Assembly: GCF_028641065.1 (NCBI RefSeq)
Contig: NC_073381.1
Coordinates: 57,350,001-57,414,000 of the forward strand
DNA: 64,000 nucleotides
Direction of reading: 5' to 3'
Source: Leucoraja erinacea
Taxonomy: Eukaryota
The translations under genes were made by a program, and so were the position numbers. Of the stretch, positions 1 to 64,000 are shown one piece after another. Numbering within the stretch: the stretch's first letter is position 1; the number at the start of each line of letters is the position of its first letter. The notes under the pieces were generated by a model. The model saw nothing but the letters and a program-made list of their open reading frames with translations. It did not search any database and was not told the DNA's origin.

Positions 1-779
1 CTTTCAGAATTATTCCTGGAGAGTTGTGGGTTTGCTGTTTGAATAAGCAGATAATAGAGAAAGGACTGTCAACTGAAAATCCTTAATTGACCACAATCAT
101 TCTAAACCACAAAGGAGTGGCAGGTCTAATAATCAAACAAAAGGTTACCAATGGAGAAGATAAATTTCCTGCAGCAAGTCACTCAGCTACAGACATCGCA
201 ATGCCTTTCTACCATCTACAAGACATAAGTCAGGAGTGGGATGGAATACACTCAACTTGCCTTGATGAGTAATTATAAAGAATTCCAATAATTTTTAAAG
301 TTATACACCTGATCTGGACACTGCCTGTAATCTTTGTTGCTTCCAATTATCCTATAACTGAGCAGGATTTAAAGAGCCCATAGTTATTCATAGGACAGAC
401 TACATGGGGATTACAAGTTTCCTCTCTTCAAGGACATCAGTGAACTAGTTTGGTTTTCCAACAAACTGATGGTAATTTTGTGAATTGGCATCTAAGTGAG
501 CTGCCCGCTAGCACACACCTCCAGCTTTAAGACACAGCAATTGTTTTCTGGCTTTGACCAATATGGCAAGTAGCCATGCACCATGATGAATGACTGGTGG
601 CTTCATGCTAAAAGCTCGGAATTCTAACCAAAAGCCGCCATGCTACTTGACGTCTATGTTCTTTAAAAGGATCATTAAAACCGAGTTAAACAAATTATTT
701 GGTTATTATCCTAGTATTTATTTTTGTGCCCTAATATCAGATTCTGTTAGATAATGATCTTTGGGATATTTTACTGTTA

Positions 780-930
780 AGGGCCTGACCCATTTACGAG
801 ATTTTTTGGTGACTTGCTGGCACCCGTCATAGTCGCAGCGGGCTGCTGAAAATTTTCAACATGTTGAAAAGCCCGCGGCGACCAGAAAAAGGTACGACTC
901 TTTAGGCGACTGCTGACCACCAAACATGTC
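780..930. mobile_element. Half copy of the Harbinger-type MITE found at 6526-6866
   Basis: gggcctgacccattt...ttttcaacatgttgaaaa...gcggcgaccagaa matches one arm of that element. Confidence 0.7.
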
Positions 931-934
931 AAAG

Positions 935-1040
935 CTCCGGACTGTCAAAGCTGCCACAGCCAGACATAAAAACAGTTTTATTTCCATGAGTAGTAGCTCT
1001 ACTCAATAACCAAAAGTCTCTAGCCTCCTTTTGCCAATAA
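935..1040 (+). mobile_element. Rex1/Babar-like LINE 3' fragment
   Basis: Degenerate R..K..T.RHKNSF..P....LLN-type C-terminal motif. Confidence 0.45.
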
Positions 1041-1179
1041 ACTTAAACTTATTCAACTTATTCAAGCCCATTTGCCCAGAAATTGTCATTGATATCAAAT
1101 TGAGAAGGACTTGAATATGTCAGACAATTAATTCTTACATGCATAATTTCTAAAGGTTTATCAGTCATTTCCTTTGCAG

Positions 1180-1230
1180 AAATTAAAAAAGAAAAGCAGA
1201 GAAAACCTTCAACCAAACCAGAGGAGAAAG
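1180..1230 (+). CDS. TRDN: 51-nt exon EIKKEKQRKPSTKPEEK
   Basis: tttcctttgcag|...AAAG|gtaatt. Confidence 0.75.
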
Positions 1231-1761
1231 GTAATTAGGTTTATTTTGCAAATGTGGAGAGAAAATTCCTAAATTTCAAGTTTATGAACAAATGGATCTG
1301 TTGGGCAGGTGAAGACCAGTTGCTGCATGAAGCCTGTCCTATACCTCTGTAAGATCAGATAATAACAACAAATTGCTTATTTTTTCTTTTTTTGATCAAC
1401 GTTCCTAAACTTTAATTCCCTCCACCACCCATTTTAATTTAGTTTATTGTCACGTAAACCAAGGTACAAAGAAAAGCTTTTGTTGCGTGCTGAGCATTCA
1501 GTGAAAAGACAATACATGATTACAATTGAGCAATCCAGTGTACAGATACATGATAAAGAGAATAACATAAATAATGTTAATGCAAGATAAAGTCGAGTAA
1601 AGTCCGATCAAAGACAGTTTGAGGGTCTCCTATGAACTAGACATAAAGGTACAACAATTTACCTATTTACGAACATGACGTTGAAAAGTCTCTGTGGCAG
1701 CAGCTTGGAGTCACTGCCACTATTGTTACAAATGTAAGCTCAACCCCCCCCCCACACTCCC

Positions 1762-1797
<36 letters not shown>

Positions 1798-4700
1798 ACC
1801 CCCCGCCAGTGATGTGATTGACACAGGGGTCTGGACCAATTGCTGACAAGCGCTCAGACAAATCCCGTCCCCGGAGACATCATGTCGGTTCGGTGGCTTT
1901 TCGACGCCATGTCCGTTCGGCGGCATTTCGACATCATGTCCGTTCTGCGTCTTGTCGTTTTGGCGCGGTGTCCATTCGGCTTCATATCCTTTTGGCCTAG
2001 TGTCCGGTCAGTATCTTTGCTTTAAGGCATGATGATCTTTCGACATCTTGGCTTCCACTTCTTGGCTTCGGCTTCTCGTCCTTTAACGTCCTGCCTGCAC
2101 ACGAGAGTTTCTATACATTCTCACTGCATAATTTAATATTTTTCAGTTATTTTCAATACATATTTGATTTTGTTCATGCCTATTTGCCTTGAAAATATAA
2201 TTGGTCAAATCAAGATGAATTTCAATATTGTTGGGCAAATAATTGTTTTATGTATAAGTTCAAAAATTTTACTGGCCATTTTCTTTGTAGAAATTAAAGA
2301 AGAAAAGCAGATAAAACCTTCAACCAAACCAAAGGAGAAAGGTAATTAAGTCTATTTTGCAAATGTGGACAGAAGATTCCTAAATTTCAAGTTTATGAAC
2401 AGGTGGAGCTGTTGGGCAGAAAAAGACCAGTTGCTAAATGAAGCCTGCCCTACACTGTGAGACCAGAATATCATAATACATTGCTTTTCTTTCTGGGCCA
2501 ACCAGCCAGCCATGTTTCCAGGAACCTGTGGAAAAAGAAGAGTTGCTTTGTATTCTACTTATTCCTCTGCTTATTTGGTTTAAATTTCTGGCTGCAGTTC
2601 CTCCTTAGTACATTAATTGGAATAATCTATCAATACAACTGTTATCATGGTCATTCAAGTCTGGCAACTTGCAGGAGAAATGTAGCAAGGACAACTCCTC
2701 AGCTATTCCATAGAGCTGCATTTTACCCCTCATCCTGATTCCAATTCCCTGTTCTTCGTCTGCTTGCATATGGCGTGCACAGCCTAAAGTTGTCGGACAA
2801 CTTGTTCTATTTGATCTTATTTGATTGCGCACGCCGGGTTGATTGCATTTGTCGAAACAGGGTGGACCACGTGAAGGTTGCAATCTCCCACCCCAATTCC
2901 TTGTTGAGAGCCTTGATTAAATCTGTCTCTACCACCTTGTCAGACAATGCATTCCCATATCCAAAATACTTTTGCTCCCAATAACCCTAATATCCTTAAA
3001 TGTTTGATCTTTGATACTTGACTTCCCACAATAGTAACAATACCTCTCTATCTATCTGACCAGACCCTCCTAAATTCTGAACAGCTTTATCATATGTTCT
3101 CCTATTCTCCAGACCAGCAAAACCAGTTTCTCAGACTTTCCCAAAAGTTTTTCATCACCAGAAACGTGCTCCTTGCCACTCCGCCCCACCCCAAATCTTC
3201 CATCGACTTAAGGTCATGGTGGCCAGATCTGGACACAACACTCGAGATGTATCGAGTATGGTGATTTACAAAGTTGAAGATTGCATATCTTCTTCATTTT
3301 TGCATTTCATGCCCCTGCTTGTGAAAGTCAGAATATTGTGGGTTTATAAAGTATAAAGTATTTCCTCTTTCTGTCCTGACACCTTTAAAATCTATCCACA
3401 AATGCACCCAAATCTCCACCTTCTTCAAGATATGTCAGAAGTGGGATGGAATACACTCCACTTGCTTTGATGGGTACTGTCAAGATGCTTGGAACCATCC
3501 AGAGCAAAGCAGCCTGTTACATTGGCATCTGTACAAAGTCCCTAAACTTTCATTCCCTCTACCTCTAATACATGGATTCTGTACATGAATGTAACCGTTT
3601 CTTTCCTCAAGGAAAAAGTGAAACAAAACTACAGTTATGTGAGGGGCCTTCACTCAAAACTACTTTCATTGCCCTGTACAAAAGGAATGAAACCCTTTAC
3701 AACGGATACTGTATATTTATACAAACACCGAAAGGTGTTCAATCCAGTTCAGGGGAAAAAAAGTCTTGTTAATGAAGTTCTTGGTCAGTTCTGGACTATG
3801 AGATGAAACCTCTCTACTGAACATTGCTTGGAAATAGATTCTGTCAGATAATGATCTCTGGGATATTTTGCTATTAGTGGTGCAATCTTCAAGTGCAAAT
3901 TATCTATATGGTTCAGAAAAATCTATGACAGGTTAGAGTTTCCACACATTCTCATTGCAATGTTTAATATTTTTGTATTTTGCTAATCATGTTTCACTTT
4001 TGTTCAGGCCTAATAGCCCTGAAAATGTCATTGATATCAAATTAAGAAGGTCTTCAATATATGTCAGACAAATAATTCTTACATGCAAAATTTCTGAAAG
4101 TTTACCATCCATTTTCTTTGCAGAAATTAAAGAAGAAAAGCAGAGAAAACCTGCAACCGATCCAAAGGAGAAAGGTAATTAGGTTTATTTTGCAAATGTG
4201 GATGGATGATGCCTAAATTTCATGTTTATAAACAGGTGGAGCTGTTGGGCAGAAAAAGACCAGCTGCTAAATGAAGCCTGCCCTACACTGTGAGACCAGA
4301 AAATAAATTGCTGCTTCTTTCTTGGCCAACCAGCCAGCCATGTGCCCAGGAACACATCGAAAAAGAAGAGTTGCTTCGTATTCCATTTATTCCTCTGCTT
4401 ATTTGATTTAGGTTTCTGGCTACAGTTCCTCCTTAGTACATTAACTAGAATCAATGGAACTGTTTTCATGGTCATTCAAGTCTGGCAACCTGCTAGAGAA
4501 ATGCAGCGAGTACAACACTGATCAATATTTTTCTATTTTGCTACTCGCGTTTCACATATTGTTCAAGCCTAATTGTGCTGAAAATGTAATTGATATCAAA
4601 ATACGAAGGACATTAATATTGTCAGACAAATAATTCTCACATGCCTAATTTCTAAAAGTTTATGAATTATTTTCTTTGTAGAAATCAAAATAGAAAAGCA

Positions 4701-7700
4701 GAGAAAACCTTCACTCAAACCAAAGGAGAAAGGTAATTAGGTTTATTTTGCAAATTTGTGTAGAAAATTCCTAATTTTCAAAGTTATGAACAAGTGGACT
4801 GGTTGGGCAGGAAAAGACTAGAAAGGCGGCCCTATCCTCAAGACCAAAAATTCATAATAAATTGCTTATTTTTTCTTGGCCAAACAGCCTGCTATGTGTC
4901 CAGGAACATGTGGACATAGAATAGTTGCTTCATATTCAATTTATTCCTCTGCTTATTTCGTTTAAGTTTTTGTATATAGTACCTCCTTAGTACATTGGGT
5001 CAGGTCGAGGGGAGTTCCCCCCACCACGGGTACCAAGTAATCCCGTGCTACCTGCTCCATGGTCGAATAGTCGGCGACTAAACCGTCTCCCCCACCTGGT
5101 TTGCCAGGTGAGGAGGGGGCTGTGGACCCAAAGCAGGACCAAAAATAAGACCTGTCAAAGGGCGGATGAGCTCCTAGTGAGCCAACGGCCATCCACACTT
5201 CAGTTGAAGTTGCGATCACTTGGTCCCCATTCATTAACTATTTGAGGGCATAGATTGGCCCAGCACGGAAACCCAACTGAAGCTTGAACTCAGGATTAGA
5301 TGACAAGTTATACTTTATAATCTGGGAACCTATCTCCAATGACGTATTATTAGTAATTCATTCCACTTTTTTTTCTTTATTGACTTTTGTAATTCTTTTT
5401 TTTCTTTCTCTCTCTTTCTATCTATATTTATTTAAAAAACTAAAGCGGAATCGATCTACAATTAAACATTTTAATAATGTATGATTGATGTACATGAAAA
5501 GTTTTTTACTATAACATGTAACTATACATTACCATAACATGTTTGCTTCTAATAAAAATATTAAAAAGAAAAAAAAAAAAAGTTGCGATCACTGTCGTAT
5601 ATAGCATTGTAAGGCACTGTGCCCATTGATGGTTTCAACAATGATGATGATGATGATGATGATGATGGTGTTAACTAGAATAATCCATCAATAGAACATT
5701 ATCATGGTCATTCAAGGGTGGCAACCTGCAGGAGAAACTCCTCAGCTATTCCATAGAATTACAGTTCACTTCCCTCAAATCCTGATTCCAAATCCCTTAT
5801 GAGAGCCTTGATTAAATCTGCATCTACCACCTTATCAGGCAATGCATTCCCATATCCCCACTCACTGTGTGAATAAAATACTTTTGCACGCATCACCTTT
5901 TCTCAAACCTTAAATTTGTGACCTTTGATTCTCTACCTTCCACTATGGGAAACATTTATTTCTATCTATGTTGTCCAGATCATCCTTTATTCTGAATAAA
6001 TATTCAAATCTCCCAATCTTCTGAACAGTAATATCGCTACCCCCAATTTTCCTGAAAGAATTGTAAGAAACCTAATTGCCCTGAAAATGACATTGATATC
6101 AAATTAAGATGTACTTTAATATTGTCCACACTTCAGTTGAAAATGCATTTCGTTGTCTCTGTACTGTACACTGACAATGACAATTAAAATTGAATCTGAA
6201 TCTGAATCTGAATTGTCAGACAAATAGTTCTTACATGTATATTTTCTATGGTTAACAACCATTTTCCTTGTAGAAATTAAGAAGGAGAGAAAACTTTCAA
6301 CCAAATTAAAGGAGAAAGGTAATTCATTTTTCTTGCACATATGGGTAGAAAAGTTCTGAATTTTAAGTTTATGAACAAGTGGAGCAGTTGGGCAGGAAAA
6401 TTACCAGCTGCCATTTAAAACCTGGCCTATACCGAGATAAGAATGTCAGAATAAAATGCTTCATTTTTCTTAGCCTACTGGCGAGCCATGTCTCCAGGAA
6501 CACATGGAAAAAGAAGAGTCGCTTATGGGCCTGTCCCACTTACGCAACTTTTATGGCGACTGTCGGCACCCGTCATAGGTAGTTGCAGGTCGCCGAAAAT
6601 TTGCAACATGTTGAAAATCTAGCGGCGACCAGAAAGACGCTATGACTCTTTGGGTGATTGAGGAGACTACTCACGACCATATAGGCGACACCCCGGCAAC
6701 ATGTCGCGGGGTGAAATCTGTATGGTCGTGAGTAGTTGTCCAAAGAGTCGTACCTTGTTCTGGTCACCGCTGGATTTTCAACATGTTGAACATTTTCTGC
6801 GACCTGCAACAACCTATGACGGGTGCCGGCAGTCGCCGAAAAAGTTGCGTAAGTGGGACAGGCCTATTAGAATTCCATTCATTCTCTGCTTATGAGGTCT
6901 TGGTTTCTGCTTACAGTTCCTCTTTAGTACCTTAACTAGAATAATCTATCAATAGATATTGTGGTCATTCAACTCTATGTTAGCAACCTGCAGGAGAAAT
7001 GCAACTAGTCCAAATCTGCAACTATTCTTGACCACTGAAGTTTACTTGTAATTGCAATTCCCTTATGAAGGCCTCAAACAAATATACCTCAACCACCTTG
7101 TCGGGCAATACATTCCTATATAGAAACATAGAAACATAGAAACATAGAAATTAGGTGCAGGAGCAGGCCATTCGGCCCTTCGAGCCTGCACCGCCATTCA
7201 ATATGATCATGGCTGATCATCCAACTCAGTATCCTGTACCTGCCTTCTCTCCATACCCCTTGATCCCCTTAGCCACAAGGGCCACATCTAACTCCCTCTT
7301 AAATATAGTCAATGAACTGGCCTTAACTACCCTCTGTGGCAGAGAGTTCCAGAGATTCACCACTCTCTGTGTGAAAAAAGTTCTTCTCATCTCGGTTTTA
7401 AAGGATTTCCCCCTTATCCTTAAGCTGTGACCCCTTGTCCTGGACTTCCCTAACATCGGGAACAATCTTCCTGCATCTAGCCTGTCAAACCCCTTAAGAA
7501 TTTTGTAAGTTTCTATAAGATCCCCTCTCAATCTTCTAAATTCTAGAGAGTATAAACCAAGTCTATCCAGTCTTTCTTCATAAGACAGTCCTGACATCCC
7601 AGGAATCAGTCTGGTGAATCGTCTCTGCACTCCCTCTATGGCAATAATGTCCTTCCTCAGATTTGGAGACCAAAACTGTACGCAATACTCCAGGTGTGGT

Positions 7701-10700
7701 CTCACCAAGACCCTGTACAACTGCAGTAGATGCTCCTATACTCAAATCCTTTTGCAATGAAAGCTAACATACCATTCGCTTTCTTTAGTGCCTGCTGCAC
7801 CTGCATGCCTACCTTCAATGACTGGTGTACCATGACACCCAGGTCTCGCTGCATCTCCCCCTTTCCCAATCGGCCACCATTTAGATAATAGTCTGCTTTC
7901 CCGTTTTTGCCACCAAAATGGATAACCTCACATTTATCCACATTATACTGCATCTCCCAAACATTTGCCCACTCACCCAGCCTATCCAAGTCACCTTGTA
8001 GTCTCCTAGCATCCTCCTCACAGCTAACACTGCCCCCCAGCTTAGTGTCATCCGCAAACTTGGAGATGTTGCCTTCAATTCCCTCATCCAGATCATTAAT
8101 ATATATTGTAAATAGCTGGGGTCCCAGTACTGAGCCTTGGGGTACCCCACTAGTCACTGCCTGCCATTGTGAGAAGGACCCGTTTACTCCTACTCTTTGC
8201 TTCCTGTTTGCCAGCCAGTTCTCTATCCACATCAATACTGAACCCCCAATGCCTTGTGCTTTAAGTTTGTATACTAATCTCTTATGTGGGACCTTGTCGA
8301 AAGCCTTCTGGAAGTCCAGATACACCACATCCACTGGTTCTCCCCTATCCACGTTACTAGTTACATCCTCGAAAAATTCTATAAGATTCGTCAGACATGA
8401 TTTACCTTTCGTAAATCCATGCTGACTTTGTCCCATGATTTCACCACTTTCCAAATGTGCTGCTATCCCATCTTTAATAACTGACTCTAGCAGTTTCCCC
8501 ACTACCGATGTTAGACTAACTGGTCTGTAATTCCCCATTTTCTCTCTCCCTCCCTTCTTAAAAAGTGGGGTTACGTTTGCTACCCACCAATCTTCAGGAA
8601 CTACTCCAGAATCTAAAGAGTTTTGAAAGATTATTACTAATGCATCCACTATTTCTGGAGCTACTTCCTTAAGTACTCTGGGATGCAGCCTATCTGGCCC
8701 TGGGGATTTATCGGCCTTTAATCCATTCAATTTACCCAACACCACTTCCCGGCTAACCTGGATTTCACTCAATTCCTCCAACTCCTTTGACCCGCGGTCC
8801 CCTGCTATTTCCGGCAAATTATTTATGTCTTCCTTAGTGAAGACGGAACCAAAGTAGTTATTCAATTGGTCCGCCATATCCTTGTTCCCCATGATCAACT
8901 CACCTGTTTCTGACTGCAAGGGACCTACATTTGTTTTAACTAATCTCTTTCTTTTCACATATCTATAAAACCTTTTGCAGTCAGTTTTTATGTTCCCTGC
9001 CAGTTTTCTTTCATAATCTATTTTTCCTTTCCTAATTAAGCCCTTTGTCCTCCTCTGCTGGTCTTTGAATTTCTCCCAGTCCTCCGGTATGCTGCTTTTT
9101 CTGGCTAATTTGTACGCATCATCCTTCGCTTTGATACTATCCCTGATTTCCCTTGTTATCCATGGATGTACTACCTTCCCTGATTTATTCTTTTGCCAAA
9201 CTGGGATGAACAATTTTTGTAGTTCATCCATGCAGTCTTTAAATGTCTTCCATTGCATATCCTCCGTCAACCCTTTTAGAAACATGGAAATTAGGTGCAG
9301 GAGTAGGCCATTCGGCCCTTCGAGCCTGCACCGCCTCTTTTAGAATGAATTGCCAGTCAATCTTGGCCAATTCACGTCTCATACCCTCAAAGTTACCTTT
9401 CTTTAAGTTCAGAACCATTGTTTCTGAATTAACAATGTCACTCTCCATCCTAATGAAGAACTCAACCATATTATGGTCACTCTTGCCCAAGGGGGCACGT
9501 ACAACAAGATTGCTAACTAACCCTTCCTCATTACTCAATACCCAGTCTAAAATAGCCTGCTCTCTCGTTGGTTCCTCTACATGTTGATTTAGATAACTAT
9601 CCCGCATACATTCCAAGAAATCCTCTTCCTCAGCACCCCTGCCAATTTGATTCACCCAATCTATATGTAGATTGAAGTCACCCATTATAACTGTTTTGCC
9701 TTTGTCGCACGCATTTCTAATTTCCTGTTTGATACCATCTCCAACTTCACTACTACTGTTAGGTGGCCTGTACACAACACCCACCAGCGTTTTCTGCCCC
9801 TTAGTGTTTTGCAGCTCTACCCATACCGATTCCGCATCCTCCAAACTAATGTCCTTCCTTTCCATTGCATTAATCCCCTCTCTAATCAGTAACGCTACCC
9901 CACCTCCTTTACCTTTCTGTCTATCCCTCCTGAATATTGAATATCCCTGGATGTTCAGCTCCCAGCCTTGGTCACCCTGGAGCCATGTCTCTGTGATCCC
10001 AACTATTTCATAGTCATTAATATCTATCTAAGTTCTTGATCTCTATTAAGAAGGACAAGAGGTATATCACCTATCCCACATTATATTTAATTTGCCCACC
10101 ATCTCAACCCCTCTATATCCAGTTGCAGAATTACAATATTCTCATCATAACCCCTTCCACCTCCGTGAGTGTCGTAGGTGTCATGGAGGAGCTGAAGGGC
10201 TTTGACAGTTGATGGCATGACTCCAATGGTGCAGTTATTAAAACTGAGGTTGCTTAAAAAACTAGAAATTCTGAAGTTGAAAGTTAGCAAAAGTTGAACA
10301 GGAAGAGCATAAAGATTTCGGGAGGGACACTGTTTTGAAATGTTTTCATTAACAGAATTCCAATAATTTTTAACAGTTATTCAAAGTCTGGATAATGCCT
10401 GTATTATTGTTGCTTCCAATTATCCTATATCTGAGACGGTTTTAAAGAGCCTGGAATTATTTATAGGGTAGACTGCATGAGGATTGCAGGTTTCTTCTCC
10501 TGAAGGACATCAGTGAACCATTTGAGTTTTACAACAAACGGATGGTAATTCTATGGTTACTGAGATTACTCACTTAGTTTCAGCTTTGGATTTGTCTTTC
10601 TGAATCAGGACTATGACAGCTACGTGAACTGCTGCACTAGCATATACCTCCAGCTTGAAGTTTGTTTAAAACACAGGCCATTGTTGTCTGCCTTTAACCA

Positions 10701-13700
10701 ATATGGCAGGCAGAACATTTGTGTGTGCAGTTGTCATGCACCATGATGAATGCCTGGGGAACTCGTACTCTAAGCTCTGGTATTCTATACATAAGCCTGG
10801 ATGCCACTCAACCTCTATGTTCTTTAAAATTATAATTATTTATCCAAGTATTTATTTTTGTGTCTTGCTATCAGAATCTGTCAGATAATGATCTCTGAGA
10901 TATTTTACTGTTGTGGTGCAGTCTTCTAGTGCAACTTCTTCAGAACACTTTGAACTTTAGAGGTTAACTTTCTATACATTGCATTGTTTAATATTTTCAA
11001 TTTTGCTAATTGTGTTTCACTTTTGTTGAGGCCTAATAGCCCTGAAAATGTCAATGATATCAAATTAAGAAGGCTTTAATATTGTCAGACAAATAATTCT
11101 TGCATGCATAATTTCTAAAAGTTTACCAACCATTTTCTTTGCAGAAATTAAAATAGGAAAGCAGAGAAAACCTTCAACCAAACCAAAGGAGAAAGGTAAT
11201 TAGGTTTATTTTGCAATTGTGGATAGAAATGTCCTACATTTCAAGTTTATCAGCATGTGGAGCTGTTGGGCAGAAAAAGACCAATAGCTAAATGAAGCCT
11301 GCCCTACACTGTGAGAACAGAAAATCATAATAATTTGCTTCTTTTTTCTTGGCCAACCAGCTAGACATGTGTTCTGGAACACGTGGAAAAGGAACAGTTG
11401 CTTCAATTTCCACTTATTCCTCTGCTTATTAGGCTTAGGTTTCTGCTCACAGTTAGTCCTTAGTATATTAACTAGAAAAATCTCTCAGTGTAAGTATTAT
11501 CATGGTCATTCAACTCTATGTTAGCAATGTGCAGGAGAAATGCATCTAGTACAATATATTTTTCTATTTTGTTCATTATGTTTCACTTTTGTCCTGGACT
11601 TATTGCCCTGAAAAGGTAATTGATACCAAATTAAGATGGGCTTTAACATTGTCAGACAAATAATTCTCAATTGCGTAAAAGTATTATTATCATTTTCTTT
11701 GTAGAAATTAAGAAAGAAACACCGATAAAACGCTTAGCCGAACCAAAGGCAAAAGGTAATTGAGTTTATTTTGCAAATGTTGATAGACAATTACTGAATT
11801 TGGCAGAGAAGAGTTGTGCTGAATAGCCCAATACTGCTCCCAGAACTTATGAATTACAAGTTTATCAACAAGTGTTGATGGGTTGGAAAAGACCAGATGA
11901 GACATGAAGCCTGCCCTATACCAGGAGACCAGAACATCATAATATTTTTTTCGTGGCTAACCAGCCAGCCATGTGTCCAAGAAAACGTGGAAAAACAAGA
12001 GTAGCTTAGAATTCCATTAATTCCTCTGCTTACGTGTTTCTTGTACTGCTTACAGTTCCGCTTTAGTACATTGACTAGACTAATCTAGCAAAAGAACTGT
12101 TATCATGGTCATTCAAATATGTGTTAGCAGCCTGCATGAGAAATGCAACTAATCCAACTGCCTCTATTCTTGAGCACTGCAGAATACTGCATTAAAAGGT
12201 GACTCACCTCCTGACATCGCAAGACCTTTCCTCCATCTACAAGGTATGTCAGGAGTGTGATGGAAAACAATCCACTTGCCTTGATGAGTGCAGTCAAGAA
12301 GCTTGACATTATCCAGGAAAAAGCAGCTCGCTTTACTAGCTGAGACCTCTGAGTTACTCCAGCTTTTTATGTCTATCTTCGCTTTACTAGTATCTGATCA
12401 ACCTCTCAAAACATTAATTCCATCCACCACTGATTGCAAACTATTGGAATTGTGTATTGGTTTACTATTATCACATGCACCGAGAAACACTGAATAGTTT
12501 CAACGAAATTGCCCTGAAAAAGGTATTGATATCAAATTAAAATGGACTTTTAATGTTGTCAAATCATTGTCACACATATAATATCTAAATGTATATCAAC
12601 CATTTTCTTTTTAGAAATTAAAAAAGAAAAGCAGAAAAAACCTTCAATCAAACCAAAGGAGGAAGGTAAATGGGTTTATTATTATTATTAAAGAATATTC
12701 TTGAGCAGTGTAGGTTACTTCTCTCAGGTCCTGATTCCAATTCCCTTATGAAGGCCACGAAAAAAAACGACCTCCACCACTTCATCAAGCAATGCATTCC
12801 ATATCTAATCACTCACTGTGTGAATAAAACAAATTGTGCTCCCCTATTTTCTCAATTACCTTAAATTCTGCAGCTTTCCTGTAGATTTCCTACAGTTCCT
12901 GTAGATTTGTTGGTTTACCATTTGAATAAGCAAATAATGGAGATAGGACTAACAACAGAATATCCTAATATGTTTCTCTTTTCTTTAGACATAATTGCAT
13001 TGAAAATGTTATTGATATCAAATTAAGATGGACTTTTAATATTGACAGACAAATAATTGTCACATGCATAATATCTAAATGTTCACCAACCATTTTCTGT
13101 TTAGAAATTAAAAAAGAAAAGCTGAAAAAACCTTCAACCAAACCAAAGGAGAAAGGTAATTGGGTCTATTATGCAACTGTGGAACGAAAATTCCTAAATT
13201 TCAAGTTTATGAACAAGTGAAGATTATGTGTTGGAAAAAAACCAGCTGCTGCATGAAGCCTGCACTGTACCATAAAACCAGAACATCATAATATAATGCT
13301 CCTCATTCATGGCCAACCAGCCAGCCATGTGTCCAGGAACGCATGGAAAAAGAAGAGTTGCTTAGAATTCCATTCATTCCTCTGCTTACATGTTTATGGT
13401 TTCTGCTTACAGTTCCTCCTTAGTACATTAGCTAGAATAATCTAGCACAAGTACAATTATCATGATCATTTAAGTCTGTGTTTGCAGCCTGCATGAGAAA
13501 TGCAGCTAATCCAACTCGACAGCTATTCTTGAGCGCTGCTTTTCTCAGGTCTTGATTCCAATTTCCTTATGAAGGCCACAAACATATCTACATCTATCAC
13601 CTTGTCAAGCAATGCATTCCCATATCCAATCAGTCACTGTGTAAATAAAATACTTTTTCTCCCCTCTTTCTCATTTACCTTAAATTCTGTAGATTTCCTC

Positions 13701-16700
13701 AGTTCCTGTAGATTTGTTAGTTTATGAATAAGCAAACAATGGAGATAGGACAGTCAACTGAATATCCTTTATTGAAGGCATTCACTCGAACCCAAAAAGG
13801 AGTGCCAGGTACAATAGTGCATCAAAAGGTGACTCGCCTCCTGGCATTGCAAGGTCTTTCTTCCATCTACAAGGCATAAGTCAGGAGTGTGATGAAAAAC
13901 ACTACATGTGCCTTAATGAGTGCAGTCAAGAAGCTTGGCACTATCCAGGACAAAGCAGCTCGCTTTACTAGCTGGGACCCGTTGAGTTACTCCAGCTTTT
14001 TGTGTCTATCTTTGCTTTACACTTATCATCAACCTCCCGAAACATTCATTCCATCCATCATCGATTGCAAAGTAATGGAATTGAGTATTGGTTTATTATT
14101 GTCATATGCACCGAAACACTGAATATGTTTCCCTTTTGTTTAGACCAAATTGACTTGAAAATGGTATTGATATCAAATTAAGATGGACTTTTAATATTGT
14201 CAGACAAATATAATTTCTAACCTTTTTCTTTTTAGAAATTAAAAAAGAAAAGCAGAAAAAGGCTTCAATCAAACCAAAGGAGAAAGGTAATTCGGTTTAT
14301 TATTGAATTATGGAAAGAATATTCCCAAATTTTAAGTTTATGAACAAATGGTTGATGTGTTGGATAATACTAGCTTCTACATGAAGCCTGCCCTATTCCA
14401 TGAGACCAGAACATCATAATAAATGCTTCTTTTTCTTGGCTGACCAGCCAGCCATGTGTGCGGGAACACATGGAATAAGAAGAGTTGTTTAGAATTCCAT
14501 TCACTCCTCCATTAACAAACTACAAAAGACTACAAAAAGTAGTAAACACTGCCCAGTCCATCATCAGCTCTGACCTTTCTTCCATCGAGGGGTTTTATCG
14601 CAGTATCATCAGAGACCCACACCATCCTGGCCACACACTCATCTCCCTGCTACCTTCAGGAAGAAGTTGCAGGAGCCTGAAGACTGCAACAACCAGGTTC
14701 AGGAATAGCTACTTCCCCACAGCCATCAGGCTATTAAACCTGGCTTGGACAACACTCTGATTATTGGTGGCCCATTATCTGCTATTTGCACTTCATCAGT
14801 TTATTTGTTTATGTGTGTATATATTTATATTGTGGTATATGGACACACTGATCTATTTTTTATAATAAATGCCTACTATGTTCTGTGTGCTAGGCAACGC
14901 AAGAATGTCATTGTCCTACCAGGGCCACATGACAATCAACTCACTTGAACTTGTTTACATGATTCTGGTTTCTGCTTACAATTATTTCTTAGTACATTAA
15001 CGAGCATAATCTAGCAAAAGAACAGTTATCATGGTCATTCCACTTATTCTCTGCTTATTAGGTTTAGGTTTCTGCTCACAGTTAGTCCTTGGTATATTAA
15101 CTAGAAAAATCTCTCCGTGTAAGTATTATCTTGGTCATTCAACTCTATGATAGCAATGTGCAGGAGAAATGCATCTAGTACAATATATTTTACTATTTTG
15201 TTCATTATGTTTCACTTTTGTCCAGGACTTATTGCCCTGAAAATGTAATTGATACCACATTAAGATGGGCTTTAATATTGTCAGACAAATAATTCTTACA
15301 TGCATCATTTCTAAAAGTATTATTACCATTTTCTTTGTAGAAATTAAGAAAGAAACGCCGATAAAACCCTTAGCTGAACCAAAGGCAAAAGGAATTGGGT
15401 TTATTTTGCAAATGCTGATAGACAATTTCTGAATTTGGCAGAGAAGAGTTGTGTCGAATAGCACAATTCTGCTGCCAGAACTTATGAATTACAAGTTTAT
15501 CAACAAGTGGAGTTGATGGGTTGGAAAAGACCAGATGAGACATGAAGCCTGCCCTATACCAGGAGACCAGAACAAGATCATATTTTTCTTCTTGGCTAAC
15601 CAGCCAGCCATGTGTCCAAGAACACATAGAAAAACAAAAGTAGCTTAGAATTCCATTAATTCCTCTGCTTACGTGGTTCTTGTACTGCTTACAGTTCCTC
15701 TTTAGTGCATTGACTAGAATAATCTAGCAAAAGAACTGTTATCATGGTCATTCAAATATGTGTTAGCAGCCTGCATGAGAAATGCAACTAATCCAACTCT
15801 GCAACTATTCTTGAGCACTACACAATAATGCATTAAATGGTGACTCACCTTCTGACATCGCAAGATCTATCCTCCATCTACAAGGCATAAGTCAGGAGTG
15901 TGATGGAAAACAATCCACTTGCCTTGATGAGTGCAGTCAAGAAGCTTGACATTATCCTGGAAAATGCAGCTCGCTTTACTAGCTGAGACTTCTGAGTTAC
16001 TCCAGCTTTTTATGTCTATCTTCACTTTACTAGTATCTGATCAACCTCCCAAAACATTAATTCCATCCACCACCGATTGCAAAGTATTGGAATTGAGTAT
16101 TGGTTTACTATTATCATATGCACCGAGAAACACGAATCGGTTTCCCCTTTGTTTTGACAAAATTGCCCTGAAAAAGGTATTGATATCAAATTAAGATGGA
16201 TTTTTATGTTGTCAGACAAGTAATTGTCACATGTATAATTTCTAAATGTTTATCAACCATTTTCCTTTTAGAAATTAAAAAAGAAAAGCAGAAAAAACCT
16301 TCAATTAAACCAAAGGAGAAAGGTAAATGGGTTTATTATTGAATTGAATTGAATTGAATTTATTTGTCATTCAGACCTTTCGGTCTGAATGAAATTTTGT
16401 TGCCATGCAGTCATACATATAATAAAAAAGAAAAAAAACACACAATAAACACAAATTATTATTAAAGAATATTCCTTAATTTTAAGTTTATGAACAAATG
16501 GAGTTGATGGGTTGGAAAAGACCAACTTCTACATGAACCATGAGACCAAAACATCAGTTTAAAAGGCTTATTTTTTCTTGGCTAACCAAGATCAGGATCA
16601 CATGGAATAAGAAGAGTTGCTTAGAATTCCATTCACTTCTCTGCTTACATGGTTCTGGTTTCTGCTTACAGTTCTTTCTTAGTACATTAACATAATCTAG

Positions 16701-19700
16701 CAAAAGGACAGTTAACATGGTCCATCAAATGTGTGTTAGCAGCCTGCTTGAGAAATGCAGCTAATCCAAATTTGCAATTCTGCAACTATTCTTGAGCTCT
16801 GCAGGTTACTTCTCTCATGTCCTGATTCCAATTCCCTTATGAAGGCCACAAACATATCTACATCTATCACCTTGTCAAGCATTGCATTCCCATATCCAAT
16901 CACTCACTGTGTGAATAAAATACTAAAATAAGTTTATGAACAAATGGTTGATGTGTTGGAAAATACTAGCTACTACATGAAGCCTGCCCTATCCCATGAG
17001 ACCAGAACATCATCATAAATGCTTCTTTTCTTGGCTGACCAGCAAGCCATGTGTGCAGAAACACATGGAAGAAGAAGAGTTGTTTAGAATTCCATTCACT
17101 CCTCTGTTGACATGGTTCTCGTTTCTGCTTACAGTTCTTTCTTAGTACATTAACGAGCGTAATCTAGCAAAAGAACAGTTATCATGGTCATTCCACTTAT
17201 TCTCTGCTTATTAGGTTTAGGTTTCTGCTCACAGTTAGTCCTTAGTATATTAACTAGAAAAATCTCTCAGTGTAAGTATTATCATGGTCATTCAACTCTA
17301 TGTTAGCAATGTGCAGGAGAAATGCATCTAGTACAATATATTTTTCTATTTCGTTCATTACGTTTCACTTTTGCCAAGGACTTATTGCCCTGAAAATGTA
17401 ATTGATACCACATTTAGATGGGCTTTAATGTTGTCAGACAAATAATTCTTACATGCATAATTTCTAAAAGTATTATTACCATTTTCTTTGTAGAAATTAA
17501 GAAAGAAACGCCGATAAAACGCTTAGCCGAAACAAAGGCAAAAGGTAATGGGGTTTATTTTGCAAATGTTGATAGACAATTTCTGAATTTGGCAGAGAAC
17601 AGTTGTTGTGCCGAATGGCCCAATTCTGCTCCCAGAAGTTATGAATTACAAGTTTATCAACAAGTGGAGTTGATGGGTTGGAAAAGACCAGATGAGACAT
17701 GAAGCCTGCCCTATACCAGGAGACCAGAACATCATAATTTTTTTCTTGGCTAACCAGCCAGCCTTGTGTCCAAGAACACGTGGAAAAACAAGAGTAGCTT
17801 AGAATTCCATTCATTCCTCTGCTTACGTGGTTCTTGTACTGCTTACAGTTCCTCTTTAGTACATTGACTAGACTAATCTAGCAAAAGAACTGTTATCATG
17901 GTCATTCAAATATGTGTTAGCAGCCTGCATGAGAAATGCAACTAATCCAACTGCAGCTATTCTTGAGCACTGCACAATACTGCATTAAATGGTGACTCAC
18001 CTCCTGACATCGCTAGGTCTTTCCTCCATCTACAAGGCATAAGTCAGGAGTGTGATGGAAAACAATCCACTTGCCTTGATGAGTGCAGTCAAGAAGCTTG
18101 ACATTATCCTGGAAAATGCAGCTCGCTTTACTAGCTGAGACCTCTGAGTTACTCCAGCTTTTTATGTCTTTCTTCGCTTTACTAGTATCTGATCAACCTC
18201 CCAAAACATTCATTCCATCCACCACCGATTGCAAAGTATTGGAATTGAGTATTGGTTTACTATTATCACATGCACCGAGAAACACTGAATAGGTTTCCCT
18301 TTTGTTTTGACGAAATTGCCCTGAAAAAGGTATTGATATCAAATTAAGATGGACTTTTAATGTTGTCAGACAAGTAATTGTCACATGTATAATTTCTAAA
18401 TGTTTATCAAACATTTTCTTTTTAGAAATTAAAAAAGAAAAGCAGAAAAAACCTTCAATCAAACCAAAGGAGAAAGGTAAATGGATTTATTATTGAATAA
18501 TTATTATTAAAGAATATTCCTTAATTTTAAGTTTATGAACAATTGGAGTTGATGGATTGGAAAAGATCAACTTCTACATGAACCATGAGACCAAAACATC
18601 GTATTAAAATCCTTCTTTTTTCTTGGCTAACCAGCCAAACATGTGTCCAGGATCACATGGAATAAGAAGAGTTGCTTAGAATTCCATTCACTCCTCTGCA
18701 TACATGGTTCTGGTTTCTGCTTACAGTTCTTTCTTAATACATTAACTAGCATAATCTAGCAAGAGAACAGTTATCATAGTCCATAAAATGTGTGTTAGCA
18801 GCCTGCTTGAGAAATGCAGCTAATCTAACTCTGCAACTATTCTTGAGCACTGCAGGTTACTTCTCTCACGTCCTGATTCCCATTCCCTTATGTAGGCCAC
18901 GGAAAAATCTACCACTACCACTTCATCAAGCAATGCATTCCATATCTAATTACTCACTGTGAATAAAAGACCTCGTATTTTCTCATTTACCTTAAATTCT
19001 GCAGCTTTCCTGTAGATTTCCTACAGTTCCTGGAGATTTGTTGGTTTGCCATTTGAATAAGCAAATAATGGAGATAGGACTGTCAACAGAATATTCTAAT
19101 ATGTTTCCCTTTTCTTTATACCTAATTGCCTTGAAAATGGTATTGATATCAAATTAAGATGGACTTTTAATATTGACAGACAAATAAATGTCACATGCAT
19201 AATTTCTAAATGTTCACCAACTATTTTCTGTTTAGAAATTAAAAAAGAAAAGCAGAAAAAACCTTCAACCAAACCAAAGGAGAAAGGTAATTCGGTTTAT
19301 TATTGAATTATTGAAAAGATATTCAAAATTTTAAGTTTATGAACAAATGGTTAATGTGTTGGATAATACTAGCTTCTACATGAAGCCTGCCCTATTCCAT
19401 GAGACCAGAACATCATAATAAAATGCTTCTTTTTCTTGGCTGACCGGCAGGAACACATGGAATAAAAGAGTTGTTTAGAATTCCATTCACGCCTCTGTTT
19501 ACATGGTTCTGGTTTCTGCTTACAGTTCTTTCTTAGTGCATTAACGAGCATAATCTAGCAAAAGAACAGTTATCATGGTCATTCCACTTATTCCTCTGCT
19601 TATTAGGTTTAGGTTTCTGCTCCTAATAAGCAGTTAGTCCTTAGTATAATAACGAGAAAAATTCTCTCAGTGTAAGTATTATCATGGTCATTCAACTCTA

Positions 19701-22700
19701 TGTTAGCAATGTGCAGGAGAAATGCATCTAGTACAATATTTTTTTTTAATTTCGTTCATTACGTTTCACTTTTGTCCAGGACTTATTGCCCTGAAAATGT
19801 AATTGATACCACATTTAGATGGGCTTTAATATTGTCAGACAAATAATTCTTACATGCATAATTTCTAAAAGTATTATTACCATTTTTGTTGTAGAAATTA
19901 AGAAAGAAAAGCCGATAAAACCCTTAGCCGAACCAAAGGCAAAAGGTGATTAGGTTTATTTTGCAAATGTTGATAGACGATTTCTAAATTTGGCAGAGAA
20001 CAGTTGTTGTGCCGAATAGCCCAATACTGCTCCCAGAACTTATGAATTACAAGTTTATCAACAAGTGGAGTTGATGGGTTAGAAAAGACCAGATGAGACA
20101 TGAAGCCTGCCCTATACCAGGAGACTAGAACATCATCATAATATTTTTTCTTGGCTAACCAGCCAGCCTTGTGTCCAAGAACACATGGAAAAACTAGAGT
20201 AGCTTAGAATTCTATTCATTCCTCTGCTTACGTGGTCCTTGTTCTGCTTACAGTTCCTCTTTAGTACATTGACTAGAAAATTCTAGCAAAAGAACTGTTA
20301 TCATGGTTATTCAAATATGTGTTAGCAGCCTGCATGAGAAATGCAACTAATCCAACTCTGCAGCTATTCTTGAGCACTGCACAATAATGCATTAAAAGGT
20401 GACTCACCTCCTGACATCGCAAGACCTTTCCTCCATCTACAAGGTATGTCAGGAGTGTGATGGAAAACAATCCACTTGCCTTGATGAGTGCAGTCAAGAA
20501 GCTTGACATTATCCAGGAAAAAGCAGCTCGCTTTACTAGCTGAGACCTCTGAGTTACTCCAGCTTTTTATGTCTATCTTCGCTTTACAAGTACCTGATCA
20601 ACCTCTCAAAACATTCATTCCATCCACCACCGATTGCAAACTATTGGAATTGAGTATTGGTTTACTATTATCACATGCACCGAGAAACACTGAATAGATT
20701 TCCCTTTTGTTTCGACGAAATTGCCCTGAAAAAGGTATTGATATCAAATTAAGATGGACTTTTAATGTTGTCAGACAAATAATTGTCACATGTATAATTT
20801 CTAAATGTTTATCAACCATTTTCTTTTTAGAAATTAAAAAAGAAAAGCAGAAAAAACCTTCAATCAAACCAAAGGAGAAAGGTAAATGGATTTATTATTG
20901 AATAATTATTAATAAAGAATATTCCTTAATTTTAAGTTTATGAACAAATGGAGTTGGAAAAGATCAACTTCTACATGAACCATGAGGACAGAACATCATA
21001 TTAAAATGCTTATTTTTTCTTGGCTAACCAGCCAAACATGTGTCCAGGATCACATGGAATAAGAAGAGTTGCTTAGATTTCCATTCACTCCTCTGCATAC
21101 ATGGTTCTGGTTTCTGCTTACAGTTCTTTCTTAATACATTAACTAGCATAATCTAGCAAAAGAACAGTTATCACGGTCCATAAAATGTGTGTTAGCAGCC
21201 TGCTTGAGAAATGCAGCTAATCCAACTGCAACTATTCTTGAGCACTGCAGGTTACTTCTCTCGTGTCCTGATTCCCATTCCCTTATGAAGGCCACAAAAA
21301 AATCTACCACTTCATCACGCAATGCATTCCATATCTATTCACTCACTCTGTGAATAAATTACCTCGTATGTTCTCATTTACCTTAAATTCTGCAGATTTC
21401 CTGTAGATTTCCTACAGTTCCTGTAGATTTGTTGGTTTGCCATTTGAATAAGCAAATAATGGAGACAGGAATGTCAACAGAATATCCTAATATGTTTCCC
21501 TTTTCTTTAGACCTAATTGCCTTGAAAATGGTATTGATATCAAATGAAGATGGACTTTTAATATTCACAGACAAAAATTGTCACATGCATAATTTCTAAA
21601 TGTTCACCAACCATTTTCTGTTTAGAAATTAGAAAAGAAAAGCTGAAAAAACCTTCAACCAAACCAAAGGAGAAAGGTAATTGGGTCTATTATGCAACTA
21701 TGGATCGAAAATTCCTAAATGTCAAGTTTATGAACAATTGAAGATTAAGGCTTGGAAAAAAACAGCTGCTGCAGGCTACTTCTCTCATGTCCTGATTCCC
21801 ATTCCCTTATGAAGGCCACGAAAAAATCTACCTCTACTACTTCATCAAGCAATGCATTCCATATCTAATCATTCACTGTGTGAATAAAATACCTCGTATT
21901 TTCTCATTTACCTTAAATGAGAAATGCAGCTAATCCAACTCGACAGCTATTCTTGAGCGCTGCTTTTCTCCGGTCTTGATTCCAATTCCCTTATGAAGCC
22001 CACAAACATATCTACATCTATCACCTTATCAAGCAATGCATTCCCATATTCAATCACTCACTGTGTGAATAAAATACTTTTGCTCCCCTCCTTCTCATTT
22101 ACCTTAAATTCTGTAGATTTCTTCAGTTCCTGTAGATTTGTTAGTTTGCCATTTGAATAAGCAAGTAATGGAGATAGGACTGTCAACTGAATATACTTTA
22201 TTGAAGGCATTCAGTCGAACCCAAAATGGAGTGCCAGGTACAATAGTGCATCAAAAGGTGACTCACTTCCTGGCATTGCAAGGTATTTCTTCCATCTACA
22301 AGGCATACGTCAGGAGTGTGATGAAAAACACTCCACGTGCCTTGATGAGTACAATCAAGAAGCTTGGCACTATCCAGGATAAAGCAGCTCGCTTTAGTAG
22401 CTGAGACCCATTGAGTTACTGCAGCTTTTTGGGTCTATCTTCGCTTTACAAGTATCATATCAACCTCCCGAAACATTAATTCCATCCACCATCGATTGTT
22501 TAGACCATATTCCCCTGATAATGGTATTGATATCAAATTAAGATAGAGTTTTAATATTGTCAGACAAATATTTGTCATATGTATAATTTCTAACCTTTTT
22601 CTTTTTAGCAATTAAAAAAGAAAAGCAGAAAAAACCTTCAATCAAGCAAAAGGAGAAAGGTAATTGGGCTTATTATTGAATTATGGAAAGAATATTCCCA

Positions 22701-25700
22701 AATTTTAAGTTTATGAACAAATGGTTGATGTGTTGGAAAATACTAGTTTCTACATGAAGCCTGCCCTATTCCATGAGACCAGAACATCATAATAAAATGC
22801 TTCTTTTTCTTGGCTGACCAGCCAGCCATGTGTGCAGCAACACATGGAATAAGAAGAGTTGTTTAGGGAATTCCATTCACTCCTCTGTTTATACGGTTCT
22901 GGTTTCTGCTTACAGTTCTTTCTTAGTACATTAATTAGCACAATCTAGCAAGAGAACAGTTATCATGGTCATTCAAATGTGTGTTAGCAGCCTGCTTGAG
23001 AAATGTAGCTAATCCAACTCTGCAACTAATCTTGAGCACTGCAGGTTACTTCTCTCACGTCCTGATTCCAATTCCCTTATGAAGGCCACAAAAAATTCTA
23101 CCTCTACCACTTCATCAAGCAATGCATCAAGTAATCACTCACTGTGTGAATAAAATACTTTTGCTCCCCTCACATTTTCTCATTTACCTTAAATTCTGCA
23201 GCTTTCCTGTAGATTTCCTACAGTTCCTGTAGATTTGTTAGTTTGCCATTTGAATAAGCAAATAATGGAGACAGGACTGTCAACAGAACATCCTAATATG
23301 TTTCCCTTTCCTTTAGACCTAATTGACTTGAAAATGGTATTGATATCAAATTAAGATGGACTTTTAATATTGCCAGACGAACAGTTCTCACGTGCAAATT
23401 TTCGAAATGTTTACCAACCATTTTCTTTTTAGAAATTCAAAAAGAAAAGAAGAAAAAACCTTCAACCAAACCAAAGGAGAAAGGTAATTGGATTTATTAT
23501 GGAATTGTGGAAAGAATATTCCTAAATTTTAAGTTTATGAACAAGTGCACTTGATGGGTTGGAAAATACCAGCGGCAGCACGAAGCCTGCCCTATACCAT
23601 GAGACCGAAACATCATAATAAAATGTGTCTTTTTTCTTGGCTGACCTGTAGATTTGTTAGTTTGCCATTTGAATAAGCAAATAATGGAGATAGGACTTTT
23701 AACTGAATATCCTTTATTGAAGGCATTCACTCAAACCCCAAAAGGAGTGCCAGGTGCAATAGTGCATCAAAAGATGAAGACTCACTGTGTTACTCCAGTT
23801 TTTTGTGTCTATCTTCGCTTTACTGATCAACTACCCGAAACATTAATTCCATCCACCACCGATTGCAAAGTCATAGAATTGAGTATTGGTTTATTATTGT
23901 CACATGCTCTGAGAAACACTGAATATGGTTCCCTTTTGTTTAGAACAAATTGCCATGAAAATGGTACTGATATCAAATTAAGATGGACTTTTAATATTGT
24001 CAGACTAATAATTGTCAAATGCATGATATCTAACCATTTTCATTTTAGAAATTGAAAAAGAAAAGGAGAAAAAACCTTCAATCAAACCAAAGGAGAAAGG
24101 TATTCGGGTTTATTATTGAATTGTGGAAAGAATATTCCCAAATGTTAAGTTTCCGAACAAATGGTGCTGATGAGTTGAAAAAGACTAGCTTCTACATGAA
24201 ACCTGCCCTATTCCATGAGACCAGAACATCATAATAAAATGCTTCTTTGTTCTTGGCCAGCCAGTCAGTCATGTGTCCAGGAACACATGGAAAAAGAAGA
24301 GTTGCTCAGAATTCCATGAATTCCTCTGCTTACGTGGTTCTGGTTCTGCTTACAGTTCCTCCTTAGTACATTAACTAAATTAATCTAGCAAATTAACTGT
24401 TATCATGGTCATTCCAGTCTGTGTTAGCATGAGAAACATCGCTAATACAACTCCGCAGGTATTTATGAGCACTGCGGGCTTACTAATCTCAGGTCCTGAT
24501 TCCAATTCCCTTATGAAATTGAAAAAGAAAAGCAGAAAAAACCTTCAATCAAACCAAAGGAGAAACGTAAATGGGTTTATTATTGAATAATTATTATTAA
24601 AGAATATTTCTTAATTTTAAGTTTATGAACAAATTGATGGATTGGAAAAGATCAACTTCTACATGAACCACGAGAACAAAACATCATATTAAAATGCTTC
24701 ATTTTTTCGTGGCTAACCAGCCAAACGTGTGTCCAGGATCACATGGAATAAGAAGAGTTGCTTAGAATTCCATTCACTTCTCTGCTTACATGGTTCTCGT
24801 TTCTGCTTACAGTTCTTTCTTAGTACATTAACTAGCATAATCTAGCAAAAGAACAATTATCATGGGCCATCAAATGTGTGTTAGCAGCCTGCTTGAGAAA
24901 TGCAGCTAATCCAACTCTGCAACTATTCTTGAGCACTGCAGGTTACTTCTCTCATGTCCTGATTCCCGTTCCCTTATGAAGGCCACGAAAAAATCTACCA
25001 CTACCACTTCATCAAGCAATGCATTCCATATCTAATTACTCACTGTGAATAAAATAACTTGTATTTTCTCATTTACCTTAAATTCTGCAGCTTTCCTGTA
25101 GATTTCCTTCAGTTCCTGGAGATTTGTTGGTTAGCCATTTGAATAAGCAAATAATGGAGATAGGAATGTCAACAGAATATCCTAATATGTTTCCCTTTTC
25201 TTTAGACCTAATTACCTAGAAAATGGTATTGATATCAGATTAAGATGGACTTTTAATATTGACAGAAAAATAAATGTCACATGCATAATTTCTAAATGTT
25301 CACCAACTATTTTCTGTTTAGAAATTAAAAAAGAAAAGCAGAAAAAACCTTCAACCAAACCAAAGGAGAAAGGTAATTGGGTCTATTATGCAACTGTGGA
25401 ACGAAAATTACTAAGATTTAAGTTTATGAACAAGTGAAGATTATGTGTTGGAAAATACCAGCTGCTGCACGAAGCCTGCACTACACCATAATACCAGAAC
25501 ATCATAATATAATGCTTCTCATTCATGGCCAACCAGCCAGCCATGTGTCCAGGAACGCATGGAAAAAGAAGAGTTGCTTAGAATTCCATTCATTCCTCTG
25601 CTTACATGTTTATAGTTTCTGCTTACAGTTCCTCCTTAGTACATTAGCTAGAATAATCTAGCACAAGTACAGTTATCATGGTCATTCAAGTCTGTGTTTG

Positions 25701-28700
25701 TAGCTTGCATGAGAAATGCAGCTAATCCAACTCGACAGCTATTCTTGCGCGCTGCTTTTCTCAGGTCTTGATTCCAATTTCCTTATGAAGGCCACAAACA
25801 TATCTTTGTCTATTACCTTGTCAAGCAATGCATTCCCATATCCAATCACTAACTGTGTGAATAAAATTATTTTGTTCCCCTCTTTCTCATTTACCTTAAA
25901 TTTTCAAGATTTCTTCAGTTCCTGGAGATTTGTTAGTTTGTAAATAAGCAAATAATGGATAGGACTGTCAATTGAATATCCTTTATTGAAGGCATTCACT
26001 CGAACCCAAAATGGAGTGCCAGGTACAATAGTGCATCAAAAAGTGACTCACCTCCTGGCATTGCAAAGTCTTTCTTCCATCTACAAGGCATAAGTCAGGA
26101 GTGTGATGGAAAACACTACACGTGCCTTGATGAGTGCAGTCAAAAAGCTTGGCACTATCCAGGACAAAGCAGCTCGCTTTAGTAGCTGAGACCCGTTGAG
26201 TTACACCAGCTTTTTGGGTCTATCTTCGCTTTACAAGTATCATATCAACCTCCCGAAACATTCATTTCATCCACCATCAATTGCAAAGTAATCAAATTGA
26301 GTATTGCTTTATTATTGTCACATGCACCGAAACACTGAATATGTTTCCCTTTTGTTTAGACCAAATTCCCCTGAAAATGGTATTGATATGAAATTAAGAT
26401 GGACTTTTAATATTGTCAGACAAATATTTGTCATATGTATAATTTCTAACCTTTATCTTTTTAGAAATTAAAAAGGAAAAGCAGAAAAAAACTTCAATCA
26501 AACCAAAGGAGAAAGGCAATTGGGCGTATTATTGAATTATGGAAAGAATATTCCCAAATCTATCAACAAATGGTTGATGTGTTGCCAAATACTAGCTTCT
26601 ACATGAAGCCTGCCCTATTCCATGAGACCAGAACATCATAATAAAATGCTTCTTTTCTTGGCTGACCAGCCAACCATGTGTGCAGGAACTCATGGAATAA
26701 GAAGAGTTTTTTAGAATTCCATTCACTCCTCTGCTTACATGGTTCTGGTTTCTGCTAACAGTTTTTTCTTAGTACATTAATTAGCACAATCTAGCAAGAG
26801 AACAGTTATCATGGTCATTCAAATGTGTGTTAGCAGCCTGCTTGAGAAATGTAGCTAATCCAATTTTGCAACTAATCTTGAGCACTGCAGGTTACTTCTC
26901 TCATGTCCTGATTCCAATTCCCTTATAAAGGCCACGAAAAATTCTACCTCTATCACTTCATCAAGCAATGCATCAAGTAATCACTCACTGTGTGAATAAA
27001 ATACTTTTGCTCCCCTCACATTTTCTCATTTACCTTAAATTCTGCTGCTTTCCTGTAGATTTCCTACAGTCACTGTAGATTTGTTAGTTTGCCATTTGAA
27101 TAAGCAAATAATGGAGACAGGACTGTCAACAGAACATCCTAATATGTTTCCCTTTCCTTTAGACCTAATTGACTTGAAAATGGTATTGATATCAAATTAA
27201 GATGGACTTTTAATATTGTCAGACGAACAGTTCTCACGTGAAAATTTTCGAAATGTTTACCAACCATTTTCTTTTTAGAAATTCAAAAAGAAAAGAAGAA
27301 AAAACCTTCAACCAAACCAAAGGAGAAAGGTAATTGGGTTTATTATGGAATTGTGGAAAGAATATTCCTAAATTTTAAGTTTATGAACAAGTGTACTTGA
27401 TGGGTTGGAAAATACCAGCGGCAGCACGAAGCCTGCCCTATACCATGAGACAGAAACATCATAATAAAATGCGTCTTTTTTCTTGGCTGACCTGTAGATT
27501 TGTTAGTTTGCCATTTGAATAAGCAAATAATGGAGATAGGACTGTTAACTGAATATCCTTTATTGAAGGCATTCACTCAAACCCCAAAAGGAGTGCCAGG
27601 TGCAATAGTGCATCAAAATGTGAAGACTCGCTGTGTTACTCCAGTTTTTTGTGTCTATCTTCGCTTTACTGATCAACTACCTGAAACATTAATTCCATCC
27701 ACCACCGATTGCAAAGTCATAGAATTGAGTATTGGCTTATTATTGTCACATGCTCTGAGAAACACTGAGTATGGTTCCCTTTTGTTTAGAACAAATTGCC
27801 ATGAAAATGGTATTGATATCAAATTAAGATGGTCTTTTAATATTGTCAGAGTAATAATTGTCAAATGCATGATTTCTAACCATTTTCATTTTAGAAATTG
27901 AAAAAGAAAAGGCGAAAAAACCTTCAATCAAACCAAAGGAGAAAGGTATTCGGGTTTATTATTGAATTGTGGAAAGAATATTCCCAAATGTTAAGTTTCT
28001 GAACAAATGGTGCTGATGAGTTGAAAAAGACTAGCTTCTACATGAAACCTGCCCTATTCCATGAGACCAGAACATCATAATAAAATGCTTTTATTATATA
28101 ATAAAACCATAATAAAATTCTTCTTTGTTCTTGGCCAGCCAGTCAGTCATGTGTCCAGGAACACATGGGAAAAGAAGAGTTGCTCAGAATTCCATGAATT
28201 CCTCTGCTTACGTTGTTCTGGTTCTGCTTATAGTTCCTCCTTAGTACATTAACTAAATTAATCTAGAAAAATAACTGTCATCATGGTCATTCCAGTCTGT
28301 GTTAGCAGCCTGCATGAGAAACATCGCTAATACAACTCCGCAGGTATTCTTGAGCACTGCCGGCTTACTACTCTCAGGTCCTGATTCCAATTCCCTTATG
28401 GCCACAATCAAATCTACCGCTACTGTCTTGTCGAGCAATGCATTCCCATATCTAATCATTCACTGTGTGAATAAAATACCTTTGCTCCCCTCACTTTTTT
28501 TCACTTACCTTATATTCTGTAACTTTCCTACAGTTTCTGTAGATTTGTTAGTTTGCTATTTGAATAAACAAATAATGGAGATAGGACCGTCAACTGAAAA
28601 TCTTTATTGAAGTAATTCACTCACACCCAAAAAGGAGTGCCAGGTACAATAGTGCATCAAAAGGTGACCCGACTCCTGACATCGCAATGTCTCTCCTCCA

Positions 28701-31700
28701 TCTACAAGGCATAAGTCAGGAGTGTGATGGAAAGCAATCCACTTGCTTTGATGGGTGTCATCAAGAGGCTTGGCACTATCCAGGACAAAGCAGCTCGCTT
28801 TTCTAGCTGAGACCCGTTGAGTTACTCCAACTTTTTGTGTCTATCTTCGCTTTACTATCAACCTCCCAAAACATTCATTCCTTCCACCACCGTTAGCAAA
28901 CTAATGGAATTGAGTATTGGCTTATTATTGTCACATGCACCGAGAAACACGGAATAGGTTTCCCTTTTGTTCAGACCTTATTGCCCTGAAAATGGTATTG
29001 ATATCAAATTAAGATGGACTTTTAATGGTGTCAGACAAATAATTGTCACAGTATAATTTCTAAATGTTTATCAACCATTTTCTTTTTAGAAATTAAAAAA
29101 GAAAAGCAGAAAAAACCTTCAGCCAAACCAAAGGAGAAAGGTAATTGAGTTTATTGTGGAGTTGTGGAAAGAATATTCCTAAATTTTAAGTTTATGACCA
29201 AGTGTAGTTAATGGGTTGGAAAAGACTACACAAAGCCTGCCCTAAACCTTGAGTCTAGAACATCATGATAACATTCTTATTTTTTTCTTGCCCAACCAGC
29301 TGACATGTGTCCAGGAACACATGGAAAAAGGGGAGTTCCTTAGAAATCCATTCATTCCTCTGCTTATGTGGTTCTGATTTCTGCTTACAGTGCCTCCTTA
29401 GTGCATTAACTAGGATAATCTAGCAAAGTAACTATTAACATGGTCATTCAAATGTGTGTTAGCAGCCTGCATGAGAAATGCAACAAATCCAAATCCACAG
29501 GTACTCTTGAGCGCTGCAGTTTACATCTCTCAGGCCCTGATTCCAATTCCCTTATGAAGGCCCCAAACAAATCTATCTCTACCACCTTATCATGCAATGC
29601 ATATCACCTTATCACCTTATTGCACCTTATCAGCAATATTCAATCACTCAATGTGTGAATACAATACTTTTGTTCCCCTCAATTTTTCTCATTTACCTTA
29701 AATTTTGTAGCTTTCCTGTAGATTTCCTGCAGAACCTGTAGATTTGTTAGTTCACCATTTGAATAAGCAAATAATGGAGATAGGACTGTCAACAGAATAT
29801 CCGAATATGTTTCCTTTTTGTTTAGGCCTAATTGTCCTGAAAATGGTATTTATATAAAATTAAGATGGACTTTTAATATTGTCAGACAAATAATTGTCAC
29901 GTGCATAATTTCTAAATGTTCACCAACCATTTTCTTTTCAGGAATTAAAAAAGAAAAGCTGAAAAAACCTTCAATCAAACCAAAGGAGAAAGGTAATTGA
30001 GTTTATTATGCAATTATGTAAAGAATATTCCTAAATTTCAAATGAACAAATTAAGTTGATGAGTTGGAAAAATACCAGCTGCAACACGAAGCCTGCCCTA
30101 TACCATGAGACTAGAACATCATAATAAAATGCTTCTTTGTTCTTGGCCAACCAGCCAGCCATGTGTTCAGGAATGCATGGAAAAAGAAGAGTTTTGTAAA
30201 ATTTCCATTTACTCTATGCAGGTAGAGTTTAAAGAGTTAGGAAAGGACAAAAACATGCTTTTAATATAAAAGGATTTCAAATATTTTAATGATTTTAAGA
30301 ATGATTCACTATGCCAGTATTTATTGTCACTCCTGAATTATCCAAGATCTGAGCAGGATTTAAAGAGCCTCAAATTATTCAGAGGACAGGTTTCCTTTCC
30401 TAATGGACATCATTGAACAAGATGGCATTTACATCAAGGTCATGGTAATGTCTTACCTACCAAGATTATTCATTTAGTTCCAGATTTGAACTTTTATTTC
30501 CCAATCAACACTGTTACTTAAGCGAACTGCTGCGTGACCATACACCTTTAGCCCAAAAGCTGTTGTTGACACAGGCTCCAGACCTTTCGTTTTCCAGCAT
30601 TGACCAATATGGCAGGCAGTGTATTTGCAATGTCCTGTTACCATGCACCATGAAAAATGCTTGGAAAATTTATGCTGTAAAGTCTACAATTTGTTTCCTA
30701 AGTCTCCAAGCCTCTCTGACAGGTTAGAGTTTCTGTAAATTCTAATTGCACAATTTAAGATTTTTTGAATGTATTAATATGTATTTGCTTTTGTTCTGGC
30801 TCAAATTCCCTGAAAAATACGAATTGAGATGGTCTTTAATATTGTCGAATAAATGTTATATTCATGATTTCTAAAACTTTACCAACCATTTTGTTTGTAA
30901 AATTGAAAAACAAAAACAGTGGAGAAACCAAAGGAAAAACGTGATTAGGCATATTATATGGTTGTGGAAAACATTTCTCAGTTTCAACTTCATGAATATG
31001 TGGAGTTGATGGGCAGGAAACGACCAGCTGCTACATGAAGTCAGCCTTATACCATGAGATCAGAGCATCATAATGATATGTTTCGCTCTTGCCCCATAAT
31101 GTAGACTGATGCACACTGAATGCAAAATTTGAGGATTGGTTATTAGGTTAATATTGTCACATGTACTGAGATACAGTGAAAAATGTTGTGCACATAGAAA
31201 CCTAGAAACAGTTGTGCACATAGAAACATAGAAAATAGGTGCAGGAGTAAGCCACCTTCACAGCCATTCGATATGATCATGGCAGATCATCCAACTCAGT
31301 ATCCCATCCCTGCCTTCTTTCCATACCCCCTGATCCCTTTAGCCACAAGGGCCACATCGAACTCCCTCTTAAATATAGCCAATGAACTGGCCTCAACTAC
31401 CTTCTGTGGCAGAGAATTCCATAGATTCACCACTCTCTATGTAAAAAATGATTTTCTCATCTCGGTCCTAAAAGACTTCCCTCTTATCTTTAAACTGTGA
31501 CCCCTAGTTCTGGACTTCCCCGACATCGGGAATAATCTTCCTGCATCTAGCCTGTCCAACCCCTTAAGAATTTTGTAAGTTTCTATAAGATGCCCCCTCA
31601 ATCTACTAAATTCTAGCGTGTACAAGCCGAGTCTATCCAGTCTTTCTTCATATGAAAGTCCTGCCATCCCAGGAATCAGTCTGGTGAACCTTCTCTGTAC

Positions 31701-34700
31701 TCCCTCTATGGTAAGAATGTCTTTCCTCAGATTAGGAGACCAAAACTGTACGCAATACTCCAGGTGTGGTCTCACCAAGACCCTGTACAACTGCAGTAGA
31801 ATCTTCTTACTCTTATACTCAAATCCTTTTGCTATGAATGCTAACATACCATTTGCTTTCTTCACTGCCTGCTGCACCTGCATTCCTACTTTCAATGACT
31901 GGTGTACCATGACACCCAGGTCTCGTTGCATTTCCCCTTTTCCTAATCGGCCACCATTCAGATAATAGTCTACTTTCCTGTTTTTGCCACCAAAGTGGAT
32001 AACCTCACATTTATCCACATTATACTGCATCTGCCATGCATTTTCCCACTCACCCAGCCTATCCAAGTCACCTTGCAGCCGCCTAGCATCCTCCTCACAG
32101 CTAACACTGCCCCCCAGCTTTGTGTCATCCGCAAATTTGGAGATGTTGCATTGAATTCCCTCGTCCAAATCATTAATATATATTGTAAATAGCTGGGGTC
32201 CCAGAACTGAGCCTTGCGTTACCCCACTAGTCACTGCCTGCCATTGTGAAAAGGACCCGTTTACTCCTACACTTTGCTTCCTGTCTGCCAGCCAGTTTTC
32301 TATCCACATCAATACTGAACCCCCAATACTTTAAGTTTGAATACTAATCTCTTATGTGGGACCTTGTCGAAAGCCTTCTGAAAGTCCAGATATAACACAT
32401 CCACTGGTTCTCCCTTATCCACTCTACTAGTTACATCCTCGGCAGTTTGGTCATATAGTACATGTATACAATCTAGCATAGCACACCATCGATAAAATGT
32501 ACCCAATGCTACCTTCTGGGCTATTCCAATAAAATCCTTCAAACATGTGACCTCCACCAAGACGGATAAAGATAGCATGTTCACTTTAATATTACCACCT
32601 GCAGGTTGTCCTCCAAGTAACATACCACCCTGACTTGGAAGTATATTACCTATCCTCATTCAGTTTCATTTGCCCACTGACTCAATCTTTCTTTATCAAT
32701 TGCAGCATTACAATATTCTTATCACCGCTCCTTCCACCTATGGTTATATTACAGGTTTCAGGAGGGGGGTAGCTTAAGGGTTTTGATGGAAGGATATGGA
32801 TTATGTGCAGACAGTTAAAAGTTGGGCTTCACATCATGTTTGGCACAGACATTGTGGACCGAAGGTCCCATTCTTGTGCTGTACAGTTCTATGTTCTGCG
32901 TTCCATTTTGGTTTGACAAAATATGTTTAAAACTCTCAGTGAATTTCAGTGTGCAAAGGGAGACTACTGTGCTCATGACAAATCTTTGAAAGACAACACA
33001 TTTTGTGCAATTCCTAAATCAATTTTCCAAACAGTGTCTGCTGTCAGCAAACACTTTCCTGGTGATCATTTCTATGAAACTGTGGAATAACCACACCCTG
33101 CGCTTTGCTGGATAAGATCTTTGCATTCTGGAAGTTCTGGTCATTGTCTGAATTTGTTGCAGATGAAATGTACAACAGCTGCATTTTAACTCAACATTAT
33201 GGTGGGATCAAGCACACTGTAGCACTGATGTGCAATGACCTCTATTGTGTTTGTAATTATTTCATTAAATATGCTAAAAAGCTTTCAACTGAAAAGTGCT
33301 CATTATTACAATTCCAGATATGACTCGACTCTATGCATAGTAACAATGACCATTCTAACATCCTGCACATTGTTAAGATCAAATGTTTATCATTTCAGGT
33401 ATTTTGGTAATTGTCTTCCTTGTCACAGAATTATTTGTAATCAGATCAGTTTTCATTAGTAAAATCAGAATGTGGTAATAGAGGTGGCGAGAGCCAAAGT
33501 GCTCAAAATGTAACATTTTATTTTGGGGTACTAGAAATTGGAGCAATGATAAGAAATAAAATACATTTACTTATTGTTTGCAGGTATGCAATGCTGACAT
33601 TGATTCAGAATGTGATCAGTTATGTGCATCCTAAAGTGAAAATATTTGAGGAGCCTGACTGACATCTTTGCCTGCAGACACTTTTTCTCAATAATTGTTG
33701 ACATTCAACAAAAAGATACTGAAGATACTTCACAGTTCATGGAAGAACTGACAAAATTACCTGTAATTTTCTTACCGATGGAGTAGGTAGTTGCCATTAA
33801 AGTCATTTCCAAAACTATTCATCCAGACTTCAATATTGACTGATATTATAAGCAGATCTCTTTTTCCTTCACTGAGGAAGACACAAACAATCTCCCAGAT
33901 GTACTGGAGGACAGAGGATCTAAGGGGGTAGAGGAACTGAAAGAAATTTTGATTAGGCGAGAAATAGTAATGGGTAGGCTAATGGGACTGAAGGATGATA
34001 AATCCCCTGGACCTGATGGCCTGCCTCCCAGGGTCCTCAGAGAGGTGGCTTTAGAAATAGTGGATGCATTGATGATCATTTTCCAATGTTCAATAGATTC
34101 AGGATCACTTCCTGTGGATTGGAGGATAGCTAATGTTATCCCATTTTTCAAGAGATGAGCGAGAGAGAAAATGTGGAATTACAGACGAGTTAACCTGACT
34201 TCGGTGGTGGGAAAGATGCTGGAGTCAATTATTAAAGAGGTAATAATGGGGCATTTGGATAACAGTAAATGGATTAGTCCAAGTCAACATGGATTTATGA
34301 AAGGGAAATCATGCTTGACTAATCTTCTGGATTTTTTTGAGAATGTGACAAGTAAAATGGATGAAGGGGTGCCAGTGGATGTAGTGTATCTAGACTTTCA
34401 GAAAGCCTTTGATAAGGTCCCGCATGGGAGACTGGTGACTAAAATTAGAGCACATGTTACTGGGGGTAGGGTGTTGACCTGGATAGAAAACTGGTTGGCA
34501 GACCGGAAGCAAAGAATAGGAGTGAACAGGTCCTTTTCAGAATGGCAGGCAGTGACGAGTGGAGTGCCGCAAGGCTCGTTGTTGGGGCCACAACTGTTTA
34601 CCATATATATTAATGATTTGGAAGAGGGAATTAGGAGCAACACTAGAAAGTTTGCAGATGACACAAAGCTGGGTGGCAGTGTGAGCTGTGAAAAGGATGT

Positions 34701-37700
34701 TAGGAGGTTGCAGGGTGACCTGGACAGCTTGAGTGAGTGGGCAGATGCGTGGCAGATGCTGTATAATATAGATAAATGTGAGGTTATCCACTTTGGCGGC
34801 AAAAACAAGGGGGCAGATTATTATCTCAATGGGGTTCGGTTAGGTAAGGAGAAGGTGCAGCGAGACCTGGGTGTCCTTGTACACCGGTCACTGAAAGTTG
34901 GCTTGCAGGTACTGCAGGCAGTGAAGAAAGCTAATGGAATGTTGGCCTTCATAACAAGAGAATTTCAATATAGGAGTAAAGAGGTTCTTCTGCAGTTGTA
35001 TAGGGCTCTGGTGAGACCACATCTGGAGTATTGTGTACAGTTTTGGTCTTCTAATTTGAGGAAGGACATCCTTGTGATTGAGGCAGTGCAGCGTAGGTTC
35101 ACAAGATTGATCCCTGGGATGGGGGGACTGTCATATGAGGAAAGATTGAAAAGACTAGGCTTGTATTCCTTGGAGTTTAGAAGGATGAGGGGGATTCTTA
35201 TAGAAAGATATAAAATTATAAAAGGATTGGACAAGTTAGGTGCAGGAAAAATTTTCCCAATGTTGGGCGAGTCCAGAACCAGAGGCCACAATTAGAATAA
35301 AGGGGAGATCATTTAAGACTGAGGTGATAAAAAACGTTTTCACCCAGAGAGTTGTGAATTTATGGAATTCCCTGCCACAGAGGGCAGTGGAGGCCAAGTC
35401 ATTGGATGGATTTAATAGAGTGTTAGATAGAGCTCTAGGGGCTAGTGGAGTCAAGGGATATGGGGAGAAGGCAGGCACGTGTTATTGATAGGGGACGATC
35501 AGCCATGATCACAATGAATGGCGGTGTTGGCTCGAAGGGCCGAATGGCCTCCTTCTGCACCTATTTTGTTTCTATGTTTCTATATTTCCAGATATTCAAA
35601 TCTATCATATTCAGCATTTGTCTCAATAGAAATAATCGAAATGGCACCTGACTTCTATGTGCTGGCAAACTGTTGCATTATTTCCCTCTCCTTTTCTCTC
35701 TAAAATCTAAAAGAACATGAACATTATTGTATTGGTGTTTTTGGTCCCTCTTTTTTTTCCTGCAGATTTGGCAAATGCATATTTGAGGCCACAATCCTAT
35801 GAGACCAATATTAGAGCAACACTGAAAGTATGTTGCTTAAACCCAAGTAAATGCCAAAACGAAACAAAAATAATATCACTTCCACAGTTTTGAAGCTTTG
35901 TCCTTCCCTCCAAATAACCAGTATCTTATCCTATCCTTTCCTATTGGTGCCTGTGATCTTTTCACAGAGATTGAAATCTGGCAGCAGATCCCATCGAGTT
36001 ATACTGAATAACAGCTGATTTGAAGAAAAATGAATTAACTGAATAGGACAGTTGGGAGTTGAATCAGTGAGATCATGAGGACACATTTTGTTTTTGGAGT
36101 TCTTTTACTTTTATTGGTTTGTCATTTTTAGTTTTAGCCTATTTTAGTGATTAATGCTGCAGAGCTTGGGTCAAATTCTTCGGCATGTGATATAAAGAAC
36201 AACATTTTCTGAAAATTGAAACTCACATGGAACACAATAGAAGTAATCTTTTGAAATGAAATGTAGGAAAGGAAACATAAGCAATTTATGTGTGAGATGT
36301 TCCATTGGAAATCAGATCCACATTATTGAAATTCTTCCTTTGAAATTATGCCTGTGCCTAATAAGCTGATTAGAATTTAGCAGTGTTGTGATGTGAGAGG
36401 CTGTTGTTCGTTCCATGAAATTGGATTACATTCATCACCACTCTCTTCAATAAGGATTTGTCAACAAAATTTAAGTAGGTGATGGCCAAATGCATTCTCG
36501 GTGATTTTAAACCCTGATAAATAATAACTGCTGAATTAGAAATATATTCTCGTCTTATACAAGTCAAAAGTAAGTTGTTCATCATGAATTTTAAAATTAT
36601 TTATTTAAACATTCTCAAAAGAATAAAAGAGATGAGGAACATTTAGTATGCACTGTACATCTGTCTCAGTCTTCAAATCTAAATATATAATATGGCTATT
36701 GGAACATAACAATTGTGAATGTTAAAAATGCTATTTACATAAATTTAAAAACGCAGTAGTGTTAAACTGAGACAATTACTTATACTTGTATGATATGTAC
36801 ATTGTCTTTAATGCTTGCATTTAGTTGAAAGCTATCACTTTCCCATTAATAGATTACTTTACTTTTACATTACTTTAGAGATACAATGCGGAAAAACACC
36901 CGTCAGCCCACTGAGTCCATGCCAACCAGCGATCACCCCATACACTAGCACTAACACTATCCTACACACTAGGGACAATTTACAATTTTACCTAATCAGA
37001 TTAACTTACAAAGCTACATGTCTTTGGAGCATGGGAGGAAACTGGAGCACCCAGAGAAAACCCACTTGATCACAGGGAGAATATACAAACTCTGTACAAA
37101 GAGCACCCATAGTCAGGATCAAACCTGGGTCTCTGACGCTGTAAGGCAGCAACTCTACCACTGCACCACAGTGCCGCCCTTGTTTCAATTAGTTTCTATA
37201 TTTTTTAATAAAGGTCCAAATAGCGTATATTCCACCTTGTGTGATGGAGATTTTTTTCTAAATCCAAAATTATAAATGCATCTTTCAAAATCATTAACAA
37301 TTATGCTCCAAATAAAGGACATATGAAAACGTCCTCACTTATGCCCTCAAATGGCACAATTAGTGATTTAACATCAAATACATCTTATTAACAAAACAAT
37401 CTGCTTCTTTGAGTCAGTATTGCTCTAATATATATTAATATTAGATTATGCTAATAGTTTATGCTCATCGTCCTGGATCCAACCATGTTCCTTCAAGCGG
37501 TCAATATTGTGTGGAGCCGCAGGTGATGGGCAAGGTTTTTTTTTTACAATGGAGGAAGACACGAAGACTGGGCCACTTAAGACAGTTAATGGAGACGTCT
37601 TAAGGACAGTCCGCGTTGCAGTTAAGGAGGTGCTGAATGTTCGAAGGCATTTGAAGATAGTTAAATCTCCCAGGCATGAACAGATATATCTGAGGACACT

Positions 37701-39870
37701 CGGGGAAGATAGAAAAGAAAATGCAGGCATCTTGGCTAAGATATATAAATCGTCATTAGGTGCTGGTGAAGTGAGTTAACCAGAGGCGCTGCCTGACCCT
37801 TTGAGGTATGTGAGAACTGTGTGCTCTATGTACAATTCCAGCATCTGTATTTCATTGTGTCTCCAGCATTCTTTTGAACCAAGTGTAGATGAATAATGTC
37901 TGAAATGATGGATATTTTCATATAAATGGGATAAAATGGTTGAAATAAAAATGTGTGTTGGGTATCATGAGAAATATCTGCTCCCTGATGCACTCAAACC
38001 TGGATTTCCTTCATCAGTAGGAATTCTAACAATTTCCAATGTCAGGATGCTTTAATTTGATAATGCAGGCATATCCTTATTTTGATGTTGGAAAGGTAGA
38101 ATTTCAAAAGGGTTTTATTGGAAATTTCTACTTGTTATTCCAAGATCTTAGCTTGAATGCATTCCTCATGCTTCTTGATTTTGGCGTTTTAAATATTTAT
38201 ACGGGTTTTGCAGCTAAGATCCAAAATTAATCAAACACTGCTGCTGATTTTATGACTGAAATACTTCCAATTGTAATGTATTTTAATTAAGAATTATTTT
38301 TTCCTTGAGGGTATGGATGAATAATATATATTTGTTATACGGTTACTCATATTTATTCTTCCATTTATCTACAGAGCAAGGAAAGCTGAAAAAAGTAAAA
38401 TCTGCTACAATAGCTACAACTAAAGGTAACAAAGAAAACATCTGGCAGTTTACAATGCATAACTTCATTATTTTAACTAATATTTTGGGTGAAAGTCAGA
38501 AAGTCTAGGGTCTATTTCTTAACTTTCTTCTCTAACTCTCTTTCTAATGGGCTTTCTTTTCCCAACACTTTCCTGCACTATCACGACTCTTTCTAACTTT
38601 CCTTACTTCTTTTATTTCTATCTCTCTTAAAGCTCAAAAAATGAAGGGGTACAACAAATGTAATAAGATATATGTGGTGTGTATTACTGTAACTTATTGT
38701 ACTTCTAATTAAAAAAAATTAAAAAGAAATAAAAATAAAATAGAAAGTCAGGTAGATAATTTATGTACAAATCAAGAGCTATCAACTTTCAAAAACGGAA
38801 AGAGGGTATTGAGAGCAGCATATTTCAATGAATTTGGAAATAGATTTAATCTCTATCATCAAAACCAATTATCTGATAAGTACTGAACACTCCCTATTGC
38901 CTTTGCCCATCTATCTCTTTGTCAATCCAGATTCATTGGTATTGTTATATTAAAAGAGGATCGTATGGGCAGGAACACAAATGATGAGTTAAGAACAACT
39001 ATAAATTGCAGCGGCAGAGTCATTACAAATAAATCCCATAAGAAAATTGCAGCACTGATTCTGGTCAATATTGTTGAACAAAATATAAAATACAGAAAGC
39101 TGAAATATTTTTGAATGCATGACAATTCAGTTTTAATGAAAAGTAAAGTTTAATGAAATATCTGGAACTTACTGCAAATTGTATGTCCATCTGACCTGAA
39201 TAAGTATGCTAGCAGAATGGCAGAATTACTGGACTAGTATTCAGAGGGAGGATTAAAAGCAATCTAATGATACATGTTCAAATCTCACTGCAGTAATGGA
39301 GAATTTAGATTCAGCTTAATAACTAAACACAGAAATGAAATACCTTGGCTCTATAATGAAGATGATGAAACTATAGTTATGAAATTACACTGGTCAGAAA
39401 CAGGCCCTTCCACCCACCACGTCCATGCTATCCATTGGATTTATCCGTAATAATCCTATTTGCCCACATTAGGTTTGAACGTTCGCATGCCTTGACTGTT
39501 CAGGTGCCTGCCTAGATGCCTCTTAAATTTGTGATTGTATCTGACTCCAACACGTCATCTGACAGCGAGTTCCAGATAACAGCATGCGGAAAATAATCCT
39601 CTGATCATTAACAAAAAACTGTAGATGCTGGTAATCTAAAATAAAACAGGACATTTTGGAAATACTCAGCAGGTCTGACCACATCTGTGGGAAGGGAAGC
39701 AGGCAATATTTCAGGCTGAAGACCCTTCACCAGATATAGAAAGAAATTGACACTCCTGAAAGCAAAGTCTCCGTTCTTACTCACTAACTGCTCCCATTCA
39801 CTTATTGACTGAGCAATCTTGTTTATAGCTTTTCTCCATGTGGTCACCCTGGTTTACCCTGTTGGTGACC

Positions 39871-39946
<76 letters not shown>

Positions 39947-42900
39947 ACCTCATCATGCAGAGTAACAAGCTTCTTTTTCCTCTTTGTCAGTTCTGACAAA
40001 GGGGGTTTTGATCACAAATATTCACCTCGTTTCTCTTTCCATAGATGTTTAGTTTAGTTTAGTTTAGTTTATTGCCACATGTATCAAGATACAGTGAAAA
40101 GCTTTTGTTGCAGGCTAATCAATCAGCGGAACGACAATACATGATTACAATAAACCATCCACAATGTAAAGATAAAGATAATGATAAAGGAAATAACATG
40201 AATAATATTTAGTGAAAGATAACGTCCAGTAAAGTCCGATCAAAGATAGTCCGAGGGTAATGAGGTAGAAAATAACTCAGGACTGCTCTCTAGTTGTTGG
40301 TGGGATGACTCGGTTAACCAATAACAGCTGGGAAGAAACTGTCCCTGAATCTGGAGGAGTGCATTTTCACACTTCTATAAATTCTATCAATAATTAATGT
40401 TTTGTAATGTTTGCTGAATATTTAAGTAACATTAAAGAATGACCAATATTGAGCTTCATTCTATTGTTTGCCAAATGTTTAGAGGCTGAAACCATGAAGC
40501 AAATGAAGCCAAAACCTACGGAAAAAGGTAATGAAGATTAAGCCAATATATTAATCTGTTTTTATAATGCCCTACTCTCTTTCCTGACATTGCCTAAAGT
40601 ACAAAACTACCAGTGAGTCTCCGAGGATAAATGAATATGAAACTGATATTCTTAGAATGGAGTAACCTTGGATTTGTCCAGTTAAACCAATATTTGTCCA
40701 TACAAAGTCATCCCATAAAAAGTTATGATAATTTTGAAAAAATATAATTAATAAAATCAAAACTAAAATCTGTAAAGCTTGCCTCCATGAACAATCTCTG
40801 AACATTAAAAGGCGACTAACTTACCAAATCTGCTCTGATGCAGTCTCAAAATGAGGATGTAAATAACTTGCATCAACAATAAGAGCTGACAAATTTTACG
40901 TTGTTTGTTTGGGTAAACCACAATATATAACGTCGTTGCGTCATTATCTCCTATTTTATGCTATCAACCGGAGTTGAAATTGGTCTCACTTTGTGAGAAT
41001 ATGAAATGCCTGCTAACCAATGAATTAAGAGTAGTTTTTCATCAGGCAAAGGGCAAAACATAGATAGCTGACATATCAGAATATTTCCTTTCAAAAATTA
41101 CCCAGTCTTCTTATGTCATATTCTCATTAACTCCCAACAGCCAAAAAGCCAAAAGTAAAGAGTAAGTGATCTTCATTCAAATGTTATTAATATTGCTTGC
41201 AATAATATTTACTTGGCATTGTAGGTGACTTTGAAAAAGCTGTAGATTTTAATATCAGTGGCGCTGGTATATGTATTGTAAATGTCTACATAACATTTTC
41301 CATCCTGTGCTTTTAATATACTGATGCCATTGTGTCGGAGAATGGATTTGATTCAGACTTGAAATTCTCTGCGATAATATTCAGCCTTTAATATTTATGC
41401 AATATCAGATTCAATGAAATATATAGTTGTTTTGCTTTAACAAAGGAGTTCTAAGTTTGAAATTGAATTTAACCATGCATATTGAATGATTAAGGTGGAA
41501 GCATATATGCTTAACTCTGCTTCAAACATTCATTTTATATAAATTTTATGGTAATGCAGGTGAAGATCAATTTCTATCCCAATGTCAAATTCCAAAAAGA
41601 CATGTGGTCCCGTGTTCAGTACATACATGAACCAGGGCATTAGAACCTCAGCAAGTTGGAATCGGGCTTGTCATCTGGTTTTCAATATATTATACTTCAG
41701 GCTTGATTTTCTTTAGGCTGAACATTAAAACACTCTTGAAGGCCTACTTGAAAAAAAACTTATAAAGATCTGTCCCAACAATAAATGACCTATGAAGAAT
41801 TCACCTTTTTCTTTCAAAATGCTGCATATAACTTTTAAGCAATTATGTACACTGCTGAACAATCCTATTTTTATGGGATGGTTGATTAGTATTGCAAAAA
41901 CTTGAACATGAAAACGTGGGTGAAAATGCAGTGGGACACTGAAATTGAGTGTGATTACTTGACAGAAAATGAAAAACTTATCAAAATTGTTCAGCCTGTG
42001 AATTTTCATTCCAAAAGCTGAGTCATCTACAGAATCTTTGTTCTCCGCCAACCAACAACCTAGGTTAAAACAAAATAAAGAGGCATTGTGATGGGATCAG
42101 TTTTGCAGTTAAATCCATTTATTGGCAGATTGCTGATGTTTTATTCAATTGTGCATGAGTTGAACCATTATGGATGGTAACATTCACTATGCCCTTGAAG
42201 GAAGCACAGTTATAGCCAGCCTTTATCTGTGGGCCTAAACATGGCAGGGATATTTCTTGTGTATTCCTCTAAAATAAGAAAACATAAATTTCACATTACT
42301 GAAGTCGAAAACTCCTTGAGTCAAGACATGGGGACTTTGGCAGTATACCTACGACAGTAGCATCTAAAGCTGAGTAAAGGAAAAACAGTGTCAACAGCAT
42401 TCCATCTAAACAACAAGGAAGCTAAGCGAGAGCTAACTGTCTTCGTTAACAACAGGCGATTGGACTTCCAAAAAACACCCACTTACCTCGGTGTAAAGCT
42501 GGACAGGTCACTTACATTTCATCAACACCTGGCTGGTCTCTGCGACAAGGTCATGGCATGTAGCGGCCTCATCCAACGCCTGGCAGGAACAAGTTGGGGA
42601 GCCAGTCCATCAACTCTTCGCACCTCTGCCTTAGCTCTTGTGTATGCGCCAGCTGAGTAATGCGCACCCGTATGGAGTAGTAGACATACTAGCCTGGTAG
42701 ACACGAGCCTGAACAGCACCTTACGAACCATCACTGGGTGCCTTCAACCTACTCCAGTCGAGCAGCTCCGTATACTTGCAGGCATTCCGCCTGCAGGGAT
42801 CCGAAGGCAAGCAGCAACTCTGACACTATCTCGTCGTGCCATGGACCCAGATCACCTCCTCCATCAGGCTATCAGCAGAGAGCAGAGGCCACCCCAACTG

Positions 42901-45900
42901 AAGTCCCATCACCCCTTTGCTCCACATGGAAAACAACTCCTAGCATCCATCCAGCCAAATGAGACAAAAGCACACTGGATAGCCACCAAGTGGTCACAGG
43001 AGTGGAAGGCAACCTCATCTCCATTACACAGCTACATCTCTTCACCAGATAAAAGCTTTCCCGGGTCTGACCTCCCCAGAGGAGCATGGGTGAAGCTCAA
43101 CAAACTTCGTACTGGAGTTGGGCGTTTCAATGCCAGCATGTGGAGATGGGGACTCCTCCAAAGCCCAGCCTGCAAATGTGGAGCAGAACAACAGACAGCC
43201 AACCTTGTCATCTCTGGGTGCCCGCTCTACCACCCACCAAATGTAGCTCAGGGTCTGGCAAACATTGACGCAGAAACAACAGGCTACTCAAAACCCGGCT
43301 TGAGATCTAACTATTCCTTTGGTTTATGTTTCATTCGCAAGAAGAAGAAGAATAACAGATCAGTTTGCAGAATCAGACAGACAGACATATTAAGTGAGTC
43401 CATAACACGGACTTCATTACATGCAGAACTCACGGATTTCATTATTCTATCTCCGTTACACTGACGACTGCATCAGGGCTACCTCCTGCACCCATGCAGA
43501 ACTCCCGGAACCAACCTGACCTCCCGGTGGCTCAGCACTTCAACTCCCCCTTCCATTCCGTATCCGACCTCTCTGTCCTGGGCCTCCTCCACGGCCAGAG
43601 GGAGCAACACTGGGAATTGGAGGAACAGCACCTCATACTCCGCTTGGGGAGTCTGCATCCTGGTGGCATGAACATTGAATTCTCACAATTCTGTTAACCC
43701 TTGCTGTCTCCTCCCCTTCCTACCTCTCCCTCAGCCATCGGGCTCCTCCTCCTCCTTTTTCCTTTCTTCTCCCCACCTCCCCCCACCTTCTATCAGTCTG
43801 AAGAAGGGTTTCGGCCCGAAACGTTGCCTATCTCCTTCGCTCCATAGATGCTGCTGCACCCGCTGAGTTTCTCCAGCATTTTTGTGTACCTTCGATTTTC
43901 CAGCATCTGCAGTTCCTTCTTAAACTCTTAATCATGGAATTAATTAACTTCCGACACTTTGTTGTTACTTCTTCCAAAATTAATGAAAACTAAAAAAACA
44001 CCCCAAAGTGAGCTAGACTTATAAAAACCCAATCCAAGCCCTAATTATATTTCATGGTGGGATAAATGTCAGTCACAAGGAAGCTTCAATATAGTTATCA
44101 CCAATGTCATGGCAATATGGTCATTATATTAATCAAACGTTAACTTAAATTGAATGTTAATTGGATGAACTTCATTTTTGGAGCTCAATTTGCTCCCATA
44201 AGCAGAAGCATTGGCTTCTGAGGACAGATTCCTGGAGCTAGGTTTCTGTAGCAATGTCCATGTCTTCCACTCTTGGTATGTAGTAGAGTACCCTGCACTT
44301 CAGCTTTCTCGATAATAAAGGGTTATCCATGCTTTGCTTGCTATCTTTATGAGACATTTACATCTGACAGATTTGACTTGAACCAGATGGATTAATATGT
44401 AAAAGTTGGAATATCTCTTACATCCCTCAATCCAATTCTGGGAACATCCCTTCACTCTTTGAACTCCACTTATCTCTGCTTTGGGATAACCGCCTCTTTT
44501 TAAAGGATCTGTCCTTTATTGATGATCCTTCATCAATACTTCCAGTGCCTCCAGAAACGGGAAACTTCCCACAGCCCAGCTTCTTGATATGTTTTGAATT
44601 TTGACATATTATTAGGTTACTAAATGTTCTCTGTAACACCCATTTTTACCTGATTGTTTGAGTTTCTTTCTTTTTTTGTCAGGTGCACAATTAGGATTCG
44701 TTGCTTCATTGCTGCCCAAACATGCTCTTTGCTGCCCTTAACATACATGGAAACTGATACCATCGATGCCTGCCTCTTAGCTTCACTGCATTGCCCACAC
44801 CACATTGCTGTAGCTGGTCTCATAATAGGCAGCTAAGCAGGTTGATGTTCAAATATCTTCATAATCTTCTTCTCTATAGTAATCATAAGGCTCCTACTGA
44901 GACATCTCCACAGGAGTAACAGATCTTAAAAGATGCACATGATTAATGACCCTCTGGTAATGGTAACAAGGCAAATTTTATCAATGTCATTATTATGGTA
45001 ATTACCACGTTAATATACTACATGTTGAATATGGATGTTGAGACTGATATCCAGTTAATATTTGTGTACAATTAAAGTTGAATTCCTGTGCACCTAATTC
45101 AATTGTTTATTAAATGTTTAGAGGCTGACACTGTGAAACAAGTGAAACCAAAGCCTGCAAAGAAAGGTAACTTGAAATTAAAACAATGAGATATTTATGC
45201 ATATTTCCAACCTCACAAGAAAACTTTAATTTAGTCTCGAGAGATGAATGGGTTATCATATCAAGCATTATGCATGCCAGTTTACAGCTCCTTTTGGCAA
45301 TAGAAGGAAATAGGAAAGTTGATTTCAATTCAGTTAGATGTTGCATGCTAATCTGTGCATTATAAAATCCTTCAAAACCATCAATTACATTGCTAATTAT
45401 GAAACATAATTAATGACTTCCTATATCCACTAAATCAGCCGTGATCTTATTGAATGGCGGTGCTGTCTCGAAGGGCTGAATGGCCTATTCCTGCACCTAT
45501 TTTCTAAATGAAAGGAAGCCAAATGGACAATCCAATGGACACCACACAATGCAAATAAAAAGATAAGACCCTTACAACATGCAAAGCAATTCACATCCTT
45601 CTGCAGTTGTACATGACCCTGGTGAGACCACACCTGGAGTATTGTTTGCAGTTTTGGTCTCCTAATTTGAGGAAGGACATTCTTTCCGTTGTGGGAGTGC
45701 AACGTAGGTTCACGAGGTTAATTCCCGGGATGGCGGGACTGTCATATGATGAAAGAATGGAGCGACTGGGCTTGTGTTCACTGGAATTTAGAAGGATGAG
45801 AGGGAATCTTATAGAAACATATAAAATTATTAAGGGATTGGACACGCTAGATGCAGGAAACATGTTCCCGATGTTGGGGGAGTCCAGAACCAGGGGACAC

Positions 45901-48900
45901 AGTTTAAGAAAAAGGGGGAGGCCATATAGAACTGAGATGAGGAAAAATGTATTCACACAGAGAGTTATGAAATTGTGGAATTCTCTGCCTCAGAAGGCAG
46001 TGGAGGTCGATTCACTGGATGCATTCAAAAGAGAGTTAGATAGAGCACTTGGGGCTAGTGGAATCAAGGGGAATGGGGAGAAGGCAGGAACGTGGATGAT
46101 CAGCCATGATCACTTTGAATGGCGGTGCAGGCTCGATGGGCTGAATGGCCTACTCCTGCACCCATTGCCTGTGTATCTATGTATCTATTACATGCTTAAT
46201 TTTGAGTCAGTCATTGCCAATGCATTTAATGAATTAAATCACAGACTTCTTGTCGAAACACAATAATTATTGTATGATCACCCTCCAAAATCAGAGGCTA
46301 TGAGTTGACCTGATAGAAGTATAAAAAATTAAGAGAGGCAGAGCTAAGCTAAACAATCTAGTTTTTAATCTAAGGTTAGTTTTTTCTTATTGGGAATATC
46401 AAATGTTAGAGGGCACAGCTTTAAGGTCAGTGGGGGAAAATTTAAAGGCGAGTTATGGCACAAGACTTTTACACTGAGAATGGTAGCTGCCTAACCACAC
46501 TGCCGGGGTTGGTGGTGGAGGCAAATACGATAGTGACGTTTAAGAGGCTTTTAGATGGGCAAGTGAATGAATGTGCAGGGAATGGAGGGATATGGATCAC
46601 ATTTAAGTACAAGGTATTAGTTTAAATTTGTACATGTTTGGCACATACATCGTGGGCCAAAGGGCCTGTGCCATGTGCTGCACCTATTTAGGCGCTATGT
46701 TATCTTCAATATGACAAAATACTTACCTTAGATTTTTTTTCGAACAGCAGGAAAGCCTAAAGTCACAAGTGAGTAACTTCTATGAAGATGTCATTGTTTT
46801 TTTAAATAATATTTCATTGGTATAAGGATATTTACATTATCAAAGTTAGTATAGTTACAAAGCAAATGTGTTCAATTGTGAACATTTATACCTGTTTGAA
46901 TGTCTGCTAACATTTCTGAGAAACTAGATGTAAATCAAACTCACTGCCTATTTAATATATTGAGACACAGGGCTAATTAGTTATCACTCCAAATACATAA
47001 TGGCTATTTTAATGTCTCTAAAATAATTTTAGTCTTGATATAAATTGAATTTCACTTACATTCGATCAATGAAGTGGCCTGACTTGCCGAGGTTGAATAT
47101 TAGAAATCAGTTTCTGCATTGTCAGTTTGTACCTTGCAGCATTTGTGTGTAATAATGCAAGTTGTCTGTGCACCACAGAAAGATGGAACTGATCAGCTTC
47201 TCAGTTGGTTAGTCCATGAAATAATAACAGAACATGTTGGATACATTAAGTCATCCAAGGAGATCTGGGCAAAGAAAAATGTTTCATGTTGAAGATCATT
47301 CATTAGATTTCCACTATCTCCAGTCTTTTGATTTTCATTCTGCATCATCTGTAAATTGCATATTAATTTTGTGAAGCTGTTTCAGTTCACAAATTTGATT
47401 TGGTTTATTTTGCTACTGATAAAAATAAAACAGAAAGTGGTCAGAACATTTGTTTTCTTTTTTGTTTCTCATATAAACCCTCTTCATGCATTAGAGCTGA
47501 GGAAACTAGGGCAATTTTGGATCCTTTATCCAAGCGCATGTTTCCTCTGCTTTGAGTTAATCATCACGCAATCACAGAACTGTTAGTGCTCCGCAGAAGG
47601 GTTTTCAGGCCATTGAGTTTGTACCAGCTCCCAGTACGGCAAACCTATCAATCTCATTCCCCCATACTTTCCCATGCACCTTTTTTTTATTGCTAATGCT
47701 TATTCAACATCTTTTTGAAAGCTCTGATTCATTCCGTTTCCACTATCTCTGTTGGCAGTAAATTGTAACTATTCTCTATAATCATGTTTCTATGTTCTTC
47801 TCAATTTTGGATGTCTGCCTCCTGTTCCATGAACCAAATGCGAACTGAAACATACTCTGTCTACTTGTTAAATTCAATAGCACATTGAATACCTCAGTAA
47901 AATCAGCAGTCAATTTCCTTTGCTCCAAGGGGATCAATCACATCTTCTTCAGTCAAAATCATTTCTGTGATCTCTTATCAAGTGAATATTTTCAATATGC
48001 TCTCCACATTTTTCAGATCCTTCATCGTGAATTGATCAGTTTGGATATAATACTCTAGTTTTAGGCTCTCTAGAGGACCATAATACTGTCCGGCCAAGAT
48101 CATCTGGGAATCCTTACCAAAGAAAGTTTTCAATTTTTCCACATTTATCTTTCTTTATATTTTAATTTCTGCAGCTTTGCCCAATCTTTTGGCAGTCTAT
48201 CCCTATTCTTCTCTATGACCATTTTTTACTGCAGTAAAATAACTTTGTTTATTTTACAGACAAAGGCTCTATATAGCTGTTTCCTCATCTGATTTTCAGC
48301 CTCAATCAAACTCTGCTGTTGTCCAAGCTTTCTGTGCGTATTTTTGCTGTGTTAACTAATTAAATATTCCAAAGTGCAAAAAGACTTCTATTTAACTCTG
48401 CCAAGCCTGGCTGGTGCAGCAAGTTGGTGTGTAGCATTTCCGTGCTGTGCAGGAACTGAGGATAATCGTTTGATAATATCATCAGTGGTTGGTGCAACCA
48501 GTTATTTGGTTAACACTTCTTTCATTCTACTCAAGGAATCTCACTTCAGCTCATTTCCATTGGAGGATTTTACTGCCTCTTAAATTGGCATTGGTGGGGA
48601 TGGCAGTCACTATTGTTTCACTGATGTCCAATAATTAATACATATATACATAATTATTAACAAATATATTACCTTAAATGTACCTTTAAATAATTTTATG
48701 ACTGTATAATATTGATAACTTTATGTGTATATCTAACAGTTGTCTAAATTGTGGTAATCTTTCACAACATCAGAGATGGAAATAGTTAACATTTCAAGTT
48801 GAAGACATTCTAACAGAATTTTTTATCAAACCTTTCAACAGTTTGAAATAATAACAATTTATCTCCATCGGTGCCTTGATACCTTATGGTTATCCTTGGC

Positions 48901-51900
48901 ATTTTCTGTTTTTAATTCTGATTTCCAGCATTAGTAATAGTTTAATGTTAGATATAATATCTGGTTGATGTTCATCCACACATAAGATTAATACTGGGCC
49001 TAATCCAATGTTTAGAGGCAGAACCTGCGAAGCAAGTGAAACGGAAGCCCGAAAAGAAAGGTAACAGAAATGAAACCAATTAAATGTTTATGTGGTCCTC
49101 TAACAGCAGTTCTCCTACTTTTCCCATTACTCTAAAGCAGGAGAACAGTGTGTCCATGATGTATCTGACTCATCCTGTCCAGCACTCCATTGATACTCTC
49201 TTAGAATGGAGGAAAATGAATGTATGAACCGGTGTTGCATGGGGACATCTATAAAACGTCATTTGACAATAGTAGTAACAATAAATGTAATGTCAAAGAA
49301 TAATTAATATAAAACACAAAATAATATTCAGTTCAAATACAGCTCCTTAAGTACTATGAATATCAGCACAAGCATTGATGAGCATTGACTTCAGTTAACA
49401 AATTCCACATTTGTTAACTGAAGCGTAGCAAGAAGTGAATATGAATAAATTGAGAAAGCAGCGGCTTTATTTTTATGTACGATTTGATATTTTTTACATT
49501 GGCCAGTAGTATAAAACTAATATTGCATCAGGAACAAATTATGTGCTTCATCGGTGACATTCCTTCCAAATACAGTCACAAGTGGGGATGTTTGATTATG
49601 AATACACAATTTCAATTCCATTCCATTCACAAATTGGAGTGGCACATTGGTGCAACTGGTAGAACTGCTGCCCCACTGTGTCAGAGACCCGGATATGATT
49701 CTGTCCTTGGCTGTTGTCTGTGTTGAGTTTGCACATTCATCCTGTGATCACATGGGTTTCCTCCGGGTGCTCCGCTTCCCTCCCACATCCCAAAGACATG
49801 TGGGGTTGTAGATTAATTAGGCTCTGTAAATAACCCAATAATGTGTGGACAATAGGTGCCAGAATAGTAGGTCATTCAGCCCTTCGAGCCAGCACCGCCA
49901 TTTAATGTGATCACGGCTGATCATCCCCAATCAGTACTCGTTCCTGCCTTCCCCCATATCCCCTGCCTCCACTATCTTTAAGAGCCCTATCTACCTCTCT
50001 CTTGAAAGTATCCAGAGAACTGGCCTCCACCACCCTCTGAGGCAGAGAATTTCACACTCACAACCCTGTGTGAAAAAGTGTTTTCTCATCTCCGTTTTAA
50101 ATGTCTTACCCATTCTTAAACTGTGGCCATTGGTTCTGGATTCCCTCAACATCAGGAACATGTTTCTTGCCTCTAGCATGTCCAAACCCTTAATAATCTT
50201 ATATGTTTCAATAAGATTCCCTCTCATCCTTCCAAAATCCAGAGTATAAAAGCCCAGCCGCTCCATTCTCTCAGCATATGACAGTCCCGCCATCCCGGGA
50301 ATTAACCTTGTAAACCTATGCTGCACTCCTTCAATAGCAAGAATGTCCTTCCTCAAATTAGGGGACCAAAACTGCACACAATACTCCAGGTGTGGTCTCA
50401 CTAGGGCCCTGTACAACTGGAGAAGGACCTCTTTGCTCCTATACTCAACTCCTCTTGTTATGAAGGCCAACATGCCATTCGCTTTCTTCACTGCCTGCTG
50501 TAGATGCATGCTGACTTTCGTTGAATGATGAACAAGAACACCCAGATCCCGTTGTACCTCCCCTTTTCTCAACTTGACACCATTTAGATAATAATCTGCC
50601 TTCCTGTTTTTGCTACAAAAGTGGATAACCTCACATTTATCCACATTAAACTGCATCTGCCATGCATCTGCCCACTCACCCAACCTGTCCAAGTCACCGT
50701 GCATTCTCATAGCATCGTCCTTACAGTTCACACTGCCACCCAGCTTTGTGTCATCTGCAAATTTGCTAATGTTACTTTGAATCCCTTCATTCAAATCATT
50801 GATGTATATTGTAAATAGCTGCAGTCCCAGCACCGAGCCTTGCGGTACCCCACTAGTCACTGCCTGCCATTCTGAAAGGGACCCGTTGATCCCTACTCTT
50901 TGTTTCCTGTCTGCCAACCAATTTCCTATCCATGTCAACACTCTACCCCCAATATCATGTTCCCTAATTTTGCCCAATATTCTCTAATGTGGGACCTTAT
51001 CAAATGCTTTCTGAAAGTCCAGGTACACTACATCCACTGGCTCTCCCTTGTCCATTTTCTTAGTTACACCCTCAAAAATTTCCAGAAGATTAATAAAGCA
51101 TGATTTCCCCTTCGTAAATCCATGCTGACTCAGACCGATCCTGTTACTGCTATCCAAATGTGCCGCTATTTCATCTTTTATGATTGACTCCAGCATCATC
51201 CCCACCACCGATGTCAGGCTAACTGGTCTATAATTCCTTGTTTTCTCTCTCCCGCCTTTCTTAAAAAATGGGATAACATTAGCTACCCTCCAATCCACAG
51301 GAACTGATCCTGAATCTATAGAACATTGTACATTTTTCACCAAGCATCCACGATTTCTATAGCCACGTCCTTAAGTACCCTGGGATGCAGACCATCAGGC
51401 CCTGGGGATTTATCAGCCTTCAGTCCCATCAGTCTACCCTACACCATTTCCTGCCTAATGTGGATTTCCTTCAGTTCCTCCATCACCCCAGATAATCTGG
51501 CCAGTAGTACATCAGGAAGATTGTTTGTGTCTTCCTTAGTGAAGACGGATCCAAAGTACCGGTTCATTGTAGGGAGTGGATTAGAAAGCATAATAACATA
51601 GAACTAGTGTGAACAGCATGAACTCAGTGGGCCAAAGGCCCTGTTTCAACATAAAATCTTGTCCTACAAGCAGAAAGACATGGACAGAATTTGGGCATGG
51701 ACTGATAAAAAACAAGTAAGTTAAGTGCATTAAAACTGCCAGATAATGAACATCTCCAACAAATATGTCAAACCACCCATCCTTGATACTCTTGACACAA
51801 TGACACTAGTTGGGTCCCACCGTAAGTTGGAGGAACAGCACCTCATATTTTGCTTGGGTAGTTTACACCCCTGCTGTATGAACATTGACTTCCAATTTCA

Positions 51901-54900
51901 GGTAGTCCTTGCTTTCTCCCTCTTTCCCCTCCCCATCCCAGCTCTCCCACAGCCCATTTTCTGCTGCCTCTTCCTTTCTTCTTCTCGCCCCCACCACCCC
52001 CACATCTGTTTGAAGAAGGGTCTCGACTCGAAACACCACCTATTCCTTCGCTCCATAGATGCTGCCTCACCCGTTGAGTTTCTCCAGCATTTTTATCTAC
52101 CTAGTAATAGGAATAGTCCTTTTCAAAAATGTTGCATGAATCTTACCTCAGATTGTCATAATTTTGCTCCTAAACAGCAGAACAACCTAAAGTGACAAGT
52201 GAGTGACTTCCGTGAAGATTTTATTCTTGTTTGCTGTTGAGTTGAATGGTCAGAGCTACTGGCAAATGCAATGCAAATTCGGCATGAATTTTCAATGTAC
52301 AGCATTTTCAGTTGTTGATACCGTTGGTTCCCCAAATGAATGGCTGTGTTAAAGGAAAATAGTTTATCTTCTCCATACAAGGCATAACATTTAATTGAAG
52401 CTAGATAAATGTCCTATTTTCCTACATTTTTGGGATGTTATAAACTGTGAGAGCAAATGTAGCCTAGTCCTTCTCAACATTATCATCCTCAAACAGACAC
52501 AATAATATAACCTTGTGCCTTGTATAGGTGGGAGCATTTAATAAAATGAAAGTAATCTAGTTGGCCCATGTCCCTGATTTTTTTGTACGTTACATGAGAA
52601 AGCAAAAGGTAATTTTACTGTGGTGACCACTAATATCATAATAATATGAGATTCTCGACCCGAAAGGTCACCTATTCGTGCTCTCCAAAGAAGCTGCCTG
52701 AACCGCTGAGCTACTCCAGCATATTATGGCTGTAATATTAATTGCATTGTTGAATTCTGATCCAACTTCAGGCAAGCCCAATTGCAGACTGTCATTTTGT
52801 ACTCCCAAAAATTGGGGCATGCCTAACACTTTATCTTGGCTTGGTGAGAATTGATTATTAAAGCTACATTTGGTAATTACATTCACTTTATTTCAATTAG
52901 TGAACTTAAGTAAGTAAGTTTCCGCCTCTAAGGCATCTGGGTAGAGGGAAGATGTCTTGCATTACTATATCCAGAAAGATTCTGAATGCACACAGTTTGG
53001 TTCTTTCTCTCATGATGGCATTTCCCAATATAAATAACTATTTATTTTAAATGGCAAGCAACTGTGTATGCGCAGCAGATGCCTCTCTAGATTTCCGCCT
53101 CGAAACAACCATTTTCTACCCAGGTACCCTGCGCCTATTTTCTGTGCATAAGAATCTGATTAAATCGAGAAGGAGAAAGGAAGATAACTTTGCAGAATTC
53201 ACTGAACGTGTCTTCCTTTCAGTCTGCACACCTATACCAATGTTCAGACATAATTTATACTATCCATGTTTTGTTGACATTGAATTGGTATTTATCATGA
53301 TCAGATGGTCAAAAAAGAGTGGCACTGGCGATGAACTGACTAAACTGAACCTGGCTTTGGAGACTAAATTACTTCTTTACATCGAGTCAAGTGAATGGAG
53401 TCTAAATATGTCTGTTGTATGATTTCTGTTCTTACAATCAATGGTAAATAAATGGAAGGATGGTGAGAAATTACTCAGCAGTGTAACATTGCCTCATTTT
53501 TGTGTGCAAACTAGAAGGTAAATAAAACCTATATGTTTTACAACATTAATTACAGCATATTGTTTGGATTTTGAATTTGCGTTTAAGACTAATATATGTT
53601 TAATATTCATTTTCAATTAAGATGTTACTACTAATTAACCTAATTAATTGTTCTTCTGATGCTTAGAGGCAGAAACGATAAAGAAAGTAAAACAAAAAAC
53701 TGCAGAGAAAGGTAACACCACTGGAATGTTTACATCTGGTGGTAAATTTCCAACTCTCCCTCTTCTGATACCAAATGTTTTAAAAAAATCATCTTACGAT
53801 GTGTTACAGATTTTGATCTCTCTTTTTTTAGTTCCAATTTTCTTATCTCAATATCGATGAAAAGAAAATGCATAAACATCCTCGGGACATATCGTACCAT
53901 GTATCGCAGCATTTGCTTCTGATTGGAAGCACAAACTGCACGGGCCCAACTTATAAAATTAATTTGCGAATTTAAGTAAATTATAATTAGTCACAAAACT
54001 TGAATGCCCCTAGGCCACTTCACTAGGCATGCATATGTACAAATGGCCATGTGATGTCATTAATTGGTCTTTTAATAATGTGTTTTGTGGATGGATACAT
54101 TTATCAATCAAACGATTGAAACATTAGTTTAATACCACTCCTGGCTGGGGCTAAAAAACAAATTGGTTATCGAGTGACTGAAGCCCTTCTCTCACTCCAA
54201 AAAAAAACATTGCATGTTAACTCATACTTTTATTATTATTTATCTCCTAAACAGCAGTAAAGGTAGCAAGTGAGTGATTTCTATGATTTATTGTAAATAT
54301 ATTTTTCTTGTTATCCGCAAAAATGTTTTATTGGCATTAGAGCTTTCATTCCATACCTAGATGGTAAAATAAATATAGAACTACTATTATATAGAAATCA
54401 AACTGGACATAACTACCTTGTTTCCACATTTACGTTACAGATTATTAATATTTAAAAATGAATCAAATTTGTGAATTTTCTTTAACATATTGCATGCATA
54501 AGTATGATGTTTTTAGTGCAATGTTGTTTGCTGAATTGCATGTGAAAAAAAACAAACTAGAAGTCTGTTGCTTCTTTTAACATAGAATATAGAAAAGTGC
54601 AGCACAGGAACAGTCCTTTCACCCACAATGCCCGTGCTGAATAGGATGACAAGTTTGATTAGTCGCCTCTGCCTGCACATGATCCATCTCCATCATTCCC
54701 TTCACATCCGTATGCTTATCTAATACCCCTTGAATGCCGTTATGATATCTGCCTCCTCCGCTAACAGTGGCAGTATTTTACAAGCTCTATGGAAAATGCC
54801 TGCCTCGCATATCTCCTTTAAACTTTGCCCCTCTCACATCAAAGCTATGCACTCCATCCTTTGACATATCCATCCTGGGAAAATGGCTCTGATTGTGCAC

Positions 54901-57900
54901 CCTATCTATGTCGCTCATAATTTTATATACTGAAGTCTCTCCTCCGCCTCTGTTGCTCCAGAGAAAACAATCCAAGTTCGTCCAACTTCTCTTTACAGCT
55001 AATACCATCTAATCCAGGCAGCATTCTGGTAAACCTCTTCTGCATGCTCTCCAAACCATCCACATCCTGTCTGTAATGGGGCAACTAGAGCCACACACAA
55101 TCCTCCAAATGTTGCTCAACCAAAGTTGCACAGGTGCAACATGACATCCTGATTGTTGTACTCAAAGCTGCCACTGACGAAGGCAAACATACCATATGCA
55201 TTATTTTTATTTTTCTCCACTCCCTTTTACTTCATCATTAACATTTTCAACGAGATTTAAACCCATTGCACTTTTTTCATATGAATGCTGATTTTGGGGC
55301 TGAGATTAGTTGAACCCGGTCCATTGACCCACAGGCAAGTTTGATTATAGAGATAAAGTGATTACATAATAAGTCTAGTTGTTAGTATCACCAGCATTAT
55401 AGCACTTTTGTCACCATATTAATTGGGTTATAAAACAAATTACGTTTTCATTTAAAAGCTTTAGTTTCGAGTCTCATCTCACACATGAACAATTCCTGCA
55501 TTATTAATACACTGACCTGGCCAGCTGATATATGTATATATAGTGAAAGTTATTTGTGATTCCTGTCTATCTGCAAATATATTTATTGTATGTGGACGTA
55601 AGAGTTGGCAGTGATTGGGCAATGTATCAGTAAGTTACATCGAGGTCTGAGTGACTTCACTTGACCTTTCTTTTTTATTTACTCTCCAAAGATCAATTAT
55701 TGAGTGGATGGCACCAGTAGCAATTTTCTTTTCCATTGCCGCTTCATTTAATACAATATTATTAATACAATACAGCATGTGCATTGTTCTATGGATTTAT
55801 TGTTTTATGGCGGGCGAATAAGCAAACCACACGTGGTGAATCAAAGAGATCTTTATTGTCAAAGTAAAGAGAACAACACACATGCAAATGGGGGAAGGTT
55901 GACCTGGTTTCATTATATATACTGGGGCACACCCCTATACCTCGTGACAACTCCTTCCCGCCATTACTCAGTCATGTGACCCTACCCCCGACTGCCGAGG
56001 GTTCGCATAGTAAGTGGCCTAACCACCAGGTGGTGCCACAGTTTAGTTCATATTTATGTGCAATTGTATTATGATTAACTTTGAACACAATGCAATATTT
56101 GTTTTAATGTTTAGAGACCAAAACCATGAAGCAAAATAAACCAAAACCTACAACAAAAGGTAATGGGGCTTCACTTCATTACCTTGACTGTTATTACGAT
56201 ACACTAAAAAGTTGTTGATATCAATTGAAAGTTTCCTAGCTGAGCTCAACTTCAGTAGTCCACTTGTCCCTAAAGATTGGCACAAGGTAAATGAGTAGGA
56301 AGGGAGGCTAATGAATTGGCTGATTAGAGCTGCTGAGAATGTTTCTTAAGTCTCCAATTCATATGTTTCAAAATTTGTATTTAACTGTTCAAATTCTTTG
56401 TATATTGATTTAATAGTCATCTAGCACTGAAGCAGGCACTTTGGCCCTACTTTTCCATGTCCACCAAGATACATGCTGGTCCTGTTTGTGTCCGTCCCAT
56501 AACCCTCTAAACATTTCCAACCCATGTACCTGTCCAAGTGTCATTTAAATTGTGTTAATTTACCTGCCTTGACTACTTCCTCTGGTTGCTCACACCCTGG
56601 TCCCAACACTGTCGTTGTGGTAAAGATGCCCCTCAGGTTACAATTAAATATTTCCTCTTTCACCTTAAACATATTCTTGATTCCCCTGCCCTGGTGCTCC
56701 AAGCAATAAAGTCCTACCCTTTCCCTCTAGCTTAGGCACTCGCGTCCTGGCAACATTCTCATTGGTCTCCTCCGCACTTTTTCCAGCTTAATGGCATCTT
56801 TCTTGCAGCAGGGTGGCCAAAACTATGCAGAATTTTCCAAGTGTAGCTTCACCAATCTTGTACAACAACTTATACACCGTAACATAAAATTCCGACCTTT
56901 ATTCTCAATTCCATGACTGATGAAGGCTTGCAAGCCAAAAGCATTATTGAACACACTATCTACCTGCAATGCCACCTTAAGGAAACTATGTATTTGTATT
57001 GTTTAAGAGGGAACTGCAGATGCTGGAGAATCGAAGGTTACACAAAAAAGCTGGAGAAACTCAGCGGGTGCAGCAGCATCTATGGAGCGAAGGAAATAGG
57101 CAACGTTTCGGGCCGAAACCCTTCTTCAGACTGATCGGGGGCGGGGGTGGGTGGGGACCACACCAGGACATCTGAAATGTCCTCACTATTCAGGGAACGG
57201 GGGTTCCCCTCCTCCACCATAAATGAGGCTCGCACCAGGGTCTCTTCCATACCTCGCAACACTGCTCTCTCTCCCCATCCCCGCACTCGCAACAAGGGCC
57301 GAGTCCCCCTAGTCCTCACCTTTCACCCCACCAGCCGTCACATACAAAAAGTAATCCTCCGTCAGTTTCGCCACCTCCAACGTGACCCCACCACTCGCCA
57401 CATCTTCCCATCTCCCCCCATATCTGCCTTCCGCAAAGACCGCTCCCTCCATAACTCCCTTGTCAATTCTTCCCTTCCCTCTCGGTCCACCCCCTCCCCG
57501 GGCACTTTCCTTTGCAAACGCAAGAGATGCAACACTTGTCCCTTTCCCTCCACCCTCGACTCCTTTCAAGGACCCATGCAATCGTTCCAGGTGCGACAGA
57601 GGTTTACCTGCATCTCTTCCAACCTCATCTATTGCGTCCGCTGCTCTAGATGTCAGCAGATCTATATCGGTGAGACCAAGCGGAGGTTGGGCGATCGTTT
57701 CGCCGAACACCTCCGCTCGGTCCGCAATAACCAAGCTGACCTCTCGGTGGCTCAGCACTTCAACTCCCCCTCCCACTCCGTCTCCGACCTCTCTGTCCTG
57801 GGTCTCCTCCATGGCCACAGCGAGCAGCACCGGAAATTGGAGGAACAGCACCTCATATTCCGTTTGGGGAGTCTGCACCCCGGGGGCATGAACATCAAAT

Positions 57901-60900
57901 TCTCCCAATTTTGTTAGTCCTTGCTGTCTCCTCCCCCTTCCTCAGCCCCCCTGCTGTCTCCTCCCATCCCCCAGCCTTCGGGCTACTCCTCCTTTTCCCT
58001 TTCTTGTCCCCACCCACCCCCGCCCCCGATCAGTCTGAAGAAGGGTTTCGGCCCGAAACGTTGCCTATTTCCTTCGCTCCATAGATGCTGCTGCACCCGC
58101 TGAGTTTCTCCAGCTTTTTTGTGTAACCTATGTATTTGCATTGTTACACAGTGTTGCCATTCACTGTGAAGGTCAGGCCCTGGTTTGACTTTCCAAAATG
58201 CAACACCACACACTTATCTAAATTAAACTCCATTGGCTATTCCTTGCCCATTTTTCCAGTTGATTAAAACCCCAGTGTCATTCTTGATAGCCACCTTCAC
58301 TATCTACAATAGTGCTGATGAAGTTCAGCAGGTCAGGCAGTATGTGTCTGCAGTACCAACTATTTTGGAGGTGTCTGCAAACTTACTAATCATGGCTTGT
58401 ACACTCCCATCCAAATTGTTGATGTAGATGACAAACAGCTATGGGCCCAACAATGACACACCAGTGGCACACCAATCAGTCTCAAGCCTCCAGTCCCCCC
58501 AAAAACAACTTCCACCGCCACCCTCTGTTTCCTACCTTTAAGCCAATTCTGTATCCAGTTAGCTAGCTCTCCCTGGATCCCACGTGATTTTAACTTCCAG
58601 AGCAGCCTACTGTACGGAACCTTGCTAAGGGCCATATAAACAACATCTCCGGCCCTGCCCTCATCAACCTTCAGTGGCCTTTGCTCACCCACTGACACTT
58701 CAATCGCTTGCCCTGCCCAATTCCCTGCCAGCAAGACAAACGTTGCCCCTTCCCTTGCAGGGCCCTCTACACATCACCTTTGATTCCTGAGTACACTAAT
58801 AAATTCCACCCCATTTAAGCCAACCTACATAGGGAAAGTTAAAACTCTTGATCTACATCGGGAAAGTCGAAATCCCTTCCTATGACAGTATGTGTTTTTT
58901 TTCCTGCAGTAAAATATTTTGTTAAGTGATTGCAGTTCATAGATTCAATTTAGTTTATGGTAACTGTACTTTATGAATAAAATGCTCAGTGTCAGTAATC
59001 TGATCTTTCTGGCTGCTTCCTTGTGATATGAATCCAAGACTGCCTATTTATTTCACTGCTTCCATCCAAGCTGATTCAACATCAGGGTATTTAATTTAGT
59101 TTAGTTTAGAGTTACTGCACAGAAACAGGCCCTTAGGCCCACTGAGTCCGCACTGACTAGTGATACCCACACATTAACACTCACCTACACACACTATGGA
59201 CAATTTTACATTTATACCAAGCCAATTAATCTACAAATGATTATCATTTTCTATAAAGAAGGCCATCGGCTTTCGCTGTACTCCTCCAGAGTATTCACTG
59301 ATTGAGGAACTTTTGTCAAGTTTTATTTCCAGACATCTTTGGATGCAATTTTATTCACTTTTCCTCCAATTAAACATTACCTAACTACAACTTTTGCCAT
59401 AAGGGAAACTCCATTTTATTAACCTCCTGCAAGAGTCCTTGGATACTCCAGCTTTTTGTGTCTATTTTCATTAGATTGACTGGTGTTCAACAAATGATGC
59501 TCCTTCCCTGACTCCAAGAATCCCGCATGGACTGCTGATTAAATTGAATAGACGTTGGAAAGCTCTTTTTAAAAAATGATCACTGAGGCTGCCCTTCCTA
59601 TCCATTTAGAAATCTTTGACTATGGCTTAAGCTGCCATATATAATCTTTATTTATTTGAATGATAAGAGAAAATATGGCATTGAAGTTTAAAGTACTTCA
59701 TAATCTTTCTTTAAATTGATAGCAGTATCACTTAGAATAATCTCCACTGCTAAATTGGATTACCTATAAAAGCAGCATATGGATGCTACCATGATCTATG
59801 GAGCGAAGGAATTAGGCAACGTTTCGGCCCCAAACGTTGTCTATTTCCTTCGCTCCATAAAAGCTGCCGGACCCGTTGTGTTTCTCCAGCACTTTTGTCT
59901 ACCTTCGATTTTCCAGCATCTGCAGTTCCTTCATAAACATATGAATGCTACCAGCTGCCTATTCTGAGTTTTTTTTACTGAACATTTATTAAATCACAAT
60001 TGCACATATTCATAGAATGTGCTGTACTTGCATCTTATTTGAATTTATATACAATTAGTAGATGATTAATATTGGATTCAATTGTTTCTTCAATTGTTTA
60101 GAGACTGAAAAAATAAAGCAAGTGAAACCGAAATCTCGAGGAAAAGGTACCAATAAGTTAACTTATTTAACTATTTGCATTCTTCTAAGCTTACCATTGC
60201 CCTTCATCCCAGTGTGAAACATATTTTGGAAAAGTGAGGTTTCTCTTCATGCACCTAATGGGGAGGAAACTTGCTGAAAACAGTTTTTCCCCCTGAAGTA
60301 GCCTTTTCTTATCTCTATACTGTCCTCGAGTTGTTGTGCTGTTATTGGACCTGATTCAATTTTTTCATCAATTGTTTAGAGGCAGAAAAAATAAAGCAAG
60401 TGAAACCAAAACCTCAAGTAAAAGGTAACATAAAAGTTAAGTTAATTAGATATTGGCATGCTTCTAACATTACACTGCCATTCATTCCAGTGCTATACTG
60501 TATATGGACAAGTGAAATTTCCCTACTCAGAAAATGGAAAAAGCTGCTCACAGCTAATCAATTTTCTATCTTCACAGTATCTTCACACTGTTTTGCTATA
60601 GTATTTAAATACTTTGGGCACGTTAATTGGGGTGTTGATTCTCAATGAATATCATTGGAACTCTTTCTACTTCCAGGAGATAGGGATGCAAATCCAAGGT
60701 ATGATAAGATGTATGATAAAGGTGAGACTGAAAGAGACTGAATGACAGATGCAGCAGTGGTTATTCAGGTTGAGCATGAAGATAATGGGAGCAGAGTATG
60801 AACTGATCAAGAAAATTATCTTGATCCGAGCCTCTTCCCTCTCTTTTATATCCCAATCTAGTTTAAGATTGCTCAGTCATGCATACATGCCAAATACGTT

Positions 60901-63122
60901 TCATATGAGTTTGAAAAAAGGGAAAGCTATTAGAGATGTGGTTGAAAAATATCTGGCCACCTTTTCACAAATACTAAGAAGCCACAACCTCAGAATGGCT
61001 ATTCATGATGACCTGGTGGTACAAATGCCATTGGATCATGCACATTGTATGGCAGTGTAAATTCTCAATGAATTTGTTAGCCAATAATGATAAAACTCTT
61101 CATAATTTTTAAGGCAGAAATGTACATTGATGTATGCAGAAACTAACAATGTGAATAACATTGTTGCAAATCATTCAGTTGTTGTACATTCAGTTAACAG
61201 TCCAATGTTAATTAGAACATACTTCCAGCACCTTCCGCTAATGCAGTGTTTGATGGTGGACACAAAATGCTGGATGGAGTAACTCAGCAGGTCGGGCAGC
61301 ACCTCTGGAAATAAAGAGTAGATGATGTTTCGAGTTCTGAAGAACGGTTCTGACATAAAACGTCATCTATTCTTTTAGTCCAGAGATGCTGCCTGACCGC
61401 TGAGCTACTCTAGCATTTTGGTGCCTATCTTCAGTATAAACCAGCATCTGCAGTTCCTTCCAACACACTTTGTTTGGTGCCGTTGATCAGCTACTCTGGT
61501 GACTGTCTTTGAGTCATGGGTGAAATGAACCCTTGGGATTCTGATTCAAGCCAATGATGCTATTGGCCTGTCAAAACCATTGGTCAAGAATGAAGACTTG
61601 CAATTCGGGGATGAATTGGATTGAGCCACTTGTATTTGGAGACAATGTCTCTGAACAAATCAATGACCCAGTGGTCAGGTTGGATTGAGAGGCACTGCAA
61701 GTCTCCAGCTGGTAGGCACTGCCATACAAGATGTGCAGACCTCACAATGTCCACTCATGATGATTTGATGGTACAAGTGCCATTAGATTGGGTATATTGC
61801 ATAGAAGTGCAAATCTTGGCAAATCTTGGCATGGACAGACTGACCATTGAGAACAATGATTTACCAACCACACAACCTAATGTGGAGGTAGGAAATGCCA
61901 GGTTATGAGAAATATAACAGGCTTAGATAGAGTGGATGTGGAGAGGATGTTTCCAGTCATGGAAGAATCAAGGACCAGAAGGCACAACCTCAAAATAAAG
62001 CAACATATCTTGAGAATGGAGATACATTTATATAGCCAGGGGGTGGTGAATCTGTGCAGTTCATTGCCACAGATGGCTGTGGAGGCCAACATATATAGCC
62101 AGGGGGTGGTGAATCTGTGCAGTTCATTGCCACAGATGGCTGTGGAGGCCAACATATTATTTTTAAAAGTTGATAGGATCTTGATTAGTAAGGGTGTCAA
62201 AGGATCCAGCGAGAAGGCAGGAGAATGGGGTTGAGAAGGAAAAATAGATCAGCCACGATTGAATGGCAGAGCAGACTCAGTGGGCTGAATTACCTAATTC
62301 TGCTCCTATGTCTTATGGTCTAAATACCCAGTCAAATGAAGCATATCACTATGTTACCAACACAGTACCCATTTCATAGTAATTGCTGGTTGTTAGTCAT
62401 TACTTTAAATAAGGATGGATCACTTTATTTAACTAAAGTAAGTGTAAATTTGGTTTAAATGTCTCTCCATTGCAGTAGCATCAAAGAAAAACTACAGACG
62501 TAATACCTGTCATATTAAAACAGTAACACTACTAAGATTAGCGGCTTCACCAAATGCTCTGCCTCTGAGAAAACACTACAACTGCCAGAGGAATATGATT
62601 AAATTAGGAAGAAGGGAGGCAGGTTTTATAACATTAACAGAGTTATCCCTTCCAGTGCATGTGTACATCTCTGCCTAAGCTTTGAGGTAATTTGGACCAC
62701 CCATAGTTTGAAGCCAGCAGTTGAACAATTTGTAAAAAGGCAATAATAGTAAATGTGGTATTAAAATATAAATGACTTCCTGTAACATTTCATTTGACAA
62801 TAAAGTGGGATTCATCCACGGCCATAAGATATTTACCCAAATTCATCTCCACTGCAAATTAAAATTTCAATAAAATAAATAAATATATGAAATGTGCAGT
62901 CTTTTGGGACTGCTAACACCCTATGTGCAGTGTTTGCTATTACATATTGCATACAGTATGTATATGTTTGTATGTTATATGTTGTACATTTTAAGAGACA
63001 AATATCTGATTACTATTAATGGCGAATCATATAATGATTTCTAATGAACTTACTCTAACTGTGCATTGCATATTTAAAACCAGAAATTGTGAAGCAAGTG
63101 AAATCAGAATCTGCAGAGAAAG
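1180..63122 (+). CDS. TRDN: Internal part of a multi-microexon gene encoding a Lys/Glu/Pro-rich repetitive protein, probably the triadin luminal domain (start and end lie outside the window)
   Basis: About 40 short segments on one strand, each bounded by pyrimidine tract+AG and GT. All are 15/21/39/45/51 nt, phase 1-1 and stop-free. LKKVKSATI and KPKPTxK resemble mammalian triadin LKQVKAVTI and KPKPTKK (recalled, not searched). Triadin is known for many tiny exons. Confidence 0.65.
1434..1640 (-). mobile_element. Non-LTR retrotransposon 3' UTR fragment
   Basis: tttagtttattgtcac...gaaaagcttttgttgc...; a homologous copy lies at 40048-40380. Confidence 0.65.
1745..1804. repeat. Poly-C tract
   Basis: Seen directly. 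Confidence 0.9.
1876..1957. repeat. 27-bp tandem repeat x3 (gacatcatgtccgttcggcggcatttc)
   Basis: Copies start at 1876, 1903 and 1930. Confidence 0.8.
2291..2341 (+). CDS. TRDN: 51-nt exon EIKEEKQIKPSTKPKEK
   Basis: ttctttgtag|...|gtaatt. Confidence 0.75.
4124..4174 (+). CDS. TRDN: 51-nt exon EIKEEKQRKPATDPKEK
   Basis: ttctttgcag|...|gtaatt. Confidence 0.75.
4682..4732 (+). CDS. TRDN: 51-nt exon EIKIEKQRKPSLKPKEK
   Basis: ttctttgtag|...|gtaatt. Confidence 0.75.
4997..5670 (+). mobile_element. SINE or short non-autonomous retroposon with an (ATG)n tail, interrupted by a nested insertion
   Basis: GC-rich insert that splits the array motif tacatt|aactagaa; ends in (atg)n. Confidence 0.65.
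5221..5579 (+). mobile_element. 5'-truncated L1-like element with poly(A) tail
   Basis: 14-bp TSD aagttgcgatcact (5207-5220 and 5580-5593), AATAAA plus poly(A), T-rich 3' UTR, and an F.IWEP-like ORF2 end. Confidence 0.75.
6127..6211 (+). mobile_element. Short LINE 3' tail with (TCTGAA)n
   Basis: Flanked by an attgtc duplication; absent from paralogous units. Confidence 0.65.
6274..6318 (+). CDS. TRDN: 45-nt exon EIKKERKLSTKLKEK (in-frame 6-nt deletion variant)
   Basis: ttccttgtag|...|gtaatt. Confidence 0.65.
6526..6866. mobile_element. Palindromic PIF/Harbinger-type MITE
   Basis: TIR gggcctgtcccacttacgcaactttt / aaaagttgcgtaagtgggacaggcc; near-complete foldback; TTA TSD; paralogs show the empty site gcttagaattcc. 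Confidence 0.88.
7120..10028 (-). mobile_element. CR1 LINE, 5'-truncated; ORF2 (APE endonuclease + RT) split by two frameshifts
   Basis: ITETW, GVVYRPP, MGDFN, YRPVSLTS, GVPQGSVLGP, KFADD, LEYCVQFW; (ATAGAAAC)n tail. Confidence 0.96.
11145..11195 (+). CDS. TRDN: 51-nt exon EIKIGKQRKPSTKPKEK
   Basis: ttctttgcag|...|gtaatt. Confidence 0.75.
11705..11755 (+). CDS. TRDN: 51-nt exon type A, EIKKETPIKRLAEPKAK
   Basis: ttctttgtag|...|gtaatt. Confidence 0.72.
12615..12665 (+). CDS. TRDN: 51-nt exon type B, EIKKEKQKKPSIKPKEE
   Basis: tctttttag|...|gtaaat. Confidence 0.72.
13105..13155 (+). CDS. TRDN: 51-nt exon type C, EIKKEKLKKPSTKPKEK
   Basis: ttctgtttag|...|gtaatt. Confidence 0.72.
14236..14286 (+). 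CDS. TRDN: 51-nt exon type D, EIKKEKQKKASIKPKEK
   Basis: tctttttag|...|gtaatt. Confidence 0.72.
14512..14952 (+). mobile_element. Rex1/Babar LINE 3' fragment
   Basis: LQKVVNTAQSII...DPHHPGH...LLPSGR...RFRNSYFPTAIRLLN; cttgaa tail; absent from other type D units. Confidence 0.85.
15341..15391 (+). pseudogene. Pseudo-exon, type A copy (EIKKETPIKPLAEPKAK) with a destroyed donor
   Basis: Followed by gaattggg instead of gtaattggg (the T is lost). Confidence 0.7.
16272..16322 (+). CDS. TRDN: 51-nt exon type B, EIKKEKQKKPSIKPKEK
   Basis: ccttttag|...|gtaaat. Confidence 0.72.
16339..16456 (-). mobile_element. Short retroposon 3' end with (TTGAA)n and a 10-bp stem-loop
   Basis: cattcagacc-tttc-ggtctgaatg; absent from other type B units. 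Confidence 0.6.
17494..17544 (+). CDS. TRDN: 51-nt exon type A, EIKKETPIKRLAETKAK
   Basis: ttctttgtag|...|gtaatg. Confidence 0.72.
18426..18476 (+). CDS. TRDN: 51-nt exon type B, EIKKEKQKKPSIKPKEK
   Basis: tctttttag|...|gtaaat. Confidence 0.72.
19236..19286 (+). CDS. TRDN: 51-nt exon, C/D chimera, EIKKEKQKKPSTKPKEK
   Basis: ttctgtttag|...|gtaatt. Confidence 0.72.
19895..19945 (+). CDS. TRDN: 51-nt exon type A, EIKKEKPIKPLAEPKAK
   Basis: ttgttgtag|...|gtgatt. Confidence 0.65.
20831..20881 (+). CDS. TRDN: 51-nt exon type B, EIKKEKQKKPSIKPKEK
   Basis: tctttttag|...|gtaaat. Confidence 0.72.
21626..21676 (+). CDS. TRDN: 51-nt exon type C, EIRKEKLKKPSTKPKEK
   Basis: ttctgtttag|...|gtaatt. Confidence 0.72.
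22609..22659 (+). CDS. TRDN: 51-nt exon type D, AIKKEKQKKPSIKQKEK
   Basis: tctttttag|...|gtaatt. Confidence 0.7.
23433..23483 (+). CDS. TRDN: 51-nt exon type E, EIQKEKKKKPSTKPKEK
   Basis: tctttttag|...|gtaatt. Confidence 0.72.
24049..24099 (+). CDS. TRDN: 51-nt exon type F, EIEKEKEKKPSIKPKEK
   Basis: tcattttag|...|gtattc. Confidence 0.65.
24516..24566 (+). pseudogene. Pseudo-exon, type B-like copy whose acceptor was removed at a deletion junction
   Basis: Preceded by cccttatg (mid-intron sequence) with no AG; the exon end is also changed to AAC|gtaaat. Confidence 0.7.
25322..25372 (+). CDS. TRDN: 51-nt exon type C, EIKKEKQKKPSTKPKEK
   Basis: ttctgtttag|...|gtaatt. Confidence 0.72.
26465..26515 (+). 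CDS. TRDN: 51-nt exon type D with GC donor, EIKKEKQKKTSIKPKEK (weak or inactive)
   Basis: tctttttag|...AAG|gcaatt. Confidence 0.4.
27279..27329 (+). CDS. TRDN: 51-nt exon type E, EIQKEKKKKPSTKPKEK
   Basis: tctttttag|...|gtaatt. Confidence 0.72.
27895..27945 (+). CDS. TRDN: 51-nt exon type F, EIEKEKAKKPSIKPKEK
   Basis: tcattttag|...|gtattc. Confidence 0.65.
29090..29140 (+). CDS. TRDN: 51-nt exon EIKKEKQKKPSAKPKEK
   Basis: tctttttag|...|gtaatt. Confidence 0.72.
29942..29992 (+). CDS. TRDN: 51-nt exon GIKKEKLKKPSIKPKEK
   Basis: tcttttcag|...|gtaatt. Confidence 0.72.
30900..30940 (+). pseudogene. Decayed terminal copy of the 51-nt exon
   Basis: Flanks match the array unit, but the acceptor is gtaa rather than gtag, there is an internal deletion, and the donor is weak (AAC|gtgatt). 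Confidence 0.65.
31193..32440 (-). mobile_element. CR1 LINE 3' fragment (RT)
   Basis: LDFQKAFDKVPH, KFADD, LEYCVQFW; atagaaac tail. Confidence 0.95.
33867..35583 (+). mobile_element. CR1 LINE 3' fragment (RT)
   Basis: KSPGPDG, QHGF, GVPQGS, KFADD; tttctatg tail. Confidence 0.95.
36860..37180 (-). mobile_element. tRNA-derived V-SINE (HE1-like)
   Basis: Minus strand shows an A/B box head ggcggcactgtggtgcagtggtagag and the V-domain gggtgctccagtttcctccca. Confidence 0.8.
37535..37772 (+). mobile_element. Old CR1 fragment
   Basis: FTMEED...EVL...LKIVKSP...IY.R.L.E, the pre-RT region. Confidence 0.65.
38375..38425 (+). CDS. TRDN: 51-nt single-copy exon EQGKLKKVKSATIATTK
   Basis: tttatctacag|...AAAG|gtaaca; resembles triadin KVLKQVKAVTIEKT. 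Confidence 0.75.
38500..38742 (+). mobile_element. L1-like 3' UTR insertion with an A-rich tail
   Basis: 9-bp TSD gaaagtcag (38491-38499 and 38743-38751). Confidence 0.65.
39610..40030. mobile_element. Degenerate Penelope-related terminal-repeat element containing a ~75-nt poly-C tract (39873-39947)
   Basis: gatgctgg...actcagcaggtc and ctgacaaagggg...ccatagatg match the PLE termini elsewhere in the window. Confidence 0.5.
40048..40380 (-). mobile_element. Non-LTR retrotransposon 3' UTR with (TTTAG)n tail
   Basis: Homologous to 1434-1640. Confidence 0.65.
40483..40527 (+). CDS. TRDN: 45-nt exon EAETMKQMKPKPTEK
   Basis: atgtttag|...|gtaatg. Confidence 0.78.
41141..41161 (+). CDS. TRDN: 21-nt microexon AKKPKVK
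   Basis: ctcccaacag|...A|gtaagt. Confidence 0.7.
42299..43350 (+). mobile_element. Vingi/Ingi-like non-LTR retrotransposon 3' fragment
   Basis: FHLNN.EA.REL, YLGVKLDRSLTF, LAGTSWGA...LRTSALALVYAPAE*CAPVW, LRTGVGRF, CKCG zinc knuckle, (AAG)n tail. Confidence 0.8.
43499..43925 (+). mobile_element. Penelope-like element 3' fragment
   Basis: VAQHFNSP.H...LEEQHLI.RLGSL.P.GMN (end of GIY-YIG) plus terminal repeat. Confidence 0.88.
45122..45166 (+). CDS. TRDN: 45-nt exon (K/E)ADTVKQVKPKPAKK
   Basis: atgtttag|...|gtaact. Confidence 0.78.
45433..46187 (+). mobile_element. CR1 3' fragments (45433-45505 and 45597-46187)
   Basis: LVRPHLEYCLQFWSP...LWNSLP and CR1 3' UTR. Confidence 0.92.
46300..46700 (+). 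mobile_element. Old CR1-family 3' end
   Basis: gacctgatagaagtata...agagggcacagctttaagg...gggccaaagggcctgt. Confidence 0.7.
46748..46768 (+). CDS. TRDN: 21-nt microexon AGKPKVT
   Basis: ttttcgaacag|...A|gtgagt. Confidence 0.7.
49016..49060 (+). CDS. TRDN: 45-nt exon (K/E)AEPAKQVKRKPEKK
   Basis: atgtttag|...|gtaaca. Confidence 0.78.
49638..49850 (+). mobile_element. V-SINE 5' part, interrupted by CR1 (resumes at about 51568-51650)
   Basis: tRNA-like head plus gggtttcctccgggtgctcc V-domain. Confidence 0.78.
49851..51567 (-). mobile_element. CR1 LINE 3' fragment (RT)
   Basis: YRPVSLTS, GVPQGS, KFADD, LEYCVQFW. Confidence 0.95.
51813..52102 (+). mobile_element. Penelope-like element 3' fragment
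   Basis: HRKLEEQHLIF.LGSL.P..MN plus terminal repeat. Confidence 0.82.
52178..52198 (+). CDS. TRDN: 21-nt microexon AEQPKVT
   Basis: ctcctaaacag|...A|gtgagt. Confidence 0.7.
53667..53711 (+). CDS. TRDN: 45-nt exon (K/E)AETIKKVKQKTAEK
   Basis: atgcttag|...|gtaaca. Confidence 0.78.
54255..54269 (+). CDS. TRDN: 15-nt microexon AVKVA
   Basis: ctcctaaacag|...A|gtgagt; flanks are paralogous to those of 52178-52198. Confidence 0.65.
54580..55200 (-). mobile_element. Old CR1-family 3' fragment
   Basis: catagaa tail, aaactttgcccctctc, tggtaaacctcttctgca. Confidence 0.72.
55801..56040 (-). mobile_element. Possible solo LTR
   Basis: 240-bp GC-richer block with TGT...ACA ends, minus-strand AATAAA and a TATA-like element; TSD is imperfect. 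Confidence 0.35.
56115..56159 (+). CDS. TRDN: 45-nt exon (K/E)TKTMKQNKPKPTTK
   Basis: atgtttag|...|gtaatg. Confidence 0.78.
57005..58128 (+). mobile_element. Penelope-like retroelement with GIY-YIG endonuclease and an inverted terminal repeat
   Basis: ORF 57147-57917 NLIYCVRCSRCQQIYIGETKRRLGDRFAEH; about 57040-57155 is the reverse complement of about 58012-58128. Confidence 0.93.
58035..58062 (+). ncRNA. Minimal hammerhead-ribozyme-like motif in the PLE terminal repeat (also 43798-43826 on + and 57102-57129 on -)
   Basis: CTGAAGA-aggg tttcgg ccc-GAAAC-gtt. Minimal hammerheads are an established feature of PLE pseudo-LTRs. Confidence 0.5.
59095..59240 (-). mobile_element. V-SINE 3' fragment
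   Basis: Homologous to 36870-37010. Confidence 0.7.
59793..59937. mobile_element. Foldback of the PLE terminal repeat
   Basis: 28-bp inverted arms at 59797-59824 and 59832-59859. Confidence 0.75.
60102..60146 (+). CDS. TRDN: 45-nt exon ETEKIKQVKPKSRGK
   Basis: ttgtttag|...AAG|gtacca. Confidence 0.72.
60380..60424 (+). CDS. TRDN: 45-nt exon EAEKIKQVKPKPQVK
   Basis: ttgtttag|...|gtaaca. Confidence 0.78.
61258..61467. mobile_element. Foldback PLE-related short element
   Basis: caaaatgctgga..gagtaactcagcaggtcgggcagcacctctgga / tccagagatgctgcctgaccgctgagctactctagcattttg, with a central ctgaagaa. Confidence 0.7.
61905..62322 (+). mobile_element. CR1 3' fragment with an internal 63-bp tandem duplication
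   Basis: GLDRVDVERMFP...TRRHNLKI; YSQGVVNLCSSLPQMAVEANI x2. Confidence 0.88.
62476..62499 (+). CDS. Candidate 24-nt microexon VASKKNYR
   Basis: ctctccattgcag|...C|gtaata; phase 1-1 and Lys-rich, but the donor is weak and there is no paralog. Confidence 0.25.
63084..63122 (+). CDS. TRDN: 39-nt exon EIVKQVKSESAEK (45-nt family, shifted acceptor)
   Basis: The expected acceptor at 63076-77 is AA; an in-frame CAG lies at 63081-83; donor AAG|gtaaaa. Confidence 0.55.
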
Positions 63123-64000
63123 GTAAAAGAAACATTTATTTAATGATATACTGGCATGTGCTTTTCATTTCACAGCTCTTCTTTATTCCAATGCTAAAAA
63201 TACATGAGTGGTTGTGCGTCTCAGGAGATGCATGTCGTCCCATGTCTAGCACTGCATGTCATTTTACTCCTCTGAGCTTTAGATAAGCAAATGTAGATTT
63301 GTCTTGTTTCGGTAGAGTTTATTTGTTTGAATTATCATGGAAAAAAAAGAAATGTTTGATAATAATGCTCCAGATGATGTATAATTTAAAAAATCAGAAA
63401 TCATATGCTCTACCAGATGTATCATTGCACAGATGCCAACTGCAATCATTTTCAGTGCTGAGTATAAAAATGTATCACATTGCATCACAACAAACCTGTT
63501 GCCCTTGAGCAATTGAAGCCAAGTGAAGGTAAACGTTTTATGTCGAAGAATGTTTTGATCATCCACATTTGCTGTTAGTATAATAGAAATATATGTGTTC
63601 TCCTGGAATAATACTAAATTGGTGCTGAAAGTTTGCAATTAACCATGTCACTGGGATTTTTATGGCAAAGGCTGGCAAATGCTGGTCTACACTGTTCTCC
63701 ACTTGGCTCTATTCCAACCCAAGGAACATAAACTGTCAGCAGAGATGCTGCCGTACAGAGATGCTGCCGTACATGGTATCTGGAACCTGCTGAATGCAGC
63801 GGTATTAGTGCAACCAAGTTTCTGCAATGCTTTGGAGGTTGTCTAATAGTTTCCATATTTCCTTATCTCTCTTAATGGGACCATTGAAAGGATCATGCCA
63901 AATTAATCACAGACGAAAATCCTCCATTTTGTGTAAGATCTAATGTTTGTTACATATATATGAACATCAAGACCATAGCTATGTACCTCTAGTAAGCTGA

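What the first reader, a model, noticed from the sequence alone, without database searches (positions are those of the whole stretch)
1180..30940. Hidden array of 29 tandemly amplified 51-nt symmetric coding exons (triadin-like gene)
Seen: what looks like a degenerate satellite is an exon+intron unit. Each copy carries Y-tract-AG | 51 nt | GTAATT, phase 1-1, with no stops. 25 copies are canonical, 1 has a GC donor and 3 are broken. Spliced together, the canonical copies give about 423 aa of EIKKEKQKKPSxKPKEK repeats (net about +5 per 17 aa). Because all copies are symmetric, any subset stays in frame. Known: triadin's luminal Lys/Glu-rich (KEKE) region binds acidic calsequestrin and the ryanodine receptor, and mammalian triadin has no such homogeneous array. 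Inference: a lineage-specific, length-tunable polybasic tether, set by exon copy number and alternative splicing, that could alter SR Ca2+ release coupling in muscle (or in electric organ if this is a skate).
Basis: partly seen in the sequence, partly recalled or inferred. Interest (0 to 1): 0.9.

Follow-up and report, generated by a model that had tools for sequence, protein, structure and literature searches.

The report
Tandem array of lysine-rich microexons
A skate genome segment carries at least 29 head-to-tail copies of a 51-base exon-like unit, each able to add 17 lysine- and glutamate-rich residues to a protein, but which gene it belongs to and whether the copies are spliced into RNA are still unproven.

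Summary
An nhmmer profile finds 29 copies, all on the + strand, between 1180 and 30940.

Among the 26 units with intact splice sites the exon has one distinct indel, which is in frame. Equal-sized flanking windows have 6-16. Constraint on the amino acids themselves is weak: 10 synonymous and 30 non-synonymous variants.

The array grew by duplication of blocks of several units, now 92-96% identical, and it continues upstream of the window.

Expression is not shown. Four RNA runs of unknown tissue gave no listed junction and only a few sense-oriented reads on exon bins. No protein in a library of 1.84 billion matched the repeat.

This stretch was noted before in this scan (s1-910756).

Verdict: probably real cassette exons of an unidentified Lys/Glu-rich protein gene.

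The parts
13..270 (+). Intronic part of an array unit at the window's start; the array continues upstream of the window
   Evidence: blastn of 1-1180 against the window: 13-149 and 176-270 match inter-exon stretches of 9 or more units at 77-85%
1180..1230 (+). Exon-like copy 1, AG|51|GTAATT, EIKKEKQRKPSTKPEEK
2291..2341 (+). Copy 2, AG|51|GTAATT
4124..4174 (+). Copy 3, AG|51|GTAATT
4682..4732 (+). Copy 4, AG|51|GTAATT
6274..6318 (+). Copy 5, AG|45|GTAATT, in-frame 6-nt deletion (15 aa)
11145..11195 (+). Copy 6, AG|51|GTAATT; follows a 4.9-kb interval filled by inserted repeats
11705..11755 (+). Copy 7, divergent type C (EIKKETPIKRLAEPKAK)
12615..12665 (+). Copy 8, type A, donor GTAAAT
13105..13155 (+). 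Copy 9, type B
14236..14286 (+). Copy 10, type D, CTAAC branch-point-like motif upstream
15341..15391 (+). Copy 11, type C, donor destroyed (GA, 1-nt deletion); exon body intact
16272..16322 (+). Copy 12, type A
17494..17544 (+). Copy 13, type C
18426..18476 (+). Copy 14, type A
19236..19286 (+). Copy 15, type B, equals the consensus peptide EIKKEKQKKPSTKPKEK
19895..19945 (+). Copy 16, type C, donor GTGATT
20831..20881 (+). Copy 17, type A
21626..21676 (+). Copy 18, type B
22609..22659 (+). Copy 19, type D
23433..23483 (+). Copy 20, type E (EIQKEKKKK...)
24049..24099 (+). Copy 21, type F, donor GTATTC
24516..24566 (+). Copy 22, acceptor lost (TG), last base C. Homology to its paralogues starts at 24511, 5 nt before the exon, so this is a duplication junction
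25322..25372 (+). Copy 23, type B, consensus peptide
26465..26515 (+). Copy 24, type D, GC donor
27279..27329 (+). Copy 25, type E, exon identical to copy 20
27895..27945 (+). Copy 26, type F
29090..29140 (+). Copy 27
29942..29992 (+). Copy 28, last intact copy
30900..30940 (+). Copy 29, degenerate remnant: no AG, 10-nt deletion, ends in C
22496..28090 (+). Youngest block duplication: 22496-24244 matches 26352-28090 at 96.3% over 1.75 kb, offset 3856
14952..21737 (+). Block duplications with periods of 2.15-2.4 kb: 14952-16344 matches 17105-18498 at 95.1%; 16929-19346 matches 19332-21737 at 93.3%

Best explanation
The stretch is a tandemly amplified array of cassette exons in a protein-coding gene on the + strand. 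Each unit has a pyrimidine tract, an AG, a purine-rich 51-nt exon and a GTAAKT-type donor. Every intron falls after the first base of a codon (phase 1-1), so any subset of copies stays in frame. Each exon adds 17 residues of a Lys/Glu/Pro-rich segment that is probably disordered and carries about +4 net charge.

The array grew by unequal crossing-over of blocks of two to five units. One such junction removed the acceptor of copy 24516.

Shown: the anatomy, the open frame, the kept length and the block duplications. Inferred: that the copies are spliced into mRNA and translated.

The gene is not identified. I put a triadin-like or junctin-like sarcoplasmic-reticulum protein at about 0.3, another Lys/Glu-rich protein at about 0.35, and the rest on the rivals below.
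For: - 29 copies lie on one strand and none on the other.
- 25 have AG...GT and one has AG...GC.
- 12-16 of the 18 bases upstream are pyrimidines, against a background mean of 9.4.
- Length is kept. Among the 26 units with intact splice sites the exon window has 1 distinct indel (6 nt, in frame); seven flanking windows of 51 columns have 6-16.
- In six block-duplicate pairs there are 0 indels in 714 exon sites and 48 in 8809 intron sites, Fisher P 0.048.
- The exon is the least variable window: mean pairwise difference 0.119 against 0.157-0.371, and 42 distinct substitution variants against 55-92.
- The one copy with a frame-breaking indel in the exon (30900-30940) has also lost its AG.
- In RNA runs X9 and X10 the only depth outside two repeat fragments lies in or just beside bins that hold exons. 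All of it has the first mate on the - strand, as expected for + strand RNA in a stranded library.
Against: - No junction was listed in four RNA runs. Exon bins are empty in X6 and X13, and the bins of exons 27895 and 29090 are empty in all four runs. No indexed run on record as RNA holds the stretch.
- Amino-acid constraint is weak. Distinct variants are 10 synonymous and 30 non-synonymous, against 29 of 153 possible synonymous changes. The absence of stop-making variants has P of only 0.08.
- Between block duplicates, exon and intron substitution rates do not differ significantly: 3.6% against 5.0%, P 0.105.
- A profile of the 25 single exons found no protein with E up to 0.001 among 1.84 billion representatives. 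One exon-only peptide already scores 23-33 bits, which is E 0.002-3 at that library size. A protein with two or more copies should therefore have been seen, unless HMMER's composition filter removed it.
- Pfam, the protein Atlas and an 83-aa read-through query were all blank.
Confidence: 0.65

Rival explanations
1. Pseudo-exon array. One ancestral exon was duplicated together with its introns. Most copies are rarely or never included in mRNA and drift nearly neutrally; they look intact only because the duplications are young.
For: The ratio of non-synonymous to synonymous variants is close to neutral. Exon and intron substitution rates in block pairs do not differ significantly. No junction was listed. 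No matching protein was found. Three copies are already broken.
Against: Flanking windows collected 6-16 distinct indels over the same time, while the exon collected one, and that one is in frame. The oldest units differ by about 20% yet keep 51 nt, AG and GT.
Confidence: 0.18
2. Non-coding exons of a repeated host transcript, as in the tandem snoRNA host-gene clusters (SNORD116/115 type; recalled, not from a call). In those clusters each unit has a short exon and the functional RNA lies in the intron.
For: Copy number and unit size resemble such clusters. Some intron bins are almost as conserved as the exon, 0.84-0.86 against 0.80-0.93.
Against: Rfam release 15 gave no match up to E = 1 in 1-31000 on either strand. 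No intronic 51-column window is as free of indels as the exon. A non-coding exon would have no reason to keep its length to a multiple of three or one frame open in 27 of 27 copies.
Confidence: 0.05
3. The gene is titin, and the array is a skate version of its PEVK spring region, which is built from short, repetitive, block-duplicated exons.
For: P+E+V+K+A makes up 0.59-0.82 of each exon, above the 0.54 cut-off of PEVK_Finder. PEVK-C exons are short (mean 76 nt), repetitive and show duplicated or triplicated blocks (PMC6469411, passages).
Against: None of the 28 exon peptides translated contains valine, and lysine is 41% of the 25 canonical ones. The unit is 17 aa, not the roughly 28-aa PEVK unit (that figure is recalled). 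The 33 kb downstream holds no + strand open stretch with an Ig-type motif and no further charged symmetric exon. The elephant-shark titin gene packs 300 exons into 238 kb (PMC12241362, abstract).
Confidence: 0.05
4. Plain macrosatellite or transposon-derived repeat whose exon-like look is accidental.
For: Head-to-tail units with variable spacers and many transposon insertions nearby.
Against: All copies lie in one local array on one strand. Conservation peaks on the 51-nt segment, which is bounded exactly by AG and GT. The exon segments are nearly uncovered in RNA runs, whereas real repeat fragments at 27629-27650 and 28811-28854 draw hundreds of reads.
Confidence: 0.03

Closest known systems
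Titin PEVK exon arrays (PMC6469411, passages seen)
   Same: Both have many short, repetitive, charged, proline-containing exons. Both show block duplications or triplications. Both are known to be missed by standard gene predictors. Both allow length to be tuned by exon choice.
   Different: The exon is 51 nt, against a mean of 76-93 nt. Composition is lysine-dominated with no valine. No Ig exons lie nearby. The copies are far more uniform.
Triadin luminal Lys/Glu-rich (KEKE) region (PMC3363337, passages seen)
   Same: Both are basic, Lys/Glu-rich sequence. TRDN is a gene of many exons (41 in human) that yields several isoforms by alternative splicing. The KEKE region is the contact site for RyR2 and CSQ2.
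   Different: The human KEKE motif is one short stretch (residues 210-224), not a 25-fold repeat. No transmembrane exon, synteny or sequence homology could be checked here. Each skate exon contains prolines.
Junctin / aspartyl beta-hydroxylase locus (recalled; only its citation was seen in the reference list of PMC3363337)
   Same: It is a paralogous sarcoplasmic-reticulum protein with a charged luminal tail, encoded by small exons.
   Different: Nothing in the window links the array to this locus; not tested.
Symmetric-exon repeat genes such as tropoelastin and fibrillar collagens (recalled, no call)
   Same: All exons share one phase, so cassettes can be added or skipped without breaking the frame.
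   Different: Their composition is different (Gly/Val/Pro/Ala), and their arrays are ancient rather than young and homogeneous.

Membership tests
Triadin (TRDN) | N-terminal cytoplasmic segment followed by a single transmembrane helix | not testable with these tools
   The array starts at or before the first base of the window, so no upstream exon is available.
Triadin (TRDN) | Detectable sequence homology to triadin proteins | tested here: inconclusive
   Searches were exon by exon only. Pfam gave nothing relevant on 6 read-through translations. The profile of 25 exons had 0 hits. The Atlas gave no usable hit. The joined spliced model was not searched.
Triadin (TRDN) | Long basic Lys/Glu-rich luminal domain | tested here: met
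   K 41%, E 19%, net +103 over the 423 aa summed from 25 exons. That the segment is luminal is not testable.
Triadin (TRDN) | Expression in skeletal and cardiac muscle | not testable with these tools
   Run and tissue names were coded. The four runs laid gave almost no reads on exons.
Triadin (TRDN) | Conserved gene neighbourhood | not testable with these tools
   The rest of the window holds transposon ORFs only (RVT_1, GIY-YIG). No scan note in this genome names such genes.
KEKE motif (criteria of Realini et al. 1994, recalled: 12 or more residues, over 60% Lys+Glu/Asp, no Pro/Trp/Tyr/Phe) | A proline-free Lys/Glu-rich run of at least 12 residues | tested here: inconclusive
   Within the consensus exon the longest proline-free run is its first 9 residues. 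The criterion would be met only across a splice junction, by the last three residues of one exon plus the first nine of the next. That presupposes splicing.
Titin PEVK region | Exons with P+E+V+K(+A) at 0.54 or more, of at least 12 (the paper's minimum exon length), with paired splice sites (PEVK_Finder criteria, PMC6469411) | tested here: met
   The ratio is 0.59-0.82 in 28 of 28 copies. This is a filter meant for use inside TTN, not a test of the gene's identity.
Titin PEVK region | Flanked by immunoglobulin-domain exons at short spacing | tested here: not met
   No + strand open stretch of 70 aa or more with an Ig-type motif anywhere in the window, including 31-64 kb. The upstream side is not testable.
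Spliced cassette exons (any gene) | RNA reads that join consecutive units | tested here: inconclusive
   No joint reached the listing threshold of 3 reads. The depth in X9 (0.16, 0.25 and 0.26 over 200-nt bins, i.e. about 32, 50 and 52 nt on the bins of exons 24049, 25322 and 26465) is what one 150-nt read split over three intact exons would give, but this cannot be verified.
snoRNA host-gene array | A conserved small RNA in each intron | tested here: not met
   No Rfam match up to E = 1. Every intronic window has more indels than the exon.

The most novel reading that the evidence does not exclude
A skate-lineage gene for a muscle or sarcoplasmic-reticulum protein (triadin-like) has amplified one 51-nt symmetric exon to at least 26 usable copies, and these are absent from predicted proteomes. 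The length of a polybasic, disordered Lys/Glu/Pro tether, up to about 440 residues and more than +100 net charge, would then be set by germline copy number (through unequal crossing-over) and by exon choice in each tissue.
Probability: 0.25. Interest if true: 0.65.

Novelty: new variant of a known kind. Interest (0 to 1): 0.45.

Why it matters
If the copies are spliced, this is one of the most uniform and numerous microexon arrays described in a vertebrate. It would also be a second example, beside titin PEVK, of a charged disordered segment whose length is set by cassette-exon number.

Such a locus would be a natural system for three questions: how exon definition works on dozens of near-identical 51-nt exons, how unequal crossing-over changes protein length within a population, and (if the gene is triadin-like) how tether length affects calcium-release coupling.

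It also matters for annotation. Arrays of this kind are routinely missed by gene predictors (PMC6469411, passages), and no library protein matched this one.

Tried and rejected
- Tandem Repeats Finder did not report the array, because the units exceed its 500-nt period limit.
- The stop-avoidance test gave only P 0.08, so I do not lean on it.
- The synonymous/non-synonymous count gave no signal of residue-level constraint.
- Comparing exon and intron substitution rates in six block pairs was not significant.
- The profile search of 1.84 billion representatives gave 0 hits.
- An 83-aa read-through query in the word-indexed library found 1 candidate and none scored. That tool sees only proteins of 46-145 aa for this query.
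- The protein Atlas gave no usable hit.
- Pfam on six read-through translations gave only chance-level hits: VEG, Crinkler and DUF5820, all E above 0.05.
- Rfam gave nothing.
- A scan for further Lys/Glu-rich or charged symmetric exons in 31-64 kb and 30-1150 found none, apart from one segment inside a LINE ORF and one 45-nt chance candidate.
- Pfam on ten downstream ORFs found only RVT_1 and a weak GIY-YIG match.
- Literature searches: 'triadin' + 'skate' found 3 papers, 'triadin' + 'shark' found 4, and 'triadin' + 'exon duplication' found 3. In the listings (titles and abstract openings), none appears to deal with such an array. One search added nothing. I therefore know of no printed description, within that library only.
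- Scan notes: no note in this genome mentions triadin, junctin, calsequestrin, ASPH, CLVS2 or NKAIN2.
- Supplements were not requested. The supplementary exon tables of PMC6469411 and PMC12241362 might bear on the comparison of exon length and phase with PEVK.
- That the genome is little skate comes from earlier scan notes. I did not check it; run organisms were coded.
Full report
**What is there.** Reading 1-6000 shows the unit directly: a pyrimidine tract, AG, a 51-nt purine-rich segment, then GTAATT. A fuzzy match to the first copy found 28 places on the + strand and none on the - strand. An nhmmer profile built from 27 copies with 40-nt flanks found 29, all on the + strand, from 1141 to 30973. 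Tandem Repeats Finder did not report the array because the period exceeds its limit. There are no N in the window.

**Borders and frame.**
- 24 copies are AG | 51 nt | GT.
- One copy (6274-6318) is AG | 45 nt | GT, with an in-frame 6-nt deletion.
- One copy (26465) has a GC donor.
- Three copies are broken. Copy 15341 has lost its donor to a 1-nt deletion. Copy 24516 has TG for AG and ends in C. Copy 30900-30940 lacks AG and has a 10-nt deletion.

The 18 bases before the acceptor hold 12-16 pyrimidines, against a mean of 9.4 for 1485 other AGs in the array. With the intron after the first base of a codon, the frame is open in 27 of 27 51-nt copies. The other two frames have stops in 10 and 24 of 27. 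The 25 AG...GT copies sum to 423 aa: K 41%, E 19%, P 11%, I 9.5%, net charge +103.

**Is it more than chance or recent ancestry?** I aligned all 29 units with 250-nt flanks.
- The exon is the most conserved part, with mean pairwise identity 0.80-0.93 per 10-nt bin. The flanks are also similar, mostly 0.68-0.86 from about 140 nt upstream to 220 nt downstream of the exon.
- The clearest signal is length. Among the 26 units with intact splice sites, the exon window has one distinct indel, and it is in frame. Seven flanking windows of 51 columns have 6-16.
- Counted per sequence over all 29 units, the figures are 2 against 9-27.
- In six block-duplicate pairs there are 0 indels in 714 exon sites and 48 in 8809 intron sites, P 0.048.
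- Substitutions are fewer in the exon (42 distinct variants against 55-92). In the block pairs the difference is not significant: 3.6% against 5.0%, P 0.105.
- At the residue level there is no clear constraint. Of 40 distinct variants, 10 are synonymous and 30 non-synonymous. The absence of stop-making variants (2.25 expected) has P 0.08.

So the frame and length look selected, and the exact residues hardly so. This fits a low-complexity charged segment, but it leaves room for a young, largely neutral array.

**How the array grew.** Self-comparison shows direct repeats of blocks of several units:
- 22496-24244 matches 26352-28090 at 96.3%.
- 14952-16344 matches 17105-18498 at 95.1%.
- 16929-19346 matches 19332-21737 at 93.3%.
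- Further pairs run at 81-93%.

By exon type the order after the first six units reads C A B D | C A | C A B | C A B D E F | A* B D E F | two more copies | remnant. The homology of copy 24516 to its paralogues begins at 24511, five bases before the exon. Its lost acceptor is therefore the scar of a duplication junction. The first 270 bases of the window match the intronic part of the units, so the array is cut by the window start and 29 is a lower bound.

**Expression.** No indexed run on record as RNA holds the stretch. Three runs of unknown kind hold 0.33-0.37 of its words. Twelve raw-read RNA runs came in by species label, with tissues coded. I laid 24000-29999 on X6, X9, X10 and X13, read at 5-25% of each run.
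- Of the 171, 221, 419 and 279 reads laid, nearly all sit on two short repeat fragments (27629-27650 and 28811-28854), with loose ends on both sides.
- No joint was listed; the threshold is three reads.
- Bins that hold exons have depth only in X9 (0.16, 0.25 and 0.26 for the bins of exons 24049, 25322 and 26465) and in X10 (1.57, 0.46, 0.46 and 0.25 for the bins of 25322, 26465, 27279 and 29942, plus 0.46 in the intron bin after 25322).
- All of these reads have the first mate on the - strand.
- The bins of 24516 (broken), 27895 and 29090 are empty in all runs, and X6 and X13 are empty on all exon bins.
- The X9 figures equal about 32, 50 and 52 nt. One 150-nt read split over three intact exons, skipping the broken one, would give this. 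I cannot verify it.

The test is inconclusive.

**Which gene?**
- The window offers nothing diagnostic. Downstream, 31-64 kb holds reverse-transcriptase and GIY-YIG transposon ORFs. It has no further Lys/Glu-rich or charged symmetric exon and no Ig-type open stretch.
- A profile of 25 single-exon translations found nothing with E up to 0.001 among 1.84 billion representatives. In a local control, one exon-only peptide scores 23-33 bits, E 0.002-3 at that library size. A protein with two or more copies should therefore have surfaced, unless the composition filter removed it. I could not test this without a joined sequence.
- An 83-aa read-through query, the Atlas and Pfam were blank.
- Triadin is a gene of 41 exons giving several isoforms, with a KEKE region that contacts RyR2 and CSQ2 (PMC3363337, passages). 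Composition fits, but nothing more could be checked.
- The exons also pass the compositional filter used for titin PEVK exons (PMC6469411, passages). However, they contain no valine, and no Ig exons follow within 33 kb, whereas a cartilaginous-fish titin gene is compact at 300 exons in 238 kb (PMC12241362, abstract and passages).
- Rfam gave no match, which, with the indel pattern, argues against a snoRNA-host-type array.

**Comparison with what is known, and novelty.** The array works like the titin PEVK region. Short symmetric exons that encode charged, proline-containing, probably disordered sequence were multiplied by block duplication and can be combined freely. It differs in exon size, composition and uniformity. 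Membership in the triadin family is untested, not failed. Literature searches for triadin with skate, shark or exon duplication turned up nothing that, by title and abstract opening, deals with such an array. This covers the held library only.

**Verdict.**
- Observation: confirmed.
- Interpretation: partly supported.
- Best reading: real cassette exons of an unidentified Lys/Glu-rich protein gene (0.65). Within this, a triadin-like identity stands at about 0.3.
- Main rival: a young, mostly unused pseudo-exon array (0.18).
- Novelty: new variant of a known kind.
- Interest: 0.45.

Noticed in passing
window 1744-1804 and 39873-39946: Two long poly-C tracts: 61 nt at 81% matches, and 74 nt that is perfect.
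   Followed up: no
window 6523-6864, partial copy at 777-926: A palindromic, MITE-like element. 777-903 matches 6523-6651 directly, and 782-926 matches 6864-6719 in reverse. It is inserted in the intron after copy 5.
   Followed up: partly
window 27629-27650 and 28811-28854: Short fragments covered by hundreds of reads in all four RNA runs, in both orientations, with consistent loose ends on both sides. They are pieces of an abundant expressed interspersed repeat, not part of the exon array.
   Followed up: partly
window 33844-35292 (+), 49991-51343 (-), 57147-57914 (+): Transposon ORFs. A 378-aa open stretch looks like a reverse transcriptase by eye. The ORF at 49991-50974 matches RVT_1 (E 1.6e-11). 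A 256-aa ORF has a weak GIY-YIG match (E 0.0011), as in Penelope-like elements (that comparison is recalled).
   Followed up: partly
window 7100-10020 and 31180-32460: Two copies of the same interspersed element, both starting with ATAGAAAC-type short repeats. One interrupts the array between copies 5 and 6; the other follows the last remnant.
   Followed up: no
window 62029-62157: A perfect two-copy tandem repeat of 63 nt.
   Followed up: no
window 12969-13217, 25186-25434, 17418-17699: The exon frame stays open for 83-94 codons through the intron flanks of some units, despite about 36% GC. Other units have stops within 5-7 codons, so this is not conserved and is probably shared ancestry plus chance.
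   Followed up: partly

What the first reader, a model, noticed from the sequence alone, without database searches (positions are those of the whole stretch)
40483..63122. Second, older exon series: 45-nt exons alternating with 21/15-nt microexons
Seen: eight 45-nt-family exons (40483, 45122, 49016, 53667, 56115, 60102, 60380, 63084). The first four are each followed by a tiny exon (41141, 46748 and 52178 at 21 nt; 54255 at 15 nt) with perfect gtaagt/gtgagt donors. The introns are mostly no longer alignable by eye, yet length, phase and the KQVKPKP motif persist. Inference: an ancient two-exon module duplication kept under purifying selection. The gene has therefore undergone at least two separate rounds of exon amplification.
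Basis: partly seen in the sequence, partly recalled or inferred. Interest (0 to 1): 0.7.

Follow-up and report, generated by a model that had tools for sequence, protein, structure and literature searches.

The report
Duplicated mini-exons in skate triadin
These are small duplicated exons of the muscle calcium-release gene triadin in a skate, several of them seen spliced into RNA, and they likely just lengthen the protein's positively charged, probably floppy tail, a kind of growth that gecko and turtle triadins also appear to show.

Summary
All 12 exons are at the stated coordinates, with AG/GT sites, symmetric phase 1 and open frames. They lie inside a ~290-kb triadin (TRDN) gene of a skate: the transmembrane exon is 177 kb upstream of the window and the conserved last exon is at +112.7 kb. 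RNA-derived contigs show 5 of 12 spliced directly (53667>56115; 56115>60102>60380>63084>...last exon). Microexon 52178 has indirect support. The 15-nt exon 54255 is skipped in the one run that bridges it. 40483 and 41141 were not tested. Exon 63084 is a 45-nt copy cut to 39 nt by acceptor loss. The family is older than the 51-nt series: flanks are near random, against 72-81% identity. Exon identity, splice sites and frame are conserved, but amino-acid purifying selection is not significant once transition bias is modelled (omega 0.6-0.7). Duplication as a two-exon module is plausible but unresolved (AU p=0.15). 'Two rounds' understates it: about seven duplicated exon families occur in this gene. 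Gecko and turtle triadins have repeats of their own. Verdict: real and largely unannotated, but an ordinary kind of tail expansion in a known gene.

The parts
40483..40527 (+). 45-nt family exon 1 of triadin (phase 1-1)
   Evidence: Sequence and profile; not covered by the RNA lays
41141..41161 (+). 21-nt microexon 1
   Evidence: Homologous to the other microexons including donor flank; splicing not tested
45122..45166 (+). 45-nt family exon 2
   Evidence: bin depth in run X1 fits exon-only cover at about 5x (indirect)
46748..46768 (+). 21-nt microexon 2
   Evidence: too short to be laid, so splicing is unresolved
49016..49060 (+). 45-nt family exon 3
   Evidence: bin depth in X1 fits exon-only cover at about 5x (indirect)
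52178..52198 (+). 21-nt microexon 3
   Evidence: X9 contig starts at 52176 after 7 foreign letters, exactly 30 nt before the donor; X1 contig geometry at 53667 needs an upstream exon not ending in G (indirect)
53667..53711 (+). 45-nt family exon 4
   Evidence: X1 contig of 3343 nt (depth 18) covers exactly these bases and runs on into exon 56115
54255..54269 (+). 15-nt microexon: a 21-nt family member with a 6-nt deletion; skipped in X1, so a minor alternative exon or a decaying one
   Evidence: Alignment; skipped
56115..56159 (+). 45-nt family exon 5
   Evidence: Loose end of the X1 contig; N-terminus of P0121
60102..60146 (+). 45-nt family exon 6; youngest pair with 60380 (233-nt intron)
   Evidence: In P0121 and in RefSeq XP_055492347.1; tree support 92/98
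60380..60424 (+). 45-nt family exon 7
   Evidence: In P0121 and XP_055492347.1
63084..63122 (+). 39-nt exon: a 45-nt family copy whose original acceptor (before 63078) reads AA, so the internal AG 6 nt downstream is used
   Evidence: Profile hit at 63078, alignment; spliced as 13 codons in P0121 and P0122
38375..38425 (+). Candidate single-copy 51-nt triadin exon between the two series
   Evidence: Splice-site scan; not tested in RNA
1180..30940 (+). Context: younger 51-nt exon series; it begins 14.9 kb upstream of the window; 34 copies in all, 30 with AG/GT, 1 with a GC donor, 3 broken
   Evidence: 36 rows, of which 2 AT-rich chance hits were dropped

Best explanation
The twelve elements are tandemly duplicated, frame-symmetric exons of the skate triadin gene; five are shown spliced, and they likely add a lysine-rich, probably disordered stretch of about 140 residues to the luminal tail of the long, skeletal-muscle-type isoform. 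Mechanism. (1) Shown: the gene is triadin, and the copies sit between its transmembrane exon and its conserved last exon. (2) Shown: the copies are homologous, phase 1-1 and multiples of three, and neighbours are included together, not mutually exclusively. (3) Inferred: unequal crossing-over copied an exon with its flanks; such a copy cannot break the frame, so it is tolerated; the four 45+21 pairs probably arose as a unit, and 60102/60380 are a later copy. (4) Partly shown: selection keeps splice sites, frame and lysine-rich make-up, while residue identity drifts at a rate not distinguishable from neutral; copies are lost or trimmed at the edges (54255 skipped, 63084 shortened). [quoted passage not shown]
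For: PF05279 transmembrane exon on the same strand 177 kb upstream of the window, 93% identical to Hypanus triadin. Pristis and Carcharodon triadins map exon by exon in order; the last exon at 112725 matches lizard and turtle triadin C-termini. X1 contig joins 53667 to 56115. P0121, from a 900-nt Logan contig, joins 56115, 60102, 60380, 63084, four further small exons and the last exon across 57 kb. The length of the X1 contig would end at about 115745, near an AATAAA at 115771. Exon identity is 0.68-0.79 against 0.33-0.36 in flanks. Neutral simulation gives P(7 of 7 intact) = 4e-3 to 5e-7. The block is 34% Lys with net charge +33. AlphaFold of P0121 alone gives pTM 0.18 and one helix (single sequence, weak). 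Repeat-stripped exon-to-microexon introns are 543-919 nt against raw 543-3117.
Against: No transcript was seen that links these exons to the transmembrane exon. 40483, 41141 and 46748 have no RNA support here. X1 and X9 are from one study, are only guessed to be RNA by the tool, and are Logan contigs, which drop rare forms. The raw-read run X8 gave no usable junction. The tree does not group the four module exons (0% of 200 bootstrap trees; AU p=0.15 does not reject them either). The neutral simulation ignores that intact copies are the ones found by eye. The codon tests rest on 14 codons x 8 copies. No binding or physiology was tested.
Confidence: 0.82

Rival explanations
1. One reading: an ancient 45+21 two-exon module, all parts constitutive, with the KQVKPKP motif itself under purifying selection as a repeated binding site.
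For: Strict alternation four times; microexons are homologous with shared donor flanks. Nei-Gojobori omega is 0.32, bootstrap 0.11-0.65. The central third of the exon is the most conserved (0.79).
Against: With transition bias in the model, omega is 0.6-0.7 and 2dL only 1.4-2.0. 3 of 54 residues differ from a near relative against 0 of 83 in the unique C-terminus (Fisher p=0.059). Exon differences are 3 of 75 nt against 34 of 2063 nt in introns, so exons are not better conserved. 54255 is skipped. The exact motif is in 2 of 8 copies. No clear homologue of the exon was found in 13 other triadins tested, but the shark and ray proteins at hand are truncated before this region.
Confidence: 0.15
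2. The 3' exons (from about 53667 or 60102 on) form a separate short transcript or gene, as RefSeq's 139-residue 'triadin-like' model implies, and the upstream copies are silent relics.
For: XP_055492347.1 starts just before 60102. Intronic contigs at depth 2-5 in introns 52199-53666 and 54270-56114. A sense transcript of the 3' exons, separate from the cardiac one, is described in mouse heart (PMC13401598, passage seen).
Against: The RefSeq start reads through the intron and acceptor of 60102, while P0121 and X1 splice in from further upstream exons. X1 bin depths fit cover of 45122 and 49016. Upstream copies are as intact as downstream ones.
Confidence: 0.07
3. The block is a regulated cassette array: tissue- or fibre-specific inclusion of the microexons and 45-nt exons tunes tail length and charge, and the expansion is adaptive for skate muscle.
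For: 54255 is skipped yet keeps a strong donor (score 5.0). Depth in X1 differs between 45122/49016 (about 5) and 53667 onward (18). Gecko RefSeq triadin isoforms differ by blocks of about 18-21 residues and multiples of them inside a 20-residue repeat. The 51-nt series gives omega 2-2.5 (2dL 3.6-6.1).
Against: No tissue comparison was possible. Depth differences in contigs also follow 3' bias. Omega above 1 in A-rich paralogues can come from few synonymous sites and gene conversion.
Confidence: 0.2

Closest known systems
Triadin (TRDN), long skeletal isoform Trisk 95
   Same: Short N-terminus, one transmembrane helix (PF05279) and a long basic luminal tail (PMC7183767, passages); a gene of many small exons (41 in human, PMC3363337, passage); conserved luminal Cys-motif exon and last exon.
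   Different: The skate tail carries about 31 near-identical 51-nt exons plus this 8+4 series; by my rough sum it is about 1,300 residues if every candidate exon were included. The longest triadin among the 120 hits listed is 1,070. The block holds only one borderline KEKE stretch, against four in the large upstream exon.
RefSeq XP_055492347.1, triadin-like [Leucoraja erinacea], 139 aa
   Same: Contains 60102, 60380, 63084 and the downstream exons; it lies on a contig of the same length as C5.
   Different: Lacks 9 of the 12 elements and starts in an intron. It looks like the cut-off 3' end of triadin. Other gene models at the locus could not be viewed.
Lineage-specific repeats in gecko (Sphaerodactylus) and turtle (Carettochelys) triadin
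   Same: Near-perfect internal repeats of exon-like size in the tail: period 20 (identity 1.0) and period 17 (0.8); gecko isoforms differ by repeat-sized blocks.
   Different: Different unit sequences; their exon structure is inferred from protein only and was not tested on DNA.
Tandem duplicated exon substitution events (PMC9741552)
   Same: Tandem homologous exons inside one gene.
   Different: Those are alternative or mutually exclusive; here neighbouring copies are included together. TRDN is not mentioned in the main text or in the one supplement file held.

Membership tests
Triadin (TRDN) | N-terminal cytosolic segment plus single transmembrane helix of family PF05279, upstream on the same strand | tested here: met
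   C5:57172652-57172750 +, 33.8 bits against cut-off 23
Triadin (TRDN) | Best hits are triadin, not ASPH/junctin | tested here: met
   Nearly all named hits among the 120 listed are triadin or TRDN, none ASPH. A stronger PF05279 locus lies on C4; that it is ASPH is inferred, not checked
Triadin (TRDN) | Conserved luminal Cys-motif exon and C-terminal Cys-motif exon bracket the tail | tested here: met
   Window -120265 and +112725
Triadin (TRDN) | The exons in question are spliced to the triadin last exon | tested here: met
   P0121 for 56115 onward; X1 for 53667>56115
Triadin (TRDN) | One transcript joins them to the transmembrane exon | not testable with these tools
   Needs long reads; lays are limited to 20 kb and two calls
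Triadin (TRDN) | KEKE motifs in the lumen (definition from PMC3427183) | tested here: met
   Four stretches in the large exon near -122,500; only one borderline 13-residue stretch in the 45/21 block
Triadin (TRDN) | Binds ryanodine receptor and calsequestrin | not testable with these tools
   Taken from mammalian literature only
Tandem exon duplication | Homologous exons, same phase, tandem, with homologous flanks | tested here: met
   flank homology is strong only for the last three copies
Mutually exclusive duplicated exons | Only one copy per transcript | tested here: not met
   Four copies in a row in P0121; 53667 and 56115 together in X1
Two-exon module duplication | Module-bearing exons form one group and module introns are homologous | tested here: inconclusive
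   AU p=0.15; 1 of 6 intron pairs at z=3.4, controls up to 1.7
Microexon | Very short, frame-preserving and included in mRNA | tested here: inconclusive
   Frame: 4 of 4. Inclusion: 52178 indirect yes, 54255 no in X1, 41141 and 46748 unresolved
Exons under amino-acid purifying selection | dN/dS significantly below 1 | tested here: inconclusive
   0.32 by Nei-Gojobori but 0.6-0.7 and not significant with kappa

The most novel reading that the evidence does not exclude
Triadin's luminal tail is a recurrently expanding 'accordion', grown independently in skates, geckos and turtles by amplification of symmetric mini-exons, and its length and charge are set by regulated exon inclusion to tune how calsequestrin is tethered at the calcium-release junction. 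The skate gene, with about seven families of different ages, would be the extreme case.
Probability: 0.2. Interest if true: 0.55.

Novelty: new variant of a known kind. Interest (0 to 1): 0.3.

Why it matters
It corrects an annotation: the skate triadin is split in RefSeq, and the shark and ray triadin proteins retrieved all stop before this region. It also records, in one gene, exon copies at every stage: young and near-identical, old with erased flanks, trimmed by acceptor shift, and skipped. This makes the locus a tidy model for how disordered protein tails grow. It would matter more if tail length proved regulated or adaptive, because mammalian work assigns the RyR1-activating site to residues 200-232 (PMC3427183) and finds the tail dispensable for triad localisation (PMC7183767), which leaves the role of the distal tail open.

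Tried and rejected
Run search listed no holder on record as RNA; this is no evidence either way. The first lay (19 kb) was swamped by repeats, so only its bin depths were usable. X8 raw reads showed traces in three exon bins but none at 53667; not used. From bin depths I first suspected that 63084 is spliced as 45 nt; P0121 and P0122 show 39 nt, so this was rejected (the 46-nt cover implied by the bins is unexplained). The search for elasmobranch orthologues of the block found only P0121 and a chimaera C-terminal fragment P0127 without a clear copy; P0128 and P0129 are low-complexity chance hits. A peptide profile against 13 other triadins gave 5 with shuffle p below 0.05, at inconsistent positions; not taken as homology. 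No remnant microexon was found after 56115, 60102, 60380 or 63084. Rfam: 0 hits in 38000-64000. One free MGK+F3X4 fit failed to converge and was replaced by a grid. Earlier scan findings: none near this place; two 'triadin' notes from other genomes concern other loci. Literature: seven full-text searches listed no paper on exon amplification in triadin or on elasmobranch triadin; subscription papers are mostly not covered, and bioRxiv supplements were closed.

Full report
Observation. Each has AG before and GT after, a length divisible by three and phase 1 at both ends, and the chain is open with or without 54255. A position profile of seven 45-nt copies, scanned over 464 kb of surrounding genome on both strands, gives leave-one-out scores of 56-74, against at most 5.3 on the opposite strand; the eighth copy scores 46 and nothing else exceeds 18. 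The eighth copy aligns from 63078, where the acceptor reads AA instead of AG, and the AG six bases inside is used, giving 39 nt. The 15-nt exon aligns to the 21-nt exons with a 6-nt gap and shares their donor flank. The exact KQVKPKP motif is in 2 of 8 copies.

The gene. The window is G000:C5:57350001-57414000. A PF05279 transmembrane exon lies on the same strand 177 kb upstream. It is 93% identical to Hypanus triadin and 100% over 73% of its length to Pristis triadin. Ray and shark triadins map exon by exon in order across the upstream region, and the C-terminal Cys motif of lizard and turtle triadins maps to an exon at window +112725. The gene spans about 290 kb. A RefSeq protein, XP_055492347.1 'triadin-like [Leucoraja erinacea]', 139 aa, on a contig as long as C5, covers 60102, 60380, 63084 and the 3' exons but starts by reading through an intron. 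So 3 of the 12 elements are already annotated there, in what looks like the split-off end of triadin. I could not view other models at the locus.

Splicing. In run X1 a 3343-nt contig (depth 18) covers exactly 53667-53711 and continues with the first 30 bases of exon 56115 (one mismatch), so 54255 is skipped in that run. P0121, from a 900-nt Logan contig, joins 56115, 60102, 60380, 63084 (39 nt), four small exons at about 69978, 70682, 76459 and 81376, and the last exon; it can only come from spliced RNA. That is 5 of 12 shown directly. For 52178 the support is indirect. An X9 contig begins with 7 letters that do not fit the genome, then fits from 52176; this start is 30 nt before the donor, the geometry expected of a 31-mer assembly branch at a used exon. 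The X1 contig starts exactly at 53667, which requires an upstream exon not ending in G; all 45-nt exons end in G and the microexons end in A. Bin depths fit exon-only cover of 45122 and 49016 at about 5x in X1. 40483 and 41141 lay outside both lays, and 46748 is too short to lay. X1 and X9 come from one study, the tool only guesses they are RNA, and contigs drop rare forms, so 54255 may still be a minor exon. DNA contigs of run X5 (a second coded organism) span the ten elements inside the laid stretch other than 56115 at about 97-98% identity; this shows presence, not selection.

Age and history. The 51-nt series (34 copies from -14865 to 30940; 2 chance rows dropped from 36) has flank identity of 0.81 upstream and 0.72 downstream, against about 0.60 shuffled. 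The 45-nt series has 0.63 and 0.61, against 0.61 and 0.59, so it is older. Within it, 60102 and 60380 are a later pair (flank z about 20; tree support 92/98). Further duplicated pairs lie upstream at about -72437/-70026, -45960/-43681, -20755/-20114 and -17236/-15587 (candidates from splice-site scans, not tested in RNA). With the 51-, 45- and 21-nt families that makes about seven. The two-exon module is plausible: strict alternation, and repeat-stripped introns of 543-919 nt. But only 1 of 6 intron pairs aligns above controls, and the tree neither groups nor rejects the four module exons (AU p=0.15). No date can be given: the shark and ray proteins retrieved stop before this region, and the chimaera fragment shows no clear copy.

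Selection. Exons are far more alike than their flanks (0.68-0.79 against 0.33-0.36). Under a neutral simulation without indels, all seven full copies would keep AG, GT and an open frame with probability 4e-3 to 5e-7 (this ignores ascertainment). So exon status is maintained. Nei-Gojobori gives omega 0.32, but a codon model with transition bias gives 0.6-0.7, with 2dL 1.4-2.0 against omega=1. Against the relative behind P0121, 3 of 54 residues differ in the repeat exons and 0 of 83 in the unique C-terminus (p=0.059). In X1, 3 of 75 exon bases differ, against 34 of 2063 intron bases in X1 and X9 (p=0.14). All these samples are small.

How it likely works. Triadin is a type II membrane protein of the junctional sarcoplasmic reticulum with a long luminal domain that multimerises and links calsequestrin to RyR1 (PMC7183767, passages; PMC9391951, passages). 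The RyR1-activating KEKE site is at residues 200-232 (PMC3427183, passages), and isoforms differ in tail length (PMC3363337, PMC8471218, PMC13401598, passages). In the skate gene, KEKE-type stretches sit in the large upstream exon, while the 45/21 block is 34% Lys, net +33 over 138 residues, with one borderline KEKE stretch. A single-sequence AlphaFold model of P0121 has no fold (pTM 0.18; weak evidence). I infer that symmetric exons in a tolerant, charged tail are copied by unequal crossing-over without harm, kept as long as they splice in frame, and trimmed or dropped over time. The added chain would act as a longer basic tether. No binding or function was tested.

Comparison and novelty. 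It is triadin by every feature I could test. It is tandem exon duplication, but not of the mutually exclusive kind (PMC9741552, passages and one supplement file; TRDN not mentioned). Gecko and turtle triadins carry their own 20- and 17-residue repeats, and gecko RefSeq isoforms differ by repeat-sized blocks, so repeat growth seems to be a recurring habit of this gene. Seven full-text searches (listings only, apart from the papers named) found no paper describing it. Verdict: a real, mostly unannotated feature of a known gene and a known process; interest 0.3.

Noticed in passing
window -14865 to 30940 (G000:C5 about 57,335,000-57,381,000): Young 51-nt exon series of triadin, 34 copies: 30 with AG/GT (one of them 45 nt), one with a GC donor (26465), three broken (15341 donor, 24516 acceptor, 30900). 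Codon model gives omega 2-2.5 (2dL 3.6-6.1), which may be an artefact of A-rich codons or gene conversion.
   Followed up: partly
window -72437/-70026, -45960/-43681, -20755/-20114, -17236/-15587: Four more pairs of duplicated small phase-1 exon candidates in the same gene.
   Followed up: partly
window 52199-53666 and 54372-54971: Runs X1 and X9 hold low-depth (2-5x) contigs inside these introns, one running from microexon 52178 into the intron. This may be unspliced pre-mRNA, DNA, or a read-through end making a shorter isoform.
   Followed up: no
window about 60060-112873: RefSeq splits the gene: XP_055492347.1 'triadin-like' starts by reading through the acceptor of 60102. All shark and ray triadin proteins retrieved end before the repeat region.
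   Followed up: partly
window 40483-63122 splice sites: The 45-nt exons have a consensus exonic donor side (AAG) with a weak +5 position, while the microexons end in A with a full intronic consensus; several 45-nt acceptors score poorly, and three offer a second AG at +6, the one used by 63084.
   Followed up: partly
P0125, P0038 and related gecko isoforms; P0112 turtle: Independent near-perfect repeats (period 20 and 17) in other vertebrates' triadin tails; gecko isoforms differ by repeat-sized blocks.
   Followed up: partly
window about 42300-43300: By eye, a decayed retroelement-like coding fragment that is single-copy in the 464-kb region; multi-copy repeats also sit at 45433-46657, 49641-52102 and 56497-58582.
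   Followed up: no
G000:C4:34347416-34361861: Stronger PF05279 match, likely the ASPH/junctin paralogue.
   Followed up: no
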